Part shown: positions 1 through 64,000 of the stretch, piece by piece
Layout: each line of letters begins with the position of its first letter
Position numbering within the stretch: the first letter of the stretch is position 1
Origin: a virus
DNA: 64,000 nucleotides
IMG/VR virus record: IMGVR_UViG_3300042893_001481
Strand: one strand, 5' to 3'
The notes under the pieces: generated by a model
The model's database searches: none
Seen by the model: only the letters and a program-made list of their open reading frames with translations
Told to the model about the DNA's origin: nothing
Program-made: the position numbers and the translations under genes

Positions 1-1
1 T

Positions 2-508
2 GAGAAATTTTGGACAAACGTTGAAAAAATCCTTACAGTACTTCCAAAGGTTACGATTAACATTATGTCCACATTTAACGCACTATCAGTTTTCACATAT
101 AGTGATTTAATTGAAAGGGTTTTCCAAGCAAAGAAAAAGTATTCAAATAATCAGAGATATTGGATTTCAGCAATACAATTGGATACATCTTATTTAAGAT
201 ACCCATCACATCTATCGGTTAAAATTTTAGATAAAAAACACAAAGATTTGATTTTGGAATCTGCGAAAAAAGCGTTATATTATGGTATGACCGAATTTGT
301 TCAAGGGTCTTATGGGTTCTCGAACACTGAAATTCAAAAAATAAAAAGATTATATGACTATGCAATTCATGAAGATGAATTTGATGTAGAAAAAAATAGA
401 AAGGATTTTGTAAAATTCGTAGATGAATTAGATAAAAGAAGAGACACTAATTTTGTTAAAACCTTTCCTGAATTAAAGAAATTTTATGATACATATAAAA
501 AAATATAG
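2..508 (+). CDS. Radical SAM protein, C-terminal part (5' truncated by window edge)
   Basis: Frame open from base 2. MSTFNALSV, LDTSYLRYP and D.RR.TNF.KTFPEL are paralogous to the C-termini of the radical SAMs at 1079 and 3961. Confidence 0.85.
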   Translation, partial: EKFWTNVEKILTVLPKVTINIMSTFNALSVFTYSDLIERVFQAKKKYSNNQRYWISAIQLDTSYLRYPSHLSVKILDKKHKDLILESAKKALYYGMTEFVQGSYGFSNTEIQKIKRLYDYAIHEDEFDVEKNRKDFVKFVDELDKRRDTNFVKTFPELKKFYDTYKKI

Positions 509-1085
509 TCCTTGGATATTCTATCCATCTGTTTTATGTGATACTTTCCCTGAAAATCCTGCAACAAAGATTTTAAGTGGAGAATATAACTTTAAAATTG
601 AAATGAGATTAACACTATTAGATACACTTGATAAAAACGCAACAGTTTTTACAATTTTACCAAAATATTGTGGATTGGATATTCACAAGAATATGTTATT
701 CTTTACTGTTAGATTTGAAGATGACTCTTCTCAATTTTTTCAATTCCCATTTGCAATTCACGATGGTGTTGAAATTGATTTGAAAATGGTACACGTTCCT
801 AAAAAGTCTTTAATAATTTATATTAACGACGAAGTACAATTAGATTTAAGTTTGGAGAAATTAGGATTATACATAGATTCAAATCCGTGTGTTGTTTTTG
901 GTGCTAATAGTTTTTCACATGTAGATGACACTTCTAATAGTACTGAAATGTATATTCATGAGTTTAAAGTTTATGAAAAAAATAAATTAATTGCCCATCA
1001 TACTTGTGAAGATTTTATTTTTAATAAGTCCATCGATAAGACAGGTAATTTGAATTTCATACATCATAAAATATTAGAATGTTAA
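486..1085 (+). CDS. Concanavalin A/LamG-like beta-sandwich protein
   Basis: Beta-rich; IYINDE..., VFGAN, IHEFKVY and DKTGNLN follow the LamG pattern; paralogous to the genes at 2467 and 3246. Confidence 0.55.
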   Translation: MIHIKKYSPWIFYPSVLCDTFPENPATKILSGEYNFKIEMRLTLLDTLDKNATVFTILPKYCGLDIHKNMLFFTVRFEDDSSQFFQFPFAIHDGVEIDLKMVHVPKKSLIIYINDEVQLDLSLEKLGLYIDSNPCVVFGANSFSHVDDTSNSTEMYIHEFKVYEKNKLIAHHTCEDFIFNKSIDKTGNLNFIHHKILEC

Positions 1086-2470
1086 AAGAGGTTTTTGAAA
1101 GTACTAGAGATAAATTGAACATGGTTGGGTGTGGATTTTGTTTAGCAAAATGGACCCAAGTTACCATGCACCTACACAATGGTACAACACATTCTTGTCA
1201 TCACCCTAAACCACATAAGATTCCGTTAGAAGAGATTTTATCTAACCCAACTGCATTACATAATACGAAATTTAAAAAAGAAATTCGTAAAGAAATGCTT
1301 GATAATAAAAAACCCGATGAATGTGATTATTGTTGGAATATCGAGGGAGCATCTTACGCATTTTCAGATAGAACACTTAAATCTTCAGAGCCATGGTCAG
1401 CGCCTTACTTAGAAGACATTTTAAAATCTGGTTGGAAAAAGAATTATAACCCAAAGTATGTTGAGGTTAGTTTTTCAAACACTTGTAATTTTAAATGTTC
1501 ATATTGTGGTCCTCTATATTCTTCTAAATGGATGGAAGAGATTAACACTCATGGTCCGTATAAGACAAGTACCAATTACAACGATATCGAATGGTTTAAG
1601 AAGGAAGATACGATGCCGTACTTAGCGTCAGATAAAAATCCATACGTTGATGCGTTTTGGAAATGGTGGCCTGAAATGTACCAAGACTTACATACATTTA
1701 GAATCACAGGAGGAGAACCTTTATTAAATAAAGACACCTTTAAGATTTTAGATTACATAATTGAAACACCCACCCCAAATAAGAAACTAAGTTTATGTAT
1801 CAATAGTAATTTAGGGATACCTAAAAAATTGTTTGATGAATTTGTCAACAAAATAGAAAAAATATTAGATAAAGAATTAGTACATGAATTTATAATCTTT
1901 ACATCTTGTGATACTTGGGGACCACAGGCGGAATACATTAGAAATGGGTTTGATTATAATTTATTTAAAGAGAGAATTGATTTCTTATTAGATAAGTTTA
2001 AACCACTTACAATTGACATTATGTCGACGTATAATGCATTGTCAGTACCAAATTACAAGTATCTAATTGAAGATGTTGCAGAATTAAAAAAGAGACACCA
2101 TAATCCATATAGATATTGGGGATCATCGTTATTGTTAGATTCCTCATATTTGAGATTTCCCGAACATCAAACTGTAAAAATATTAGAAGATAGTTGGGTA
2201 ACAGCAATTGACGAACAGGCAAAACTTGTTGATTTTTATGAACAAGTAAGAACGGGTGTTGTGGATGGACATGGGTTTACAGATATAGAAATAAATAAAA
2301 TAATAAGAATAAAAGATTGGTTTACTTCGTCAGAAGGTAATAAAATGATTGATACAAATCGAAAAGATTTTTACAAGTTCATTACTGAACATGACATTAG
2401 AAGAAACACTAACTTTTGTAAAACTTTCCCCGAATTGGAGGAATTTTACCATAAATGCGGAAAAATATGA
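1079..2470 (+). CDS. Radical SAM protein with N-terminal twitch/SPASM-like Cys/His region
   Basis: CNFKCSYC (CxxxCxxC), ITGGEP, N-terminal CLAKW...SCHH...CDYCW. Confidence 0.9.
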   Translation: MLKEVFESTRDKLNMVGCGFCLAKWTQVTMHLHNGTTHSCHHPKPHKIPLEEILSNPTALHNTKFKKEIRKEMLDNKKPDECDYCWNIEGASYAFSDRTLKSSEPWSAPYLEDILKSGWKKNYNPKYVEVSFSNTCNFKCSYCGPLYSSKWMEEINTHGPYKTSTNYNDIEWFKKEDTMPYLASDKNPYVDAFWKWWPEMYQDLHTFRITGGEPLLNKDTFKILDYIIETPTPNKKLSLCINSNLGIPKKLFDEFVNKIEKILDKELVHEFIIFTSCDTWGPQAEYIRNGFDYNLFKERIDFLLDKFKPLTIDIMSTYNALSVPNYKYLIEDVAELKKRHHNPYRYWGSSLLLDSSYLRFPEHQTVKILEDSWVTAIDEQAKLVDFYEQVRTGVVDGHGFTDIEINKIIRIKDWFTSSEGNKMIDTNRKDFYKFITEHDIRRNTNFCKTFPELEEFYHKCGKI

Positions 2471-3225
2471 TATTCAAAAACAAAAAAGCCTACGTAGTAA
2501 ATCGTTTTTCAGATAACGATTTAAACCCTGAAAGTTATGATTTAATAACTAATAACGATTTTACATTCGAGGCGACATTTAAATTAAACACTAATAAATT
2601 AAAAAGCACCGACAGTTGTGTTGTATCAAGAGAGGGATACAATATGGGTATTTACATTTATAATTTTAACGATGAAAATTTTATAAAATGGGTGTGGTGG
2701 GAAGTTGATAATGAAAACAACCATGTTTGTAATGAAATTTTCGTACACAAGAAGTATGAATTAACAAATATTACAAATGTAAAAGTCACTAAAAAAGATG
2801 CGGAGTTTAGTCTCTACATTAATGGTGAATTATATGAAAGTAAAGAAATTAAACATAATCTGTTTGACTATTCTGATAAATTGATGTATGTGGGAGTTTC
2901 AGACCCTAATAGTGTAAACAATAATAACGGATGGTTCAACGGTGAAATTTACGATATTAAAATTTACGATAGTCTTGATGAAAATATCAATACTTTATAT
3001 CTGTGGTTTGATTTTGAAAATAATACGGATTTAGAAATTTTAGATAAATCAGGTAATAAAAATAATGGAATTTTATTTCAACAATTAACTAAAAAAGTTA
3101 AAAAGGACGAAATTGAAAAAATAAAAAAAGAAATTGAGGAGATAGAAAGAGTTATAAAAGAAAAAACCGGTGAATTAGAAATACTGAAATCAAAAATAGA
3201 AGAAAAAAAAAACGAAAAAAAGTAA
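2467..3225 (+). CDS. LamG-like protein with C-terminal coiled coil
   Basis: FTFEATFK, LYINGE, FNGEIYDIKIY, WFDFE, DKSGNKNNG; K/E-rich tail. The ATG at 2467 overlaps the previous stop (ATGA). Confidence 0.7.
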   Translation: MIFKNKKAYVVNRFSDNDLNPESYDLITNNDFTFEATFKLNTNKLKSTDSCVVSREGYNMGIYIYNFNDENFIKWVWWEVDNENNHVCNEIFVHKKYELTNITNVKVTKKDAEFSLYINGELYESKEIKHNLFDYSDKLMYVGVSDPNSVNNNNGWFNGEIYDIKIYDSLDENINTLYLWFDFENNTDLEILDKSGNKNNGILFQQLTKKVKKDEIEKIKKEIEEIERVIKEKTGELEILKSKIEEKKNEKK

Positions 3226-3245
3226 AGAATAAAAAAAATCTAAAA

Positions 3246-3905
3246 GTGTATATAGTAGATAGGTACGCAAATAGTAAAACAAATACAAAAAGTTACGAAT
3301 CGTTAAGTGGTGATTTTATATTTGAAGCAACATTTAAAGTCGACGAAGATAGTATAGATTTAGGAAACGAATCTTGTGTTTTAACTAGAGAAGGTTCCAT
3401 GGGTATTTTTGTATATAACTACAATGATGAATATTTTATAAAATGGAAATGGTTAGAGGTTAACGATGAAGATGAAGATGTGGTAAATGAAATAATGGTC
3501 CACACAGAAATAGGGGCGAACATATATAATAAAGTGAAAGTTATAAAAAAAGATGACGAATTCATTATGTACGTTAACAATAGGTTATATACCAAACAAA
3601 AAATAAAATATAAATTATATGACCACAAAGATAAATACATATATGTTGGTTCAGGAAATCCACATTGTGTAAACAAAAATTATCGTTGGTTTTATGGTAA
3701 TATTTCAGATGTTAAAATATACCACAGTAGTGAAGAAACGTTTGAAAATATGTTTTTATGGTTTGATTTTAAAAAGAATACAAGTTTTAAAACATATGAC
3801 AAATCAGGTAGTGGGAATCACGGTAATTTCTTTGAATCTGAAGAAATAAAAAGTGAAAAAAGTGTAGAATTTAATAAGTTAGGTAGACCCGCTAAAATTG
3901 TGTAA
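3246..3905 (+). CDS. LamG-like protein, paralog of 2467-3225
   Basis: FIFEATFK, SCVLTREG.MGIF, FYGNISDVKIY, WFDF, DKSGSGNHG; GTG start uncertain. Confidence 0.7.
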   Translation: MYIVDRYANSKTNTKSYESLSGDFIFEATFKVDEDSIDLGNESCVLTREGSMGIFVYNYNDEYFIKWKWLEVNDEDEDVVNEIMVHTEIGANIYNKVKVIKKDDEFIMYVNNRLYTKQKIKYKLYDHKDKYIYVGSGNPHCVNKNYRWFYGNISDVKIYHSSEETFENMFLWFDFKKNTSFKTYDKSGSGNHGNFFESEEIKSEKSVEFNKLGRPAKIV

Positions 3906-3960
3906 ATACAATTTTAAATTATAAATAAAAATGTTATATTAATTAAATAAATAAAGATAT

Positions 3961-5409
3961 ATGTCAAATGAATTAGCAGAATGGAGAGATAAACACTTGA
4001 ACTCAATAAGTTGTAGTTTTTGTGCCGCAAAATGGTACAATGCGAGTTTACACTTGGGTCATGGTTATACCAATTCTTGTCATTTACCCTTACCACATCC
4101 AATTGATTTGGAAGAGATTAAAACTAACCCATCGGCACTTCACAATACCAAACACAAGAAGGAAATGCGTCGTATGATGTTAACGGGTATTAAACCCGCT
4201 GAATGTTCATATTGTTGGAAAGTAGAAGATATCGGTAGAAACAATATCGCAGATAGAATCTTTAAAAGTCAAATTTATAGTGATGAGGATATTGCAGCAT
4301 TAAAAAATATACCTTGGGACCAAGATGTTTTATTGAAGACAGTTGAGGTGAGTTTTGATAGGACTTGTAATTTTGCTTGTAGTTATTGTAATGCTGGATA
4401 CAGTACCACATGGGGTAAAGACATTAAAACAAACGGATCCTACCAAAAATTTAAAACGAGTAGTGCTGGTGCATACCAAAGTGACGGATCTTGGTCTGAA
4501 ATCTATGGTAAAAATGGTGAGAATAACCCATACGTTAATGCGTTCTTAGAGTGGTGGCCAGAGTTATCTAAAACATTACAAGAAATTAGAGTAACGGGTG
4601 GAGAACCATCACAGAGTTACAACTTTTGGAGTTTCATTGAAACTGTGAAACAATATCCAGCAACTAATTTAAGATTGGCGGTAAATTCTAATTTAGGACT
4701 AAGTAAAAAATTATTAGAGAAATTAATCACCGCAACTCATGAGTTGAAGATTAAAGAATTTGATTTATATACTAGTAATGAATCTTATGGTCCACACGCT
4801 GAATACATAAGAGATGGTTTGAATTATAAAACATGGAGAGAGAACTTAGTAACCTTTTTAGAGAAGGCTAACTTTAGAGCTTTAACTATTATGATGACAA
4901 TCAATAGTTTATGTTTGTTTAGTATTGTCGAATTCTTTGAGGATATGAAAACCTTAAAGAAAAAATATGGCGCACATCGACCTAACATGGATTTGAACAT
5001 CCTTAGATGGCCATCATTTATGTCACCATTAATGTTACCTGACGAAATCAAATTAACATTGCGTAATAAATTACAAAATTGGTACAATGATAACAGGGAT
5101 AGTGATTTATTTAGTATAAATGAGAAATCACAAATTGAAAGATTGATAGATTATTTAGAAGTTGTGAATAGAGGTCATAATGATACTGAATTGCAAAAGG
5201 ATTTACAATTTCACGACTTTAAGAGTTTTTACACTCAATACGATGTTCGTAGAAATAAAGACTTTGGTAAAACATTTCCCGAATTAAAAGAATGGTATGA
5301 TGCACTTGAAATAGATAATACAATACCTGATAAGGGAATATTCGATGGTAGTATCACTAATTATGAAGCGGGAGAATATATTTCCGATAAACAAAACAAT
5401 AACAAATAA
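3961..5409 (+). CDS. Radical SAM protein with N-terminal twitch-like region
   Basis: CNFACSYC, VTGGEP, CAAKW...SCH...CSYCW. Confidence 0.9.
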   Translation: MSNELAEWRDKHLNSISCSFCAAKWYNASLHLGHGYTNSCHLPLPHPIDLEEIKTNPSALHNTKHKKEMRRMMLTGIKPAECSYCWKVEDIGRNNIADRIFKSQIYSDEDIAALKNIPWDQDVLLKTVEVSFDRTCNFACSYCNAGYSTTWGKDIKTNGSYQKFKTSSAGAYQSDGSWSEIYGKNGENNPYVNAFLEWWPELSKTLQEIRVTGGEPSQSYNFWSFIETVKQYPATNLRLAVNSNLGLSKKLLEKLITATHELKIKEFDLYTSNESYGPHAEYIRDGLNYKTWRENLVTFLEKANFRALTIMMTINSLCLFSIVEFFEDMKTLKKKYGAHRPNMDLNILRWPSFMSPLMLPDEIKLTLRNKLQNWYNDNRDSDLFSINEKSQIERLIDYLEVVNRGHNDTELQKDLQFHDFKSFYTQYDVRRNKDFGKTFPELKEWYDALEIDNTIPDKGIFDGSITNYEAGEYISDKQNNNK

Positions 5410-5417
5410 TTATTAAT

Positions 5418-5840
5418 ATGGAAAAAAGAAAATATCTACCAACATTGGCGGAATTAATTGATAGGTTATCTATCTCACAATTAAAAGAAGTAAAATTACC
5501 CGAACATAAAGAAGAATATGCACAAGAAATAAGTGACATTGTCTACGACATTCAATTAATTCTTAATGAAAAAAAGGGAGTTATTACCGCTGAAGTTATT
5601 AGAGCAATTGTGGTATTATCACAAATGAATGCACACATTTGGCAAAATGAATCAAATGTAAGAAGTGGGGCTGAAGGTCCAAGTATGTTAGCATTAACAC
5701 ATGGAATTAATGGAATTAGAAATACCGCAAAAAATAAAATCCAAGAAATTGTTGGTGGTAGAAAAGATTATAAAATCGATTGTTTGGCGGCCGAGTTCAA
5801 AGATTGGAATATAAGTTGGGAAAATAAAAACGAAGGATAA
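5418..5840 (+). CDS. Hypothetical helical protein
   Basis: 140-aa ORF with TLAELIDRLSI; no function assignable. Confidence 0.6.
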   Translation: MEKRKYLPTLAELIDRLSISQLKEVKLPEHKEEYAQEISDIVYDIQLILNEKKGVITAEVIRAIVVLSQMNAHIWQNESNVRSGAEGPSMLALTHGINGIRNTAKNKIQEIVGGRKDYKIDCLAAEFKDWNISWENKNEG

Positions 5841-6653
5841 TTGAAAATTTATATTTTAGGTGATTCATTTGCTGATAATTTATTTAAAATTGAAATTGAT
5901 GCCATTACAAATGGTGATAAAAGAGATGGTCCGCTTAGTAAATATGTAAATTTATTAAGAAATAAAAATTTACCTGACCCATTACATTTTGGGGATTATC
6001 TTGAATTGTGGGGACATGAAGTTATTAATTTAGGAAAAGGAGGTTGTTCAAATGATTCAATATTCCATCAATTTACTCAAATTAAAGAACCATTTGATAG
6101 GTTAATAGTAAATTGGACGGGTTTATCTAGATTTGATTGGTATGGAAAAAATTTAGAAGTAAGAACATTTACCGGAGGAATACCACCCAACACAAAATTA
6201 ACAACAACAGATGAATTGTTAATTGAACAAGGTTTAAATAGACATGAAAGTGTAATTAACAGAAATAAAACAATTGATTTTATCTCATATTTTTTAAGAA
6301 TATACGAAAAACAAAAACCAATAATTTGGGCACCGTTTTCTGATGTTTCTAAATTAATTGAAAATATAAAAGGATTTATTTGGGACATTGATGAACCTGT
6401 TTTTAAAACGATTATACCTGAATATGATAAATTAGAAATTCGTGGTGAAACAAATGGAAAAATAGAGGATAGACATTATGGTAGATATGGAAATTTTTAC
6501 ACGGCATTATTATTTGATACTATTTTAGAACACACTAATGATATTGAACATGATGGTTACTACATAAAAGATTTAGATTTAATTTCAAAAATTAAGGAAA
6601 GAATAACCACCTCACATCATAATATAATTGAATTGAAAACAAATATTATATGA
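5841..6653 (+). CDS. SGNH/GDSL-like hydrolase or acyltransferase
   Basis: ILGDSF, GKGGCSN, DRHYG; TTG start. Confidence 0.7.
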   Translation: MKIYILGDSFADNLFKIEIDAITNGDKRDGPLSKYVNLLRNKNLPDPLHFGDYLELWGHEVINLGKGGCSNDSIFHQFTQIKEPFDRLIVNWTGLSRFDWYGKNLEVRTFTGGIPPNTKLTTTDELLIEQGLNRHESVINRNKTIDFISYFLRIYEKQKPIIWAPFSDVSKLIENIKGFIWDIDEPVFKTIIPEYDKLEIRGETNGKIEDRHYGRYGNFYTALLFDTILEHTNDIEHDGYYIKDLDLISKIKERITTSHHNIIELKTNII

Positions 6654-7474
6654 GAATATATGTTTTAGGAGATTCCTTTAGTGATAATATATTTACTGAG
6701 GCCATTAATCGTTTAGATAATGATATTGAAGCTAGTGATGGAATTTATAGATATGTTAAATTATTAAGAAAAAACAACATTAAAGACCCCCTGCATTGGA
6801 CTGACTATCTTAAATCTTGGGGACATGAAATTATCAACGTAGCTCAAAACGGATGTTCAAATTATTCTATATTCAATCAATTCCCTAAGATTGATTCAAA
6901 TTATAATGAAAACGATAGAATCATTTTAAATTGGACTGGTTTAAACCGATTCAGTTGGATTGGAAAAAATGGTAATAATATGATAATTACCGGAGGGAGT
7001 CAACCTGATTACAATACCAATATTAAAACTAAAATTCTTTGTGACCAAACAGTGTATAGAATGGAAAGTGTGGACAATCCAAATGGATATTTAAGGCGTG
7101 AGACTGTTCCATTTATGAATTATTTAATGGGATTACACGATAAATATAAACCTATTATGTGGGCACCAATTGCACAACACAATAAAATTTTTAAAAAAGA
7201 AAAAGGTTTTATTTGGGAAATTGATAATAATTTTTACAAAGATATTATACCAGAACATAATATTTTAACCATAGAAAATGAAACTAATGGAAAAGTTTTG
7301 GATCACCATTATGGTAGATATGGTAATTTTTACATGGCGTTAGTTTTTAACACTATATTAAAATATACGGAAAATGTAAATCACGAAGGGTTTTATTTAA
7401 AAGATTCTGATTTAATTGAAACAATTTTTGAAAGTATAATACAGAATAAACATGACCTTATAAGTTTATATTAG
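6650..7474 (+). CDS. SGNH/GDSL-like protein, tandem paralog of 5841-6653
   Basis: VLGDSF, AQNGCSN, DHHYGRYGNFY shared with the previous gene. Confidence 0.7.
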   Translation: MRIYVLGDSFSDNIFTEAINRLDNDIEASDGIYRYVKLLRKNNIKDPLHWTDYLKSWGHEIINVAQNGCSNYSIFNQFPKIDSNYNENDRIILNWTGLNRFSWIGKNGNNMIITGGSQPDYNTNIKTKILCDQTVYRMESVDNPNGYLRRETVPFMNYLMGLHDKYKPIMWAPIAQHNKIFKKEKGFIWEIDNNFYKDIIPEHNILTIENETNGKVLDHHYGRYGNFYMALVFNTILKYTENVNHEGFYLKDSDLIETIFESIIQNKHDLISLY

Positions 7475-8271
7475 AAATACCCAAAACAAAAAGTCGGATG
7501 TTCTTTATGGTCAAATTCATTCAGCATTTGATAATCAGGATATTTTTTTATAATCCATTTATTAAAATCACCATTAAAATCTGTATTTAATAACTCTAAA
7601 GATTTTTCACTGAGATATTCAGGTAAGTATTTTTCTAAAAAAGAATAATATGTTTTTGGTGTTGGGTGGTGAAAGGAAAAATTATCAAACTCGTTTATGG
7701 ATTCTTTTACATCTAACATATTTTGTATGTTAATAAGATATGATTTTAACTGATCATTAATACCATAAACTTCAGCATCGTTAATATAGTGTTTATAATC
7801 TAAAGATGAAATGATTTTATGTTCAATCCCCTTTGCAGTTAATAAATCTTTAATTATTTTAATTGAGATAAATGAATCAAAAATAGAATATGATTTTTTA
7901 TTGTGTTTCTTGAAAAAATTAATAGTTTCAATTAATTCTGGTGTGTCAAATCTACTCGGTTCATATAATTCAATGTCTCCTCTACTATATATACAATCTT
8001 CATCTATGTTAATACAATCATTATATTTTGTTATAGGAAAACTCACTCTACCCATACCACTTATACCAATCATCACTACATCAGTATCCTTATTGAAATT
8101 ATAAAAAACGTCACTTTCAATAAATCTTTGCATTATCAATGTGTTTGATGAACCTGGCATTGCCAAATTGTAATATTCATCAAATTGAATGCCAATTAAA
8201 TCGGCCCAAGTAGGACAGTTCCAATCTTTTGTAAAACTACAACCAAATGAAAAGAATCTTTTTTTAGTCAT
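7471..8271 (-). CDS. SGNH-like protein
   Basis: SFGCSFT, NLAMPGSSN, HHPTP. Confidence 0.65.
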   Translation of the reverse strand: MTKKRFFSFGCSFTKDWNCPTWADLIGIQFDEYYNLAMPGSSNTLIMQRFIESDVFYNFNKDTDVVMIGISGMGRVSFPITKYNDCINIDEDCIYSRGDIELYEPSRFDTPELIETINFFKKHNKKSYSIFDSFISIKIIKDLLTAKGIEHKIISSLDYKHYINDAEVYGINDQLKSYLINIQNMLDVKESINEFDNFSFHHPTPKTYYSFLEKYLPEYLSEKSLELLNTDFNGDFNKWIIKKYPDYQMLNEFDHKEHPTFCFGYF

Positions 8272-9158
8272 TAAATTTTGTTGTTTAAAAATGGAAATAG
8301 ATTATTTTGACACCATAAATCTGCACCTAACCTACTTGGGTGGAACCCATCTTTATTAAAATATTTGGTGTCCTTATCCATTTCCAATCTACCTTCATGT
8401 GTAACACTAATAGATTCTTTTCTCTCAAGTCCCAATAAGGTGTGAAGATATTCAAACATACCTTCTATAATCATATTATCAAAATCTAATTGTTTATATA
8501 GGTAGTTTATTAATTGATGTTCTTTATTTTTTTCAATGTCTTCAAAAACATGGTCCATAAAAAATTGATTAATTAACTTAACGTTTTTTAATTTACAATA
8601 ATTTTGAAGCATCACTATGTTTTCTATACTTGAATGTATCTTACCAATCCCATTATACATATCGCCATCTAAAAGATAGTGTGTCTGAACAAAGTCCAGT
8701 TTACAATCACTACCATTTACGGTAAAGTACCAACCCCCATTTGCATTATATTCAAATTTACTACCGTTTTTGGTATAAAAATATTCAGGATTATCACCTA
8801 CTTTATTTTTTAAATCCAAAAATTGACTTGTCATTCCACCATAAAATTTTAACCATTCGTTAGTCATTTCTTTCATGATATATGGATTATCAATATACCA
8901 TGCTTTACGAAATGTACCACTCCACATTACCACCACTAAAATTTCCTCTGAATTTAAACCGGATTCTAACGCCTCCGATACTGCCAACATTACCTTTTTT
9001 TGAATTAAATCTTGACCACTACTTGAGTAACCCGTATGTTCAAAAGTCAATTCGGAATTTTTTTCTTTCATCCAATCAACTAACGAACCTAACCAAGTTT
9101 CATTTGATGCTCCTGAATGACTAAAACTACAACCTCCTGTAATTAAATGTTTTATCAT
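8271..9158 (-). CDS. SGNH-like protein
   Basis: TGGCSFS, VMWSG, DGFHPS. Confidence 0.65.
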   Translation of the reverse strand: MIKHLITGGCSFSHSGASNETWLGSLVDWMKEKNSELTFEHTGYSSSGQDLIQKKVMLAVSEALESGLNSEEILVVVMWSGTFRKAWYIDNPYIMKEMTNEWLKFYGGMTSQFLDLKNKVGDNPEYFYTKNGSKFEYNANGGWYFTVNGSDCKLDFVQTHYLLDGDMYNGIGKIHSSIENIVMLQNYCKLKNVKLINQFFMDHVFEDIEKNKEHQLINYLYKQLDFDNMIIEGMFEYLHTLLGLERKESISVTHEGRLEMDKDTKYFNKDGFHPSRLGADLWCQNNLFPFLNNKI

Positions 9159-9167
9159 AATTAATTT

Positions 9168-9707
9168 TTATACGTAATATAATTCAGGGTATTCGACAAT
9201 TACATGAATACCACCTTCACTATATGCATTTTTATATATTGTTTCTACGTTATCATATTTCAATAAATCATGAAATTGAATATTAGGACATAGAGATTTA
9301 AATTCTTCTAAATAATTACCTCTGTGTTGATGTCCAGGGTCTAATGGTTTATCTGAACCTTTACCTAAACGAATAATCATGTTAGGTTGCCATTTACCTT
9401 GACTCATTAATTTGATTTTATCTACGTGATTAACCAATTGATTAGTTGCACATATTAAAAAATCCCATCTTGGATAAAATGTAACTACAAATTGTCCAGC
9501 CATTGCCATACCTAATGACATACCCATTTGGGATTCTTCCATTACAGGAACTTCTATTAATTTATCTTTAGGAATTTCACCAATGGTTGTACTCATTGGA
9601 TTACCGTGCCAAATGATTTGTTGACCAATAAAGACAGTATCAGGTTGTTGACCAAGATATGTCATCGAATTAGTTAGTGCGTCTTTATATGAGGTTGTTT
9701 GTACCAT
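9168..9707 (-). CDS. TPP-dependent enzyme beta subunit (pyruvate dehydrogenase E1-beta/transketolase pyrimidine-binding domain only)
   Basis: VFIGQ, IEVPVMEESQMGMSLGMAMAG, NQLVNH, PGHQH; 179 aa with no C-terminal domain. Confidence 0.8.
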   Translation of the reverse strand: MVQTTSYKDALTNSMTYLGQQPDTVFIGQQIIWHGNPMSTTIGEIPKDKLIEVPVMEESQMGMSLGMAMAGQFVVTFYPRWDFLICATNQLVNHVDKIKLMSQGKWQPNMIIRLGKGSDKPLDPGHQHRGNYLEEFKSLCPNIQFHDLLKYDNVETIYKNAYSEGGIHVIVEYPELYYV

Positions 9708-10677
9708 TATTTGTTTTTTTTTCTATTTTTTTAGTTTTAGGGTTAAATGTAACACGGTCTTCATACACGTTGTCAACAATTTTATCATAATCCACATATT
9801 CAATGTTTTTACCTAACATATCACCGTAATCAACATCGTTAGATTCTATTTTTTTAATTATATTATCTGCGATTATTCTGTGACATTGTTTTGATGGGTG
9901 GTGGTCTTTAGGGGTATCATCAAAATATTCATCATCACTATTAATGTGTAAGAATCTATTTTCATTCATTAATTCTCTAATACAACTATATTTTTTACCA
10001 TTAAAATCAAAACCAATACTTCTTTTTGATAACCATTCATCATTTTGAATTAAAGGTAGATATTCGGATTCCCAATTCAATATAATAGTTTTAATACCTT
10101 TAGATTCGTAAAATTGTAAATTTTGTTTTAAAATACCAATCCATCTTTTCATATGTTCATCATACCATTGATCAAAAGTACATTTTTTCTGATGTGCAAG
10201 ATATTTGTAAAATTTATCATGAGTGTCATTTGAATATGTTCTAAACTCTAATAATTCATATTCATTTCCATCATATGGTGATTGGTAAACGTAGTAATGT
10301 GTATTTCTTTGAGGTTGGGATGTTTGAAATACCACATATTCAACCTCATCAAACGAATGTTTAAAGGTGTAAAATCCGGTATTAGGTTCTGATAAACCAT
10401 GTACACATCTTAAGTAATCAAGAGATGTTTGTTCAGAACCACCGTTTTGTATCATCGAAACTTCAAAAGTATCAAAGTGATTAGCAACTAATCTCGGATA
10501 GTATAATGTCTTTCTAAACGAATTGTGTGAATCGGTTACTAAATTTGAATTATAGGCGTCTGGCGGTGGTTCCTTTAATGTTGGTAGATTTGAGTAATAA
10601 TATAATCCTTGTCCCCACGTGAAAGAACAGCCAGCAAATACCATTCCTTTGTAAACCTTATCTGATTTTGTTTTCAT
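9685..10677 (-). CDS. SGNH-like protein
   Basis: FAGCSFTWGQG, NGGS, DHHPS..CH..IA. Confidence 0.65.
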   Translation of the reverse strand: MKTKSDKVYKGMVFAGCSFTWGQGLYYYSNLPTLKEPPPDAYNSNLVTDSHNSFRKTLYYPRLVANHFDTFEVSMIQNGGSEQTSLDYLRCVHGLSEPNTGFYTFKHSFDEVEYVVFQTSQPQRNTHYYVYQSPYDGNEYELLEFRTYSNDTHDKFYKYLAHQKKCTFDQWYDEHMKRWIGILKQNLQFYESKGIKTIILNWESEYLPLIQNDEWLSKRSIGFDFNGKKYSCIRELMNENRFLHINSDDEYFDDTPKDHHPSKQCHRIIADNIIKKIESNDVDYGDMLGKNIEYVDYDKIVDNVYEDRVTFNPKTKKIEKKTNNGTNNLI

Positions 10678-10679
10678 AT

Positions 10680-11816
10680 TTATATTTCAATATTTTCATA
10701 TAATCTTGAATGATCAATTTGTGATGATGCTCCACACATCATACTACATTTAATACACTTACCATTTTCAAATGTATCATCCCATTTATCTTTAACTTTT
10801 TTATCAAAAAAATCTAAAATATTATCTAAACTATTGGTGTTTAAATTACAATCATAATTAAATATTTCTTTTAATTGTGTATTATATCCACCTAAAGAAT
10901 GTTTATCTAAATCAACCCCAATAAAACAACAAGGTCTTATTTCACCTCTATAACTTAAGAATATTTCAATTTCACCATTAGGTTTTAATGATTTACATTT
11001 TATCTTATAATCTTTAAAAGTTGAATATTCTTTGTAATCTAACCCATTGTATTTAAAATTGTAAATGTCCAAATTAACTTTCTCTGGTATTATTTTAGGG
11101 TTTCCATCATAAACCATAGTTGAATTTGGGTAATCTTTGGATGGTTCGATTAAATATTCTAATGTACCTTCTTTATCATAAACACCCATGGGTATCGTTC
11201 TATTATTTAAGTAGTCTTCAAATCCTGCGGCTCTTTTAAATCTTATAGACCTAAACCCATATTCTTTAGATTTATATTTTGCCAAATATATTTCGTCTTC
11301 ATTGTGACCAAATAATAAAAATTCCCATATCGCATACCCACCATTTTTGGTGTATGTTGTAATGTTTTCAACTAATTTTTCCCACTTAACATTTCTTCTA
11401 TAAATGTGATTTGTTTCCTCCAACCCATCAACACTAAAAATAACTAAGATATTGTCTTTCGCCTTCTTTGATAATTTACCTAATTTTTTCCAAAAGTCAA
11501 CATTTCTTGCACCACCGTTGGTATGAATTTCAATTTTTATATTTTCATTGTTAACATAGAAATATTCAACAATTTCATTCATCTCAATACAATTAGTTGG
11601 GTCACCTAAGTTACCACAAAAATTTATACTACCGATTTTTTGAATGAAATCATAATTAAACCATTTTTTAATGTCATTTAATTTTAACTCACTCAACGTA
11701 ACAGAGGGGTTTAATTTTGTAGAACCCATAACAAATCTAGGACAATTCGGACATGCTGAATTACACTTAGAAGTTAACTCAATATGTAAATGATATTTTT
11801 GTGATTCTACCCACAT
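10680..11816 (-). CDS. Radical SAM protein with C-terminal SPASM/twitch domain
   Basis: CNSACPNC, GNLGDP, FSVDG, C-terminal C...GEIRPCC...CIKCSMMC. Confidence 0.9.
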   Translation of the reverse strand: MWVESQKYHLHIELTSKCNSACPNCPRFVMGSTKLNPSVTLSELKLNDIKKWFNYDFIQKIGSINFCGNLGDPTNCIEMNEIVEYFYVNNENIKIEIHTNGGARNVDFWKKLGKLSKKAKDNILVIFSVDGLEETNHIYRRNVKWEKLVENITTYTKNGGYAIWEFLLFGHNEDEIYLAKYKSKEYGFRSIRFKRAAGFEDYLNNRTIPMGVYDKEGTLEYLIEPSKDYPNSTMVYDGNPKIIPEKVNLDIYNFKYNGLDYKEYSTFKDYKIKCKSLKPNGEIEIFLSYRGEIRPCCFIGVDLDKHSLGGYNTQLKEIFNYDCNLNTNSLDNILDFFDKKVKDKWDDTFENGKCIKCSMMCGASSQIDHSRLYENIEI

Positions 11817-11817
11817 G

Positions 11818-12522
11818 TTATTTTAATTTAAAATGAAAAATTTCACCACCAAAACTGGCTGAGGTTGTATAATTTGTAATAAACTCAAACCCATTTTTTT
11901 CGGCTAACGAAACTATAAAATTTTCTTCCACATGACCATTAACTATTAGTAATAATATATCACCACCTTGAATCATTTTATTTGCAATGTTATCAAAAAA
12001 TTCGATATGTATTTTATAACCATCATCACAACCAATTCTCACATCATCATCCCATTTAGGATATTGTTCCCATGATGTATATTCTGTATTTTTAATCTTG
12101 GATTCTTTCCAACCAGATAAACTAAAATTGTTTGGTGGATTGGCAACTACTAAATCAAATAGATTATTAATTGGTAAATCTTTCACATTATCACTAATAT
12201 ACCCAAAAACGTTATCAGAGATATTATTGTTGATTGCCGTTTCTAAGCAATTTTCAATAGCGGGTTGGTAGATGTCACTAAAATATATGTTTTCACTAAT
12301 TCCATTACCTAATATTTCAAAACCAAGAATACCAAACCCCGCACACCATTCGTATGTGTTTTTATATTTTTTATCTAATATTTTGAATATTTTTCTATAA
12401 CTCTCAATTAGTTCAGTCCCACCCCCATCTAATGTACTTGGATAATTTATAACAATACCATTATCTAGTGTAACACTATAATTTGAATGAAGTCCCGAAT
12501 TTCTAATTTCTTCTAATGTCAT
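11818..12522 (-). CDS. Class I SAM methyltransferase (NPPx type)
   Basis: EWCAGFGILG motif I, FDLVVANPPN motif IV. Confidence 0.8.
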   Translation of the reverse strand: MTLEEIRNSGLHSNYSVTLDNGIVINYPSTLDGGGTELIESYRKIFKILDKKYKNTYEWCAGFGILGFEILGNGISENIYFSDIYQPAIENCLETAINNNISDNVFGYISDNVKDLPINNLFDLVVANPPNNFSLSGWKESKIKNTEYTSWEQYPKWDDDVRIGCDDGYKIHIEFFDNIANKMIQGGDILLLIVNGHVEENFIVSLAEKNGFEFITNYTTSASFGGEIFHFKLK

Positions 12523-12524
12523 TT

Positions 12525-13499
12525 TTATTTATTAAATTCGTCCTTGTTATCGTTATACCAATTGTAAGCTAAAGATAACCCGTCGGTAAGTGATGTTTTA
12601 GCTTCCCAACCTAACTTCTCTTTAATTTTATTTGAATCGATTTTTCTTGTTGGTATCATAGAAGGTTTACCACTAATAAATTCAATTGGTGCATTGTGTT
12701 GTGCAATTGTCTTCATCAAATCTAAAACTTCCAACACCGAATATACTTTATTTGAACCAACATTGTACACTTCAAACATTTCTTTCTCGTTTTCCATGAT
12801 AATTTGTAAAGCGTCCACAAAATCACTAACGTATAATAAATCTCTTAATTCACTACCATCACCCCAAACAGGTATCGGGTCCATTTTATCTGCAACTTTA
12901 CGAATTGTTGCTGGAGTTACGTGACATTTATTAAAATCATACTTATCGTGAGGACCAAACAAATTAGCAGGTCTAATAACCGTACACTTCATTTTTCGTG
13001 GTAAGTATTTTGCATAGAGTTCACATTGAACCTCAGCATAACGTTTCATCCAACCAACAGGGAAATAAACAGGATAAGGTTCATCAAATAAGAAATCAGT
13101 TTCAACAACTGGTTCATCACCTTTTGGTGGATATACAGTGTTTGATGATATAAATATATAATGTTCAACACCACTTCTCCACGATGTATCAATTAAAAAA
13201 TTATTCATTGCAACATTAGGTGTAACATGGGCTAATGGGTCAACAACAGTATCAACAGCATTTGATGTTGAAGCTGCTGCGTGAAATACTACATTCACAC
13301 CTTCAGTTGCCTCTCTACATCCTTGATATGTTTGTAAATCGTGATGAGTATATTCAACCCCATCGTATTCAGTTCTAACACCTCTTACATGTAGATTTAC
13401 CCTTAAATTAGTATAACCTTCTTTGATTAATTTTTCGGTTAAATTTTGACCCACTAATCCCGAACCGCCGGTAATTAAAATTTTAATGTCTTTGTTCAT
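12525..13499 (-). CDS. NAD-dependent epimerase/dehydratase, GDP-fucose synthase-like
   Basis: ITGGSGLVG, RPANLFGPHD, VWGDGSELRDLLYV. Confidence 0.85.
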   Translation of the reverse strand: MNKDIKILITGGSGLVGQNLTEKLIKEGYTNLRVNLHVRGVRTEYDGVEYTHHDLQTYQGCREATEGVNVVFHAAASTSNAVDTVVDPLAHVTPNVAMNNFLIDTSWRSGVEHYIFISSNTVYPPKGDEPVVETDFLFDEPYPVYFPVGWMKRYAEVQCELYAKYLPRKMKCTVIRPANLFGPHDKYDFNKCHVTPATIRKVADKMDPIPVWGDGSELRDLLYVSDFVDALQIIMENEKEMFEVYNVGSNKVYSVLEVLDLMKTIAQHNAPIEFISGKPSMIPTRKIDSNKIKEKLGWEAKTSLTDGLSLAYNWYNDNKDEFNK

Positions 13500-13517
13500 T
13501 TTTTTTAAATTTATTTC

Positions 13518-14249
13518 TTATATATTTTTATTTCTTTGTTTAAATTCTTCACCTTGTTTAAGGTTAAAAAAGTTAATAAACGCATATCTTTTAAAACCAT
13601 TTTTAACCATGTTTACCTCATGATAAATGTCACTTTCAGAAAAATCTAATAAACTAAATGTACCTAAAATTGGTTTAATTGTGTATTCTTTATCTGAATT
13701 AGTTTTAATAACTAATTCCCCACCACCATCATTATTATATTCCGATTCTGAAGAAAGGTAGATAATTATTACACACACCCGACCAGGATTATTCCCATCT
13801 TTATGGTCTTGAATAAAATGTCCATCTTCATACAATGTAAATGAACCACTTGAACCATAATTAATTTCGTAATTGGGATAAAAGTGGTTTAGAATTTTTT
13901 TACTGGTTTCACCAAAAAAACTATGATAGTTCTTTTCATTAGGTTTTTGATTAATCACATATTCAAACCATTTTTGAAAGGCAACTAAATTATTATCTTT
14001 CACATATGAATCTCTTGATTCCACCTCTTTTAAAGGTATTTTATGTTCGTAGGTGTTTCCCTCACCATTAATCATATAACGACAATGTAATTCCGTATCT
14101 CTATTTACTACAGAAAATTCTTTTACCTTTTCAATTACCGATAACATTTCATTGTATTCGTCATCATTAATAAAATCCATTATGTTACCTACATAGGCAC
14201 CTTCATCTAAAAAATCACTTGGTTGTATTGGTGTAGAATTCATATACAT
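13518..14249 (-). CDS. 2OG-Fe(II) oxygenase
   Basis: HKD...GGGEL...YHEV...R. Confidence 0.8.
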   Translation of the reverse strand: MYMNSTPIQPSDFLDEGAYVGNIMDFINDDEYNEMLSVIEKVKEFSVVNRDTELHCRYMINGEGNTYEHKIPLKEVESRDSYVKDNNLVAFQKWFEYVINQKPNEKNYHSFFGETSKKILNHFYPNYEINYGSSGSFTLYEDGHFIQDHKDGNNPGRVCVIIIYLSSESEYNNDGGGELVIKTNSDKEYTIKPILGTFSLLDFSESDIYHEVNMVKNGFKRYAFINFFNLKQGEEFKQRNKNI

Positions 14250-15147
14250 TTTTTAAAGCTTGTTCGAATGGTATTTCAGGTAAAACACCATATTTTATTT
14301 GTTTTGTTGTATCCATTAGTCTTTTTAAATCTCCGTTTGGTTTTGAGGAATCCCATTTTACATTGATTTCTTTTCCACTAATTTCTATTATTTTATTAAC
14401 GATTTCTTTAATGGTAATTTCAATACCCGAACCCAAATTGACTACATCGTTGACTTCATCTTGATAAATTTTTATCAATCCATTTGCAACATCACCTGCA
14501 TAAACAAAATCACGAATAGGTGAACCATCACCCCACGCCTCAATCTCACCATTTGAATCAACAACCTTTTTAATTGTTGAAGCAATCACAGTACCATTTC
14601 CACTAAAATCATCATACTCACCAAATATGTTAGCTGGTCTAACAATCGACCATTTCTTATAACCATATTGTACACCATAAGCCTCTAACAATAATTCACC
14701 CATTCTTTTACTCCAAGAAGGGAACCAATCAGCTTGACCTGGCAGAGTTTCCCATACACTATTTTCTACAAATTTTTCAGCTGGTGCATATACACCGACT
14801 GAACTTACAAATACCAACCATGTATTAGACATTGCACATTGATTGATGATTTCAGTGTTAATTTTAAACGAAGGATAAAGGAAATCCACAGGTTTAGTTT
14901 TAGCCCTCATAGGAGAACCTTTAACACCAAATGTATTAAACACAACATCAAATGTGTTATTAGAAAATAAATCCTCAACACTATTTGGTGAGGTTAAATC
15001 CTTTTTAATAAAACGCCACCCATCCATAGGTAGAAATTCGTTTCTATATAAATCGGTACCGACAACATCGTAACCCAAGTCAATACATTTTTTTATTAAG
15101 TGGGTACCGACTAAACCACTACAACCTGTTATTAATGCTTTTTTCAT
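14215..15147 (-). CDS. NAD-dependent epimerase/dehydratase
   Basis: ITGCSGLVG, SSVGVY, RPANIFG, WGDGSPIRDFVY. Confidence 0.85.
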   Translation of the reverse strand: MKKALITGCSGLVGTHLIKKCIDLGYDVVGTDLYRNEFLPMDGWRFIKKDLTSPNSVEDLFSNNTFDVVFNTFGVKGSPMRAKTKPVDFLYPSFKINTEIINQCAMSNTWLVFVSSVGVYAPAEKFVENSVWETLPGQADWFPSWSKRMGELLLEAYGVQYGYKKWSIVRPANIFGEYDDFSGNGTVIASTIKKVVDSNGEIEAWGDGSPIRDFVYAGDVANGLIKIYQDEVNDVVNLGSGIEITIKEIVNKIIEISGKEINVKWDSSKPNGDLKRLMDTTKQIKYGVLPEIPFEQALKNVYEFYTNTTK

Positions 15148-17829
15148 TTAAATTAAATTTCTTTTTATAGGGATAGTTTTTTCTAATATATCCTCAATTA
15201 ATTTTTTATTTTCAACCTCTTCCTTGTTTATGGGTTCAAGTTTCATTTCTTCATGTCTTCGTAATTGTTTTTCATAAAAATCATCTTCAAAATCTTCATT
15301 TACCCTTCTAACACCAGTTTGAAATTCGTAATCATAAAGACCTGATAATTTTTTAACAAAATCCTTATCAGCAGTATCATGAGTTAATTTTTTTGCCAAT
15401 AAATTATTTTTAATAAATCTTTCTTTGTTGTTTTTATAAAACTCAATAAAGAAATCTTTATTTTCATGTATTCTTTTTATCTCTTTAACAAATTTAACTA
15501 ACCTGTCAGAATGGTTTAGTTCTAAATCATAACTGTGATCAATCACATCATCAAAGAAATCAAACCCATATCTTTTTCTAACCGCTTTAATATGTTTTGG
15601 TGATGCTAATATTAAAGGAAATTGATAAGTTACGAAAGGTTTAAATGATTTTTCCGAAATGTGTATTGTGTTAGAACTATATTCAGATTCGGTTACAATA
15701 TTAAAATACGATTCCATATAAGTTGGTTCAGTATATGTGTCCCCCCAATAAACACCATCAGGATTTTCTCTATTATCAAACCAATCCTTATCTTCTTCAT
15801 ACATACATTTTTTCATGTCAACACTATGAAGATATTGAATTTCTGGTAGTAATTCTTTTAAATCCCAAACATCAAAAATATCCCTATACCAATTTACTAT
15901 TTCAAAATTGAATGCTTCATATCCACTAACTAATGACCAATCAACATCATCTAAAATACCTTCTTTTTTTAATAGTGCCAACAATCCGTATCTATGTGGT
16001 CTAACTCTTCTATTATGACATACAAACATTTTACCAACCTTATCTTCTTTGTACCTTAAATTGGGCATACAATGAGTCATTGCTATGTAGATATGTGTAC
16101 TTACTTTAGAGGTTGCAAAAACATTTATATCACTGTTTAATTTTTCTTTATAACTTGGTAAATCAATATTATTGTTTACCATATAAATTTGTTTCCCATT
16201 TATCCCATTTAACTTTAACCAATAATGTAATGCTTTAAATGAATGATAATGTTCATACTCTTGTTCATTACCAAATATTACATAAAAATTTGGATTTCTT
16301 TTCAGACAATCAATAACCTCTTGCGACATTGGTGAATTGTTTTCTGAAATTCTTATAAAAGTTTGACCTGGGGTGTGAGTTATAAAAAAGTAAAACTTTT
16401 TATTTGGATGGTTGTCCACATCACGTAAAGGAAATCTCCTAATATATTGTTCTGGAAAACCCAAAGACCTGACAAAAGAATCCCTTTCTTGTAAAAAGCT
16501 TTCATAAAAAATATCTCTACAATTCATTTGAATAGGTTCTTGTTTCTCCTCATCCCATGTGTCGTATACTAAATTCAAATAAACATTTGATGGAACTTTT
16601 GTTTGACTTAGTTTAAGGAAAAAATCGTGGTCATATTGATTTGTGTAATTAGTCAAATATTCTTGATTTTTTATAAATCTTTCTTTATTTGATTTATAAA
16701 AATTAATATAATAATCTTTATTGTTATTTATATTTTTAACCTGTTCAAAAAACGCCATCAATCTATCTCTATCGTTTTCTATATCATCATAACTGTGGTC
16801 TAAAATGTCATCAAAGAAATCTAAACCAGGGTATGCATTTCTGAAATATTTAATGTGATGATACGACCCTAAAATAAGAGGGAATTGATAATAGAAAAAT
16901 GGTTTAAAAGATTTCTCAGTTATATGAATATCGTCACCAATAAAATTAGTTTCGGTTGTTATGTTAAAGTATGAATTTTCAAAAGTCTTAGGTTCGTTTG
17001 GTAAGTCCTGAGCGTTTCTATTATCTAACCCCCCATACTCTAATTCATAATTACCTTTTTTAATTTCAAGAGATGTAAAATAAGCAATTTCGTTATTTAA
17101 ATTTAATACATCATCTAAACTAAAGATTTCTTTAAAAAGATATTTTCTATCGTTGAAATCCCAACCACACACTAACGACCAATTTGTGTCATCTAAAATG
17201 TTGTATTTTTTTAGTAAACATAAAATTGCATACCTATGAATTCTTGGGGAACGATTCATACATAGAAAAAACGAACCAGGTTCTTTATCCTCCACAAAAT
17301 CAATATTCAAATTCATCTTTAATGCGGTAGCCATTGAACGAGTTGCGTGAACATTAATCTGTGAATTTAATTCAATTTTATGTTCAGGTAGTTTTTCACC
17401 ATTATGTATAAACCAAACTTTTTTTGGATTTAGATTTAAAGATTCAACAATCCTATCCAATCTTTCTAATGCTTGTTTTTTTTCAAATTCACATTCGTTC
17501 ATTATTATTAAAAACAGATTGTCATATTTTTTAACTTTTTCAATAACGTCTAAATCAACTGGTAAAATACCATCAGCAAAAAACCTATTATTATAACAAT
17601 TGATATTCCATACATGATAGAAAAAAACTTCCTCAGGATATTTTTCAACATCCTCAATTCTTCTGTTGTTAATCTTAACATCAGCAAAAACCTTCATTGG
17701 GTTTGTAGAAAGGCGCCAAGTGATACCTTCAATATCATCTTGATGATCATAAGTCTTTAACCTATTAGGTTTAGGGACGTTGTTTTCTTCATCCCAAACA
17801 TCATAAACAAAATTTAAAATACAATCCAT
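15148..17829 (-). CDS. Large protein with two tandem glycosyltransferase-like domains
   Basis: Internal duplication: LN.VYD.WDEE, NR..R.HRY, SYFNI.TE, I(T/S)EKSFKPF..YQFPLIL and FDD..DHSYD each occur twice. The TE...TEK motif is GT10-like. Start taken at MDCIL. Confidence 0.55.
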   Translation of the reverse strand: MDCILNFVYDVWDEENNVPKPNRLKTYDHQDDIEGITWRLSTNPMKVFADVKINNRRIEDVEKYPEEVFFYHVWNINCYNNRFFADGILPVDLDVIEKVKKYDNLFLIIMNECEFEKKQALERLDRIVESLNLNPKKVWFIHNGEKLPEHKIELNSQINVHATRSMATALKMNLNIDFVEDKEPGSFFLCMNRSPRIHRYAILCLLKKYNILDDTNWSLVCGWDFNDRKYLFKEIFSLDDVLNLNNEIAYFTSLEIKKGNYELEYGGLDNRNAQDLPNEPKTFENSYFNITTETNFIGDDIHITEKSFKPFFYYQFPLILGSYHHIKYFRNAYPGLDFFDDILDHSYDDIENDRDRLMAFFEQVKNINNNKDYYINFYKSNKERFIKNQEYLTNYTNQYDHDFFLKLSQTKVPSNVYLNLVYDTWDEEKQEPIQMNCRDIFYESFLQERDSFVRSLGFPEQYIRRFPLRDVDNHPNKKFYFFITHTPGQTFIRISENNSPMSQEVIDCLKRNPNFYVIFGNEQEYEHYHSFKALHYWLKLNGINGKQIYMVNNNIDLPSYKEKLNSDINVFATSKVSTHIYIAMTHCMPNLRYKEDKVGKMFVCHNRRVRPHRYGLLALLKKEGILDDVDWSLVSGYEAFNFEIVNWYRDIFDVWDLKELLPEIQYLHSVDMKKCMYEEDKDWFDNRENPDGVYWGDTYTEPTYMESYFNIVTESEYSSNTIHISEKSFKPFVTYQFPLILASPKHIKAVRKRYGFDFFDDVIDHSYDLELNHSDRLVKFVKEIKRIHENKDFFIEFYKNNKERFIKNNLLAKKLTHDTADKDFVKKLSGLYDYEFQTGVRRVNEDFEDDFYEKQLRRHEEMKLEPINKEEVENKKLIEDILEKTIPIKRNLI

Positions 17830-18446
17830 TTTCCTGTTCCGTAATGCGGCCATTCTTTTTTATACTCATACCAAATAACGTCATTCGGTATTTCTCTTTT
17901 TATTCCGTTCCATGTTTCTTCTGTTGGTGTGTTTGTTGATACACCATTATCCTCAACTACAAAACGTATGGGTAAATTATAACGTTGTGCGTATTTGTGC
18001 ATTTCATAGAAACCACCAGTTTCAAATGCCATGTCACCAATAAAACACCACACCACATCATCCTTACCATCTCTTTTATTTGCCATTGCCACACCGGTTG
18101 CAATCGGTATAATTGCACCAACGATAGCGGAAGCGTAAAATCTATACTCTTCACTAAGAATTGTGATTGAACGTCCCTCTAAAATTTCTTGTTCTAACCA
18201 TTCTGAAGGTACTCCTTTAATTAGTGCATGGTAATGAGATCTCCACGTACTAAACACCCAATCGGTAGGTTTTATTCTTTTACCGATTTCAATTAATTGT
18301 TCTTCATTACCACCACTTAAATGTACTGGACCTTTTATTCTTCCAGCCTCCCAATGATCTGCAATTGTCTTCTCAAAACCACTTAAACCATGTTTATCCC
18401 AAAGAACTTCATTTACAATGGGATATTGTTCTAAATTTTTTATCAT
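17814..18446 (-). CDS. TPP-dependent enzyme alpha subunit (pyruvate dehydrogenase E1-alpha-like)
   Basis: HLSGGNE, STWRSHYH, TPP motif GD.AFETG...EDN. Confidence 0.85.
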   Translation of the reverse strand: MIKNLEQYPIVNEVLWDKHGLSGFEKTIADHWEAGRIKGPVHLSGGNEEQLIEIGKRIKPTDWVFSTWRSHYHALIKGVPSEWLEQEILEGRSITILSEEYRFYASAIVGAIIPIATGVAMANKRDGKDDVVWCFIGDMAFETGGFYEMHKYAQRYNLPIRFVVEDNGVSTNTPTEETWNGIKREIPNDVIWYEYKKEWPHYGTGKWIVF

Positions 18447-18988
18447 CTGTCTCGTTTTTGTAATATTGGATTATTTGTTGGCCATTCCATTTGATATTCG
18501 GGGTCATTCCATTTAACAACACCTTGTTCATTTGCATCCACATAACCATCTTTATAAAATAAGTTATAATGGAACATACAATCTGTTAACGCATAATGAC
18601 CATTGGCAAATCCCGGAGGTACCAATACTTGATTTCTATCTTTCTCGGTAATCATAAAGGATTCCCATTCACCAAAGGTATCTGATTTTGGTCTCATATC
18701 TAAAACAATTAGATAAATGTCACCAACGGCAGCCTGAACCAACTTCCAAGTTTTATTGTCATAATGTAATCCTCTTAATACTCCTTTGTAAGATTTGGAA
18801 AATCTACCGTGAATACTAATTTCAGATTTTTCATAATGAATATGTTTCATTACTGGATGTTCTTCACTATGAAATGTTGTAAAGATTTCACCTCTATATT
18901 CTCGATAAATTGAAGGTGTAAAGATAGGTACTTCGTACCCGAATTTTTTTGATGGAGTTTCTATGAACTCATCCCATTTATTACTCAT
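18443..18988 (-). CDS. rfbC: dTDP-4-dehydrorhamnose 3,5-epimerase family
   Basis: GVLRGLHY, DMRP.S.TFG.W, VPPGFANGH, WNDP...WP. Confidence 0.85.
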   Translation of the reverse strand: MSNKWDEFIETPSKKFGYEVPIFTPSIYREYRGEIFTTFHSEEHPVMKHIHYEKSEISIHGRFSKSYKGVLRGLHYDNKTWKLVQAAVGDIYLIVLDMRPKSDTFGEWESFMITEKDRNQVLVPPGFANGHYALTDCMFHYNLFYKDGYVDANEQGVVKWNDPEYQMEWPTNNPILQKRDR

Positions 18989-18989
18989 A

Positions 18990-19961
18990 TTATGTTTGAT
19001 TTGCGTATCCTAAAGGAAAACCATTTCTAAATTCGGCACCCATTTTAGGTACAATCATTTGATATGCCATTATTAATTCTTTTATACCCATGTCTAAATC
19101 CCATTCAGGTTTCCATCCTGTAGATTCAACTTTTTCATTTGATACCACGTAGTCACGTTTATCTGGGTCCTCATAGTAATCATTATATGACACCGCAAAA
19201 TTCTTAACATGACTTTGTATCTTTTCAAGTAACGCTTGTTTACTTAAATTTGCACTACTTAATCCAACGTTAAAAACTTCACCCCTATGTTGTTCATAAT
19301 TTTCTAACATAAAAAGAAAGACATTTGCAACATCTTGAATGTGAATGAAATTTCTTTTAAATGTTTTTTCAAAAACTACAATATATTTGTCGGTGATTGC
19401 TTTAAATGTAAAATCATTAACTAATAAGTCCGTTCTCATACGAGGAGAAACGCCAAAAACCGTAGCCAATCTGAATATAATAGCATCAGTATTCGATTTA
19501 AGATAATTTTCGGCAGCAACTTTAGTTGAACCATATATTGAAATTGGGTTTAATGAGGATTCTTCAGTACACATTGTTTGACCCACCCCTATACCATAAC
19601 CACTATTGGTATTTGGATATAATATTTTTTTATTCTTATTTTTTGTAAATTTAACGATGTTAAAAATTTGTTGGAAATTAATTTGTTTCGCTAATTCTGG
19701 TTCAGCGTCACATGCTGGAAACCCAACAATTGCAGCCAAAGGGATTATGACATCCGATTCGTTACATAGTTTTTCCAGCAAGACTTCATTTCTTACATCG
19801 CCATGTATGAATTTAAATTTAGGATTAGATGTGTGAGATAGTAACGAAACTTGATTAAAAATTAATTTGTCAAGTACAGTAACCTCATGATTGGCATTTA
19901 ATAGTTTGCCCGTGATAACAGAACCCAAATATCCCGCTCCACCTGTTATTAGTATTTTCAT
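18990..19961 (-). CDS. NAD-dependent epimerase/dehydratase
   Basis: ITGGAGYLG, YGSTK, RLATVFGVSPRMR.DLLVN. Confidence 0.9.
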   Translation of the reverse strand: MKILITGGAGYLGSVITGKLLNANHEVTVLDKLIFNQVSLLSHTSNPKFKFIHGDVRNEVLLEKLCNESDVIIPLAAIVGFPACDAEPELAKQINFQQIFNIVKFTKNKNKKILYPNTNSGYGIGVGQTMCTEESSLNPISIYGSTKVAAENYLKSNTDAIIFRLATVFGVSPRMRTDLLVNDFTFKAITDKYIVVFEKTFKRNFIHIQDVANVFLFMLENYEQHRGEVFNVGLSSANLSKQALLEKIQSHVKNFAVSYNDYYEDPDKRDYVVSNEKVESTGWKPEWDLDMGIKELIMAYQMIVPKMGAEFRNGFPLGYANQT

Positions 19962-20000
19962 ATGATAAGTATAAGTAAAATTTGTTAAGAATGGTATTAA

Positions 20001-20762
20001 TTATGTGTTTTTATTAAAAAAATATTCATACAAAATTTCAGATATTTTTTTATGACCCTCTAAACTTGGATGAGCACATTTCAAATAATCAATCCCCATT
20101 TTATCGTTAATTAAAAGTAAATCAAAATGTTTTTTTATGTAAGATTCGGTTTCAGGAGTATAATAATGGTGAAAATTCTCCTCTGACCAAAAAAAGTACT
20201 TTTTAACTCCAAATTTTTCTAAAATATTTTGCATCGTATTCAATACGAATAATGTATCGTAACAATCTTGAATTATACCATTTTGATATATTGATAAAAA
20301 TCTATCTGTAAATTCGGTCTCCTTCTTTAATAAATCTAATTCATAATTGTCAAACCCCATCTCATTTCTACCCACTTTCACTTGTTTCCAATTTTCTTGA
20401 AGATTTTTAACTTCATTATTGTTTTTACCTAATAAAATATTGCAACCATTAGAACCAGATTCGGAATAAGATTCGTAATATTCAAACCTATTGTTATTAG
20501 TAAATTGTATACCAACTATTATATCTTTATAATCATGTTCAGTTTGACTTAAAAAATCAAAAGTTGTTCGTAATATTCTGTGATTACTACCACACATTCT
20601 ACCATGATTTATTATTTTTTCCACACCAAGATTATCACCCAAATGTTTAGGCCAAGTATGTTCTTTAATAAAATCGGCCTGACTAGGTAAATTATTGGGG
20701 TTTACATATTCTTCTAGTCCACCACCAGCGGTAAAACTACATCCATTTGTGTATAGTATCAT
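20001..20762 (-). CDS. SGNH-like protein
   Basis: TNGCSFTAG, CGSN.RI, AHPSLEGH. Confidence 0.7.
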   Translation of the reverse strand: MILYTNGCSFTAGGGLEEYVNPNNLPSQADFIKEHTWPKHLGDNLGVEKIINHGRMCGSNHRILRTTFDFLSQTEHDYKDIIVGIQFTNNNRFEYYESYSESGSNGCNILLGKNNNEVKNLQENWKQVKVGRNEMGFDNYELDLLKKETEFTDRFLSIYQNGIIQDCYDTLFVLNTMQNILEKFGVKKYFFWSEENFHHYYTPETESYIKKHFDLLLINDKMGIDYLKCAHPSLEGHKKISEILYEYFFNKNT

Positions 20763-20771
20763 ATATTAAAA

Positions 20772-21590
20772 TTAAGGCCCAACAAAAGATTGTAAAGCGA
20801 ATCTTCTAAAGTTATTTTTAACCATTTCTATGGAGTGACCCACATTATACTTGGTAAAATCCATTATGGCGTAATTCCCATAAACAGGTAAACATTTTTG
20901 AAATGGTTCTTCAAATTCAAGAACTTGATTGGTGTTTGTTTTTATCTTGTGACCTAAAAAAAGTTCACCACCATCACCTTCTTGATATGTATTTGGGTCG
21001 GCAAAATACATGATAAGTACACAAGCTCTTCCTGGATTAATACCATCAAAATGAACCTCCGAAAAATCTCCATCATCATAAACACTATAACCTGTTGCAA
21101 GTCTAAAAGTTTCCTTTTTTTCCATTAATTCAGGATATATGAGAGATGTGTGTTCTCTAACTACACTTTCAAAAAATTGGTGCATTTCACGAACCTCATT
21201 TTGTTTTACCTCATCATAGTTAAAATTTTCAAATTTTAATCTAGCCCATTGTTGTGTTGTTCTTATATCACCACCCCCATTAATCACTTTCTTTACAAAG
21301 TCTTTCCTATTTTGAGATCTTGTATATGGAATTTCTTGTAATTTTTCCTCATCGGTTGGAGTTGGACCAACGTAATTGGGTAAGTTCAGATAATTTTCAG
21401 GATTATTTTGTCCCATATAGTTGTGTCTGTAACAATAGTGTTTATCTTTTTCTATCGAAGTATTTTTAAAAACCTCACTCCATTTTAAAAAATCTTCTTC
21501 TTTAATACCAGTTAAGTCATTAAAAAATTCATTAAAATGACCAATATGGTAACCATTTACCGTTAAATTTTCAATTATCTTTTCGTACAT
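20772..21590 (-). CDS. 2OG-Fe(II) oxygenase, paralog of 13518-14249
   Basis: HFDG.NPGR.CV, GGEL, GHSI...R. Confidence 0.75.
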   Translation of the reverse strand: MYEKIIENLTVNGYHIGHFNEFFNDLTGIKEEDFLKWSEVFKNTSIEKDKHYCYRHNYMGQNNPENYLNLPNYVGPTPTDEEKLQEIPYTRSQNRKDFVKKVINGGGDIRTTQQWARLKFENFNYDEVKQNEVREMHQFFESVVREHTSLIYPELMEKKETFRLATGYSVYDDGDFSEVHFDGINPGRACVLIMYFADPNTYQEGDGGELFLGHKIKTNTNQVLEFEEPFQKCLPVYGNYAIMDFTKYNVGHSIEMVKNNFRRFALQSFVGP

Positions 21591-21658
21591 ATCTATTTAT
21601 TTAGTTATTTATTTATAAGTATTTTACTTTATTATAAATTATACTTATTTTATAACAA

Positions 21659-22414
21659 ATGTCAATAGAAAATACAACAACAAAGAAACTTTTAATTACA
21701 AGTGGATGTAGTTTTACAGATCCTTCATTTGCGTGGCCGTACCAATTGGGTAAAAGATACGATTTTAATGTAGAAAACGTCGCATTACCGTCCCAAGGGA
21801 ATGGATTAATCTCAAGAAAATTAATAAGTATATTGGAAAAGTATCCAGTAAATTATCCAGTAAATTATCACTCAGATGACATAATTGTGGGAGTAATGTG
21901 GTCAGGAATGAATAGATATGAGAGAATCATTGAATCGGGTGATGAATATGTAGGTCCACCTTATTTAGAACAAAACCCAACTTGGGGAGTTTACGATGAC
22001 AAAGGAAAAGGAAGGTGGCGAATTATGAGTCACGAATGGATTAAATCGGAAGATTGTTTTATACACTATAAAATATTCAATAATGAGATTTCATCAATGG
22101 TACAAACGTTAGAACACATACTTAGAACACAATGGTATTTAGATATTTGTAATATAAAATACTTTATGTCTTCATTTATGAATATTTTTTCTGATGAAAA
22201 AATTATGAATCAACCAGATGTAAAATATCTATATGAAATGGTTGATTTTTCTAAATTTTTACCGATAGAAGGTTTTTACGAATGGAATCGAGAACATTAT
22301 CCTGTGGATGGTTTTAATGATTTAAAATTAGACTGGCATCCTAATGAGTTTGGTAATGTAAAACTCACTGAAGAAATAATAATTCCCCATTTAATAAAAA
22401 ATAACATAATTTAA
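21659..22414 (+). CDS. SGNH-like protein
   Basis: TSGCSFT, SQGN..I, VMWSG, DWHPN.FG. Confidence 0.7.
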   Translation: MSIENTTTKKLLITSGCSFTDPSFAWPYQLGKRYDFNVENVALPSQGNGLISRKLISILEKYPVNYPVNYHSDDIIVGVMWSGMNRYERIIESGDEYVGPPYLEQNPTWGVYDDKGKGRWRIMSHEWIKSEDCFIHYKIFNNEISSMVQTLEHILRTQWYLDICNIKYFMSSFMNIFSDEKIMNQPDVKYLYEMVDFSKFLPIEGFYEWNREHYPVDGFNDLKLDWHPNEFGNVKLTEEIIIPHLIKNNII

Positions 22415-22416
22415 TA

Positions 22417-23217
22417 ATGAGTGAAAATAAGATTTTTATTGCGGCGGGGGGTGAGTTTGTTAATGACAAAAATAGTTGGCAACATATCTGTAAAGAAAAG
22501 TTAAATTATGAACTTCACGATTTAACAGAAGTAAAAATAAGTAACGCCATAATATCAAGAAAAATAATATATAAAGTCAATGAATTAATTAAAACACATA
22601 AAACAGAAGATATTATTGTTGGAATTGTGTGGACAATACCTATGATACATGAAAGGTATATATCCAATGGTAAAAATGATGATTATATGGGTAAATCTGA
22701 AACGGGGTTTACAAGTGTGGTGGACAATGTAAAAAATTGGAGAATTTTAAATCATGATAGTATTTCATCTTCTGAAGATTGTGAATTATATTTTAAAATT
22801 ATATACAATAAACTGCAATCATATGTTTTAAGTTTGGAACACATATTAAGAACACAATGGTTTTTAAATAAGTTAGGAATTAAGTATTTTATGACATCAT
22901 ATGTAGATATTTTTCATTATGAAAAGAACTTTTTAAAAATGTATGATTTTTCAAAATTAACGGATTATAAAAGAGAATGTTATAGATTAAACATATTAGG
23001 TTATAATGAAGTCACTTACCTACATGGAATGATAGATACAAGACAATTTTTACCCATATATAGTATGTTAGATTGGTTACAGGAAAATTGTGCAGATAAT
23101 GGATTTAAGGATTCTGAAAAATTAATTCCAAATGGTTTTGGACACGAGAAATTTGCAACTGAAGTCATAATTCCATACCTAAAAGAAAAAAACATAATTC
23201 ATAATGAAATTATCTAA
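22417..23217 (+). CDS. Degenerate SGNH-like protein, paralog of 21659-22414
   Basis: Shares LEHILRTQW, but GGEF replaces GCSF and LIPNGFG replaces WHPNEFG. Confidence 0.6.
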   Translation: MSENKIFIAAGGEFVNDKNSWQHICKEKLNYELHDLTEVKISNAIISRKIIYKVNELIKTHKTEDIIVGIVWTIPMIHERYISNGKNDDYMGKSETGFTSVVDNVKNWRILNHDSISSSEDCELYFKIIYNKLQSYVLSLEHILRTQWFLNKLGIKYFMTSYVDIFHYEKNFLKMYDFSKLTDYKRECYRLNILGYNEVTYLHGMIDTRQFLPIYSMLDWLQENCADNGFKDSEKLIPNGFGHEKFATEVIIPYLKEKNIIHNEII

Positions 23218-23238
23218 AATTTTTATTATATTATACCT

Positions 23239-23379
23239 ATGAAACTAATTTGTTTTGGAGATAGTTGGACTGCAGGACACGGAGGGGAATATAATGAAGG
23301 TGGATTTCATCCTAATTTATTAGGATATAAAATAATTTCCGATTTTATTTACAATAAAATTGGATTTCAAACTAATTAA
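23239..23379 (+). pseudogene. 46-aa internally deleted SGNH remnant
   Basis: Manual translation MKLICFGDSWTAGHGGEYNEGGFHPNLLGYKIISDFIYNKIGFQTN: block I fused directly to the HP..GY block. Confidence 0.7.
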
Positions 23380-23395
23380 AATAAAAGAATTTTAA

Positions 23396-25063
23396 ATGTA
23401 CATAATTGGAATTTCAGCATTTTATCACGATTCGTCTGTTTCTTTGTTTAGAGACAATCAATTGATATTTGCTTGTGAGGAGGAGAAATTTACAGGGATT
23501 AAACACGATAGTTCATTTCCCGTAATGGCTTTAGATTATATCTATAAAAACTACAAAATTACAGACAAAAATCTACAAGCTGTGTGTTACTATGAAGACC
23601 CTAAATTAAAACACGAAAGGGTAATTCAGAACATTAAACCCCAATGGTTTAAAAACCCACTATATTCTTTAAGGTCTTATTTAAAAATAAAGAATAACGC
23701 AAAGGAGATTGATAAAAGATTAAAAGAATTATCACCAAATGTGTTTTATTCAACACATCACGAAGCTCATCTTTATTATTCATATTACACTTCTCATTAT
23801 GAGAAAGCTATGTGTTTATCTGTTGACGGTGTGGGTGAACACGATACACTTTCATTAGGAATATGTGATTATGGTGGAATTGAATATGGTAGTATGGCTA
23901 AATATCCTCACTCATTGGGTTTATATTACACCGCAATGACTACATTCCTTGGATTCAGACCAAATGAAGGTGAATACAAATTGATGGGTTTAGCATCTTA
24001 CGGAGACCCAAACATTTACTTAGATAAGGTGAGAAAATTAATTTCATACAAAAATTCAAGTTTACAATGTAATATGGATGTATTTGTTTGGAATAAGTCA
24101 GATAAAATAATGTTCAATGAAAAATTACCAGAACTACTTGGGATTGAACAAAGATTACCTGAAGAGAAAATTGAAACGATACATGAAAATTTAGCCGCTT
24201 CAATACAAAAAGTATATGAAGAGGTTTTATTTGAAATATTAAAAACTGTATCAATTATTAGTAACAGTAGTAATTTATGTTTGGGTGGGGGTTGTGCATA
24301 CAATGGAACCGCTAACGGAAAGATTTTAGAAAATTCTACTTTTAAAAGTTTATGGATTCCACCAGCACCATCGGATGCGGGGTCTGCAATCGGTGCCGTG
24401 GTTCACTACCTTGTTAAAGAAAAAAAGATTAGAAGTAAAATAACAAGAAACCCATTTTTAGGACCTGAATATCTTTATAACGATATTAAAAAGTCAATAC
24501 ACGGATTAAATTATAAAAATTTTGTTAGTGAGAAAGGTTTAGTGGAATATGTTGCAAAAAAATTAAATGAAGGTAAAGTTGTTGGTTGGTTTCATGGTCA
24601 TATCGAATTTGGGTCTAGAGCTTTAGGTAACAGATCAATATTAGCGAACCCAACCTTAGACGACATGAAGGACAGGATTAATAGAGTTATTAAGAAAAGA
24701 GAAGGGTTTAGACCATTCGCACCAATGGTTATTAAAGACGAACAAGAGGTCTATTTTGAGATGAATGGTGACATACCATACATGAACCAAGTGGTACAGG
24801 TTAAACCCGAATATAGGTCTAAATTAAAGGCGGTAACTCATGTTGACGGAACCGCAAGAGTACAAACGGTATTCAAACATTCTATGATGTATAAGTTATT
24901 GGAAGAGTTCAAAAAACATAGCGGATTTCCAATACTTTTGAACACATCGTTCAATGTTAAAGATAAGACCATGGTTCTAACCCCAAAAGACGCAATCGAT
25001 ACATTTTTCGATACGGAAATGGATTTATTGGTTATGGGAAATTACGTAATATATAAAAAATAA
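23396..25063 (+). CDS. Carbamoyltransferase (NodU/CmcH family)
   Basis: HDSS, EEKF...KH, DGVGE, EYKLMGLA.YG, GGCAYN, EFGSRALGNRS, KKREGFRPFAP, LNTSFN. Confidence 0.95.
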   Translation: MYIIGISAFYHDSSVSLFRDNQLIFACEEEKFTGIKHDSSFPVMALDYIYKNYKITDKNLQAVCYYEDPKLKHERVIQNIKPQWFKNPLYSLRSYLKIKNNAKEIDKRLKELSPNVFYSTHHEAHLYYSYYTSHYEKAMCLSVDGVGEHDTLSLGICDYGGIEYGSMAKYPHSLGLYYTAMTTFLGFRPNEGEYKLMGLASYGDPNIYLDKVRKLISYKNSSLQCNMDVFVWNKSDKIMFNEKLPELLGIEQRLPEEKIETIHENLAASIQKVYEEVLFEILKTVSIISNSSNLCLGGGCAYNGTANGKILENSTFKSLWIPPAPSDAGSAIGAVVHYLVKEKKIRSKITRNPFLGPEYLYNDIKKSIHGLNYKNFVSEKGLVEYVAKKLNEGKVVGWFHGHIEFGSRALGNRSILANPTLDDMKDRINRVIKKREGFRPFAPMVIKDEQEVYFEMNGDIPYMNQVVQVKPEYRSKLKAVTHVDGTARVQTVFKHSMMYKLLEEFKKHSGFPILLNTSFNVKDKTMVLTPKDAIDTFFDTEMDLLVMGNYVIYKK

Positions 25064-25068
25064 AACAT

Positions 25069-25185
25069 ATGATGAAGTTAATTAATTGGATTAAGAAGTA
25101 TTTTGCCGACCGAAAAAGAAAAAAAGAATTTAAGAAGAAATTAGAGGAACTACGTAAAAGAGACCCATTTACCTACAACCACTAA
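25069..25185 (+). CDS. 38-aa basic protein downstream of the carbamoyltransferase
   Basis: Manual translation MMKLINWIKKYFADRKRKKEFKKKLEELRKRDPFTYNH fills the intergenic gap. Confidence 0.65.
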   Translation: MMKLINWIKKYFADRKRKKEFKKKLEELRKRDPFTYNH

Positions 25186-25210
25186 GATGATAAAAATCAT
25201 CTATTAATTA

Positions 25211-25242
25211 TTTGATTTTTTAGATTTTTTTACCTATATTAT
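25211..25242 (+). promoter_or_regulatory. Bacteroidota-type sigma70-like promoter
   Basis: TTTG (25211)-N20-TATATTAT (25235) just upstream of cysC; same spacing at other sites. Confidence 0.5.
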
Positions 25243-25248
25243 AGTATT

Positions 25249-25683
25249 ATGATATATTGGTTTACAGGTCAACCCGGTGCAGGAAAAACTACATTGGCTA
25301 AACATTTAGTCACGTATTTTGAAAATAAAAATGTGATTCACATTGATGGAGATGATTTGCGTGACATCTTTCAAAATAAAGATTACTCAGAATTCGGTAG
25401 AAGAAAAAATATCGAAAGAGCCCAAGATATTGCTCGATTCATGAGTCAAAAAGGATTCAACGTTATTGTTTCGTTGGTGTCACCATACCGCGACCAACGA
25501 GAAGAATTCAAAGAAAATAATCAAGTTAAAGAAATATATGTTCACACGACAGACGAAAGAGGTCGTGAAAATTTTCATGTGACCGATTATGAAACCCCTA
25601 ATAATAATTTCATAGATATTGATACCACCAATAAAAAAGAGGTGGATTCATTCATCGAACTAACAGTTAAATTAGATATATGA
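25249..25683 (+). CDS. cysC: Adenylyl-sulfate kinase
   Basis: WFTGQPGAGKTT, IDGDDLR, R.KNIER, VSLVSPY. Confidence 0.9.
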   Translation: MIYWFTGQPGAGKTTLAKHLVTYFENKNVIHIDGDDLRDIFQNKDYSEFGRRKNIERAQDIARFMSQKGFNVIVSLVSPYRDQREEFKENNQVKEIYVHTTDERGRENFHVTDYETPNNNFIDIDTTNKKEVDSFIELTVKLDI

Positions 25684-26060
25684 GTAAAAAATACGCAATG
25701 TACATCGGAAGATGGCAAAATTGGCACAAAGGACATGAGTGGTTAATCAACCAACAATTAAATCAAGGTAAAAATGTTTGGGTTGCAATTAGAAATGTTG
25801 ACCAAGACGAGAATAATCCTAAAACGGCACAAGAAATTTTAAAGGAATTATCAAATGAACCTTTCTTTACAAATAATTTTGATAAAATTTTATTATCAAT
25901 TATACCCGACATTGAATCGGTAAATTATGGTAGAGGAGTTGGTTATGATGTAATTTACCATGAACCACCTGCAGATGTTGCAGTTATAAGTGGAACGGCC
26001 ATTAGGACTGGTCACATGACACCTGATGGTGAAATTAAATATGACCAAACTAAAGGATAA
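25680..26060 (+). CDS. HxGH nucleotidyltransferase (cytidylyltransferase-like)
   Basis: GRWQNWHKGH, YGRGVGY, ISGTAIR. Confidence 0.75.
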   Translation: MSKKYAMYIGRWQNWHKGHEWLINQQLNQGKNVWVAIRNVDQDENNPKTAQEILKELSNEPFFTNNFDKILLSIIPDIESVNYGRGVGYDVIYHEPPADVAVISGTAIRTGHMTPDGEIKYDQTKG

Positions 26061-26269
26061 TGATAGTAGAACGTAAGAGACACATAGCAAAAACCATCTC
26101 ATATCGTATTGTAAGTACGTTAATTGGTTTCCTATTAATGTGGTTGATAAGTGGATCAATTAAAGTCGGTGCTGCGTTTGGTGTTGCGGAATTGATTTAT
26201 AAACCGATACAATACTATTTTCATGAGAGAATTTGGTATAAATGGATCAAGTACGGACTTAAAAAATAA
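26060..26269 (+). CDS. DUF2061-like small membrane protein
   Basis: RHIAKTISYRI...YYFHERIW. Confidence 0.75.
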   Translation: MIVERKRHIAKTISYRIVSTLIGFLLMWLISGSIKVGAAFGVAELIYKPIQYYFHERIWYKWIKYGLKK

Positions 26270-26274
26270 AATAT

Positions 26275-26838
26275 ATGATTGGTAATATAGATATATTTGA
26301 AAACTTCCTGTCACCTGAAGAGTGTGATTCCATTTTAAATAAATGCAAACAAGAATTAATATTATCAGGTGCGGAGGTATATACTGGTGATTCTAATACC
26401 ATACCTACTAAAAAAAATAGAAAATCATCAGTTGGTTGGATATCCGATTTAGGATTTTTAAATGAGAGATTAACAAATAAATTACGAGAAACTTTCAATA
26501 TAAATGGTATGGAAGTTACGGGATTGGGAGATTACCAATTTACCGAATATAAAGAAGGTGAATATTTTGACTGGCACACCGATAGTACTGATGTTATATA
26601 TAGAGATAGATTTACATCAATAGTAATTCAGTTAAATGACACATACAAAGGTGGTGTATTAGAAATTAAAAATATTAAAGGTGAAATAGTACCAGTAGAA
26701 AATAAAATTGGAACGTTGTATATTTTTAATTCAAGGTTACTTCATAGAGTAGTTCCAGTAATTGAGGGTGTACGTTATTCGTTAGTTAATTGGATATCAT
26801 TGGTTAAAACCGATTTTAAAAAACAAAATTTAATATGA
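26275..26838 (+). CDS. 2OG-Fe(II) oxygenase (prolyl 4-hydroxylase-like)
   Basis: WHTD, GGVL, LHRVVPV..G.RYSLV.W. Confidence 0.9.
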   Translation: MIGNIDIFENFLSPEECDSILNKCKQELILSGAEVYTGDSNTIPTKKNRKSSVGWISDLGFLNERLTNKLRETFNINGMEVTGLGDYQFTEYKEGEYFDWHTDSTDVIYRDRFTSIVIQLNDTYKGGVLEIKNIKGEIVPVENKIGTLYIFNSRLLHRVVPVIEGVRYSLVNWISLVKTDFKKQNLI

Positions 26839-27452
26839 TAAACGGGTACCACATATTTGATGATATAATTCCAGAATTAAATCAAAATAAATTAGAAGAG
26901 TATGTAAAACTTTCAAATTTAAAGTGGAATTATCAACACAATATTACCGGTCAATATGGAGGAACGGAATCATTAAAATTACCTGCAAATGTTTTAAAAG
27001 GTATTGACATTAATGATAATGATATTGTTAATATTATAAATTCAATAAAATTAAACTTATTGAATAAACTTAATGTTGAATTTCTGAGGGATTATAGATG
27101 TAAGATAAATTGGACTGTACCGATAATTGAAAATTATGATTTTAAAAATTTAATACATGTTGACATGGATGTTAATCATATTGCGATTGTTTACTACATA
27201 AATAATTCCGATGGAAATACTATTTTTTTAAACAATAAAAATGGTATTTCATCAGAATCTCGACAAAGTAATTTTATGAATATTAATATGGATGAATTTG
27301 AGATAGTAAATAGTGTACCCCCCAAAAAAGGAAGAGCAGTCATATTCAATGGTAACATTTATCACTATGGTGAATACCCAACTACAACCGATAGATTCGT
27401 AATTAATTTTGATTTAGTTGGTAAAGATAAGAATAAAAATAATTTATTATAA
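26835..27452 (+). CDS. 2OG-Fe(II) oxygenase-like protein
   Basis: HVD, YYIN.SDG.T, PKKGRAVIFNG..YH, R.VINF. Confidence 0.8.
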   Translation: MINGYHIFDDIIPELNQNKLEEYVKLSNLKWNYQHNITGQYGGTESLKLPANVLKGIDINDNDIVNIINSIKLNLLNKLNVEFLRDYRCKINWTVPIIENYDFKNLIHVDMDVNHIAIVYYINNSDGNTIFLNNKNGISSESRQSNFMNINMDEFEIVNSVPPKKGRAVIFNGNIYHYGEYPTTTDRFVINFDLVGKDKNKNNLL

Positions 27453-27916
27453 TGGAAAAACGAGTTACACTTTTTAAAAATTTTTTATCCGTTGAGGAAT
27501 GTGATACTCTTTTAAACACATATAAAAACGAAACATTTGTGGATAGTGAATTTCTAAATAAAAAATTAAAAAATTATTTAGAAAAAATAAAATTTAATGG
27601 AAGTAGTGTAAGTGTAAATGAAATAAAAATTTACAATATATCTACCGAAAATACAAATGCATCATTTTTAGAAGAACCCAAATATGATATTACATTACTA
27701 ATATCATTAAATTCCGATTTTGAAGGTGGAAGATTTATTTTCTTAAACAAAGATATTGATAAAAATATGCATATGGACAATTCACCAGGAGACATGATAG
27801 TTTTCTTTTCAAACATTAATTATGGAAGTGGTAAAATAATCAATGGTACAAAATATTATTTAAAAATTGGCACTAACAATGTTTTAGATTCACAAATAAC
27901 CAAATCACTTATTTAA
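27452..27916 (+). CDS. Degenerate 2OG-Fe(II) oxygenase-fold protein
   Basis: NFLS.EEC, LNSDFEGGRF, GD...F, G.KY are retained, but HxD and the distal His are absent. Confidence 0.6.
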   Translation: MEKRVTLFKNFLSVEECDTLLNTYKNETFVDSEFLNKKLKNYLEKIKFNGSSVSVNEIKIYNISTENTNASFLEEPKYDITLLISLNSDFEGGRFIFLNKDIDKNMHMDNSPGDMIVFFSNINYGSGKIINGTKYYLKIGTNNVLDSQITKSLI

Positions 27917-27921
27917 TTTTT

Positions 27922-28566
27922 ATGGAAAAAGTAATGTACGATACGAAAACATATCTTTACAGAGATATATTAAATCTTTCAGATTTTAAAGATGAGATTT
28001 TAAAAAAGTGTAATGAAATTATAGAAAGTCTACCAAATGTTACTCAAGATGGTTATGGGTATTTTGAAGAAAGTAAAGATTTAAATTTCATAGGTGAAAT
28101 TGAAATTAAAAATAAATTAGATGAAATTTTAAAGTTTGGAATTCAATCATGTATTGATGTGTACCAACTTGAGTATAATTTACCATTTAATAAAATTAGT
28201 ACAGATTGTTGGGTAAATGTGGTTAGAGCTAAAAATCCTGTACAATTTGATGACATTGAAAGTGAATTACATCAATATCATATACACACTGAGATAAATG
28301 AAAAAAATAAAAAATTCATACCACATTTTACGTGGGTGTATTATATTCAAATGCCCGATAATTTAAAAGATGATGATGGTACTTTATATATTAAAGGTGA
28401 AAATGATATTGAATATTTTATTTTACCAAAAGAAGGTGATTTTATAATAATGAAATCAGATTTACCTCACTCACCACAACATGCGTTAGACTCAACAAAA
28501 GATAGAATGGTATTGGCTGGAAATGTTGGATTTGAATTTATTAAAAAACAAAAATCATTGATATAA
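27922..28566 (+). CDS. Putative 2OG-Fe(II) oxygenase
   Basis: WVN, HIH, WVYY, PKEGD, PH, R.VLAGN. Confidence 0.7.
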   Translation: MEKVMYDTKTYLYRDILNLSDFKDEILKKCNEIIESLPNVTQDGYGYFEESKDLNFIGEIEIKNKLDEILKFGIQSCIDVYQLEYNLPFNKISTDCWVNVVRAKNPVQFDDIESELHQYHIHTEINEKNKKFIPHFTWVYYIQMPDNLKDDDGTLYIKGENDIEYFILPKEGDFIIMKSDLPHSPQHALDSTKDRMVLAGNVGFEFIKKQKSLI

Positions 28567-28567
28567 T

Positions 28568-29797
28568 ATGGAATATAGTTTAGATAAAATTGTTATAGTT
28601 GGGGGAGGTACGGCGGGATGGTTATCCGCATTGTACTTAAATAGTAAATTTAAAAATTCAAAAATAACATTAATTGAGAGTGATGAAATTGGAATATTAG
28701 GGGCAGGAGAAGGAACAACTGGCAATATAGTAAAATTTTTAAATAATTTAGGAATTTCGCCTGATGATATGATTAATAACTGTGAGGCAACATTTAAAAC
28801 AGGTATCGATTTTGAAAATTGGACAAAGCCCGGTTCGATATTTACTCACCCAATAGATTATAAACCAAAGGGTGATGGATATGCATATCATTTTAATGCT
28901 AGGTTATTAGTAAAATATCTTAAATCATTAGCAATAGAACGAGGTGTTAATTGGATTGAAGGAATTGTAACTGAACCAATTTTAAATGATACGAATCAAA
29001 TTATTGGACTTAAAACAATTGATACAATGATTGATGCTAGCTTTGTTATTGATTGTAGTGGATTTAAACGATTATTGATTGGTAATCATTATAAATCAAA
29101 TTGGATTTCATATGAAGAACATCTAAAAGTAAATACAGCAATTCCATTTTTTTTACCAACCAATAGTATAAACATCCGTACAACAACCAAATCTATTGCA
29201 ATGAAATATGGATGGATGTGGCAAATCCCATTACAAAGTAGAAGGGGATGTGGGTATATATTCGATTCAACTGAAATTAGTGAGGATGAAGCTAAAAAAG
29301 AAATAATTGAATTCTTAGGTGCCGATGTTGATATTCAGTTTAATAAACCAATTAAATTTAAACCGGGTTCATATGAAAATGTATGGATTGAAAATTGTTT
29401 AGCAATCGGTTTAAGTGGAGGGTTTTTAGAACCATTAGAGGCAACATCAATAATGACTACAATTTTACAATTAGAGGCATTTTATGATACTACTTTAAAA
29501 AAAATGACATTGAAAAAATATAATAAATTTGTAAATACAATCAATACTCAAAATATGATTTTTATTTATTATCATTATTTAACAAATAGAACCGATAGTA
29601 CTTTTTGGAAAAAAGTTTCAGCTGCCGCAGCTGACTTACCATATCCGTTGGATTTATTAATAGATTCATCATATAATTTTAAACCAAAAAAACAATTGGT
29701 CGAATTATTTGAAAAGGACTCAACTATTATATTTGGTTCGTTTTCATATAATAAAATAAATAAAGGTATTAAACAAACCCAACCCCCATTGATATAA
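28568..29797 (+). CDS. Flavin-dependent tryptophan halogenase family protein
   Basis: GGGTAGW, GAGEGT, TFKTGI.F.NW (catalytic Lys region), IDCSGF, GWMWQIP (WxWxIP), GFLEPLEATS. Confidence 0.9.
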   Translation: MEYSLDKIVIVGGGTAGWLSALYLNSKFKNSKITLIESDEIGILGAGEGTTGNIVKFLNNLGISPDDMINNCEATFKTGIDFENWTKPGSIFTHPIDYKPKGDGYAYHFNARLLVKYLKSLAIERGVNWIEGIVTEPILNDTNQIIGLKTIDTMIDASFVIDCSGFKRLLIGNHYKSNWISYEEHLKVNTAIPFFLPTNSINIRTTTKSIAMKYGWMWQIPLQSRRGCGYIFDSTEISEDEAKKEIIEFLGADVDIQFNKPIKFKPGSYENVWIENCLAIGLSGGFLEPLEATSIMTTILQLEAFYDTTLKKMTLKKYNKFVNTINTQNMIFIYYHYLTNRTDSTFWKKVSAAAADLPYPLDLLIDSSYNFKPKKQLVELFEKDSTIIFGSFSYNKINKGIKQTQPPLI

Positions 29798-30526
29798 ATG
29801 TTAATAGAAAACAAATTTTTATTTATTAGTTTACCAAGATGTGCCTCCACATCCTTTTATATTTCCTGTTTAAGAAATGGTTTGGATGTAAAACATGTTG
29901 ACCAAAATTTTGTAAATGGATATAGTAATAGAATTGATTTAAGTTTAGATAATGAATCTCTTGCCGATAGATTGGTACATTTACATGAGACTATATACGA
30001 TTTAAAAAACCATTTTGGGAATGATTATGAGGTAATTACAATAAAAAGAAATAGACATGAAAGATTTATTTCGGTTTGGAAACATTTAATTGATATGATT
30101 TACATGGATTATGGTAAAAAATATGGTGACATATTAAAAGAGTTAAATGAAGAAGATATTTTTTTTTATAAAAATACCGATATTATCAATATTAATGACA
30201 TGTATAAAATGATTGATAAGTTTATAAAAAAAATTGGTTTGAATGAAATATATGATGAATATATACAAAATATGTTTAAAATAACATTTCACCCAACATC
30301 ACATTGGCATAATAATGACTCAAATATAAAATGGTTTGAGTTTGGAAAATTTGATGAATTAGAAGAATGGGTTTCAAATAAAATTGGTAAACCATTTAAA
30401 ATGGAAAAATCAAATGGAAGTCAACATTTCGAGTGCAATTTAAAAATGAATGATAAGTTTGTCACCCATTACAATTCTATTTATGATAGGTATGATATTT
30501 TTAAATCAAACAAAACATTGATATGA
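29798..30526 (+). CDS. Sulfotransferase-like protein
   Basis: FISLPRCASTS (5'-PSB-like), RNRHERFISVW (3'-PB-like). Confidence 0.7.
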   Translation: MLIENKFLFISLPRCASTSFYISCLRNGLDVKHVDQNFVNGYSNRIDLSLDNESLADRLVHLHETIYDLKNHFGNDYEVITIKRNRHERFISVWKHLIDMIYMDYGKKYGDILKELNEEDIFFYKNTDIININDMYKMIDKFIKKIGLNEIYDEYIQNMFKITFHPTSHWHNNDSNIKWFEFGKFDELEEWVSNKIGKPFKMEKSNGSQHFECNLKMNDKFVTHYNSIYDRYDIFKSNKTLI

Positions 30527-30828
30527 TAGATTTTAAAGATATTTATGAATCTTGGAAAAAATCAGGAAACCCCACCGATATTGAAAAGCAACATGCGTTC
30601 GAAAGGTTGTCAATATGTAAGGGTACCACCACCGCACCAAAATGTGAATATTATGTTGAAATTGTTAAGAATAAAAAGTGGTCATCTTTATGTGTAAGTT
30701 GTGGATGTCCCATACCTAAAAAAATATTTACAAATAAAACACCATCCTGTCCAAAAAATAAATGGGACATCATCGACCTTAATTACAACACTAATATTGT
30801 GATAAAAAACAAAAAAACCATTTTATAA
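30523..30828 (+). CDS. Small Cys-rich, probably metal-binding protein
   Basis: RLSIC...C...CVSCGCP...K...CPKNKW. Confidence 0.65.
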   Translation: MIDFKDIYESWKKSGNPTDIEKQHAFERLSICKGTTTAPKCEYYVEIVKNKKWSSLCVSCGCPIPKKIFTNKTPSCPKNKWDIIDLNYNTNIVIKNKKTIL

Positions 30829-30925
30829 CGTATATACATATATATTATAAATAAATTTTTGAAAATGAATATTTATTATTCCCTTTTAAGATATTTATAA
30901 GTATATTTAAAATAAATAAAGATTT

Positions 30926-32428
30926 ATGAAAGCAACAATAATTGGTAGTGATTTACTACAACAAGGTGATTCGGTAAAGATTTTAGAAATAAACACTAAT
31001 ACCACCATATATAACGAAGGGGCTGATTTATTGGATTATGTTGCATTATTTGACATGTTAATCCAAAATAATATTACGGAATTCCACTATATATATACGG
31101 ATTTAGAGGCGTTTTTACCATTAAAATTCCCACATAGATTTGAAGAAATCTTAAAAGAAAAATGTGTTGAAAATGGAATGACATACACACCACATTTAGT
31201 GGCTCAAAATTCTGTAACAGTTCCTTACATTGAGGACGCTGTTAATAAATTTATTCTAAGACAATCTTTTGACACAACCGCTTTGGTGGACGAAACATAT
31301 TGTGCGGATAAGTATGAATTTTTTAATTTAATGAGTGGTTCCACGTTTATTCCAAATACGTACTTTAACACTACCGAATTGTCATTAGATACTTTGTCTG
31401 AATTAAATTTCACAAATGGGTTGGAACCAAACTTAGTAAAAAAACATAGATATCCCTCATATGATGCAAAACAATTACCCGCATTATATTCAATTGAAAA
31501 TCAATTAGATTTTGATACGTTTAAAACAACAATAGATAATACAGAAAATAATTTAATACAGGAATTCATATATGACACACAAAACATTGTTGATGGTAGA
31601 TATTGTGTTATTAGAGGTATCGATATAATATATGGTTCTAATTTAGATGTGATTAATTTAGGTGGGTATAGACAATCTACATTGTTACCATTATCTTTTG
31701 CCACAAATGAATTTAAAACGGACAGTAGAGAATTAAAACAAAAAAGTAGATATAAATATATAACTAAAGCCTTAGGTAAATGGGGTATGGTTGACTATCA
31801 CGTAGAAGACGATAGTAATATTTTAAAATACGATGGATCACTTGCAGACCTTAGTACCATTCAAATTGGTGACTACATGCGTTCAATAGATTTTACCGAT
31901 TATAATGGAAATAAAGCTGGAGAAGCTGATGTTACAAATATGCAAGCATTTGGTTGGGATTGTGATTTAGTACAAGCGAATGCGACATTGACACAATTAA
32001 GTACAACTTTACAAGAAGTTGTCTCCGCCGTTGTTGACACAATTCACATTAGAATTACATTAGATAATGGGTTGAGTTGGGTCGATTCACCTAGTTGTAA
32101 GTACCTTATTGAAGAATCTGGATCAACTGAAACCAGATTTGATAATGTTAATAATTTATATATTGGTGATAAATTAGTGGTTACCGATTCCAACACCAAT
32201 CAATTAACAACGGTAGCAATTACGGGATTGGAAATGGAATATGCTTCTAAAACAATTTATGGTTTAGATTTTGCTCCATCTGATTTGTTCTTAGTTGATG
32301 TTGGAGAAGGATTATATAGTGTAATGCACAACCCGACATGTTGGTGTAGTTATTCATATTGTGGTAATTGGTGTTACGAATCGTGGTGCCCAACTTGTAG
32401 GTGGGGTGGTGGTCCTGCGAAACTTTAA
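30926..32428 (+). CDS. Circularly permuted ATP-grasp + Hint domain + Cys/Trp-rich C-terminal peptide
   Basis: N-terminal GSDLL...ILEINTN, then DKYEF..P.TY, LVKK, LIQEFI. Hint-like aa 292-469 (ILKYDGS...IQIGD.M.S; LYIGDKL; IYGLDF...LFLV; VMHN). Tail PTCWCSYSYCGNWCYESWCPTCRWGGGPAKL. Confidence 0.7.
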   Translation: MKATIIGSDLLQQGDSVKILEINTNTTIYNEGADLLDYVALFDMLIQNNITEFHYIYTDLEAFLPLKFPHRFEEILKEKCVENGMTYTPHLVAQNSVTVPYIEDAVNKFILRQSFDTTALVDETYCADKYEFFNLMSGSTFIPNTYFNTTELSLDTLSELNFTNGLEPNLVKKHRYPSYDAKQLPALYSIENQLDFDTFKTTIDNTENNLIQEFIYDTQNIVDGRYCVIRGIDIIYGSNLDVINLGGYRQSTLLPLSFATNEFKTDSRELKQKSRYKYITKALGKWGMVDYHVEDDSNILKYDGSLADLSTIQIGDYMRSIDFTDYNGNKAGEADVTNMQAFGWDCDLVQANATLTQLSTTLQEVVSAVVDTIHIRITLDNGLSWVDSPSCKYLIEESGSTETRFDNVNNLYIGDKLVVTDSNTNQLTTVAITGLEMEYASKTIYGLDFAPSDLFLVDVGEGLYSVMHNPTCWCSYSYCGNWCYESWCPTCRWGGGPAKL

Positions 32429-32455
32429 AATAAAACAAATTAAATAAAAAATAAC

Positions 32456-32596
32456 ATGGCAAAGAAAGAAAGAGTAGAAAGACCGTTACAAACAATAAAA
32501 ACGAACATAACCCCAATTACAACCGATTTAAAAGTTAAAGTGGCAAATGCCTTCCAATCATTTGTAACGGCAATCAAAGTAAAACACCTTTCATAG
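32456..32596 (+). CDS. 46-aa hypothetical protein
   Basis: Manual translation MAKKERVERPLQTIKTNITPITTDLKVKVANAFQSFVTAIKVKHLS; A-rich leader; fills the gap. Confidence 0.65.
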   Translation: MAKKERVERPLQTIKTNITPITTDLKVKVANAFQSFVTAIKVKHLS

Positions 32597-32604
32597 TATG
32601 TATT

Positions 32605-33426
32605 ATGAAATTAGTTACATTTGGGGATAGTTGGACTGAAGGGGTTGGGGGCAATATTAGTGAGGAATCGGCAACAGATATACCTGAAGAAAAAACAAAC
32701 ATAAGACAAAAATATTGTTGGCCAAAACACTTATCGGAATTACTCACTTGTGAAGTTAAAAATGTTGGGGTCGGATCATTTTCTAACAACTCCATATTCA
32801 ATTCAATTTCTCGTCAATTAAAAAATGGAATCATCACTCAAGATGATTTCGTTGTTATTATGTGGTCATCATCTTTACGGGATTCATTACCTTTTTTCCC
32901 TACTGAAGATGATTTTTTTATTTGGGGTAAACGATATAAAAGTAAAGAACACCTTTTAAAGTATATTTTTGATGGAGTTAATAGTGATAATATAAACTAT
33001 AATAGGGCAGAAAAAAACTTTAGAGATTATTACATTAATAATTTATTTAGTGATACCTACTACGATATAGTAAATCAAAATTACATATTACATCTTCAAT
33101 TTATGTTTAAAGAATTAGGTATTAGATACCTTTTTTGTGATGGATTTGATATAATGATTAATAAAAATATTGATACGTTAGTTGACAAATCCCATTTAAT
33201 TGAGAGTAATAGATATTGGGGTTATAGAGATAAAACTATGGCAAATTTATTAATTAATACTAATAGAAAAGATGTGTGGCAAGATAATAACCATTGGGTT
33301 GATACCACAGCAGGTAAACACCCAAGTAGTAATGGATATAAATTGATTGCTGAGGAATTATATAAATTTATAAATGAGGGTAATTTATTAGTACCCATCA
33401 AACTAAAAAATTCAAATCTATTATGA
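32605..33426 (+). CDS. SGNH-like protein
   Basis: TFGDSWTEG, GSFSN..I, IMWS, KHPS..GY.LIA. Confidence 0.75.
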   Translation: MKLVTFGDSWTEGVGGNISEESATDIPEEKTNIRQKYCWPKHLSELLTCEVKNVGVGSFSNNSIFNSISRQLKNGIITQDDFVVIMWSSSLRDSLPFFPTEDDFFIWGKRYKSKEHLLKYIFDGVNSDNINYNRAEKNFRDYYINNLFSDTYYDIVNQNYILHLQFMFKELGIRYLFCDGFDIMINKNIDTLVDKSHLIESNRYWGYRDKTMANLLINTNRKDVWQDNNHWVDTTAGKHPSSNGYKLIAEELYKFINEGNLLVPIKLKNSNLL

Positions 33427-33989
33427 ATTATACCATAAATAGTAATTTTTGTAATAGTGAAACTGCTAAAGATATCATTGAGTTCTGTATTAAATTTGGT
33501 GAACCGTTTTCATACAACCCGTCAGAACGATGGGATTGTAGACGAATATATGATTCTGATTTTAAAAAGAGAATAATTGATTTATTAATAACCAATTATA
33601 AAAACGGATATTTTAAATTATGGTTTGATTACTCTACCTTTAATTTAAAGAATTTTAATATCAGTCTAACTTCATATTATGATGGTAGATATCTCAATTT
33701 GCATAAAGATAAATCAAGTGAATTAACGACCGTGATTGTCCTTTCAGATAACTTTGAAGGTGGTCAGTTTGCTTTATGTGGTGATAAAAATCCACCTATT
33801 AATTTTGAAACCCTTGAAGGTATAAGTACATTTGACTTAAAATTGGGTGATTTAATTTCATTTAATGGTTCCGAAACCTATCACGGAGTGTTACCGGTAA
33901 CAAATGGAACGAGGTATGCCTTGAATATTTGGATGACAGAAACTGATTTTGATTACCCTAAATTAAAATCTAATAAAACTGTTATATAA
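33423..33989 (+). CDS. 2OG-Fe(II) oxygenase
   Basis: LHKD, FEGG, YHGVLPV..G.RYAL.IW. Confidence 0.85.
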   Translation: MNYTINSNFCNSETAKDIIEFCIKFGEPFSYNPSERWDCRRIYDSDFKKRIIDLLITNYKNGYFKLWFDYSTFNLKNFNISLTSYYDGRYLNLHKDKSSELTTVIVLSDNFEGGQFALCGDKNPPINFETLEGISTFDLKLGDLISFNGSETYHGVLPVTNGTRYALNIWMTETDFDYPKLKSNKTVI

Positions 33990-34023
33990 TGTTAACTAAA
34001 AAAAATAATACAAATAAACTAAT

Positions 34024-34542
34024 ATGAAACTATCAATCGATGATTTAGTTTTTTTAAAATCTGAATTAAATAACACTCGAATAATGAATGAAGAAGATTT
34101 AAGCTATATAAAATCAGCACATCCCCAATTATATCATACCACAAATCCAGAAAAAGCCGATATTCTATCTCTCTTTCCAAATGATAGTTGGGTTTATACT
34201 TTAGAAAATAAAAATTTAAATGAATTTATTTGTAATAAATTTGAAGAACCCATTGATAATTTATACATAATGCATAGATTAATATATGGTGAAAATGGTT
34301 ATGCTAAAAAACATAAAGATAGATTTACAACACATAAGACCGTTAGTATTTTATTGTCATCCGATTTTACAGGTGGTGAAATGTATATAAATGATAAAGA
34401 TCTATCATTGACAAATGAAGGAGATTATATTGTATTCAATGGGGGTAATGAATCCCACGAAGTAAAAAAGATAATTAATGGGGAACGAGATGTATTAATA
34501 ATATGGTTTTCAAAAAAGAAAGCAGAATTTAGTATCATATGA
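34024..34542 (+). CDS. 2OG-Fe(II) oxygenase
   Basis: KHKD, FTGGE, HEV..I..G.R.VLIIW. Confidence 0.85.
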   Translation: MKLSIDDLVFLKSELNNTRIMNEEDLSYIKSAHPQLYHTTNPEKADILSLFPNDSWVYTLENKNLNEFICNKFEEPIDNLYIMHRLIYGENGYAKKHKDRFTTHKTVSILLSSDFTGGEMYINDKDLSLTNEGDYIVFNGGNESHEVKKIINGERDVLIIWFSKKKAEFSII

Positions 34543-35018
34543 AAATATTAATAATAGCATTACCCAGAACCGGCTCAACTTCTCTTTTAAAAAAAATATC
34601 TAAAGATAGAAATCTAAAACCATTCTTTGAACCATTTGATGGGACTGGTAGAGTTATCTATAACAATGAAGATAATTCGGTTGTTAAAACAATTATATCA
34701 CACTACCAAAATAATTTAGAACTTATTAATAACTTTGATGAAATTATACTTCTTAATAGAAAAAATATAAAAGAGTTAATAGAATCTCACTCATATCAAA
34801 CGTATTTTTTAAAAACAGGTTATAATTCTAATAATCCATATGTCTATAAAGAACCACCACAAGAAATAATAAATTTGTGTACGTCTGATATACTAAATTG
34901 GAATGAGGAAATCAACCAGCTTTCAAAAATTACTAAAATACCAATTACATACTATGAAGATATTTTTGATAATAATTCAGCGGATAGGTTACGAATGTCA
35001 ATAACTAATATAATTTAA
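34539..35018 (+). CDS. Sulfotransferase-like P-loop protein
   Basis: IALPRTGSTSL, FEPF, L.RKN, YYED. Confidence 0.7.
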   Translation: MKILIIALPRTGSTSLLKKISKDRNLKPFFEPFDGTGRVIYNNEDNSVVKTIISHYQNNLELINNFDEIILLNRKNIKELIESHSYQTYFLKTGYNSNNPYVYKEPPQEIINLCTSDILNWNEEINQLSKITKIPITYYEDIFDNNSADRLRMSITNII

Positions 35019-36064
35019 TGATAGATTTAAAACAATATACGTGTAGTAATCCATTTACCACTTTAGAAATACATGATAATGTTGGGTTTGTTTGTTGTCC
35101 ATCTTGGTTACCAAATAAAATAGAACTTAATGATACATCTTTAAAAAATGTATATAATAGTGAACCGGTTGTGGATATTAGAAATTCCATTTTAGATGGT
35201 TCATTTAAATATTGTAACAAAGAATTATGTCCACATTTAAGTAGATTGTTAAACTATGGTGTCACCTCTGGCCCTATTCACTTAAAATCAAATTCAAAAT
35301 ATACAACACCAATTATTGAACCAACCACACCGACCACAATTTTAATGAATTTTGATAGGACCTGCAATTATAAATGTCCATCGTGTAGAGTCGACTTAAT
35401 TGTTGAAAGTAGTAAAGGTATAGAACGAATAGAAAAAACAATAGACGAGATTGATACCTATTATTCGGCAAACGTAAAAACTTTATACATTACTGGTACT
35501 GGAGATCCCTTTGTTTCAGTTAGTTTTAGAAATTATTTAAGAAACTTTAATCCAAAAAAATACCCAAAATTAACAAGTATACATTTTCATACAAATGCAT
35601 CAATGTGGACAAAGGAAATGTGGGACAGTATGCCAAATGTTCATAAGTATGTAACAACGTGTGAGATATCAATAGATGCAGGAACACAAAACACCTATGA
35701 AAATAAAACCAGATTAGGTGGTAAGTGGGATACCTTAATAAATAATTTAAAATTTATTTCTACAATAGAAACATTGAAATCAGTAAAAACATCGTTTGTT
35801 GTTCAAGATAGTAACTATATGGAAATGGAAACCTTTTATAATTTAATGTATTCTATTTTTGGAAAAAAGGTAAATGTGTTTTTTGGTAAAATAGTTAATT
35901 GGGGTACATTCTCAGATGGTGAATTTAAATTAAAACAGGTTTGGGATACCAATCACCCTGAGCATGAGTTATTTAAAAAAGAATTTAATAGGATATGGAA
36001 AAACACTAATCTATTTCATAATTTATATGAATTTGTCGACACCACACAAAAAACTTTAATATAA
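35018..36064 (+). CDS. Radical SAM protein with N-terminal SPASM/twitch-like domain
   Basis: C..PF...CCPSW...C....CP N-terminal region; CNYKCPSC; GTGDPF; ISIDA. Confidence 0.9.
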   Translation: MIDLKQYTCSNPFTTLEIHDNVGFVCCPSWLPNKIELNDTSLKNVYNSEPVVDIRNSILDGSFKYCNKELCPHLSRLLNYGVTSGPIHLKSNSKYTTPIIEPTTPTTILMNFDRTCNYKCPSCRVDLIVESSKGIERIEKTIDEIDTYYSANVKTLYITGTGDPFVSVSFRNYLRNFNPKKYPKLTSIHFHTNASMWTKEMWDSMPNVHKYVTTCEISIDAGTQNTYENKTRLGGKWDTLINNLKFISTIETLKSVKTSFVVQDSNYMEMETFYNLMYSIFGKKVNVFFGKIVNWGTFSDGEFKLKQVWDTNHPEHELFKKEFNRIWKNTNLFHNLYEFVDTTQKTLI

Positions 36065-36750
36065 TGTCCAATATAAGAAGTGTGGGATTTATTGAAAAAC
36101 ATTTTGATGAACATTCAGAATTTATTATAAGTAAAATAAATGAATCATCAATATCTTTAAGTAGAATATCAAATAAAGATTTAAATGAATTAATTTATCC
36201 GATTGTACATTTAATTGATTTTGAATTCAACGGAGATTCTAAATTTTTATTGAATAAAACAATAGATGAAATGGATTTGATGTATTCAAATTGGTATAAG
36301 TTGCACGAAAAAATGTTTACAACATTTAATTATGTGGAAAAAAATAATATAATTTTAGACTATAGAAAAAATGGAGTTGGGTATTATTGGGTTGATTTAA
36401 ATTGTTATTATAGTTATGAAATGTTATTTAGATTACATAACTGTGGTAGAGTCAACTCCCATCAAAATCTTTTGGAACTTAGAGAATATGATATAAATGG
36501 ATACAACTATAGTAGGGTTGTTGTTGTCATATGTAACAATGGATTTATAAATCAAATTAAAGGAGATTATAATCTGAAACCTGATTTTATTTATAAAGAT
36601 TATATATATGATTTATTTTTAAATTATAAAGAATTAAAGGGATTTAAAATATTAACTCCAAATAATAATAATTTTACCCATATGGATTTAAATGATACAG
36701 AGTTATCTAATTTAAAAAGAACACGTCCAGAATTCTTTTTCCTAATATAA
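36064..36750 (+). CDS. Hypothetical protein
   Basis: 228-aa ORF coupled to the previous gene (TAATG); contains HNCGR and QIKG..N.KP. Confidence 0.6.
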   Translation: MSNIRSVGFIEKHFDEHSEFIISKINESSISLSRISNKDLNELIYPIVHLIDFEFNGDSKFLLNKTIDEMDLMYSNWYKLHEKMFTTFNYVEKNNIILDYRKNGVGYYWVDLNCYYSYEMLFRLHNCGRVNSHQNLLELREYDINGYNYSRVVVVICNNGFINQIKGDYNLKPDFIYKDYIYDLFLNYKELKGFKILTPNNNNFTHMDLNDTELSNLKRTRPEFFFLI

Positions 36751-36762
36751 TTTTTCAATTTA

Positions 36763-36794
36763 TTTGATATTTTCGTGGATTTTCTCTATATTAT
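36763..36794 (+). promoter_or_regulatory. Bacteroidota-type sigma70-like promoter
   Basis: TTTG (36763)-N20-TATATTAT (36787), ATG at 36800. Confidence 0.5.
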
Positions 36795-36799
36795 CTATA

Positions 36800-39520
36800 A
36801 TGAAAATCTTAGCACACGCCCCCTTTATTGGTACTACTGGTTATGCCAATCATGCACGTTCATTCTTCACGGCACTTAACAAATACCACCAAGTTAAAGT
36901 TAGAAATTTAACCGTTGGGGGTAGTTGGTCAGGTTATAACAACACCCCACATGACGGGGAATCCTACATTACGGATGAGATGAAGGAAATGTTACACCAA
37001 CAAACACTAATTAATGGGGATAACTCAAGAACCGATTATCCAATTTACGGACACGACCCCAACTTTATACCCGATGTTCACATTGTATTGATGGAGAATA
37101 ACAGTCATTACTATTATGACAATTACGAGGGTTATAAAATCGCATATTGTGTTTGGGAGTCAACAAGATTTAGTGATGGTTTCTTTAAAAGATTACTCAC
37201 GTTTGATGAGATGTGGGTACCATCACAATGGCAGTATGATTGTATTGTGGAACAAGGTTATCCCAAAGAAAAAGTCTTTATAGTACCCGAAGGGGTTGAT
37301 GTTGATACCTTTAAACCTACAAACAAAACAATAAAAACAAAGAAGACTAAATTTGTATTGTTTGGTAGATGGGAATGGAGAAAAGGGACTACCGAAATTT
37401 TACAAGCATTCTCAGAAGAATTTAAAGATACTGACAATGTTGAATTAATCGCTTCGGTTGAAAATCCATATCCTTCGGACGGCTTAAAAACAACTGAGGA
37501 AAGAATTAAACATTATGGTATTGACACTAAGAAGATTAAGTTCATAAATTTTCCATCAAGAGATGAATATGTTAGATATCTACAAGAAGCTAACGTGTTT
37601 GTTTCGTGTGCAAGAAGTGAGGGTTGGAACTTACCATTAATAGAAGCTATGGCTTGTGGTACACCCTCCATATACTCAAATTGGGGTGGACAATTACAAT
37701 TTACATCAGATGGTGGTCTACCCGTGGATATTAAAGGTTTAACACCCGCAAATCACGAACACAAAGACTTTCCAGGTGATTACTGTGAACCCGATTGGGA
37801 AAATTTAAAATCTCAATTAAGAAATGCTTACGAGAATAGTAAACAACATAAAGTTTTGGCTCTAACCGAATCTAAAACCATTCATGAAAATTTTAATTGG
37901 GACACTATAGCTAAAGGTGCTACTGATATATTAGAAAGAACCAATGAACATTTTGCATTTGTAACCACAGGTAATTTACAATATATGCCGGTCATTGAAA
38001 AATTAGTTCAATCATTGTTACAATTCTCAAGACATAAAATTATAGTGTATGGTGTTGATTGTGAAGTACCATTTGATTATCCAAACGTGATTAAAAAAAC
38101 AATTAACCCACCAAAAATATCTGAACATGATAAGTGGTATTGGAAACAACATGCATGTTTAGAATCATTGGATTATGGTTTTGATAACTATGTGTGGATT
38201 GATGGTGATGTAGTTGTGAATCATAATGTTGATAATGTAAAAGAATATTTCTCACAATTAACAACATACCCAATTCCCGACATTCATGTTCAAACGGAAT
38301 TTTTTGGAACCTACAATGATGGTAAGGACTCACAACTATTCAATGAACAATTAGCTAACGAATGGAAAATTACTAAAAGAAATCCTTATGCACATATTTG
38401 TTTCTACATTTATAATTCAAATTGTCATAAATGGTTTACGGAAATTCTTGAACATTACACAAAAGTAATTGAGAATAATCCTAAAGATTATAAACGTCTA
38501 TATCTCTGGAATGATGAGGGTATCGATAACGCAATGAGATGGAAATATGGATGTGATAAGTTCTTACCACTATCAAACTTTGACACATCGGGTTATGATG
38601 GTGACTTAGGTAACACTAATGAAATGTTACATCACTTTTATAAGTTTTGGAATGAAGAAGGTCCACAAAATTTCAATAGGATATTTGGTTATCAATTCAT
38701 ACCAAAAGATAAATCTAAAATCATTTATTTTCATGGTAATAAACATGCTGAAATATCTGACAAGATGATTGAATTCATTACAATGATGAAAAACAATTCA
38801 TTTTATAAATCAGAACAATTCTACACCGATGTTTACAAAGTTGAAAATTTAGGAGACATTAAAGATGTTCAAGGAGGTACGATTGAAATAGCAAACAAGT
38901 ATGGTTGGTTCAGAGCCATTTATCACGAAATATTTAATCTGTTAGATTATTATAAGGACAGACAAAAAACAATCAATGAAGGAGATGTGGTTGTTGATTT
39001 AGGTGGTAATGTTGGAATATTCAACAGATGGGCATATAGTCAAGGTGCTAGTAAAGTAATTTCATTTGAACCTGATAAACGATACTTCAAATTACTATCA
39101 TTAAATGCCGACCCACGTTCCATATTGTTTAATGCCGCAATGGCCGATACCATTGATGAATTTATATTGTATCAATCAGAACACTTAGGTGGATCAACAT
39201 TACTCGGTTCAGGTGATAGTGTGAATTATCCCGTTAGAACATATACTTTAAACTATCTTTTTGAAACTGGTTTAGTTGACAAGATTGATTTTCTTAAAGT
39301 TGATATTGAGGGTGCCGAACTACATGCTTTTGCTGGTATATCGGATGATAATTTAATGAAAGTTAAAAACATTGCAATGGAATATCACCACGGTCAATTG
39401 AACTACAATGAAGAACTAAGGCAAGGATTAATAGATAGAATGAATGGATTGGGGTTCCAATCATATCTTTTATTTATGGGTGGAAATAACAAATTACAAA
39501 TGATATATTTTACAAGATGA
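36800..39520 (+). CDS. Multidomain glycosyltransferase (GT4 + GT-A-like) fused to an FkbM-type methyltransferase
   Basis: GRWEWRKG, SEGWNLPLIEAMACG (GT4); WIDGD (DxD); VDLGGNVG, FEP, LKVDIEGAE (FkbM). ATG at 36800 preferred over the TTG at 36764. Confidence 0.85.
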   Translation: MKILAHAPFIGTTGYANHARSFFTALNKYHQVKVRNLTVGGSWSGYNNTPHDGESYITDEMKEMLHQQTLINGDNSRTDYPIYGHDPNFIPDVHIVLMENNSHYYYDNYEGYKIAYCVWESTRFSDGFFKRLLTFDEMWVPSQWQYDCIVEQGYPKEKVFIVPEGVDVDTFKPTNKTIKTKKTKFVLFGRWEWRKGTTEILQAFSEEFKDTDNVELIASVENPYPSDGLKTTEERIKHYGIDTKKIKFINFPSRDEYVRYLQEANVFVSCARSEGWNLPLIEAMACGTPSIYSNWGGQLQFTSDGGLPVDIKGLTPANHEHKDFPGDYCEPDWENLKSQLRNAYENSKQHKVLALTESKTIHENFNWDTIAKGATDILERTNEHFAFVTTGNLQYMPVIEKLVQSLLQFSRHKIIVYGVDCEVPFDYPNVIKKTINPPKISEHDKWYWKQHACLESLDYGFDNYVWIDGDVVVNHNVDNVKEYFSQLTTYPIPDIHVQTEFFGTYNDGKDSQLFNEQLANEWKITKRNPYAHICFYIYNSNCHKWFTEILEHYTKVIENNPKDYKRLYLWNDEGIDNAMRWKYGCDKFLPLSNFDTSGYDGDLGNTNEMLHHFYKFWNEEGPQNFNRIFGYQFIPKDKSKIIYFHGNKHAEISDKMIEFITMMKNNSFYKSEQFYTDVYKVENLGDIKDVQGGTIEIANKYGWFRAIYHEIFNLLDYYKDRQKTINEGDVVVDLGGNVGIFNRWAYSQGASKVISFEPDKRYFKLLSLNADPRSILFNAAMADTIDEFILYQSEHLGGSTLLGSGDSVNYPVRTYTLNYLFETGLVDKIDFLKVDIEGAELHAFAGISDDNLMKVKNIAMEYHHGQLNYNEELRQGLIDRMNGLGFQSYLLFMGGNNKLQMIYFTR

Positions 39521-40176
39521 GTACATTAAACAAAATAGCACAAAGTTATGGAACTGATAAAAGTTCCGATTGTCACAATTATTGTGATAAATACTCTAAT
39601 TATCTTCCATTCAAAAGATATGATAAACTAAACATCATGGAGATTGGTGTATTAGACGGACAATCTGTAAAAACATGGAAAGAATATTTCTATCGTTCCA
39701 ATATATTAGGTATCGATATTAACCCTGATTGTAAGAAGTATGAGGAATCAGGTATATCAGTTGAGATAGGTTCACAAGCTGACGGTAACTTCCTATCAAG
39801 AATTTGGCAACAATACGGACCATTTGACATGATATTAGATGATGGTTCACATATGAATAGTCACGTGATATTTTCATTTGAACATTTATTTCAATCTGTA
39901 AAATCGGGTGGTATATATATTGTTGAAGATTGTGCAACATCATATTGGAGTCATTGGGAAGGTGGTTATCTTAAAGAAACAACAATGATGGAATATTTTA
40001 AAAGATTAACCGATGATGTAAATTTTAGAGGGGTAATGAATCTCGATAAACCAAATGTTCATGCAAGAAGAGAAGATTGGTGTACGGAAACATTATTAAA
40101 AGAACAATCAGATTGTAGAACGGACATTGAATCCATAACATTCCTTAATGGAATAATATTAATTAGAAAACGTTAA
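39517..40176 (+). CDS. Class I SAM O-methyltransferase (sugar O-methyltransferase-like)
   Basis: YGTDK, MEIGV..G.S, GSQAD, FDMILDDGSH, GGIYIVED. Confidence 0.85.
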   Translation: MSTLNKIAQSYGTDKSSDCHNYCDKYSNYLPFKRYDKLNIMEIGVLDGQSVKTWKEYFYRSNILGIDINPDCKKYEESGISVEIGSQADGNFLSRIWQQYGPFDMILDDGSHMNSHVIFSFEHLFQSVKSGGIYIVEDCATSYWSHWEGGYLKETTMMEYFKRLTDDVNFRGVMNLDKPNVHARREDWCTETLLKEQSDCRTDIESITFLNGIILIRKR

Positions 40177-40186
40177 AATATAATAC

Positions 40187-42322
40187 ATGATTTTTGAAGA
40201 TGATATTTTTGTTATCGATTGTTGGACTGACACGGTAAGTAAAGAGAATGACTTAATTAGTTTAATTAAAATATTAAAAGAATTTAATATTCCAATCTTA
40301 TTAACCGGTCACTATGCGGTTAAACCTGAAATACAAAAAATGGTCGATTACTATTTGTTCGATAAAAATAATGATTTATTAATGGAATCTGAATTTGAAC
40401 AATATGGTGTAAACAGTGGTCGATGGACTGACATGGGTTTATGGAAAGCAGAAAATAAAAACGAATTTCATCATGATTATGCTATATGGTGTACAATGAG
40501 AAACGCGTTTAAGTTTGTTAAAACACTTGGTAAAAAACATATCCATTTCTTTGAATATGATAACATACCTGACCCCATACAATATAGACAAGCATTTTTA
40601 GAGTACAGTAGAAATTACGATGCTATATTATATGAATATAACGAGGGTTCAAGTAAAGACAAACATTTTGCTGAATATTGTGCAACATTCATATTCTCAA
40701 TTAAAACTGACATTGCAATTCAGGTAATTGATAAAGTTAATTCAAAGTACGAATATTTTGCAAATAGACCAAAGGGATGGCAGTTAGAAAGAGTTTTCCT
40801 ACAACATCTAAAAGAGGTTACAGATAGTATATTCATATCAAAATATATTGCAAACAGTAATGAATTAAACACCCAAGCGGTTTGGAACAGAGACGGTATG
40901 GATAGAGGTGGTGCTCGTTTTCAAATCTATTTAGTTGGTGACGAACAAGAAAACCTATACTTCCACTTTCTTTCTGGATTTCATGAAAAACCAGCAGACA
41001 AAGATTATTTGATTGAAGTAAATTATGGTGATTTTAAATCTTTCTATACAATTAAAAGGGGTGAGTCATCAATTTTAAAGGTTGGGAAATATAATAAAGG
41101 AGAAAGAGCCAAAGTATTTTACCAAGGACTCAACGTTTTTGATGAATACCTAAAAGACGATTATGATGAATTTAGAAGAAAGAATAAATTAACAAGAAAA
41201 AACATCAACACAAATAGACAAGTGTCAATTCATAATATTGATGGACCATTTGTTGAAATTAAAGAAGATGGTGATTATTTGTACGAAGTTAAATTTATTA
41301 ATTTAAAAAATAATAAAGTTGAATATCAAACAAACCTAAAAAGTAATCATTGGTCTAGATGTGCTATAAAATATTATGTTGATTGGAAAATAACCATTAA
41401 GGGTGTTGATAATGATTTTTACGGAGAGTATCCGATAGTGGTTAAAGGAGGAAGAGTGTTTATTTGTTTTGAAAGTAAATCACTTGGTGACACGTTAGCC
41501 TTCATGCCATATGTTGAAAAATTCAAAATAGATAAAGAGGTAAGGGTTATTTGTTCTACTTTCCACAATTACTTATTTAAGGACCAATATCCTGACATTG
41601 AATTTGTTGAACCGGGTTCTAGTGTTTCAAACATAAATGCATTATATAGATTGGGTGTTTTTTATAAAGGAAATGGACAAAATAGGGAGATTGATTTGAC
41701 ATATCACCCATACGACCCAAAAAGTTTACCATTGTTAAAAATACCATCCGATATTTTAGGATTAAAATATGTGGAGAAAAAACCAAAATTAAAGAAATTT
41801 AAAGTTAAAAAACAAAAAAGGGTTTGTATAGCCATACATTCGACCGCACAGGCAAAATATTGGAATAATCCACTTGGTTGGCAAGAAGTTGTTGATTATT
41901 TAACAGAGAAAGGGTATGAGGTTAGATTATTATCAAAAGAAGAAGATGGGTATATGGGTAATATAAACCCCAAAGGAGTCACTCAACAACCTGTTGGGTC
42001 TTTAGAAACCATTATGAAAACACTACAAGAGTCTGAATTATTTATTGGAATTAGTAGTGGTTTAAGTTGGTTATCTTGGGCCACAGATACTCCTACAATA
42101 ATAATTTCAGGATTCACAGATATCGACTTAGAACCTTTAGAGGGTGGAGTGTCACGTATTATTAATAAAGAAGTTTGTCATGGTTGTTGGTCAACCCATG
42201 AATTTAATCCAGGAGATTGGAATTGGTGCCCAATTCACAAAGGAACTGAGAGAGAATTTGAATGTTCTAAAAAAATAACATCAAAAAGTGTAATCGACAA
42301 AATAAATTTTATATTATTTTAG
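40187..42322 (+). CDS. Protein with C-terminal Aah/TibC-like (autotransporter O-heptosyltransferase, GT9-like) domain
   Basis: SKSLGDT.A.MPY, CIAIHSTAQAKYWNN..GW, FIGISSGLSWLSW, CHGCW...CP.H...FECSK.I. Confidence 0.75.
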   Translation: MIFEDDIFVIDCWTDTVSKENDLISLIKILKEFNIPILLTGHYAVKPEIQKMVDYYLFDKNNDLLMESEFEQYGVNSGRWTDMGLWKAENKNEFHHDYAIWCTMRNAFKFVKTLGKKHIHFFEYDNIPDPIQYRQAFLEYSRNYDAILYEYNEGSSKDKHFAEYCATFIFSIKTDIAIQVIDKVNSKYEYFANRPKGWQLERVFLQHLKEVTDSIFISKYIANSNELNTQAVWNRDGMDRGGARFQIYLVGDEQENLYFHFLSGFHEKPADKDYLIEVNYGDFKSFYTIKRGESSILKVGKYNKGERAKVFYQGLNVFDEYLKDDYDEFRRKNKLTRKNINTNRQVSIHNIDGPFVEIKEDGDYLYEVKFINLKNNKVEYQTNLKSNHWSRCAIKYYVDWKITIKGVDNDFYGEYPIVVKGGRVFICFESKSLGDTLAFMPYVEKFKIDKEVRVICSTFHNYLFKDQYPDIEFVEPGSSVSNINALYRLGVFYKGNGQNREIDLTYHPYDPKSLPLLKIPSDILGLKYVEKKPKLKKFKVKKQKRVCIAIHSTAQAKYWNNPLGWQEVVDYLTEKGYEVRLLSKEEDGYMGNINPKGVTQQPVGSLETIMKTLQESELFIGISSGLSWLSWATDTPTIIISGFTDIDLEPLEGGVSRIINKEVCHGCWSTHEFNPGDWNWCPIHKGTEREFECSKKITSKSVIDKINFILF

Positions 42323-42382
42323 ATTTCTTTGTCCCAAATAAAAATATTGAAGTATTTATTGTTGTATAATACAATATAAGAT

Positions 42383-44179
42383 ATGAATATATTTGATCCA
42401 GTAGTAACCGGTTCCTTAATGGTATCAGGTTCAGCAACAATAACAGGTGATTTGATTGTAACGGGTACGTTACGAGCAAACATTGAAGGTAGCGTTGGTG
42501 GTGGAGCAACCACGGGTTCCAACACTTTTCAAGGAAACCAAACAATAAACGGTGATTTATTTGTTACGGGAAACTTAACAGCTCAACAATATATTGTGAG
42601 TTCATCTGTTTATTATGTGACAGAGTCTACATTGAGCGGTTCGAATACATTCGGTAACGATTCTTTAGACTTTCATAATTTTACAGGTTCCGTTAATATC
42701 CTTGGTGATTTAAAATTAAACGGACAAACATATACATCACAAACTTCAGGAACGTCAGGTTCTAGTGGTTCTTCAGGAACAGCTGGTTCTTCAGGAACAG
42801 CGGGAACTTCAGGTTCTAGTGGTTCATCAGGAACGGCTGGTACTTCAGGTTCTAGTGGTTCATCAGGAACTTCAGGTTCTAGTGGTTCATCAGGAACTTC
42901 AGGTTCTAGTGGTTCATCAGGAACGGCTGGTACTTCAGGTTCTAGTGGTTCATCAGGAACAGCCGGTACTTCAGGTTCTAGTGGTTCATCAGGAACGGCT
43001 GGTACTTCAGGTTCTAGTGGTTCTTCAGGAACTTCAGGTTCTAGTGGTTCTTCAGGAACGGCAGGTACATCAGGTACGTCGGTAACAGTATCGGGTACAA
43101 ACAACGTACTTGGTAAATTCAGTTCAGGAACTATGGTTAACTCATTAGTAACTGATGATGGTACAACAGTTACAATTGGTGGTAATTTAACTGTTAATGG
43201 TACAACAACTACGGTTAATTCAAATACGGTTAATATTGGAGATAACATTTTAATTCTTAATTCAGATGAAATAGGTACCCCATCACAAAATGGTGGTATT
43301 GAAATTGAAAGAGGAACATCTACAAATGCAAGTTTAATATGGGACGAAACTGCGGATGTGTGGGAAGCTGGTTTGACTGGTGCCGAAGTACCAATTGTTA
43401 CAACAACTGGTACACAAACACTTACAAACAAAACAATAAATGCATCTCAATTAGTTGACGCATCGGTTGCTAACGGTAAATTAACTAACTCATCTGTAAC
43501 GGTTTCAGCAGGAACAGGTATGAGTGGTGGTGGTGCGGTATCGTTAGGAGGTACTGTGACATTAACAAACGCAGGTGTAACGTCAATCACAACAAATACA
43601 GGTTTAAGTTCAAACGTAAGTGCAACAGGAGCAGTTACAATCACAAATACTATTACTAACAATAACCAATTAACCAATGGTGCTGGATATCTTTCAACCG
43701 CTGTAACATCGGCGGTAGCGGGTACAGGTGTTGGTGTAAGTGCTGCAACAGGAGCAGTTACGTTCTCAATCGGTCAAGCGGTGGCAACATCATCAAATGT
43801 TCAATTTAACGCTTTAGGTGTTGGAACGGCAGCAGGTGCAACAGCAGGTCTCATTAGAGCAACCAACGACGTTATTGCATTCTACAGTTCTGATGAAAGA
43901 TTAAAGGAGAATGTGTTGACAATACCAAATTCTTTAGATATATTAAAACAAATCAATGGATACTCTTTCGATTGGATTCCAATGGAAGGAGTTCATGAGA
44001 ATGAAGGTCACGACATAGGGGTGATAGCTCAAGAAGTTGAGAAAGTTCTACCTGAAGTTGTAACAACAAGAGATAATGGTTATAAAGCTGTTAAATATGA
44101 AAAATTGGTCGCTTTGTTAATCCAAACAAATAAAGAATTGTTAGAGAGAGTTGAGGCACTTGAAGCCAAAATAAAATAA
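42383..44179 (+). CDS. Tail fibre/virion protein with Gly/Ser/Thr repeats and C-terminal S74-type intramolecular chaperone
   Basis: GSL.V.G beta repeats, GTSGSSGSS block, SSDERLKEN...F.W...GVIAQEVE.VLPE.V...V.YEKL..LL + coiled coil. Confidence 0.85.
   Translation: MNIFDPVVTGSLMVSGSATITGDLIVTGTLRANIEGSVGGGATTGSNTFQGNQTINGDLFVTGNLTAQQYIVSSSVYYVTESTLSGSNTFGNDSLDFHNFTGSVNILGDLKLNGQTYTSQTSGTSGSSGSSGTAGSSGTAGTSGSSGSSGTAGTSGSSGSSGTSGSSGSSGTSGSSGSSGTAGTSGSSGSSGTAGTSGSSGSSGTAGTSGSSGSSGTSGSSGSSGTAGTSGTSVTVSGTNNVLGKFSSGTMVNSLVTDDGTTVTIGGNLTVNGTTTTVNSNTVNIGDNILILNSDEIGTPSQNGGIEIERGTSTNASLIWDETADVWEAGLTGAEVPIVTTTGTQTLTNKTINASQLVDASVANGKLTNSSVTVSAGTGMSGGGAVSLGGTVTLTNAGVTSITTNTGLSSNVSATGAVTITNTITNNNQLTNGAGYLSTAVTSAVAGTGVGVSAATGAVTFSIGQAVATSSNVQFNALGVGTAAGATAGLIRATNDVIAFYSSDERLKENVLTIPNSLDILKQINGYSFDWIPMEGVHENEGHDIGVIAQEVEKVLPEVVTTRDNGYKAVKYEKLVALLIQTNKELLERVEALEAKIK
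42742..43080 (+). repeat. Tandem 27/36-bp repeats encoding GTSGSSGSS(GTA)
   Basis: Repeated TCAGGTTCTAGTGGTTC(A/T)TCAGGAAC units, with or without a GTA codon triplet. Confidence 0.95.
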
Positions 44180-44190
44180 TAGAAGAATAT

Positions 44191-44228
44191 AATACCTATC
44201 ATGTTGATAAAAAGATATGATAGGTATT
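44191..44228 (+). promoter_or_regulatory. Perfect 12-bp inverted repeat (hairpin) after the fibre gene
   Basis: AATACCTATCAT (44191-44202), 14-nt loop, ATGATAGGTATT (44217-44228). Confidence 0.5.
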
Positions 44229-44252
44229 TATAAAATATAATTTAAATAAGAA

Positions 44253-44477
44253 ATGGCTTTAGTTAGTGTTATACCAGCAACAGGATCAGAAATAAGTATG
44301 GGTAGAATTGCGGGAGCGATGGGTCTAGCCACTACAAACGTTGGTTTAAATTCAACATTAGGTGTAAATCGTTCTAAATTATCAGGTTCAGTAGCACAAA
44401 ACACAAATATTGCAGCCTCAGGTACAACACAAGAAGGTACCGATTTTGGTGGAATGTCATCTTCATTCACATATTAA
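44253..44477 (+). CDS. Small Gly/Ser/Thr-rich, probably virion-associated protein
   Basis: 74 aa, IPATGSEISMG.I; follows the fibre gene. Confidence 0.55.
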   Translation: MALVSVIPATGSEISMGRIAGAMGLATTNVGLNSTLGVNRSKLSGSVAQNTNIAASGTTQEGTDFGGMSSSFTY

Positions 44478-44518
44478 TTTTACATTTTCAATTTTTTTAC
44501 TTATATTAATATCAGATT

Positions 44519-44965
44519 ATGGATATTAATTATAAAAATTTCCCAAGTAAATACGAACTATATTACATTAAATGGAATGGTATTGGATTTGATAAAGACA
44601 AACTAATACTATTCGTTAAACGTATTAAATGGTTAAAATTCCTATCTATCTTCTCATCATCTAAAAGAGAAGAGTTACAAATCCTATTAGAAATTTATAG
44701 TCAATATAATGAAGATACCTTAAAGGGTATCCTTAACAACGACGAAACCATATCAAGATGGGCACTCATTGAAAAATGGGCTCGAATTGCCGCAATTGAT
44801 ATTCTATTAACCAATTCCTTTTCAAGAGGTACATACACAATAATCAGTAACTTCCCTATTAAAGATTTTCAATTGGTCATGAAACGAATTGAAGAGATGG
44901 TTAAATTGGGTAGAGAGGTTACACATCAATCAGATGACATTTCAAACGACATTCCAGGACTATGA
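44519..44965 (+). CDS. Hypothetical protein
   Basis: 148-aa ORF coupled to the next gene (ATGA). Confidence 0.6.
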   Translation: MDINYKNFPSKYELYYIKWNGIGFDKDKLILFVKRIKWLKFLSIFSSSKREELQILLEIYSQYNEDTLKGILNNDETISRWALIEKWARIAAIDILLTNSFSRGTYTIISNFPIKDFQLVMKRIEEMVKLGREVTHQSDDISNDIPGL

Positions 44966-45603
44966 GTAAATCATTCTATAACAGTTCCATATGGGACGGT
45001 AAAACTTGCAAATTATCAATTTTAGTACCAACAAGAGACATGGTACATGCACACTTTTCATATTGTTTAGCTCAATTAATGAAGACAACATCAGAAATGG
45101 GGATTGATACTTATTTGTTTTACGATTCAAGTACAATTCTATTAAACCAAAGGGAAAAATTAATAGAAAAAGCTAAAGAAGTTAAATCTGACTATGTGTT
45201 GTGGTTAGATAGTGATATGATGTTCCCATCAACCACCGCATTACGTCTTTTAGAACACAATAAGGACATCATTGCATGTAACTATATGAAACGTACCAAA
45301 GGAGATAAAACGGTCGCATACACGGACGTAAGTGATTGGGATACGTGGTTACCACTAGATAAGATAGATGGACTTGTTAAAGTCGAAGGAGTTGGTATGG
45401 GATGTATGTTAATGAAAACAAATGTGTTCAGTAAATTGATTAAACCATACTTTGAGTTCACATATAAAGAGGACAGTCAAGATTGGTATGGTGAAGATTT
45501 TAATCTTCTTGCTAAACTTAGGAAGTTAGGATACGATGTTTATATCGACACTGTATTAAGTAAAGATATTAAACACATTGGTAATTACGCTTTCGGAGTC
45601 TGA
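44962..45603 (+). CDS. GT-A fold (GT2-like) glycosyltransferase
   Basis: ILVPTRD, LWLDSDM, GMGCMLM, GEDF, HIG. Confidence 0.8.
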   Translation: MSKSFYNSSIWDGKTCKLSILVPTRDMVHAHFSYCLAQLMKTTSEMGIDTYLFYDSSTILLNQREKLIEKAKEVKSDYVLWLDSDMMFPSTTALRLLEHNKDIIACNYMKRTKGDKTVAYTDVSDWDTWLPLDKIDGLVKVEGVGMGCMLMKTNVFSKLIKPYFEFTYKEDSQDWYGEDFNLLAKLRKLGYDVYIDTVLSKDIKHIGNYAFGV

Positions 45604-46703
45604 AAATCTTTCTTTATAACAATTTTCATATTACCAATCTCATACTCACCTGGTTCATAATGTGGAATGGACAATCGTAACGTATAGAGGGTGTATATGT
45701 CTTGGTCAGTAAACTCATTTATCTCATATATCAATACATCAGATATGTTAACAAACGTGAATTTTGATTTTAAATCGTAATTCGTGTTAGGTTGTTCTTC
45801 ATTAATATAATCTTCTGGAATATCACCAACAAAAATCTTATCAAAAAAAGGTTCTAATTGACCTAACCTATTTTTATTACGAGTGATTAAACTCATATTA
45901 AAAGTTTCAAATTTAAATATAGAATCCTCCCAATATCTTAACTCATTAAATGATTTGATTGGTATACCCCATTTTCTAATAAAATTTTTATTAGAGTTGA
46001 ATTCAATTTTATGTCTATCATTTTTAATCTCATCATTGAACCTTGAAGTTTGGGAAACAAAATGATATGTGATTGCACTTTCACAAGTCATTAACTTATA
46101 ACCTTTAAGTTTTGCTCTAATTAAGAAATCGTCATCTTCACAAAAACATGGTTTAAAACTAAACCCATCAAATCCCCCCACATCCTCAAACATTTTTTTA
46201 TAACCACTCATAAAGAAAACTGCACCTGAATATAGGGTATCACTATCTTTCCATTGATGAACATATTCATTAAACTTACGGTCATCAAAATCCAAAAAGT
46301 TAGAACCTAAATCTAATATCACTTTACCTGGTCTTTTATGACCTTCAAATATTGGTGGCTCAATTGTGGTATATGATAATAACATATCAGGAGTAAGTAA
46401 TCTTTCAATTGATTCTAAAAATCCTTCACCAATTACCATGTCATTATGTATAAGAACTAATTTTTCAGTATCAACAAGTTTTATACCTGAATTGTAATTG
46501 TCTGAAAACGTCAATCTCTCATCATCATGAATATATGAAAGGTTATCATCATCCAAAGATTCTAACCATTCTTTAGTTCCATCAGATGAACCACCACTAC
46601 TAATCACCAACGGAGCACTCGGATAGATTTTGCGTAACCTACTATAACATTCTTTTGTTAATTCTAATCTATTATAAACCGCCAAAACAAAACTAATATT
46701 CAT
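45585..46703 (-). CDS. GT2 glycosyltransferase
   Basis: LAVYNR, SSDGT.EWL, HNDM, GGFD, EDDDF..R, YHF.S. Confidence 0.9.
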   Translation of the reverse strand: MNISFVLAVYNRLELTKECYSRLRKIYPSAPLVISSGGSSDGTKEWLESLDDDNLSYIHDDERLTFSDNYNSGIKLVDTEKLVLIHNDMVIGEGFLESIERLLTPDMLLSYTTIEPPIFEGHKRPGKVILDLGSNFLDFDDRKFNEYVHQWKDSDTLYSGAVFFMSGYKKMFEDVGGFDGFSFKPCFCEDDDFLIRAKLKGYKLMTCESAITYHFVSQTSRFNDEIKNDRHKIEFNSNKNFIRKWGIPIKSFNELRYWEDSIFKFETFNMSLITRNKNRLGQLEPFFDKIFVGDIPEDYINEEQPNTNYDLKSKFTFVNISDVLIYEINEFTDQDIYTLYTLRLSIPHYEPGEYEIGNMKIVIKKDFQTPKA

Positions 46704-46708
46704 TATTT

Positions 46709-46852
46709 TTAAATTCTACTATATAAATTATTTTGACGCTCTTGTCTTTCAATTGTTTTATGGTGTTGAATACAATATTCTTCATCATCAGGTAATGACG
46801 CAAATTTACTACCACCGATAATTCTTTCATGTACTCTATTATACCAACTCAT
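46709..46852 (-). pseudogene. 47-aa diverged duplicate of the C-terminus of the GT2 gene at 47460-48080
   Basis: MSWYNRVHERIIGGSKFASLPDDEEYCIQHHKTIERQERQNNLYSRI versus MTWYGKVHERIVGGQKFSSLPLDEEYCIQHHKTIERQEKQNNLYNSL. Confidence 0.85.
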
Positions 46853-47463
46853 ACTTTATAATAATTTTCTTTTAAATCGTTTTCATTTATATAATTTATT
46901 TTTTTCATAATAACTTGGTAACCATTGTGTACTATTTCTAAATATTTGTGATAACCATGATAAAATGCATCCGCCCCTGTTTTAACCTGTAAATATTGTT
47001 CTTGTTCAAGTCCACCACCATAGTCGTCGAATATAATGTAACCATTATTTTTTAAACAGTAAAATGCATTTACAGCATCTTCTAAAACATATTTTGACAT
47101 ATGGTTACCATCAATATAAACAAAATCTAAAAATTCTTTTGTTTCACCATTATGATTAAACATTTTAAAACTATCGGCCGATTCCCCTAAAATGTATGTA
47201 ACCTTATTATCGTATGGTTTAATGTTATTTTCAATAAACTCATTTGTATTAATATCCATGATATAATGTTGAGAACCATTCATTTTACAAAAGTTCTCTA
47301 GAATATAAACTGAAGATCCACCATATAACGCACCAATTTCTAAACACACTCTTGGTTCATCACCATAGTTAGGTAAAAAATGTTCCCACGCATCTACATG
47401 ATTTAAAAAGAAATAACGTTCTCCTTCGGGATATTTAAAATGTTCCGGATATTGATAACTCAT
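46849..47463 (-). CDS. Class I SAM methyltransferase (Methyltransf_24-like)
   Basis: LEIGALYGGS, DFVYIDGNH, GYIIFDDY. Confidence 0.85.
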   Translation of the reverse strand: MSYQYPEHFKYPEGERYFFLNHVDAWEHFLPNYGDEPRVCLEIGALYGGSSVYILENFCKMNGSQHYIMDINTNEFIENNIKPYDNKVTYILGESADSFKMFNHNGETKEFLDFVYIDGNHMSKYVLEDAVNAFYCLKNNGYIIFDDYGGGLEQEQYLQVKTGADAFYHGYHKYLEIVHNGYQVIMKKINYINENDLKENYYKV

Positions 47464-48080
47464 AATGAATTGTATAAATTGTTTTGTTTTTCTTGACGTT
47501 CAATTGTCTTATGATGTTGAATACAATATTCTTCATCCAATGGTAATGATGAGAATTTCTGACCACCAACTATTCGTTCATGAACTTTACCGTACCATGT
47601 CATTCCTTTACGATATACTCGTCCCTGTGCGTCCGGAAAGTTAACCCATCCATTTTCATTAACTCTCCAACCCCACTTAACAACATGTTCATATGTGATA
47701 CCTGAAACAGTATTAATTCTTGGTACAAATATTAAATCAACGTTGGGATTCAATTCTAATATTTCATGAAGATTTTTAACCATGTACTCACTAATCATTT
47801 CATCAGCATCAATTTGATAAATGTAATCACCAGTACAGTAATCATTTAATTTATTCTTCCAATCGGCAAAGTTGTTGTTCCAATCAATACTTCTCCAAGT
47901 TTGTACATTTGGTTTGATATTATATGGTAATAAGAAATCTAATATTTCTTTATTACCATTATTTTCATCATATAATATTACTATCTCGTCATGAATTCTC
48001 TTGTGTTCTAATAGGAACGGAACTAATCTCTTTATCTCCTCCAGTTCATTACAAACTGTTATTGCGTAACTTATTTTCAT
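47460..48080 (-). CDS. GT2 glycosyltransferase
   Basis: ISYAITVCNE, QIDADE, PRIN, W.GKVHE. Confidence 0.85.
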   Translation of the reverse strand: MKISYAITVCNELEEIKRLVPFLLEHKRIHDEIVILYDENNGNKEILDFLLPYNIKPNVQTWRSIDWNNNFADWKNKLNDYCTGDYIYQIDADEMISEYMVKNLHEILELNPNVDLIFVPRINTVSGITYEHVVKWGWRVNENGWVNFPDAQGRVYRKGMTWYGKVHERIVGGQKFSSLPLDEEYCIQHHKTIERQEKQNNLYNSL

Positions 48081-49024
48081 AAACTATTAATATATTGTTT
48101 TAATCTATCTTGAGGTTTCCAATTTAATTTATTTAATGCATCATTATTCTCTCTTAAAGTTTCTTGGTAGTTACCTTTTTGATTGGGAATATATTTTACC
48201 TCACACCCAAACCTATCCACCAACATATGGGAAATTTCATTGATGGAATAATTAAATCCAGTACCAAATTCCCAACCGTCTTCGTGTTTCTCATTAGTAA
48301 ATCCAAGTTTATATAACCCATCAACAATATCATCTATGTGAGTGAAATCTCTACGTTGTTCACCATCACCTACAATTGTTATTGGTTGACCATCTCTAAT
48401 TTGTCTTCTCCACAGTCCAATAACCGCAGCCCAATCACCATCCATAATTTCATTTGGACCATACACATTATAAAATCTAGCAATTTCTATGTTTAATTTA
48501 TAAACCTCTTTATACATTTTACATATCTCCTCACCCATATGTTTATAACATGCGTATGGTGATATATGTGGATTGTGCCAACGAGATGATGAACCTGAGT
48601 AAATAACTTTACTATTAATTTTTTTAGCAAAATCACAAACAAGTTGTGTACCTGTCACATTAACTCTAAACGTTTCAGATGGATTGTTAAATGAGGGTTG
48701 AATTCTACTTAATGCTGCAAAATGGTATATCAAATCAAAGTCTTTATCCATTAAATCAATTTGTTCTATATCACCATTATGGTAATTACAACCAATGATT
48801 TCATTCTCATGTAATCCACTATTGTAATTGTCTAATGAATGAACAATATATCCTTCTTTAATTAAAAGCTTAATTAAACTTGAACCAATAAAACCCGCAC
48901 CGCCAGTTACAAGTATCTTCATAGTTTTTTTAAGATTTTTTTTATATTCATTTGCTGTCAATTCTTCACACCTCCAACACCATTCTATATCATCCGTGTC
49001 CCAAATATGTCTGTCACATTTCAT
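48077..49024 (-). CDS. NAD-dependent epimerase/dehydratase with a 34-aa Cys/His N-terminal extension
   Basis: ILVTGGAGFIG begins at 48922; YACYK, RFYNVYG, GDGEQRRDFTH. Confidence 0.85.
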   Translation of the reverse strand: MKCDRHIWDTDDIEWCWRCEELTANEYKKNLKKTMKILVTGGAGFIGSSLIKLLIKEGYIVHSLDNYNSGLHENEIIGCNYHNGDIEQIDLMDKDFDLIYHFAALSRIQPSFNNPSETFRVNVTGTQLVCDFAKKINSKVIYSGSSSRWHNPHISPYACYKHMGEEICKMYKEVYKLNIEIARFYNVYGPNEIMDGDWAAVIGLWRRQIRDGQPITIVGDGEQRRDFTHIDDIVDGLYKLGFTNEKHEDGWEFGTGFNYSINEISHMLVDRFGCEVKYIPNQKGNYQETLRENNDALNKLNWKPQDRLKQYINSL

Positions 49025-49329
49025 GCTCTATTGTCTCCTATTCTTAACCAATGATTTAGATAATCAATACCATGATTATCACCACCATTTATTCTTCTTG
49101 TTATTGTTCTTATTACATCTTCATCAATACCTCTCGCAATTTCTTCTGACATTATTCTTGTTAGTTCGGCTTCCGCGTCAATTCCATGATGTTGATTTAA
49201 ATCTTCATTCGCCTCACGAGTCCACATTGCCCTTAATGTCCTTACACCACCAGCAACGTTAACAGTATCTATGTTATTAAACACATAGGTATCTTTAACC
49301 ATCCCTTCAAAAAATATAAATTTTTTCAT
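49021..49329 (-). CDS. Small protein containing a T4 gp23-like major capsid protein segment
   Basis: RTLRAMWTREANEDLNQHHGIDAEAELTRIMSEEIARGIDEDVI matches the gp23-family motif R.LKA....E..QDL...HG.DA.AEL..I...EI..EI.REV (recalled, not searched). Confidence 0.7.
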   Translation of the reverse strand: MKKFIFFEGMVKDTYVFNNIDTVNVAGGVRTLRAMWTREANEDLNQHHGIDAEAELTRIMSEEIARGIDEDVIRTITRRINGGDNHGIDYLNHWLRIGDNRA

Positions 49330-49571
49330 GATAGTTTTTCTCTAGCAAATAATTTAAAAAACTTACCTGTGTTTGGATCTGTAAATTTTATATATGAATT
49401 ACTATCATTACCTAATGTGATTATAACTTCTTTGTTCGTTGAGTTTTCATCCGCCTCGGTAAAGACAACTGGTTCGTCGTTGTCAAATTGTACTACCCAT
49501 TCACATGGACTAAAATATTGAATGGTGTTTTCAAGTTCAACCTTAGTTGATGTCTTTTTTTTCCTTGGCAT
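49326..49571 (-). CDS. Hypothetical protein
   Basis: 81-aa ORF coupled within the minus-strand operon. Confidence 0.55.
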   Translation of the reverse strand: MPRKKKTSTKVELENTIQYFSPCEWVVQFDNDEPVVFTEADENSTNKEVIITLGNDSNSYIKFTDPNTGKFFKLFAREKLS

Positions 49572-49572
49572 A

Positions 49573-50820
49573 TTATTTAATTTTATTTAATTTAGGTAAC
49601 ATCAAATTAATTTGTTTTGAAATAATTGAATGTGGTTCCATATAAGATTTTAAAAGTTCTTTCATTTTGTCTAATGTAAATTTTTCTGAATTCATAATTC
49701 TTAATTTTTCAGACTTAATCAAAAACTCATCATAGTTCGATTTGACTAATTTTAATACATGAATAAATTCATCGTAATTTGCAGTAAACCATTTTGAATC
49801 CTTTATTATAAAATTGTCCTGTGCACTTACATCCACATCTGTTAATTTACCACCAATCATTGCGGCATAATCCATCGGTAAAAAATCTTTGTGACCCGAC
49901 CAATTAGATGCAATCACAGGTTTACCTGTCATTGTAAATTCTAATAGAGGTCTACCAAAACCTTCTCCTTTAGTTATGGAAACCATTGCCTTTACCTTTG
50001 GGTGGTTATATAAATCATTCATCTCTTCATCCTTTAAATCACCAAATAAAAGATATACCGGTACTTTATCGTCACCAACTATTTTTTGAATCCTATTGAT
50101 TAAATTTTCACGTTCTTTAACCGAGAATGATGCTGAAGATGTTTTTAATATTAAAGCCGGTTTATCTATTTCATCTTTAAAAGAATTAGCAAAACACTTA
50201 ATTAACATACCAACATCTTTTCTATCTTGACCAATACTTCCTTTTAACCAGTGACCTACAAAAAGATAAGCGAAATCCTCTTCAATATCTAATTTAAAAG
50301 TATCATTTACATTATTGTTATAAATTTTTTTATCTACACCTTCAAATAAAACATTAATAGGTTTATCGATTCTATGTTGTTTAATTAATCTATTTGTGTT
50401 TTTATCATTTTCATTATAAACAGTTGACAATAAAACCTCTTTTGAAAAATTTGATGTTGTAATAATCATATCCATTACATTACAACCGTCAATCCAATCT
50501 TTTGGTGCGACCGTTGTTTCGATACCCGCAGTTACACCTATATTAAATTTACCAAGTCTTTTAAATTCATTTGGTACAGTTACTTGAATGTAAATTTCGG
50601 GAAGACCATTAAATTGTGTAACGGTATTCTCTTCAATCCATTCATGAAACTCATTACCATCCTCCAATGCGGTTAATGGTGTTGACCCCCATAAACAACT
50701 ATCTATTTTAATATCAAACAAATCTATTTCTTTTAATGCCCACAGTAAATCTCTTGAATGTGCACCATAACCACTTCTTGTTTTAACTGGTCCTCTAAAT
50801 AAAATTATCGGTTTACTCAT
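49573..50820 (-). CDS. GT4 glycosyltransferase
   Basis: SGYG.HSR, DRKDVG, KGEGFGRPLLEF, SNWSGH.DF. Confidence 0.85.
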   Translation of the reverse strand: MSKPIILFRGPVKTRSGYGAHSRDLLWALKEIDLFDIKIDSCLWGSTPLTALEDGNEFHEWIEENTVTQFNGLPEIYIQVTVPNEFKRLGKFNIGVTAGIETTVAPKDWIDGCNVMDMIITTSNFSKEVLLSTVYNENDKNTNRLIKQHRIDKPINVLFEGVDKKIYNNNVNDTFKLDIEEDFAYLFVGHWLKGSIGQDRKDVGMLIKCFANSFKDEIDKPALILKTSSASFSVKERENLINRIQKIVGDDKVPVYLLFGDLKDEEMNDLYNHPKVKAMVSITKGEGFGRPLLEFTMTGKPVIASNWSGHKDFLPMDYAAMIGGKLTDVDVSAQDNFIIKDSKWFTANYDEFIHVLKLVKSNYDEFLIKSEKLRIMNSEKFTLDKMKELLKSYMEPHSIISKQINLMLPKLNKIK

Positions 50821-52169
50821 ATTACTTTATATAAATTAAATCTTTCTTTTGGTTTATAGTTTTTTAACGTTGTTTCAATACCTTCGGACATTTTATCACA
50901 CATGATTTTTGATGATAAATTTTCAATTGCCCATTCTCTACCTTTTTTTCCTCTTTCTTTTCTTTCCTTACGACCCCAATTATATACTGTCATAATTGCA
51001 TCGGCAACTTCATCATCATTCACTCTATCGTCGAATATATAAGGAGTTATTGGTGAACCGTTTAAATTAATTGCTGATGGCCAAACAGGTACTACCCATT
51101 CACCAGTCACCCCGCTGTTTGTTTGATGTAACGAACCAACCTCAATATAATCATCTGCAGTTAAAGGAAATCCACATTGATCTTGTAGACCACCAGTGAC
51201 ATTAACAATGATTGGTGTTCCCGACATTAAACTTTCAGTTGTACCCAAACCAAACCCTTCATTATTTGAAATGTTTATTGTACAATCAGAAATATTATAC
51301 AATTCATTTAATGTCTCTTGTTCTATTTTATTTTCAAAAATTTTAACATCATAATCCTTACATAATGTATCAACCACAGCACCTAAATCAGTACCGTTAT
51401 TATCCACTTGATTCGTTTTCATTAATAAAAGACACTTACTTGATTGTTCTTTAGTTAATTTATCACAAAACTTTCTGTATGAATAAATTACGTCAGATGG
51501 TTGTTTTCTTCTTATGTTTCTACTGTTATAAAATAAAATAAAATCATATTCTTTATCCCCATTCACAAGTGTTTTAACATCATCAGATATTTTATCCAAT
51601 GGTTTAAAAAGATTTTGATTAATACCATGTGGTACATAACTAACTTGCCATTTTTCTAGTGGTTTAAAAGAAGGTTTGGTTGTCAAACCCCCAACCCTAC
51701 TAACAATACCATATGTTAGTTTAGAAATACACCCTAACCAATCACAACTTTCGTAATAATTTCTATTATAAGATGGGTCTGGTAAGTTATCCCAAATGTG
51801 ATAATATAGAATTGGTACGAGTTGTCTTATTTCATGTTCAGAATCGTATAACCATTCCCAATAATGTGGATCTGTAAAATGTAAAATTGCATCTGGTTTC
51901 TCATCTTTAATTAATTTTCGTAATAAAAAAATGTCACCATATGAATTATTGGCATAAATTTTAACATTAGCATCATTAACACCAGTTCGTTTTCTTACAT
52001 CATCATTTAAATCTACAACCTTTCCACTTTCAGGATGGTTAATACCTGCACCTAATTGTACCCAATCAAATTTATCAACAGTACCAAGTACTATCTCTTT
52101 TGACATGGTGGCAATACCACTTGTCATTCTTAAATCATCTGATAATAATAAAATTTTCTTTTTACTCAT
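50817..52169 (-). CDS. GT4 glycosyltransferase
   Basis: LLLSDD, VPHGI, RNIRRKQ, NEGFGL...ES..SGTPII..TGGLQDQ; start at MSKKK. Confidence 0.85.
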   Translation of the reverse strand: MSKKKILLLSDDLRMTSGIATMSKEIVLGTVDKFDWVQLGAGINHPESGKVVDLNDDVRKRTGVNDANVKIYANNSYGDIFLLRKLIKDEKPDAILHFTDPHYWEWLYDSEHEIRQLVPILYYHIWDNLPDPSYNRNYYESCDWLGCISKLTYGIVSRVGGLTTKPSFKPLEKWQVSYVPHGINQNLFKPLDKISDDVKTLVNGDKEYDFILFYNSRNIRRKQPSDVIYSYRKFCDKLTKEQSSKCLLLMKTNQVDNNGTDLGAVVDTLCKDYDVKIFENKIEQETLNELYNISDCTINISNNEGFGLGTTESLMSGTPIIVNVTGGLQDQCGFPLTADDYIEVGSLHQTNSGVTGEWVVPVWPSAINLNGSPITPYIFDDRVNDDEVADAIMTVYNWGRKERKERGKKGREWAIENLSSKIMCDKMSEGIETTLKNYKPKERFNLYKVI

Positions 52170-52170
52170 A

Positions 52171-52368
52171 TTAATATTTTGAACCACTTACTGCTAAATC
52201 AGTATAGTTATTAATCGTGTCTCTAAATTTTTCATCTTTAACATATAAATCCAAAGAACGATTTACTAATTTTTGAAGATTTATGCTACCATCTATTGCG
52301 TTTATTTTAAATTTTTTGTAAATACCATCTAAGACATGTACACTTGTTAATTTCATTTCTACTTTCAT
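52171..52368 (-). CDS. Small hypothetical protein
   Basis: 65 aa, KLTSVHV...LQKLVNRSLDLY; possibly ribbon-helix-helix-like. Confidence 0.55.
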   Translation of the reverse strand: MKVEMKLTSVHVLDGIYKKFKINAIDGSINLQKLVNRSLDLYVKDEKFRDTINNYTDLAVSGSKY

Positions 52369-52444
52369 ATTGTATTATATATATAAATTTTTATATACCC
52401 TTATTATAAAAAATATCACCTAAGAATAGATGATATAATATTAA

Positions 52445-52573
52445 TTATTGATTATTAGTACTTGTTGCTTGTGGAGTTGGTTGACTCGCAGTTTGTTGTA
52501 CTTCTGTTAACCTAATCGAAACCGGAGGTTGAGTAGGTTGTTCTTGTTTTGGTTTTTTACATCCGCATCCCAT
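52445..52573 (-). CDS. 42-aa MGCGC-start peptide
   Basis: Manual translation MGCGCKKPKQEQPTQPPVSIRLTEVQQTASQPTPQATSTNNQ; A-rich leader. Confidence 0.55.
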   Translation of the reverse strand: MGCGCKKPKQEQPTQPPVSIRLTEVQQTASQPTPQATSTNNQ

Positions 52574-52670
52574 AGTTGTTGTTTTTTTATAAATATTTTG
52601 TTTTATTGAAATTTATTCTCTATATTTTAATAAAGTATAAACAATTTTAAACAAAAAATCAATAGAAGTA

Positions 52671-53360
52671 ATGGATAAAGATTTCAAACCAGTAAAAAGT
52701 GTCTACAATTCAAATTTTGACACGATTAAAAACATTATGTTTTTATATAATATAGAACAATTCGATTTGGATTGTACCTATTCTAAGGGAGCATTTTGGA
52801 AAGACCTACCATCCCCAAAGTTTAAATCTGATTTGTATCCTGTGAATGAAGACGTAGTTCAAGCAAGTTCTGAGAATTTACCATTTGGGGACGGATCAAT
52901 GAAAAATATAATGTACGACCCTCCATTTGTTATTGCTGGTAAAACCTATAGAGATAATAAAGATGGTAGTTCTATTATGGCTAAAAGGTTTGAGGGTTAC
53001 AACACATATAACGACCTCACAGTCAACTATTACAACACGTTGAAGGAATTATACAGAATTTGTGAGAAAGGTGGTCATGTGGTCATGAAATGTCAAGACA
53101 CGGTATCCGGTGGTAAGAACCACTTCTCACATTGTTTGATTATGAATATGGCCATGGAAATAGGGTTCTACCCAAGAGATTTGTTTATTTTAAATTCAAA
53201 CGTGAGAATTAATAGTTTTGGTACCAAATGGACTAAACAAGAACACGCAAGAAAATACCATAGTTATTTTTGGGTGTTTGAAAAGGTAAAACCAAGAGTG
53301 AAGTATGAGTTTATGAATAAGATGGTCGTACTGGATTCTGAGGAGTCCCCAAATACATAG
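52671..53360 (+). CDS. Putative amino-group (N6A/N4C) DNA methyltransferase
   Basis: DCTYSKG.FW motif I-like, MYDPPF motif IV, HARK.HSY. Confidence 0.7.
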   Translation: MDKDFKPVKSVYNSNFDTIKNIMFLYNIEQFDLDCTYSKGAFWKDLPSPKFKSDLYPVNEDVVQASSENLPFGDGSMKNIMYDPPFVIAGKTYRDNKDGSSIMAKRFEGYNTYNDLTVNYYNTLKELYRICEKGGHVVMKCQDTVSGGKNHFSHCLIMNMAMEIGFYPRDLFILNSNVRINSFGTKWTKQEHARKYHSYFWVFEKVKPRVKYEFMNKMVVLDSEESPNT

Positions 53361-53685
53361 CAACTCGGTCACCAACTCTCCAATTTTTGGATGTTCCCGC
53401 GGGGAATTCAATAATGTGGTCACCCATACCAGTGTATTTCGGCGGGTTCATTCTATGTGAATCAGGAACTTCACAATTCGGGTGTATGTGACTGATTCGA
53501 TTATTCATAACAAACACAATATCAAGTGGTATTAAACAATTTTTCATCCAAAACGTATGGTGGCCTCTACCCATTTTGAATACCATACAACCCTCTAAAC
53601 TATCTCTACCCATCATACCTCTTTGTTTCTCTTCTGATGTGGTTAGATATTCGGCTGGAAAACTTTGATTATTAATGTGTACCAT
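53311..53685 (-). CDS. DUF192 family protein
   Basis: RGMMGR, FWMKNCLIPLDIVF, IEFPAG, GDRV. Confidence 0.85.
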   Translation of the reverse strand: MVHINNQSFPAEYLTTSEEKQRGMMGRDSLEGCMVFKMGRGHHTFWMKNCLIPLDIVFVMNNRISHIHPNCEVPDSHRMNPPKYTGMGDHIIEFPAGTSKNWRVGDRVAMYLGTPQNPVRPSYS

Positions 53686-53696
53686 ATTGATAATTA

Positions 53697-53728
53697 TTTG
53701 GATTTTTAATAATAATTCCGTATATTAG
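53697..53728 (+). promoter_or_regulatory. Bacteroidota-type sigma70-like promoter
   Basis: TTTG (53697)-N20-TATATTAG (53721). Confidence 0.5.
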
Positions 53729-53742
53729 TAAAAATATTGAAT

Positions 53743-53919
53743 ATGAAAATAAAACAAGTCATTTATGTGATGTTGATTCTTACGGGAATCTTAATTGAAA
53801 AATATGGATTAAAAGGTGCTGACCCTGAATTGGTTAAATATTTTGGGTGGGGAGTAATTAGTCTTGGGTCATTTAACATTATATTGGATTACATTAGAAA
53901 ACCTAAAAAAAATAAATAA
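53743..53919 (+). CDS. Small membrane protein
   Basis: Two hydrophobic segments, about 58 aa. Confidence 0.55.
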   Translation: MKIKQVIYVMLILTGILIEKYGLKGADPELVKYFGWGVISLGSFNIILDYIRKPKKNK

Positions 53920-53920
53920 G

Positions 53921-54619
53921 ATGGATACAATTACAAGTTATGAAGATTTGATAAAACATCTAATTGATAACAAAATTACGATGGTTCGCCCCGATGAATT
54001 TAAAACGATATTCAACCATCATTCTGAAATATCCAAAGTAGATGGGGATATAGTAGAGTGTGGTGTTTGGAGGGGTGGATTTTCAATATTTTTAAGTCAT
54101 GTTTTTCAGGATAAAAATATTTGGGTATGTGATTCATATGAAGGGTTCCAACCTATTGAAATTGCTAAACATAGTTATGATAGGGAAAGACATACAGATC
54201 AATACACACACAATTCTGTTGGTCCGATAGCCATTAGTTTAGAGGAAGTTCAATCACACTTTAAAACATACGGATTAGGTGATGACAAACGAATTAAATT
54301 TTTAAAAGGATTTGTTAAAGATACTCTACCAACATCTGGAATAGAAAAAGTATCATTATTAAGAATAGATGTGGATGCATTTTCCGCCACACTAGAAACT
54401 TTAGAAGAATTATACGATAAGGTACAACCAGGTGGATACATTATATTTGATGATTCTGGTCTATATGAATCCTTAGATGCAATTAGAGTATTTTTTAAAC
54501 AAAGAGACATACCTGAATTCTTAAACCATCCCGTAACCAATCAACAATTAGACATTAATTTAAGGTATACAAATGATGACTCGGGTTTACCTCCAGGTTG
54601 TTACATTATAAAAAAATAA
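53921..54619 (+). CDS. TylF/MycF-family (macrocin-type) O-methyltransferase
   Basis: GDIVECGVWRGG, DSYEG, KGFVKDTLP, LRIDVD, GGYIIFDD. Confidence 0.9.
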   Translation: MDTITSYEDLIKHLIDNKITMVRPDEFKTIFNHHSEISKVDGDIVECGVWRGGFSIFLSHVFQDKNIWVCDSYEGFQPIEIAKHSYDRERHTDQYTHNSVGPIAISLEEVQSHFKTYGLGDDKRIKFLKGFVKDTLPTSGIEKVSLLRIDVDAFSATLETLEELYDKVQPGGYIIFDDSGLYESLDAIRVFFKQRDIPEFLNHPVTNQQLDINLRYTNDDSGLPPGCYIIKK

Positions 54620-54624
54620 ATAAA

Positions 54625-54816
54625 ATGAAGAAAAAAATATATCTTAAAGATTTCTTTGTTTATAACAAGAAGCATCATTGGTTTATCTTACCAACAATTG
54701 TTTTCTTTCATAATAAAGAAACGTTTCTTGAGACTGGTGTCTACTCACCATCTTGGGGGTTAACTGTTAGGTGGTTAACATATATGGTTGGATTTCAAAT
54801 ACAAGAAGGGTATTAA
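54625..54816 (+). CDS. Hypothetical protein
   Basis: Short aromatic-rich ORF in the plus-strand run. Confidence 0.5.
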   Translation: MKKKIYLKDFFVYNKKHHWFILPTIVFFHNKETFLETGVYSPSWGLTVRWLTYMVGFQIQEGY

Positions 54817-54817
54817 T

Positions 54818-55183
54818 ATGGAAAATAGAGATACAAGTATATTAGCATTCGGGGCGATTATTTCCCTATTTGGTGTATTAGTTTCGTTAATGTATTTTAA
54901 TGATAAACCCATACCCGTTGTGACAACCACAATCTGTAAGGAAGATTCATTACAAAACGTCATTAATGAATTACAAATGGATTTGAAAATGCAATCAGAT
55001 GGATTTGATTCTAAAGAAAAAAGATATTCCGAAATTTTATTTGAGTATGAATATGGGGTTGACCATTTAAAAAACTATCAGCCACAAGCATATAGAGAGT
55101 TTCACAGAATTTTATCTCATAAAGAAATTTTTAATAGACAAGACGAACAAGAAAATATAAAAAGGTTGGAATCACCAAAATAA
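54818..55183 (+). CDS. Membrane-anchored coiled-coil hypothetical protein
   Basis: N-terminal TM segment, then DSLQ..I.ELQ; architecture similar to 60584-60868. Confidence 0.55.
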   Translation: MENRDTSILAFGAIISLFGVLVSLMYFNDKPIPVVTTTICKEDSLQNVINELQMDLKMQSDGFDSKEKRYSEILFEYEYGVDHLKNYQPQAYREFHRILSHKEIFNRQDEQENIKRLESPK

Positions 55184-55195
55184 TAAATATAAATT

Positions 55196-55414
55196 ATGTT
55201 AATATTGTTTAGAAAATTCATTTCACTTTTCATAAGAGAACCAAAAGAATGCTTTGGTTGGTCCGTTAAGGATTTTAATAGTGCCAAGAGATACTGTAAA
55301 TACAAAAATCACCCTGTTTCAAAAGATTTAACCCTTTGGGATTTTATCTATAATCAACAGGATGATTCAGTTTGGACTTTACACAAACTTAATTCATACT
55401 TAGGTCTTAATTAA
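55196..55414 (+). CDS. Hypothetical protein
   Basis: 72-aa ORF. Confidence 0.45.
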   Translation: MLILFRKFISLFIREPKECFGWSVKDFNSAKRYCKYKNHPVSKDLTLWDFIYNQQDDSVWTLHKLNSYLGLN

Positions 55415-55542
55415 CGACCTTGACCCTTGTACTTCTTAGGTTTTTGTGCTTTAGGACCCCAACTCTTTTGAGCCTTACCGGTCTTTCTTTTACCGAAAGT
55501 AACCTTGATTGATGAAGAGGAACCTTTACTTTTTGCTGCCAT
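55411..55542 (-). CDS. 43-aa highly basic protein ending KKYKGQGR
   Basis: Manual translation MAAKSKGSSSSIKVTFGKRKTGKAQKSWGPKAQKPKKYKGQGR. Confidence 0.65.
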   Translation of the reverse strand: MAAKSKGSSSSIKVTFGKRKTGKAQKSWGPKAQKPKKYKGQGR

Positions 55543-55615
55543 AATTTGTGTGTTTTATACTAATAAGTATTTTATAATACTTTTTCGTATATTTGTATTC
55601 TAACAATTAACTTAC

Positions 55616-57508
55616 ATGGAAACCTTAATAACTCAGAAATTCACCTTTGCGACCATAACCCCATATAAGGACTACTCAAAACTATCGGACAAAAAATCGT
55701 CGTTAAATACCTTTGAATTAAATGAGGTTGATGTGTTGGACCCAAATAATGAGGACTATATTAGGGGTGTTTTTACCAAAGACATAACAGGAAGAACTTA
55801 TTCACTTCCAGATAAATTATCGTACCATAAAAGAAAACTTAATTTTTTTTATGATAATACGGAAGTACATGAAACATTTAAAATACAATACGCATATCAG
55901 AACGTTAAAAGTGATTTTTCTTTTGACACAACAAAAGATCACCAAATTAAAAGACATTTTGGTAGACCCTTCAGTTCAATTGGTATTCAAACAATTGAAC
56001 GTTCGATAAGAAAATTTGGTGATAAAGTGACCATTAAAATTTACCACGGATATAAAAGAAGAAAGTTCAATTCAATATATTTCACTAAGTCTTTTTATGT
56101 AATATCGTTAACTATAAATCTAAAAACGGGGAACTTCACGGTTTTAGAAAAAGAAAAAAGTGGTAAGAAAAACGTCCAAAGGTTTGTTACAAATGGTTTT
56201 CAAACGTTGAATAATGCCGTTTCAAAAACACACTCTTTTTTCAACCCAATGAAGAGTATTAATAAAACATCCAGACTTTATGAAGAAATATCTGAAACAT
56301 TTAATAATGTAGAATTTAGTATTAAAATACAGGAAGCGTTAGATGTCGATTTTGGTTGTATTAACTATTCAAATACACCAGAACAATTCATTAGAGATTT
56401 AATGGGTATGTTTATCAAAAAGAAACAAATTAAAGTTCCCGATGGTGACGTTTCATATTGGTTATATAGATTCTATCCAACCGAAAAATATCTAAAAAAG
56501 AATGATAGGAAGTTACTAGCATCAATATTAGATATGTTGGGTATTAAAAGTAAATTTGCAGTTAAAATTCTACACCTAAATCCAAATATTGAGATTGAGG
56601 GGTTTGTTAGATTTTGTAACATGTTAGGCTCTAATTATTCAAAATACATTGCAAATATTAAGGATGAAGTTATTAACTTATCAGACAGAAGAAAAAATAG
56701 TAACGATACTTACGACGGTGTCAACAAAACCCTTTTAAGTAAAAAAAATTATACATTTAATTATGAATTAAAGGATATTGAAAGGGAGAATATAATTAAA
56801 ATTATTAATTCTACAGTTAGTATGGAATCTTACATACCAAATAATCTAATCAGAGGGGCATTTTCGGCGGACACATTTAGATTATTTGAGGATCATTTTA
56901 ATATGATTACGAAGATACGACCCTATGACCCTAATTTATTTATGAAGGCTAAAACTATGTCGGAGTTTAATGAAGAACATAGGGAACTCTCAAAGATGGT
57001 TTCGGCGATTAGAAAGGGTTGGGTATTAGAATACAAGTACGACGATGAAACCACTAAGGTTGTTGAAGAACCTTTAGAGTTTGTGGATGATAATGTTGGA
57101 GAAATTGAACAACTGTATCCACATATATTGAAAAGGGAAGAAGAATATGTTGAGGAGGGTTCATTCATGCACCATTGTGTTGCAACTTATGCGGATAAAG
57201 ATAAATCAATGGTTATATCTGTAAGAAACAAAGATAGTTCAAATAGGGTTACATGTGAATTTGATATACAAACGGGTAGATGTCTTCAACAACGTCATTT
57301 CTGTAATGCAAACCCACCAGACTATTTCAAAGACGCTTTATTATTATTAGAAGATAGGATTAGTAAACGAGCGAGATGGGGATTATTAAATTGGAAAGAA
57401 AAACAAAAGGTTCCTGTTTTGATAAATGGAAAACCAATTGTCCCCGAACAAAAGATTGTTAGGGCTGGAGACATCTTTGAAGGACATCGACTTCCATTTG
57501 AATTTTAA
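55616..57508 (+). CDS. PcfJ-like domain protein
   Basis: C-terminal EEGSFMHHCVATY...ISVR...VTCEF...Q...FCN. Confidence 0.7.
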   Translation: METLITQKFTFATITPYKDYSKLSDKKSSLNTFELNEVDVLDPNNEDYIRGVFTKDITGRTYSLPDKLSYHKRKLNFFYDNTEVHETFKIQYAYQNVKSDFSFDTTKDHQIKRHFGRPFSSIGIQTIERSIRKFGDKVTIKIYHGYKRRKFNSIYFTKSFYVISLTINLKTGNFTVLEKEKSGKKNVQRFVTNGFQTLNNAVSKTHSFFNPMKSINKTSRLYEEISETFNNVEFSIKIQEALDVDFGCINYSNTPEQFIRDLMGMFIKKKQIKVPDGDVSYWLYRFYPTEKYLKKNDRKLLASILDMLGIKSKFAVKILHLNPNIEIEGFVRFCNMLGSNYSKYIANIKDEVINLSDRRKNSNDTYDGVNKTLLSKKNYTFNYELKDIERENIIKIINSTVSMESYIPNNLIRGAFSADTFRLFEDHFNMITKIRPYDPNLFMKAKTMSEFNEEHRELSKMVSAIRKGWVLEYKYDDETTKVVEEPLEFVDDNVGEIEQLYPHILKREEEYVEEGSFMHHCVATYADKDKSMVISVRNKDSSNRVTCEFDIQTGRCLQQRHFCNANPPDYFKDALLLLEDRISKRARWGLLNWKEKQKVPVLINGKPIVPEQKIVRAGDIFEGHRLPFEF

Positions 57509-57544
57509 CTACACAATGTAAATGAATCCATATATATTTTATAT

Positions 57545-58963
57545 ATGGATTTATTATTTAGACACGAACAAAAGAAAATAGATAAGAGGTATGGTGCGGT
57601 ATCTGAATGTACTCTAATGTTATTTTTTGATGATAACAATTTAGAATTCCAATCCAAATTTCAATTTGATTATAATAGGTATGGTACAAGAAAGTTAATT
57701 GAATTTACCCATTCATTTAATTTAAACATTAATAACGGTGACTTCACTGTAACATATAAAATCATCAACGATAATTTAACCGAAGAAAAGATGTTTAGGA
57801 ATATAACTAAACATAAGAAGAACGATTTTAAATTACTATTTGATTTATCTGAAAATGGTTTTGTTAGAGGAGAAAAAAGAAAAGGATATTGGGGAGTTAA
57901 GTATAATAGGGCAACAGCGGAATTACTTCAGATAATATACTCTAAAGTGAATTCTAAAATTAAACTTGATTCAATAAGAAACAAAAAGTACATTGACAAG
58001 TACCAAATAAATCCATTATATGATTTAATAGTTGATTATCATTTGGATGTGAAAGGAATTAAAGGTCACGACACCGTATACTACGACATTCAAAACGAAT
58101 ACCCAAGAAAAAAGTTTTTAGAAAAGAACGATTATAAATTCTTACCGTCTGTGTTGGATTATTATGGTATTAAATCAAAATATCTTGTAAGTGAATTAAA
58201 TAAAAATTTAGGAAAACCTATTAATATTGCATCTTTAAATTACATATGTAAATTGTTTGGCGATAATCATCTTGAATATATAAAACTAATACCTTGGGAA
58301 ATGCATTGTTTTGACGTACCACCAAACAAAAGGATTCACGAATTAAAAAATGAATCTGAAAAAAAATGTATGGTTAGTGTCATTAACAAATGGGAATGTG
58401 ACACATTAAAATCAGATTCTTTAGTTTATAGTCTTAACAAATTATTATCGACAAGAGAATTATTGGAAAACAGGGGATTATATTTGAAATTTAAACCCAA
58501 GAACGATTCGGAATTTGAAAACACATCTGAAATGTGGTATGGAATTAAATTTCACTTTGCACGTGGTTACAGAGTTAAGTACGATATATCTGAAGATTTT
58601 GTTAATATGATTGAGAAAGATATCTTGATTGAAGGTGTTGTATATAAACCTAAATTAATATTAACCGAAGAGGAGTTTAGAATTGAGGGGTTTACTATGA
58701 AAAATTGTATGAGTAAACAATTTCCACATGGTGTTATATACCTATATGTTGCACTTCAAACAGGTCGTAAACGAATCAATCTACAATATAAGAGAGGATC
58801 TTTAATTCAATCATTTGGTAAGGCGAACACAACAGTTCAAGAAGAACTCTTTGGTAAGGCCACTCAAATCCTATCTGACAGGTTTAAAAGTGACCCAAAC
58901 ATCGTATGGAAAAAAGAAAAATACGATTTCATAACTAACTCATTTCCAACAGGTTACAATTAG
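57545..58963 (+). CDS. PcfJ-like domain protein, paralog of the previous gene
   Basis: EG.TMKNCM, Q.FGKAN; shares P.KK.L.KND.K.L.S.LD..GIKSK with the gene at 55616. Confidence 0.65.
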   Translation: MDLLFRHEQKKIDKRYGAVSECTLMLFFDDNNLEFQSKFQFDYNRYGTRKLIEFTHSFNLNINNGDFTVTYKIINDNLTEEKMFRNITKHKKNDFKLLFDLSENGFVRGEKRKGYWGVKYNRATAELLQIIYSKVNSKIKLDSIRNKKYIDKYQINPLYDLIVDYHLDVKGIKGHDTVYYDIQNEYPRKKFLEKNDYKFLPSVLDYYGIKSKYLVSELNKNLGKPINIASLNYICKLFGDNHLEYIKLIPWEMHCFDVPPNKRIHELKNESEKKCMVSVINKWECDTLKSDSLVYSLNKLLSTRELLENRGLYLKFKPKNDSEFENTSEMWYGIKFHFARGYRVKYDISEDFVNMIEKDILIEGVVYKPKLILTEEEFRIEGFTMKNCMSKQFPHGVIYLYVALQTGRKRINLQYKRGSLIQSFGKANTTVQEELFGKATQILSDRFKSDPNIVWKKEKYDFITNSFPTGYN

Positions 58964-58987
58964 TATAAAAAAATATCAAAAAGTTTA

Positions 58988-59017
58988 TTGCTATTTCACG
59001 AATTATTCTTAAATTTG
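58988..59017 (+). promoter_or_regulatory. Bacteroidota-type sigma70 promoter
   Basis: TTG-N19-TAAATTTG, an exact TAnnTTTG -7 element upstream of the C5 methyltransferase. Confidence 0.55.
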
Positions 59018-59039
59018 TGTCAACAAATAAACTTAAGAA

Positions 59040-60029
59040 ATGGAAATTACTAAAAATCAGACTAACAAAGGTCGTAAAGAAATTGTCATGTTAAACCTAT
59101 TTTCAGGTTTAGGTGGGGGTAGGTTATCTGCTGAACGAGCAGGTTTAAAAGTTAAAACCGAATACTATAGTGAAGTTGACCCTCATGCACTTAAAGTGAT
59201 GAAAAAAAGATTTCCCGATTCGATTCCTGTAGGTGATGTTAGAAATTTAAAAGCAATTGATTTTGTACATGTCACTATGATTACGGCGGGTTCTCCTTGT
59301 CAGAATTTTTCTTTGATGGGTAGTCGAAATGGAATGGCTACAAAAATTAAGGAACTTACAGATCTTAAAAGTTACACAGAACTTAAAAAGAATAATCACG
59401 TATTCACTAAAGATGATGGTGATTCATATTTGTTTTGGGAGTTTGTGAGATTATATCGTGAGATTAAAGCATTACAAATTAAAATGGGTTTACCTGTATT
59501 AGACTTCTTATTAGAAAATGTTAAGATGGCAACTAAATGGGAAAATGTAATCACCAAGGCGATGGGTGTCAACCCTATTGTGATTGATGCGGCATTAGTA
59601 TCGGCACAAAATAGAGTTCGTTTGTTTTGGACAAGTTTGGAAGGGGTGACACAACCAAAGGATTTAAATATTAAATTGGGTGATGTGATTAAAAATGCCA
59701 TTTGTGGAGCAGGGTTTAGAGGAAGAAAGATAAATGGTGTGTATGAATACTTTAAAACATATACTAAACAATTAAAATCAAATACGATTGTAACTTCATT
59801 GGGGAACAACGGAAAAAAATCAGGTACTGATAAGAGATACGGTACTGGTTATTATCTAACCAAGAAAGGTAATGTTGAACTTTTAAAGATTGAACATATA
59901 GAAGTTCTTCAATGTTTAGAGAAGGGATATACCAATGTTAAAGGTGTATCAAATACACAAAGAATCCGTATGATTGGAAATGCTTGGTGTATCGGAGTAA
60001 CATCTCACATCATGAAATTTTACAAGTAA
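59040..60029 (+). CDS. DNA (cytosine-5) methyltransferase
   Basis: LFSGLGG, AGSPCQNFS, LENV, AQNRVRLFW, MIGNAW. Confidence 0.92.
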   Translation: MEITKNQTNKGRKEIVMLNLFSGLGGGRLSAERAGLKVKTEYYSEVDPHALKVMKKRFPDSIPVGDVRNLKAIDFVHVTMITAGSPCQNFSLMGSRNGMATKIKELTDLKSYTELKKNNHVFTKDDGDSYLFWEFVRLYREIKALQIKMGLPVLDFLLENVKMATKWENVITKAMGVNPIVIDAALVSAQNRVRLFWTSLEGVTQPKDLNIKLGDVIKNAICGAGFRGRKINGVYEYFKTYTKQLKSNTIVTSLGNNGKKSGTDKRYGTGYYLTKKGNVELLKIEHIEVLQCLEKGYTNVKGVSNTQRIRMIGNAWCIGVTSHIMKFYK

Positions 60030-60068
60030 TTTTGAATTATCAACATAATTTCTTAAATTAGTACTATT

Positions 60069-60230
60069 ATGCAAGAGAAAGAATCAAAAACAAATTGGCA
60101 CTTTAAAATCAGTATTGCTAAGTCAATACTTAGAATTGGTGCGGGTGGGGCTTTAGTCCAACAATATTTTATCACTGCGGGTATTTTATTTATACTTGCA
60201 GAATTTTTAGGAATCGTAGAAGAATTATAA
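60069..60230 (+). CDS. 53-aa membrane protein
   Basis: Manual translation MQEKESKTNWHFKISIAKSILRIGAGGALVQQYFITAGILFILAEFLGIVEEL; preceded by TTTG-N19-TAAATTAG. Confidence 0.6.
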   Translation: MQEKESKTNWHFKISIAKSILRIGAGGALVQQYFITAGILFILAEFLGIVEEL

Positions 60231-60285
60231 ATTATGAATAGTTTTCTAATCAGTGCTTTTGTTAAAAGTTTAAAAAATCAAAAAA

Positions 60286-60582
60286 ATGCAAACAAAGATA
60301 AGACCGGTAAACAACGTAAATCCGACAACGTTCAACGAATTGATATTCCAACCTCATCCAATGGGAGTAGGAAATCAATGTATAGTACAATTTCCAAATG
60401 GTTACGGGGCTAGTATCGTAAAGGGTGACCATACCTATGGTGGTAAAGATGGTTTATACGAATTGGCGGTCTTTGGTAAAGACGGTCACATAACATATGA
60501 CACACCAATCACAGATGATGTACTTGGTTATTTAACAGAACAAGATGTTGAGGACACATTAAATAAAATCAAAGATTTATAA
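60286..60582 (+). CDS. Phage hypothetical protein
   Basis: [10 protein letters not shown]...YGG..GLYELAV...[11 protein letters not shown], a motif typical of small phage proteins. Confidence 0.65.
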
Positions 60583-60583
60583 T

Positions 60584-60868
60584 ATGAAAAATGGAAATTG
60601 GTTAAAAACGTTATTAGTTTTTTTATCTTTAACGTCTTTTATTTTAACGTTTTTATTATATACAACCAATACAAGATATAATAAATTTGAGACTACGTAT
60701 AAACTTGAAACTGATAGTTTACAAGCTATAACAGATAGTTTACGTGAGGAAAATTTCATTTTAAATGTTGAAATTATGAGACATGAAATGTCGAGAGAAG
60801 GGGTGTTAGTAAAATACCCAAAGGTGAATAGTGAGTATCAAAAATTTTACGGACACGAAACAGAATAA
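60584..60868 (+). CDS. Membrane-anchored hypothetical protein
   Basis: N-terminal TM helix followed by a coiled coil. Confidence 0.55.
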   Translation: MKNGNWLKTLLVFLSLTSFILTFLLYTTNTRYNKFETTYKLETDSLQAITDSLREENFILNVEIMRHEMSREGVLVKYPKVNSEYQKFYGHETE

Positions 60869-60869
60869 C

Positions 60870-61169
60870 ATGAATAAAAAAGAGACTGATTTACATATGG
60901 GTAATGGATATTTTATGAATATCAAAACCAGTAATAATGTGACGTTATATGAAGCATTTACAATTGACGATGACGGAACACCAATAAGGTTAAATGTACA
61001 AATAACGGCAGACTTTGCGGAAATACCCGAAAAATACCATGAAATATTTTTCAATGTTCTATCTTCAAAGTATTTAAATAAAGTAACCTTTACTGATAAT
61101 CCATTCTCAATGTGTAAAACCAATGAGAAAAGAAAGTGGTATCAATTTTGGAAACCAAAAAACACATGA
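60870..61169 (+). CDS. Hypothetical protein
   Basis: ATG at 60870; ends KWYQFWK. Confidence 0.5.
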   Translation: MNKKETDLHMGNGYFMNIKTSNNVTLYEAFTIDDDGTPIRLNVQITADFAEIPEKYHEIFFNVLSSKYLNKVTFTDNPFSMCKTNEKRKWYQFWKPKNT

Positions 61170-61330
61170 CAATGAAAACATATGAAATTATTGGGGGTTT
61201 TATGATTATTTCGGGTATACTTATGGCGTATTTTATGTATGCCGCACCTGAAATGGATGAACAAGGAAGAATAACTAAACCAGGTAAAAAGTTTAGTGAC
61301 CTGTTTAAAAAGAAAAAACGATATTTATAA
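61166..61330 (+). CDS. Small membrane protein
   Basis: One TM segment followed by APEMDE.G. Confidence 0.5.
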   Translation: MTMKTYEIIGGFMIISGILMAYFMYAAPEMDEQGRITKPGKKFSDLFKKKKRYL

Positions 61331-61333
61331 CAT

Positions 61334-61795
61334 ATGTCATATTCAGAAAAAGTGTTGGATCACTACTCAAATCCAAAAAATGTAGGAACTCTTGATAAGA
61401 GTAAACAAAATGTTGGAACGGGGTTGGTTGGTGCACCAGAATGTGGTGACGTAATGAGGTTACAGATTGAGGTGGTGGACAACATTATATTTGATGCTAA
61501 ATTTAAAACTTTTGGGTGTGGTTCAGCGATAGCATCTTCGTCGGTGGCAACCGAATGGTTAAAAGGTAAAAGTATAGATGAGGCGTTAACGATTGATAAC
61601 ATGGATTTGGTTGAGGAATTAAATCTCCCACCAGTTAAAATACACTGTTCGGTATTGGCGGAGGACGCTATTAAATCCGCAATAAATGACTATAAAAAGA
61701 AGCAAGGATTACAAGAAATTAAATTCGAGGATATCTTTAATGAGGAAAAAAAAGAAAGTGTTAAACAGTTCATTTTAGAACACAAACAAAAATAA
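61334..61795 (+). CDS. iscU: Fe-S cluster scaffold IscU
   Basis: YSEKVLDHY.NP.NVG, GAPECGDVM.LQI, FKTFGCGSAIASSS, LPPVKIHCS.LAEDAI. Confidence 0.97.
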   Translation: MSYSEKVLDHYSNPKNVGTLDKSKQNVGTGLVGAPECGDVMRLQIEVVDNIIFDAKFKTFGCGSAIASSSVATEWLKGKSIDEALTIDNMDLVEELNLPPVKIHCSVLAEDAIKSAINDYKKKQGLQEIKFEDIFNEEKKESVKQFILEHKQK

Positions 61796-61808
61796 AAAAA
61801 TATAAATC

Positions 61809-62117
61809 ATGAGTTTTATTATTGGGGGGGCTTGTGTTGATTGTATGGATACCGCTTGTGCAAATGTATGTCCGGTTGATTGTATTCACGGACCTATTGA
61901 TATAGATGGATCAGGTTCAGAAGTGGGTAAACAAGGTAAAGATGCATTTCCTGGTGGACAGTTATATATAAATCCTGATACATGTATCAATTGTGGAGCG
62001 TGTGTTCCTGAATGTCCTGTTAGTGCAATTTATGAAGATGAAGATATTGCAATTAAAGCGGGTGATGAAGTATCAGTACATAAAAATTATGAGTTCTTTG
62101 GTTTAAAGTATAATTAA
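61809..62117 (+). CDS. Dicluster (7Fe/8Fe-type) ferredoxin
   Basis: CVDCMDTACANVCPVDC and CINCGACVPECPV. Confidence 0.9.
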   Translation: MSFIIGGACVDCMDTACANVCPVDCIHGPIDIDGSGSEVGKQGKDAFPGGQLYINPDTCINCGACVPECPVSAIYEDEDIAIKAGDEVSVHKNYEFFGLKYN

Positions 62118-62118
62118 T

Positions 62119-62448
62119 ATGATTACAATTGGTGATAATGCTCTTGAGCATGTCGTTGAATTAATGATGAGTCAAGGGTTAACTCCCGAGACTCATTTTT
62201 TGCGTGTAGGTGTTAAGGGAGGTGGGTGTAGTGGTTTATCATATGTTATGGATTTTGATGACACAACAACCGACATGGATGAGGTTATTGATTTGACTGT
62301 GTTGAGAGTTGTTGTTGACAAAAAATCTGTCTTGTACCTATATGGTACACAATTAGAATATTCCGACGGTCTGAACGGAAAGGGGTTCCATTGGGTGAAT
62401 CCAAACGCATCACGTACTTGTGGATGTGGTGAAAGTTTTTCTTTATAA
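62119..62448 (+). CDS. iscA: A-type Fe-S carrier (IscA/HesB family)
   Basis: LRVGVKGGGCSGLSY, NPNA..TCGCGESF. Confidence 0.93.
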   Translation: MITIGDNALEHVVELMMSQGLTPETHFLRVGVKGGGCSGLSYVMDFDDTTTDMDEVIDLTVLRVVVDKKSVLYLYGTQLEYSDGLNGKGFHWVNPNASRTCGCGESFSL

Positions 62449-62485
62449 TTTTTTTTTATCGTTTATTTTATTTATAATTTAAGAT

Positions 62486-62821
62486 ATGGAATACATCTTA
62501 ACTTACGTTATTTTCATTGCGGGTTTATACTACATTGTTGGGTATAAAAAAATATGGAGTAAACTATTGATGTTTAAGTCACGAGAATATTGGATTAATT
62601 ATAACACAATTGAATTTGCATCTTGGATGGCAAAAGCAATCATCATTGTACCGGGGTTAATTTTTGGTATTGAATTATGGTACATGCATTTCTTTACATT
62701 ACTAACATCATCATTATTGATTTGGGCAAGTATGAGGAAGTCATTACCCACATTAATCTTATTCAACACAATATGGATTGTGATTTCTTTAACAATAATA
62801 TTAAGACACATTTTAAATTAA
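62486..62821 (+). CDS. Multi-pass membrane protein
   Basis: Four hydrophobic segments; SLPTLILFNTIW. Confidence 0.6.
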   Translation: MEYILTYVIFIAGLYYIVGYKKIWSKLLMFKSREYWINYNTIEFASWMAKAIIIVPGLIFGIELWYMHFFTLLTSSLLIWASMRKSLPTLILFNTIWIVISLTIILRHILN

Positions 62822-62826
62822 AATAT

Positions 62827-63030
62827 ATGCTAGAATTTACAACTGAAACCAACCCAAGTGAGTTTTCTGAAGAAATCAAACGTAAGAATAATCTTGTTAG
62901 TAATCCAAATATCAACGACCAAATATTTTGGGAAAGTCTCGAAAAGTTAACAAAGTGTAGAGACTTGTTATCACTAGAAGAAGAAAATTTTATTAATAAC
63001 CTTGCTAATAAATTTAAATACTTACGTTAA
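62827..63030 (+). CDS. Hypothetical protein
   Basis: ATG at 62827; coupled to the next gene by TAATG. Confidence 0.45.
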   Translation: MLEFTTETNPSEFSEEIKRKNNLVSNPNINDQIFWESLEKLTKCRDLLSLEEENFINNLANKFKYLR

Positions 63031-63644
63031 TGAAAGTGTTAGAATTATTTGCTGGTAGTCGTTCGGTTGGTAAGATAGCTGAAGGTTTAGGTATGGAGGT
63101 ATTCTCTTCTGATCTTACACCATTTGAAGGTATTCACTACCCTGTGAGTATCCTTGATTTTGATGTAACCAAGGTACCATTTCAACCCGATGTTATTTGG
63201 GCATCACCACCATGTACTGGATTTAGTGTTGCAGCAATTGGACATCATTGGGCTGGAGGTAAAGGTGCATACATTCCCAAAACAGACACAGCACGATTAG
63301 GTATTGAGTTAGTTAAGAAAACAATAGAAGTGATAGAACACTTTAATCCAACATACTGGTTCATTGAGAATCCTCGTGGGGTTCTTCGTAAGATGCCGTT
63401 CATGGAAGGTTATAAAAGAAATACCGTTACATATTGTCAGTATGGTGATGAACGTATGAAACCAACCGACATATGGACCAATAGTGATTTGTGGACTCCT
63501 CGTAAAATGTGTAAGAATGGTGACCCTTGTCACGTCGCGGCACCAAGAGGATCACGAACTGGAACACAAGGTAGAGCCAATGCTTATGAGAGAAGTAAGA
63601 TACCTGCCGAATTATGTTTAGAAATATTAAAAAGTTGTTTATGA
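63030..63644 (+). CDS. Short DNA (cytosine-5) methyltransferase-like protein
   Basis: LELFAGS, WASPPCT.FS, FIENP, YCQYG...KPT.IW. Confidence 0.85.
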   Translation: MKVLELFAGSRSVGKIAEGLGMEVFSSDLTPFEGIHYPVSILDFDVTKVPFQPDVIWASPPCTGFSVAAIGHHWAGGKGAYIPKTDTARLGIELVKKTIEVIEHFNPTYWFIENPRGVLRKMPFMEGYKRNTVTYCQYGDERMKPTDIWTNSDLWTPRKMCKNGDPCHVAAPRGSRTGTQGRANAYERSKIPAELCLEILKSCL

Positions 63645-63740
63645 TTGAAATGTTAACAATTATTGGATTTGTATTATTTGCAACACTATCGGTGTTCGGA
63701 TTAATAAACATGTTGATACAAATTAAAAGATTACCAAATA

Positions 63741-64000
63741 ATGAAGATTAAACACCCACTAGTTAAAGGTGTAGTTAAAGAAGTATCCCCAAGAATATAT
63801 TGTGTAACTGTCGATGATGATTACGACAGGGCAATGTTATTTTGTCGTTACCAAGAGTTTTACGAATCACCATATAAGAAGTTCAGAGGTAAACCATTTA
63901 CTTGGATGGAATATATGAGACATTATAAATCGGCATGGAAGAAAAGAACATTTACATATCCCGACGATTGGTCTGGATATAATATTCCATGTAATATAGT
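63741..64000 (+). CDS. Hypothetical protein, 3' truncated
   Basis: Open frame to the window end: MKIKHPLVKG...FCRYQEFYESP...WSGYNIP. Confidence 0.6.
   Translation, partial: MKIKHPLVKGVVKEVSPRIYCVTVDDDYDRAMLFCRYQEFYESPYKKFRGKPFTWMEYMRHYKSAWKKRTFTYPDDWSGYNIPCNI

Follow-up and report, generated by a model that had tools for sequence, protein, structure and literature searches.

A common C-terminal tail on unrelated enzymes of a phage peptide-tailoring cluster as a candidate docking signal

The 64,000-nucleotide stretch of viral DNA analyzed here (the window) contains a gene cluster in which enzymes of unrelated folds end in the same short tail, with the consensus K-x-x-K-[S/T/N]-[L/I]-[I/L]-COOH. 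Selection acts on this tag at the protein level, and the tag is confined to the cluster, in the constant company of one untagged protein, a putative peptide precursor. We consider it most likely, with a probability of about one half, that the tag is a docking peptide joining the unrelated enzymes to one partner, for which the precursor, as a 'leader protein', is the candidate. What the first-pass annotation called an island is a phage peptide-tailoring cluster and not a cellular island. A literature search found no paper describing the C-terminal tag.

The source virus is a large, uncultured T4-like phage, and the tag also occurs in hundreds of its relatives. Gp23 is present in 5/5 related genomes, in keeping with a T4-like phage of bacteria.

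The first-pass annotation listed 18 C-termini sharing the tail; rechecked in the window, all sequences and coordinates are correct. The near match LYKVI at 50817 was confirmed too, and so were the listed junction types (ATGA and TAATG overlaps; gaps of 0, 1, 5, 34 and 97 nt). In the core cluster (26275-36750), 13 of the 14 ORFs of at least 60 aa end in [LIV][IL], the exception being the Hint protein, against an expectation of 3.56% given by the internal [LIV][IL] frequency of the core-cluster proteins themselves (binomial p 2e-18). The terminus [STN][LIV][IL] is found in 11/14 (p 3e-21). Outside positions 5841-36100 the tag is largely absent, as had been claimed, with 1/39 ORFs (Fisher p 2e-10). 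The genes of the core cluster and the supply genes upstream are as follows.

23396-26269, + strand: untagged supply genes encoding carbamoyltransferase, APS kinase (two ORFs) and DUF2061 (Pfam and PHROGs)
26275-26838, + strand: 2OG-Fe(II) oxygenase, tail KQNLI (Pfam PF13640, 1.6e-13)
26835-27452, + strand: 2OG-like (DUF6445-like) protein, tail KNNLL (weak PF13640/PF20043 matches)
27452-27916, + strand: 154-aa protein grouping with the 2OG family by BLAST clustering, tail TKSLI
27922-28566, + strand: 2OG oxygenase (family 6), tail QKSLI (weak PF13640)
28568-29797, + strand: homolog of flavin-dependent Trp-halogenases, tail QPPLI (PF04820, 3.6e-93)
29798-30526, + strand: sulfotransferase-like protein (family 1), tail NKTLI (profile against PDB)
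30523-30828, + strand: Cys-rich, zinc-ribbon-like 101-aa protein (family 3), tail KKTIL
30926-32428, + strand: untagged candidate hub and precursor, with GspS-like ATP-grasp, Hint and a Cys/Trp-rich core
32456-32596, + strand: untagged small basic 46-aa ORF ending IKVKHLS (alignment)
32605-33426, + strand: SGNH/DUF6071-like hydrolase, tail NSNLL (weak Pfam matches)
33423-33989, + strand: 2OG oxygenase, tail NKTVI (PF13640, 4.9e-10)
34024-34542, + strand: 2OG oxygenase, tail EFSII (PF13640, 3.2e-6)
34539-35018, + strand: sulfotransferase-like protein (family 5), tail ITNII (PSB-loop-like motif ALPRTGST)
35018-36064, + strand: radical SAM enzyme, tail QKTLI (PF04055, 7.5e-6, below Pfam's cut-off)
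36064-36750, + strand: 228-aa protein without fold label, tail FFFLI

The fold labels given earlier hold to different degrees. Pfam supports the 2OG, halogenase and radical SAM assignments, the last below its own cut-off. The SGNH label is weak, and the sulfotransferase label is weak but plausible for 29798-30526, whose profile matched heparan sulfate 2-O-sulfotransferase in the PDB (E 1e-3), and for 34539-35018, with matches to NodH and CurM (E 0.012-0.11). PDB and Pfam searches with the 228-aa protein gave no match. Glycosyltransferases had also been counted among the tagged folds; no tagged gene was shown to be one, and the glycosyltransferase at 36764-39520 is untagged.

The tag follows the protein family, and at least 15 enzyme families carry it. 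Families likely to act on a peptide are tagged at about 90-100%, and the precursor (0/68), APS kinase, DUF2061, carbamoyltransferase and GT-FkbM families at 0%, with counts for the supply-gene families of 0/7, 0/26, 0/31 and 0/35. Every member of the families of 26275-26838 (family 0, 139/139) and 26835-27452 (family 19, 11/11) is tagged, and nearly every member of the two sulfotransferase-like families (69/71 for family 1 and 61/62 for family 5). The tag is present in 112 of the best 120 database homologs of the family-6 2OG enzyme, the other eight ending in near variants. Counts are 41/44 for the halogenase family, 55/63 for the SGNH/DUF6071-like family 4 (typical tail S-Y-L-[LI]) and 9/14 for that of the 228-aa protein (family 14). 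The flavor of the tag is family-specific, with K-E-L-I, S-Y-L-L and N-[ST]-L-I each kept within its own family. Orthologs of 27452-27916 end in SKSLI and TKSII, the halogenase tail reads KQKSLI in the related loci L001 and L002, and the L001 ortholog of the 2OG oxygenase at 33423-33989 ends in NKTLL. The radical SAM ortholog in L003 (44% identity) ends in NHFFN, without the tag, which shows that the tag is open to gain or loss. In the zinc-ribbon-like protein, KKTIL sits on a 20-aa extension that is missing from an untagged 77-aa paralog elsewhere in related genomes, which ends CPKGKWPA; judged from these sequences, the tag is an add-on.

Among 637 unique tails, all of which have an aliphatic last residue by selection of the set, position -3 is Ser or Thr in 59% and Lys, Asn or others in the remainder. 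Position -2 is Leu or Ile, not a basic residue, and the net charge over the last ten residues is +1.6. Only 7/637 tagged proteins contain a hydrophobic 19-aa window, and the tagged proteins are thus counted as soluble.

Upstream of the core, five further tagged ORFs make a weaker case. With ATG-only gene calls the outer region gives 5/23 (p 9e-4), a count that takes in NGSLI, from a probably spurious antisense ORF (6077-6388), and omits the TTG-start gene at 5841-6653. The five are:

5841-6653, + strand: ORF with TTG start and tail KTNII, without relatives among the compared loci
9685-10677, - strand: ORF with tail TNNLI, tag doubtful, as orthologs in related loci are untagged (ending DKLR, EKNG or ENNG)
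15148-17853, - strand: 901-aa ORF with tail KRNLI, whose L002 ortholog (45% identity) ends ISGII
21659-22414 and 22417-23217, + strand: two DUF6071-like paralogs with tails KNNII and HNEII

A DNA- or RNA-level signal serving the downstream gene (start context, promoter or coupling element) and read as L-I only by coincidence might be suspected from the ATGA and TAATG overlaps at many junctions and from the over-use of ATA as last codon. The ATA enrichment is restricted to position -1, because the ATGA overlap requires ATA; synonymous codon usage at positions -2, -3 and -4 matches the background (chi-square p 0.25-0.84). TAA, TGA and TAG all serve as stop codons after tags, and the position of the motif is fixed to the stop codon and not to the next ATG. 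In tagged families, 96% of genes have the tag when the next gene overlaps and 97% when the gap exceeds 40 nt, whereas it is missing at all ATGA junctions of untagged families (0/89). These codon-usage and junction-type results effectively refute a nucleic acid signal, which we regard as highly improbable: downstream start context fails to explain the tag, and the earlier proposal of a protein-level signal is strongly supported. Orthologs at about 30% (28-31%) identity, among them those of family 1, keep T-L-I. Chance or the common ancestry of paralogs might be entertained for the several tagged genes that are 2OG paralogs, yet the spread over 15 or more sequence families that differ in fold, the binomial p of 2e-18 and replication in more than 85 loci refute this explanation and leave it a minute probability.

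An inside-versus-outside comparison in two complete relatives showed that the tag is not equally frequent genome-wide but concentrated in the cluster, with 8/11 ORFs in the cluster versus 14/359 elsewhere in one (G003, 288,673 bp; p 6e-9) and 9/25 versus 15/249 in the other (G005, 237,307 bp; p 5e-5). Loci bearing the tag always encode a protein of about 500 aa with GspS-like ATP-grasp, Hint and Cys-rich core. Among 42 halogenase loci and the window, exactly the eight tag-bearing ones encode this precursor and 0/35 of the others do; the halogenase homologs of the cultured phages HTVC008M and P-SSM2 are untagged, and the regions examined in these two phages contain neither tag nor precursor. 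All 79 of 79 further precursor loci have runs of tagged genes (699/1382 ORFs). Neighbors of distant precursor clades (25-34% identity, different cores) bear the same tag and include SET-domain and B12-radical-SAM enzymes. Tag and precursor clade show no covariation that would point to a particular receptor. By co-occurrence alone, the precursor cannot be told apart from the small ORF behind it or from a host factor.

The precursor (30926-32428) comprises an N-terminal domain (residues 1-285), a Hint domain (288-472) and a Cys/Trp-rich core (472-500), and ends PAKL. It has 228 viral relatives and 626 representative clusters in metagenomes; no relatives were found in 185,579 prokaryotic species genomes. 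In the predicted structure (pLDDT 89), fold similarity assigns the N-terminal domain to the GspS-like ATP-grasp proteins. Foldseek matched it to YjfC/YgiC/GspS (7uk6, E 1.4e-5; 7uk8, 6.3e-5; 2io8, 1.1e-4) with probability 1.0, yet with low TM-scores (0.24-0.34), and a profile search of PDB sequences returned the Hint domain only and no ATP-grasp proteins. Over 123 sequences, E21-x-N23, K173, R230 and further residues show at least 85-90% conservation, and 16 of 19 nearly invariant residues fall in the N-terminal domain, which may point to an active enzyme. Residues 288-472 of the model have a Hint fold (Z 16, rmsd about 2 Å to BIL2, hedgehog and mini-inteins) with the terminal His-Asn (H468 and N469, at least 90% conserved). 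The protein is strongly acidic (pI 4.4; net charge -7.6 per 100 aa).

In the mechanism that we propose, the tag would be a short linear motif at the C-terminus of enzymes acting on a Cys-rich peptide that the phage encodes and the Hint domain releases. With its basic residues and aliphatic end, the tail would bind a conserved site on the acidic leader protein, whose putative ATP-grasp domain belongs to a fold family with members that grip a short peptide by its C-terminal carboxylate. Docking via the tag would keep small single-domain enzymes with unrelated folds beside the core peptide and spare each of them a leader-recognition domain. The first-pass annotation had suggested a common scaffold, a PDZ-like receptor or a degron. 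Perfect co-occurrence with the ATP-grasp-Hint protein and charge complementarity favor the scaffold; we infer that the precursor reads the tag and does so without a covalent bond. No PDZ domains (PDZ_2, PDZ_6; PF13180, PF17820) were found in five genomes of related phages, of which four are at least 95% complete, and this speaks against a phage-encoded PDZ reader.

MuA, with the C-terminus RRKKAI, represents the C-motif-2 type of ClpX signal, in which basic residues precede a small residue and an aliphatic C-terminus. The tag resembles this type and could be a degron or remodeling signal for a host AAA+ machine or protease, limiting the lifetime of reactive enzymes. The five genomes also lack an S41 tail-specific protease (PF03572), which leaves room for a host reader. 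We judge a degron unlikely, as it accounts neither for the restriction of the tag to precursor-encoding loci, nor for the exemption of supply enzymes in the same operon, nor for the tagless state of the precursor-less 2OG/halogenase clusters of cultured pelagiphage and cyanophage; moreover, ClpP is encoded in only 1/5 related phages. Similarly unlikely is an address to another partner or place: the small basic ORF, a membrane site, the inside of the capsid or an oligomeric scaffold. It is well known that proteins can be sent to shells and compartments by a terminal peptide they have in common, and the 46-aa ORF type, found after the precursor in nearly all of 86 precursor-carrying loci, is as constant a companion of the tag as the precursor itself; however, this ORF is strongly basic, as is the tag, the tagged proteins are soluble, and no shell protein family appears among the Pfam and PHROGs matches of annotated cluster genes.

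The tag might instead be a substrate, its Ile/Leu carboxylate being activated by the cis GspS-like ligase of the precursor and joined to an amine, either from a polyamine or from the conserved core-end Lys of the precursor. The near-invariance of E-x-N and other ligase-domain residues fits this idea, as does a Lys within the last three residues of 90/132 precursor representatives versus 15% expected. The structural neighbors YjfC and YgiC (peptide-spermidine ligases) and GspS join a peptide C-terminal carboxylate to an amine, according to PMC12568646, citing Pederick 2023. A single Lys per precursor is nevertheless too few for ten or more enzymes, catalysts would be wasted if captured covalently, and the carboxylate could just as well be the C-terminus of the core itself. 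We find a substrate role rather improbable, and still less probable the specific form in which the tag is an acyl donor to the core-end Lys or a polyamine, giving a covalent, perhaps transient tether before Hint release.

Whatever the mechanism, the tag flags member genes of a widespread, otherwise unannotated viral pathway. If the tail does dock on a folded leader protein, a label of 4-7 residues would turn any enzyme into a client, which would account for how phages bring small hydroxylases, halogenases, sulfotransferases, methyltransferases and radical SAM enzymes together in one pathway by shuffling. It would also give a portable tag with which enzymes could be brought to a peptide scaffold.

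Members of these enzyme families are also known from tandem dioxygenase/halogenase clusters in the T4-like genomes of cyanophages, described by Iyer et al. 2010 (PMC2938197), who mention no tag. The CIA targeting complex offers a likeness in its use of an extreme C-terminal peptide: according to Marquez et al. (PMC10245660), unrelated clients share [LIM]-[DES]-[WF]-COO-, which suffices, and is required, for docking on a single machine. That system is eukaryotic, acidic/aromatic and concerned with Fe-S delivery, whereas the tag belongs to a phage, is basic/aliphatic and marks enzymes rather than substrates. PTS1 (S-K-L-COOH, bound by Pex5) and class I PDZ ligands share with the tag a free C-terminus and an aliphatic last residue. 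We rejected PTS1, as Leu/Ile at position -2 departs from [SAC]-[KRH]-[LM]-COOH and the bacterial host of the phage has no peroxisomes. The frequent Ser/Thr at position -3 recalls class I PDZ ligands (x-[S/T]-x-hydrophobic-COOH), but Asn or Lys is also common there and no PDZ domain was found in the five genomes. Sliding-clamp tails (T4 gp45, beta clamp, PCNA) likewise plug unrelated enzymes into one hub through a short terminal peptide, in T4-like phages too; their consensus is different, the tagged clients are not DNA enzymes, and the candidate hub bears the substrate itself. Encapsulin cargo-loading and microcompartment encapsulation peptides provide enzymes of one operon with a common terminal targeting peptide, although the tag is shorter, shows no sign of an amphipathic helix and has no annotated shell gene in its cluster. 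RiPP leader-RRE recognition and SLiM-beta-hairpin docking in PKS/NRPS also bring several tailoring enzymes to one peptide. Here the polarity would be inverted: the motif is on the tagged enzymes, in which general Pfam scans showed catalytic domains only, and the folded receptor would be on the precursor, that is, on the substrate.

The C-terminal tag, approximately K-x-x-K-[S/T]-L-I, is carried by tailoring enzymes of unrelated folds and is densest in the core cluster of the island. The features to which we refer most often are:

5841-36750, the island
26275-36750, the core cluster
27922-28566, 2OG enzyme
29798-30526, sulfotransferase-like protein
30926-32428 (+), precursor, an untagged protein of about 500 aa with ATP-grasp and Hint domains
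32456-32596 (+), basic 46-aa ORF, untagged
34539-35018, second sulfotransferase-like protein
36064-36750, tagged protein without a PDB or Pfam match

All 18 C-termini claimed in the first-pass annotation were correct on re-checking, including their coordinates, codons and junction types. In the core cluster, 13 of the 14 ORFs of at least 60 aa end in [LIV][IL] (binomial p 2e-18, against a null of 3.56%, the share of internal positions with the same dipeptide in the same proteins) and 11/14 end in [STN][LIV][IL] (p 3e-21); outside the island, 1/39 has an [LIV][IL] end. Less confidence attaches to the five outer tags, which lie between 5841 and 23217. Here 5/23 ORFs are tagged (p 9e-4), using ATG-only gene calls that count a probably spurious antisense ORF ending in NGSLI and miss the TTG-start gene at 5841-6653. 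The tag of 9685-10677 is not shared by its orthologs. Upstream of the island, at 65-5409, three radical SAM paralogs form an alternating series with two LamG-like proteins; none of these is tagged, and the edge of the window truncates one of the paralogs. Downstream, a 47-aa ORF (46709-46852) with 77% identity to the C-terminus of the adjoining GT2 glycosyltransferase (47460-48080) looks like a duplicated gene fragment.

By gene content, the island belongs to a large T4-like phage that has not been cultured. This assignment is based on the collagen/Peptidase_S74 protein at 42383-44179, which matches phage baseplate and tail-fibre PHROGs, on the halogenase, whose closest cultured relative is that of Pelagibacter phage HTVC008M (40% identity), and on the T4 major capsid family Gp23, present in every one of a set of five large related contigs that measure 237-316 kb each and include four with a completeness of at least 95%. 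The window has a GC content of about 30% and densely packed genes. It gave no megablast match in the phage collection, and its PcfJ-like protein gave no tblastn match. A giant-virus origin, prompted by the name of a related 10-kb contig filed under a giant-virus MAG (IMGVR_UViG_GVMAG-M-3300009164-63_000001), is ruled out by Gp23 in the five large relatives, and also by the PHROG matches of the fibre protein and the prokaryotic-style gene overlaps. That contig shares approximately 80-85% protein identity with the T4-like phage cluster of the window, and its filing is probably a binning error.

The tag is enriched in the cluster of complete phage relatives and is not spread evenly over their genomes. 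In G003 (complete, 288,673 bp), [LIV][IL] ends occur on 8/11 cluster genes versus 14/359 elsewhere (p 6e-9), the latter rate of 3.9% being that of the background; in G005 (237,307 bp) the counts are 9/25 and 15/249 (p 5e-5).

The initial proposal of a protein-level signal, as opposed to a start context for the downstream gene, is upheld by codon, junction and divergence tests. Synonymous codon usage at tag positions -2, -3 and -4 equals the background of the genes (chi-square p 0.25-0.84; 79 tagged genes from eight loci). Codon enrichment is limited to ATA at the last position, where the ATGA overlap forces ATA, and the stop codons TAA, TGA and TAG all occur after the tag. Across 88 loci, tag-carrying families are tagged in 96% of cases at overlaps with the next gene, in 97% at gaps of more than 40 nt and in 97% without a following gene, while tag-less families are untagged at 89/89 overlapping junctions. 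Orthologs at 28-31% identity retain T-L-I (NKTLI, SSTLI, ANTLI, NNTLI, NVTLI), and in close relatives the motif stays as its residues vary (QPPLI versus KQKSLI; NSNLL versus NLYLI). The signal tracks the protein family and not the gene junction.

In a profile of 637 unique tails, K is found at -7 in 48% and at -4 in 53%, T or S at -3 in 59%, L at -2 in 78% and I at -1 in 74%. Protein families divide sharply into a tagged and a never-tagged group.

Table. Occurrence of the tag by protein family
2OG oxygenases, two families: tagged 139/139 and 53/60
Sulfotransferase-like, two families: tagged 69/71 and 61/62
Zinc-ribbon protein: tagged 58/67
SGNH: tagged 55/63
Halogenase: tagged 41/44
Radical SAM: tagged 19/26
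Several families of unknown function: tagged
Precursor: tagged 0/68
Both APS kinase halves, DUF2061, carbamoyltransferase, GT-FkbM fusion: never tagged

The 2OG enzyme at 27922-28566 was compared with its 120 best database homologs, of which 112 are tagged and eight end in near variants. Judging from paralogs, the tag is an add-on, because the zinc-ribbon protein of the cluster is extended by 20 residues that terminate in the tag, whereas a 77-aa paralog, encoded outside the cluster in those genomes, terminates at CPKGKWPA. The tag can be gained or lost among relatives; the radical SAM enzyme is tagged in the window and untagged in the related locus L003, and the halogenase, tagged in the window, is longer in the L005 group and there mostly lacks the tag. 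The tag is absent from homologous 2OG/halogenase clusters of two cultured phages, HTVC008M and P-SSM2. Tail flavour is family-specific among all tagged families of the related loci: K-E-L-I in the halogenase, S-Y-L-[LI] in SGNH, N-[ST]-L-I in the zinc-ribbon protein, K-S-L-I in the 27922-28566 2OG family and K-T-L-I in the 29798-30526 sulfotransferase-like family. These flavours may determine affinity or the order in which the enzymes act. Just before the core cluster (25249-26269), APS kinase apparently lies in two overlapping ORFs, 25249-25683 and 25680-26060, followed by the DUF2061 membrane protein, which is 78-96% identical across relatives; the region fits a supply of PAPS to the two sulfotransferase-like families.

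A set of 42 halogenase loci plus the window contains eight loci with the tag, and these are precisely the ones that encode the 500-aa precursor. A precursor search gave 228 viral relatives and none in 185,579 prokaryotic species genomes; an exhaustive HMMER search gave 626 representative clusters. All 79 new precursor loci that were kept have runs of tagged genes on their flanks (699/1382 ORFs tagged). Even beside distant precursor clades (25-34% identity) with quite different Cys-rich cores, the neighbours, which include SET-domain and B12-radical-SAM enzymes, still end in K-K-[ST]-L-I. The small basic ORF (29-50 aa, with a conserved ...IKxKHL end and no Pfam match) lies immediately downstream of the precursor in almost every one of 86 loci.

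The precursor was modelled from a 123-sequence alignment (pLDDT 89; an 8-sequence version, at pLDDT 46, was unusable). Its N-terminal 285 residues match YjfC, YgiC and glutathionylspermidine synthetase in Foldseek (E 1e-5 to 1e-4, with low TM-scores); YjfC and YgiC are ATP-grasp peptide-spermidine ligases, as cited in PMC12568646. Residues 288-472 form a Hint domain (Z 16) with conserved H468 and N469, and residues 472-500 a disordered Cys/Trp-rich core. The ligase domain holds 16 of the 19 nearly invariant positions. Four relatives (L005:6758-8677, L016:2076-4001, L018:6805-8688 and L022:6764-8689) have the Cys/Trp-rich core between two Hint domains, of which the first ends in HN and the second starts with CF.G and ends in VHN followed by K. 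As a natural layout, this is similar to the arrangement by which cyclic peptides are made with split inteins. Another relative, on an ena:ERZ508656 contig, matches its database protein only with TAG read as Gln, a sign that some relatives may recode stop codons; representatives P0088 and P0096 are short fragments from contigs of about 1 kb.

We put the probability at about 0.5 that the tail is a docking peptide for the folded leader protein of the precursor, which would be an inverted form of leader/RRE recognition. Several features argue for docking: the tag is found on the presumed peptide-contacting enzymes and is missing from those that make cofactors (PAPS, carbamoyl donor); it stays constant as the core varies; the precursor and the small ORF are the only cluster-specific untagged partners in nearly every cluster; and members of the fold family in which the conserved domain of the precursor falls grip the C-terminus of a peptide. 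The precursor is strongly acidic (pI 4.4) and the tails are basic.

The ligase might instead use the tail covalently, which we consider rather improbable. Bearing on this is a Lys within the last three residues of 90/132 precursor representatives (15% expected; p 7e-43; 32420-32428 in the window), and in two-Hint forms a Lys immediately follows the last HN in 36/36; this C-terminal Lys could serve the cis ligase as its amine. A role as host degron is unlikely, as it leaves the strict link of the tag to the precursor unexplained; five related phages encode neither a PDZ domain nor an S41 protease, and ClpP is encoded in only 1/5 of them. Addressing of the enzymes to some other scaffold is equally doubtful.

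We found no description of the tag in the literature searched, and a paper on cyanophage dioxygenase/halogenase arrays does not mention the tail (PMC2938197). Docking through the tail would have counterparts among known C-terminal address tags. The phage tail fits the definition of none of them, but is similar in principle to the CIA tripeptide (PMC10245660), PTS1, PDZ ligands, clamp-binding tails and encapsulin cargo peptides.

Follow-up and report, generated by a model that had tools for sequence, protein, structure and literature searches.

A predicted ATP-grasp ligase, Hint domain and six-cysteine peptide in one phage protein, encoded among enzymes that share a C-terminal tag

Inteins and type-A BILs use His(G:6) and Asn(G:7) for the cut at their C-terminal end, and in type-A BILs the cleavage products outweigh splicing and no +1 nucleophile is required; many inteins cyclise their Asn only slowly as long as no branched intermediate has been made (PMC4031507). 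Enzymes of the GspS, YgiC/YjfC, glutathione synthetase and Cp1B class join a carboxylate to an amine, and Cp1B carries at its ATP site an E-x-N pair that is required for activity (PMC12568646). Within the window analysed here (a whole stretch of 64,000 nucleotides of viral DNA), one gene, P0001, is predicted to encode a three-part protein made up of an ATP-grasp amide ligase, a Hint domain and a six-Cys peptide. Neither a fusion of a BIL with an ATP-grasp ligase nor a BIL carrying a 30-aa Cys peptide is known to us, nor is a BIL from such a phage operon. The original prediction had held that no system with this architecture is described, and our literature search agreed, as no paper was found on an ATP-grasp with a Hint domain in a phage of such layout. 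The parts of the gene are as follows.

30926..32428, plus strand: ligase-Hint-peptide gene (P0001), 500 aa
30926..31780, plus strand: predicted ATP-grasp amide ligase domain of GspS/YgiC/glutathione-synthetase type, residues 1-285, from fold and conservation
31799..32332, plus strand: predicted Hint domain, residues 292-469, from fold match and the terminal His468-Asn469
32333..32425, plus strand: 31-aa tail, C-x-C-x4-C-x3-C-x4-C-x2-C, residues 470-500
30846..30853, plus strand: candidate T4 late-promoter consensus TATAAATA, 73 nt upstream of the start codon

The product of the ORF ends in VMHN followed by PTCWCSYSYCGNWCYESWCPTCRWGGGPAKL, with the tail at nt 32333-32425, exactly as had been claimed. 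P0001 gave no significant match in searches against Pfam, PHROGs, NCBIfam and PDB sequences, and its structure was taken from an AlphaFold model on a deep alignment (pLDDT 87.3, pTM 0.81), a shallow-alignment fold (pLDDT 46) being set aside. The promoter-like TATAAATA sits in the sole sizeable gap of the gene run (97 nt), and the exact 8-mer was found ≤150 nt upstream in 17/77 loci of the gene as against 11 of 1096 control ORFs. About 600 close relatives of P0001 and 268 relatives that are cluster representatives were found, nearly all of about 490-520 aa or longer. There was no match to P0001 in 185,579 prokaryote species genomes, and tblastn/megablast in 50,697 phage records found none for the protein, the locus, the upstream ORF o101 or a tagged 2OG gene. 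In the complete relatives, which measure 237-316 kb, a T4 gp23 capsid gene is present (E 1e-64 to 1e-78) and no NCLDV capsid match was obtained, the latter being the weaker arm because the NCLDV profile matched nowhere. A giant-virus origin, suggested by a GVMAG label on the best IMG/VR match, was rejected on these grounds; the gene content of the relatives indicates that the source is a large uncultured T4-like phage, in keeping with the proposal that the system is phage-encoded. The system is abundant in aquatic metagenomes, with hundreds of variants in large T4-like phages and no cultured member, and may therefore represent a widespread phage activity so far undescribed.

An ATP-grasp fold had been proposed for the N-terminus, and residues 1-285 indeed gave fold matches of Z about 8-10, namely YgiC (7uka, VIA Z 9.9 over 202 aa), GspS (2io7, 9.2) and Cp1B (9cjn, 7.8), with glutathione synthetases at Z 7-9. 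Residues 1-282 align with YgiC 94-378. The topology is circularly permuted relative to RimK, whose profile positions 142-168 match residues 1-27 and whose structure aligns only from residue 49. Across 81 sequences reaching down to 22% identity, the residues of the putative Mg/ATP site are nearly unchanged (D9 in 80, E21 and N23 in 81), as are D122 (81) and the putative phosphate-binding Lys and Arg residues (R112 81, K173 80, R230 81), and a metal/ATP role for E21-x-N23 is suggested by that of the Cp1B pair (PMC12568646). With the permuted fold order and the Asp...Glu-x-Asn and Lys/Arg residues of the class present, residues 1-285 are apparently an active ligase, although the Z scores are only moderate and no significant sequence profile was found, which counts against our preferred explanation.

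Residues 292-469, originally read as a Hint domain, match inteins and BILs in the AlphaFold model at Z about 15. The best matches were BIL2 (6tmm, Z 15.2), NpuDnaB (15.0, rmsd 2.0 over 139 aa), the C. thermocellum BIL (2lwy, 14.8) and Hedgehog (14.5); more than 20 inteins, BILs and Hedgehog gave Z 12-15 with rmsd 1.9-2.6 A over 126-151 residues, and Foldseek returned E 2e-7, which places the domain in the Hint superfamily with its pseudo-twofold symmetric beta-fold. No Hint-type Pfam model, PF07591 included, matched P0001 at E up to 1. Residues 292 and 469 superpose on intein residue 1 and the terminal Asn, and the His-Asn motif pointed out at the Hint end is near-invariant (H468 77/81, N469 80/81). 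Position 292 is His in P0001, and the five commonest residues there (His 34, Lys 17, Ile 6, Leu 4, Phe 3; 64/81) do not include Cys, Ser or Thr. In block B, T378 occurs in 46/81 and the +3 position holds Asp (38) or Asn (24) instead of His, while position 453, often His in inteins, is Asp in most members (alignment by eye). Set against inteins, P0001 thus has the terminal His-Asn and lacks the nucleophile at position 1, the block-B His, a Cys/Ser/Thr at +1 and in-host insertion; set against type-A BILs, it has the C-terminal His-Asn and lacks Cys1. By its residues, this Hint would keep what is needed for C-terminal cleavage only and could not form a branched intermediate. The residue after Asn469 is Pro in P0001 and S/T/G/A/P or others in relatives, and the concern that a +1 Pro may block cleavage loses its force because Pro is frequent there across the family, which argues that it is tolerated.

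The tail had been described as rich in Cys, Trp and Tyr, which is borne out for Cys (6 among its 31 residues vs 5 in all of residues 1-469, binomial p 9e-7) and Trp (4 vs 3, p 5e-5) and fails for Tyr (3, p 0.26). It has one Glu and a single Lys (K499), no repeated acid-hydroxyl motif, a Gly-rich end, a terminal -KL and a reduced mass of 3566 Da. Its pLDDT in the P0001 model is about 33, and the model gives no tail structure, no packing of the tail on the body and no docking onto the ligase. Hypervariability had been expected of the tail; nevertheless, 25 close relatives of 58-93% identity all share the six Cys, His468 and Asn469, and the tail is conserved inside the close clade and variable over the whole family. 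The number of Cys is even in 65/65 family tails, exactly one Lys is present in 45/65 (15 expected), and none of the 65 is devoid of Lys (8 expected). In several relatives (P0122, P0124, P0127, P0130 and P0134), the Cys peptide lies between the protein's own Hint and a second, canonical Cys1 Hint, and in others a Peptidase_S74 module, which cleaves itself, comes after it (its score passes the Pfam cut-off in P0155 and falls short of it in P0150), so that the payload is repeatedly bordered by self-cutting modules. The extra Hints of relatives match PF07591 above cut-off.

The genes around P0001 that bear on its function are listed below.

25249-25683, plus strand: APS kinase, above the Pfam cut-off
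25680-26060, plus strand: HxGH-type nucleotidyltransferase, 126 aa
26275..36750, plus strand: co-oriented gene run with products ending in [STNK]-[LIV]-[LIV]-COOH, from the C-termini in the window
29798..30526, plus strand: o242, sulfotransferase-like, tagged (-KTLI), with an N-terminal ...LPRCASTS... loop
30523..30828, plus strand: o101, 101 aa, tagged, with six conserved Cys (CxxC...CxxCxC...C in most relatives)
32456..32596, plus strand: conserved 46-aa ORF ending ...IKVKHLS, from conservation across loci

The tag is carried in this run by five 2OG-type oxygenases, o154, the Trp halogenase, o242, o101, the SGNH-like protein, o159 (sulfotransferase-like), the radical SAM protein and o228, and only P0001 and the 46-aa product lack it. 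Some 12 enzyme families encoded next to P0001 have it (e.g., 2OGa 94/94, Hal 48/48, o242 81/81 and rSAM 23/24 in 80 loci), and in a complete relative it marks 15/27 island ORFs vs 18/258 elsewhere (Fisher p 2e-9). An origin as a nucleotide or coupling artefact was rejected: synonymous Leu/Ile codons vary, L/I/V/M alternate and non-overlapping genes are tagged too, so the tag appears to be kept at the protein level. The APS kinase and the nucleotidyltransferase, probably a PAPS supply (25249..26060), lack the tag (0/33 and 0/39 across loci). The order o242-o101-gene holds in 74-75/80 loci, with o242 in 75/80 and o101 in 74/80 and always just upstream; neither had a match in Pfam, NCBIfam or PDB profile searches, and o101 looks zinc-ribbon-like by its motif. 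The gene often lies near fibre genes.

The enzyme neighbourhood first described holds to different degrees. The Trp halogenase (E 4e-93) and the APS kinase are as stated, the SGNH-like protein has a GDS block at its N-terminus, and across 80 loci the gene keeps its association with genes of the halogenase, 2OG, radical SAM and sulfotransferase-like kinds. Where six 2OG-Fe proteins were counted, five ORFs match PF13640; two reach the curated cut-off (26275-26838 and 33423-33989), a third does so marginally (34024-34542), and two are sub-threshold (26835-27452 and 27922-28566). The radical SAM protein has CxxxCxxC at aa 116-123 and a sub-threshold match to a twitch-type model. What were called two sulfotransferases are sulfotransferase-like, the basis being language-model look-alikes and a PAPS-loop-like motif; for o242, the nearest Atlas clusters carry Sulfotransfer_2, which is a lead.

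The explanation we prefer, with a probability of about one half for the whole, combines a ligase, a self-cutting Hint that frees the Cys peptide, one amide bond and a hub role for P0001. The ATP-grasp part would be an active ligase of the kind that passes through an acyl-phosphate to link a carboxylate, in many cases that of a peptide C-terminus, with an amine. Since the N-terminal nucleophile and the block-B His have been lost and His-Asn has been kept, the sole Hint chemistry left would be for Asn469 to cyclise onto its own backbone carbonyl and so cut the Asn469-Pro470 bond. The protein would thus cut itself once and free a 3.57 kDa peptide with a new alpha-amine, in which three disulfides may form or a metal may be bound. 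The ligase would then make one amide bond inside the system, for which the C-terminal carboxylate, the single Lys and the new N-terminus of the peptide are candidate sites and the adjacent 46-aa product, a polyamine or the peptide itself candidate partners. We infer that self-release is likely from the conserved residues and the architectures of relatives; the ligase substrates, the disulfides, the docking and the identity of the modified peptide we likewise infer. As the one large untagged member among about a dozen tagged families, P0001 is the best candidate for a hub to which the tagged enzymes dock. Whether the Hint replaces a leader peptidase, as had been suggested, is answered in part: its residues fit C-terminal cleavage, and the 'leader' is also an apparently active ligase. 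More tentatively, and on balance rather improbably, the whole may work as a tag-addressed factory in which the enzymes dock on P0001 and modify the still tethered Cys peptide, the 46-aa product or both, the ATP-grasp joins the pieces by an amide bond or closes the peptide head-to-tail once the Hint exposes its amine, and Asn cyclisation releases the product. Recognition would in that case lie on the enzymes and the precursor would itself be an enzyme, the reverse of RiPP leader logic.

It is possible, though we regard it as doubtful, that the main substrate of the tagged enzymes is the 46-aa product or another protein, with P0001 as hub or ligase and the Cys tail as an accessory (e.g., a carrier, an anchor or a ligation partner), a reading that fits self-cleavage as well. 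The 46-aa ORF lies 11-63 nt 3' of the gene in 74/79 loci, has 292 called homologs of 45-49 aa and also stands beside distant relatives of 26-50% identity, which makes it more universal than the Cys tail; one distant locus, L099, is without it. Its product is Lys-rich and has invariant K41, K43 and H44 and a conserved E8-R9-P10, such Lys, His, Pro and Arg being typical targets of 2OG oxygenases and SET enzymes, but it contains no Cys, Trp or Tyr, and so nothing for a Trp-type halogenase or a Tyr sulfotransferase, and its strong conservation sets it apart from most RiPP cores. The small ORFs that follow the Hint genes of distant relatives were considered as separate Cys-rich precursors and rejected as Cys-free. 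Homologs without the tail, which the original prediction would have counted against itself, do exist (L100, L102, L103) and keep the whole tagged tailoring set (2OG oxygenases, sulfotransferase-like, SET, SGNH, radical SAM or halogenase), so the enzymes need not act on the tail. The presence of a halogenase is likewise unrelated to the Trp content of the tail (36 vs 8 loci, p 0.5). The proposal of a RiPP-like system therefore stands as regards the enzymes co-encoded in 80 loci and is weakened by the tail-less loci and the absent halogenase/Trp relation.

Self-cleavage itself may not occur, the Hint being a fixed structural or regulatory module, the tail a permanent metal-binding or disulfide-stabilised domain and the ligase substrates elsewhere; we judge this unlikely. 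The missing N-terminal nucleophile and block-B His agree with it, as does the usual coupling of Asn cyclisation to prior splicing steps (PMC4031507), and tails with 8 or 12 Cys would fit four-Cys metal sites, whereas six Cys are not divisible into such sites and the tail is unpacked against the body in the model. His-Asn is kept in 4/7 members with nearly absent tails of 5-7 residues, so release of a Cys peptide cannot be its sole role. Nonetheless, His468 is lost preferentially in members without a payload (3/7 tail-less vs 1/74 Cys-tailed, Fisher p 0.0016), H468 and N469 persist at 22-25% overall identity where the other Hint catalytic positions have drifted, and in relatives the Cys peptide is also flanked by an S74 module or by another Hint that looks active.

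A quite unlikely alternative is conjugation, in which the peptide is a tag whose C-terminus becomes covalently bonded to an amine of some target, such as a protein of the virion or the host, a polyamine or the 46-aa product, with activation as an ATP-grasp acyl-phosphate in short forms and as a Hint 2 thioester in sandwich forms, like the ciliate BIL-ubiquitin-like-BIL loci. The top structural match of the Hint is BIL2 of the Tetrahymena BUBL locus, Gly-rich peptide ends directly precede Cys1 of Hint 2 in the sandwich relatives, YgiC/YjfC are by description peptidylpolyamine synthetases (PMC12568646), and the gene, often close to fibre genes, has a late-promoter-like motif. However, the sandwich relatives retain the ATP-grasp, so the two activations are not alternatives, and only K, KK or KL follows Hint 2, which fits a BIL-type self-removing insertion restoring the usual ...K end. 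Lastly, a decayed intein or selfish Hint remnant without present function is very improbable: Hint domains are mobile and extra ones are clearly inserted in some relatives, but this one has the same position in all relatives and no homing endonuclease, equals the ligase in conservation (column identity 0.77 vs 0.74) and keeps His-Asn under selection.

If the self-cut at Asn469 is true, P0001 would be a natural single-turnover, protease-free release of a disulfide-rich peptide from an enzyme possibly acting on that peptide, of interest to peptide natural-product, intein and phage biologists and to protein engineers, the more so because the sandwich relatives would be natural two-intein release cassettes. 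That a dozen enzyme families share one C-terminal tag suggests that a modification pathway is assembled in a way not yet described. As product of the system, a toxin, a signal, a virion decoration and an effector aimed at the host are all conceivable.

Compared with known systems, P0001 is like type-A BILs (2lwy, 6tmm) in its Hint fold and C-terminal His-Asn; in BILs the first residue is a Cys and an N-terminal thioester is formed, whereas the Hint of P0001 has His, Lys or a hydrophobic residue at position 1 and no block-B His, so that by sequence it resembles their C-terminal half-reaction and would not be a member by Cys1. BUBL-type loci hold a payload between two Hints, as do relatives P0122, P0127 and P0130; no paper on such loci of BILs with a ubiquitin-like protein turned up in the literature searched. 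The Pretoxin-HINT (PF07591) of polymorphic toxins likewise stands directly before a C-terminal payload that varies and that it presumably sets free, but the P0001 Hint has no PF07591 match, its payload is a 31-aa Cys peptide and not a toxin domain, and its N-terminal part is a ligase in place of a secretion or filament domain. GspS, YgiC/YjfC, eukaryotic glutathione synthetase and fungal Cp1B share the fold, the permuted topology and the D...E-x-N site; P0001 has no significant sequence similarity to the GspS/YgiC class, is without roughly the first 90 residues of YgiC (alignment from chain residue 94) and is fused to a Hint and a peptide. Among the matches listed, the fold matches of P0001 belong to the GspS class; P0001 may nonetheless be related to the graspetide systems, in which an MdnB/MdnC-type ATP-grasp makes side-chain macrocycles on a core with Thr/Ser/Lys-Asp/Glu motifs. 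RiPP pathways such as sulfated RaxX and radical-SAM-modified Cys-rich peptides also have a ribosomal Cys-rich peptide among tailoring genes with PAPS supply; here, however, a 469-aa enzyme that its own Hint cuts off would stand in for the 'leader', loci devoid of the Cys peptide retain the tailoring genes, and the recognition that RiPP pathways entrust to a substrate leader seems to fall to the tag on the enzymes.

The open reading frame at 30926-32428 (+) translates into a protein of 500 residues (hereafter the Hint protein) which, as noted, ends in VMHN followed by PTCWCSYSYCGNWCYESWCPTCRWGGGPAKL. Relative to the body, this tail (residues 470-500) is strongly enriched in Cys (6/31 vs 5/469, p 9e-7) and Trp (4/31 vs 3/469, p 5e-5), but not in Tyr. 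Sequence searches of Pfam, PHROG, NCBIfam and PDB did not recognise the protein, the sole profile trace being residues 1-27 against the end of the RimK ATP-grasp profile (E 0.27). An exhaustive search gathered 268 cluster representatives of relatives with identity down to 24%. A first model, with 25 close relatives in the alignment, was poor (pLDDT 46); the model from 81 diverse sequences reached pLDDT 87.3 and pTM 0.81, with only residues 472-500 unstructured. By structure comparison, residues 289-470 form a Hint fold (VIA Z 15.2 against Tetrahymena BIL2; 15.0 against the NpuDnaB intein, with 139 residues superposed at rmsd 2.0 Å; 14.8 against the bacterial intein-like domain, BIL, of C. thermocellum; 14.5 against Hedgehog), in which residues 292 and 469 align with intein residue 1 and the terminal Asn, respectively. 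Residues 1-285 resemble ATP-grasp ligases (Z 7.8-9.9) of the class that comprises YgiC/YjfC, the fungal ligase Cp1B, glutathionylspermidine synthetase and eukaryotic glutathione synthetase, with an order permuted relative to RimK. Both domain calls of the original prediction were thus right.

Across the 81 sequences, E21, N23, R112, D122 and R230 of the ligase site are invariant (81/81) and D9 and K173 nearly so (80/81). Cp1B carries an equivalent Glu-x-Asn pair at its ATP site, without which it is not active, and the same paper describes YgiC/YjfC as peptidylpolyamine synthetases (PMC12568646). Because the site is conserved and Cp1B needs this pair, the ligase is probably active. The first position of the Hint domain holds His, Lys or a hydrophobic residue, and block B has Asp/Asn in place of its His, while the terminal His-Asn is kept (His 77/81, Asn 80/81); this residue pair performs C-terminal cleavage by Asn cyclisation in inteins and type-A BILs (PMC4031507). 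This pattern of loss and retention indicates that only the C-terminal half-reaction is available. The most likely reading is that a single self-cut at Asn469-Pro470 would free a disulfide-type peptide of 3.57 kDa from an active amide ligase, around which a tag-addressed set of enzymes would be centred. It had been feared that Pro at +1 may block cleavage; since Pro is common at this position across the family, it is tolerated. Asn-Pro bonds are prone to succinimide-mediated cleavage.

Among 114 classified relatives, 66 carry a Cys-rich tail of 13-90 residues after His-Asn. The number of Cys was even in 65/65 such tails; exactly one Lys was found in 45/65, where body composition predicts 15.2, and no tail is free of Lys (7.8 expected); the last Lys lies within three residues of the C-terminus in 39/65. 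Tail sequence and length vary freely family-wide, but the anticipated hypervariability was not seen within the close clade: all six Cys, their spacing and G480 are invariant there, although conservation of the other tail columns is below that of the body (0.57 vs 0.74-0.77). His468 was lost in 3/7 tail-less vs 1/74 Cys-tailed members (p 0.0016), which fits retention of His-Asn for payload release, yet four tail-less members retain it.

No relative was found in 185,579 prokaryote species genomes or 50,697 deposited phage records, and 120 were found in IMG/VR, where the top match is labelled as a giant-virus bin. This closest relative (L001, IMGVR_UViG_GVMAG-M-3300009164-63_000001; 85% identity, same gene order) lies on a 10-kb contig that is probably mis-binned, because the complete relatives are T4-like phages. 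On three relatives' contigs of 237-316 kb (rated 95-100% complete) there is a T4 gp23-type capsid gene, about 54% identical to the nearest cultured capsids (Flavobacterium phage immuto and Microcystis phage Mel-JY01), and no match to an NCLDV capsid. As the window itself has no hallmark gene, its phage origin is supported through these relatives. In the 316-kb relative (G001), the capsid match at 20840-22315 falls in two pieces inside one 576-aa open frame, which suggests an insertion of ~100 residues.

The tailoring-type genes beside the Hint gene lie in a conserved co-oriented order in 80 loci (products named by length in amino acids where unassigned): APS kinase, o126, 2OG-Fe(II) oxygenase (2OG), (halogenase), 2OG, o242, o101, the Hint gene, (SGNH), 2OG, o159, (radical SAM). 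o242 occurs in 75/80 loci, and o101, whose small product has six conserved Cys, in 74/80. For the two proposed sulfotransferases, o242 and o159, the likeness to that class comes only from language-model look-alikes plus a motif resembling a PAPS loop. A T4 late-promoter 8-mer lies 73 nt upstream of the Hint gene, and the exact 8-mer occurs within 150 nt upstream in 17/77 loci vs 1% of control ORFs. The window's ORF list had a minimum of 60 aa, and a further member is therefore absent from it:

32456-32596, plus strand: 46-aa Lys-rich ORF directly 3' of the Hint gene; a K-x-K-H-L motif close to its end is invariant

This ORF, with 292 called homologs and K41, K43 and H44 invariant, lies 11-63 nt 3' of the gene in 74/79 loci and also follows the Hint genes of relatives of 26-50% identity. 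In L100, L102 and L101, whose Hint tails have 5-7 residues, it ends in ...AHS or ...KNA (three cases, anecdotal).

Outside the tailoring genes, an untagged 69-aa ORF (26060-26269 (+), ending ...GLKK) follows the PAPS-supply genes and precedes the first tagged oxygenase; a 71-aa homolog in distant locus L098 is annotated DUF2061. Downstream, 36764-44179 (+) encodes only untagged products (a 918-aa GT4 + FkbM methyltransferase fusion, a methyltransferase, a 711-aa GT9-like protein and a 598-aa fibre with collagen repeats and a Peptidase_S74 end) and resembles a distinct module for fibre glycosylation. Outside the core island, the window has additional radical-SAM-like genes, together with at least five SGNH/GDSL-like genes that carry N-terminal GDSF/GCSF blocks (1079-2470, 10680-11816(-), 5841-9158, 20001-20762(-)).

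A C-terminal tag, [STNK]-[LIV]-[LIV]-COOH, usually after Lys, ends 13/14 large consecutive products of 26275-36750; the sole untagged ORF of at least 60 aa is the Hint protein, and the 46-aa ORF is likewise untagged. In the 80 loci, the tag was found on 2OGa (94/94), 2OGc (65/67), 2OGd (57/57), halogenase (48/48), o242 (81/81), o101 (73/76), SGNH (60/65), o159 (56/56) and radical SAM (23/24) products, with synonymously varying codons, and was absent from carbamoyltransferase, APS kinase, o126, GT4-methyltransferase fusion, methyltransferase and fibre products (GT9, 1/4 tagged). In a complete 287-kb relative, 15/27 island ORFs vs 18/258 elsewhere are tagged (p 2e-9). We infer that the tag's best candidate binding partner is the Hint protein. 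As the tag is also carried by several ORFs that lie upstream of the core island, partly on the opposite strand (5841-6653, 9685-10677(-), 15148-17853(-), 21659-23217), the tagged set may be larger than the co-oriented run.

The proposal of a RiPP-like system is partly supported: the co-encoding is conserved, but homologs without the Cys peptide nevertheless retain tailoring genes. L100 (tail KPKQPKK), L102 (tail AKQLW) and L103 (three Hints) all keep tagged enzymes and the small ORF, with halogenase and o242-like genes in L102 and radical SAM, sulfotransferase-like, 2OG and SET genes in L103. Because of these loci, and because halogenase presence bears no relation to tail Trp number, the Cys tail need not be what the tagged enzymes act on; as a candidate substrate, the 46-aa product is at least as good, although it lacks Trp and Tyr. 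In distant islands, tagged proteins with a SET domain of the protein-lysine methyltransferase type (L100 10159-10536; L103 5325-5708, a weak Pfam match) and an untagged 85-aa biotin/lipoyl-carrier-like protein (L100 12916-13173) hint at Lys residues as modification sites.

Our literature search found no paper describing a phage layout of ATP-grasp, Hint and Cys peptide. Among relatives, some have one or two canonical Hints and almost no peptide, and others only 5-7 residues after His-Asn. In P0122, P0124, P0127, P0130 and P0134, the Cys peptide is followed by a second, canonical Hint with an initial Cys and a terminal His-Asn, after which only K, KK or KL remains; in P0155 and P0150, a long Cys-rich stretch precedes a self-cleaving Peptidase_S74 module (above the Pfam cut-off in P0155, below it in P0150). 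The extra Hints match PT-HINT, Intein_splicing and Hint above cut-off. Self-cutting modules thus bracket the payload repeatedly across the relatives. Self-removal of a BIL-type insertion has been described (PMC4031507), and the K-containing stub after the second Hint would fit such an insertion, whose removal would restore the usual end.
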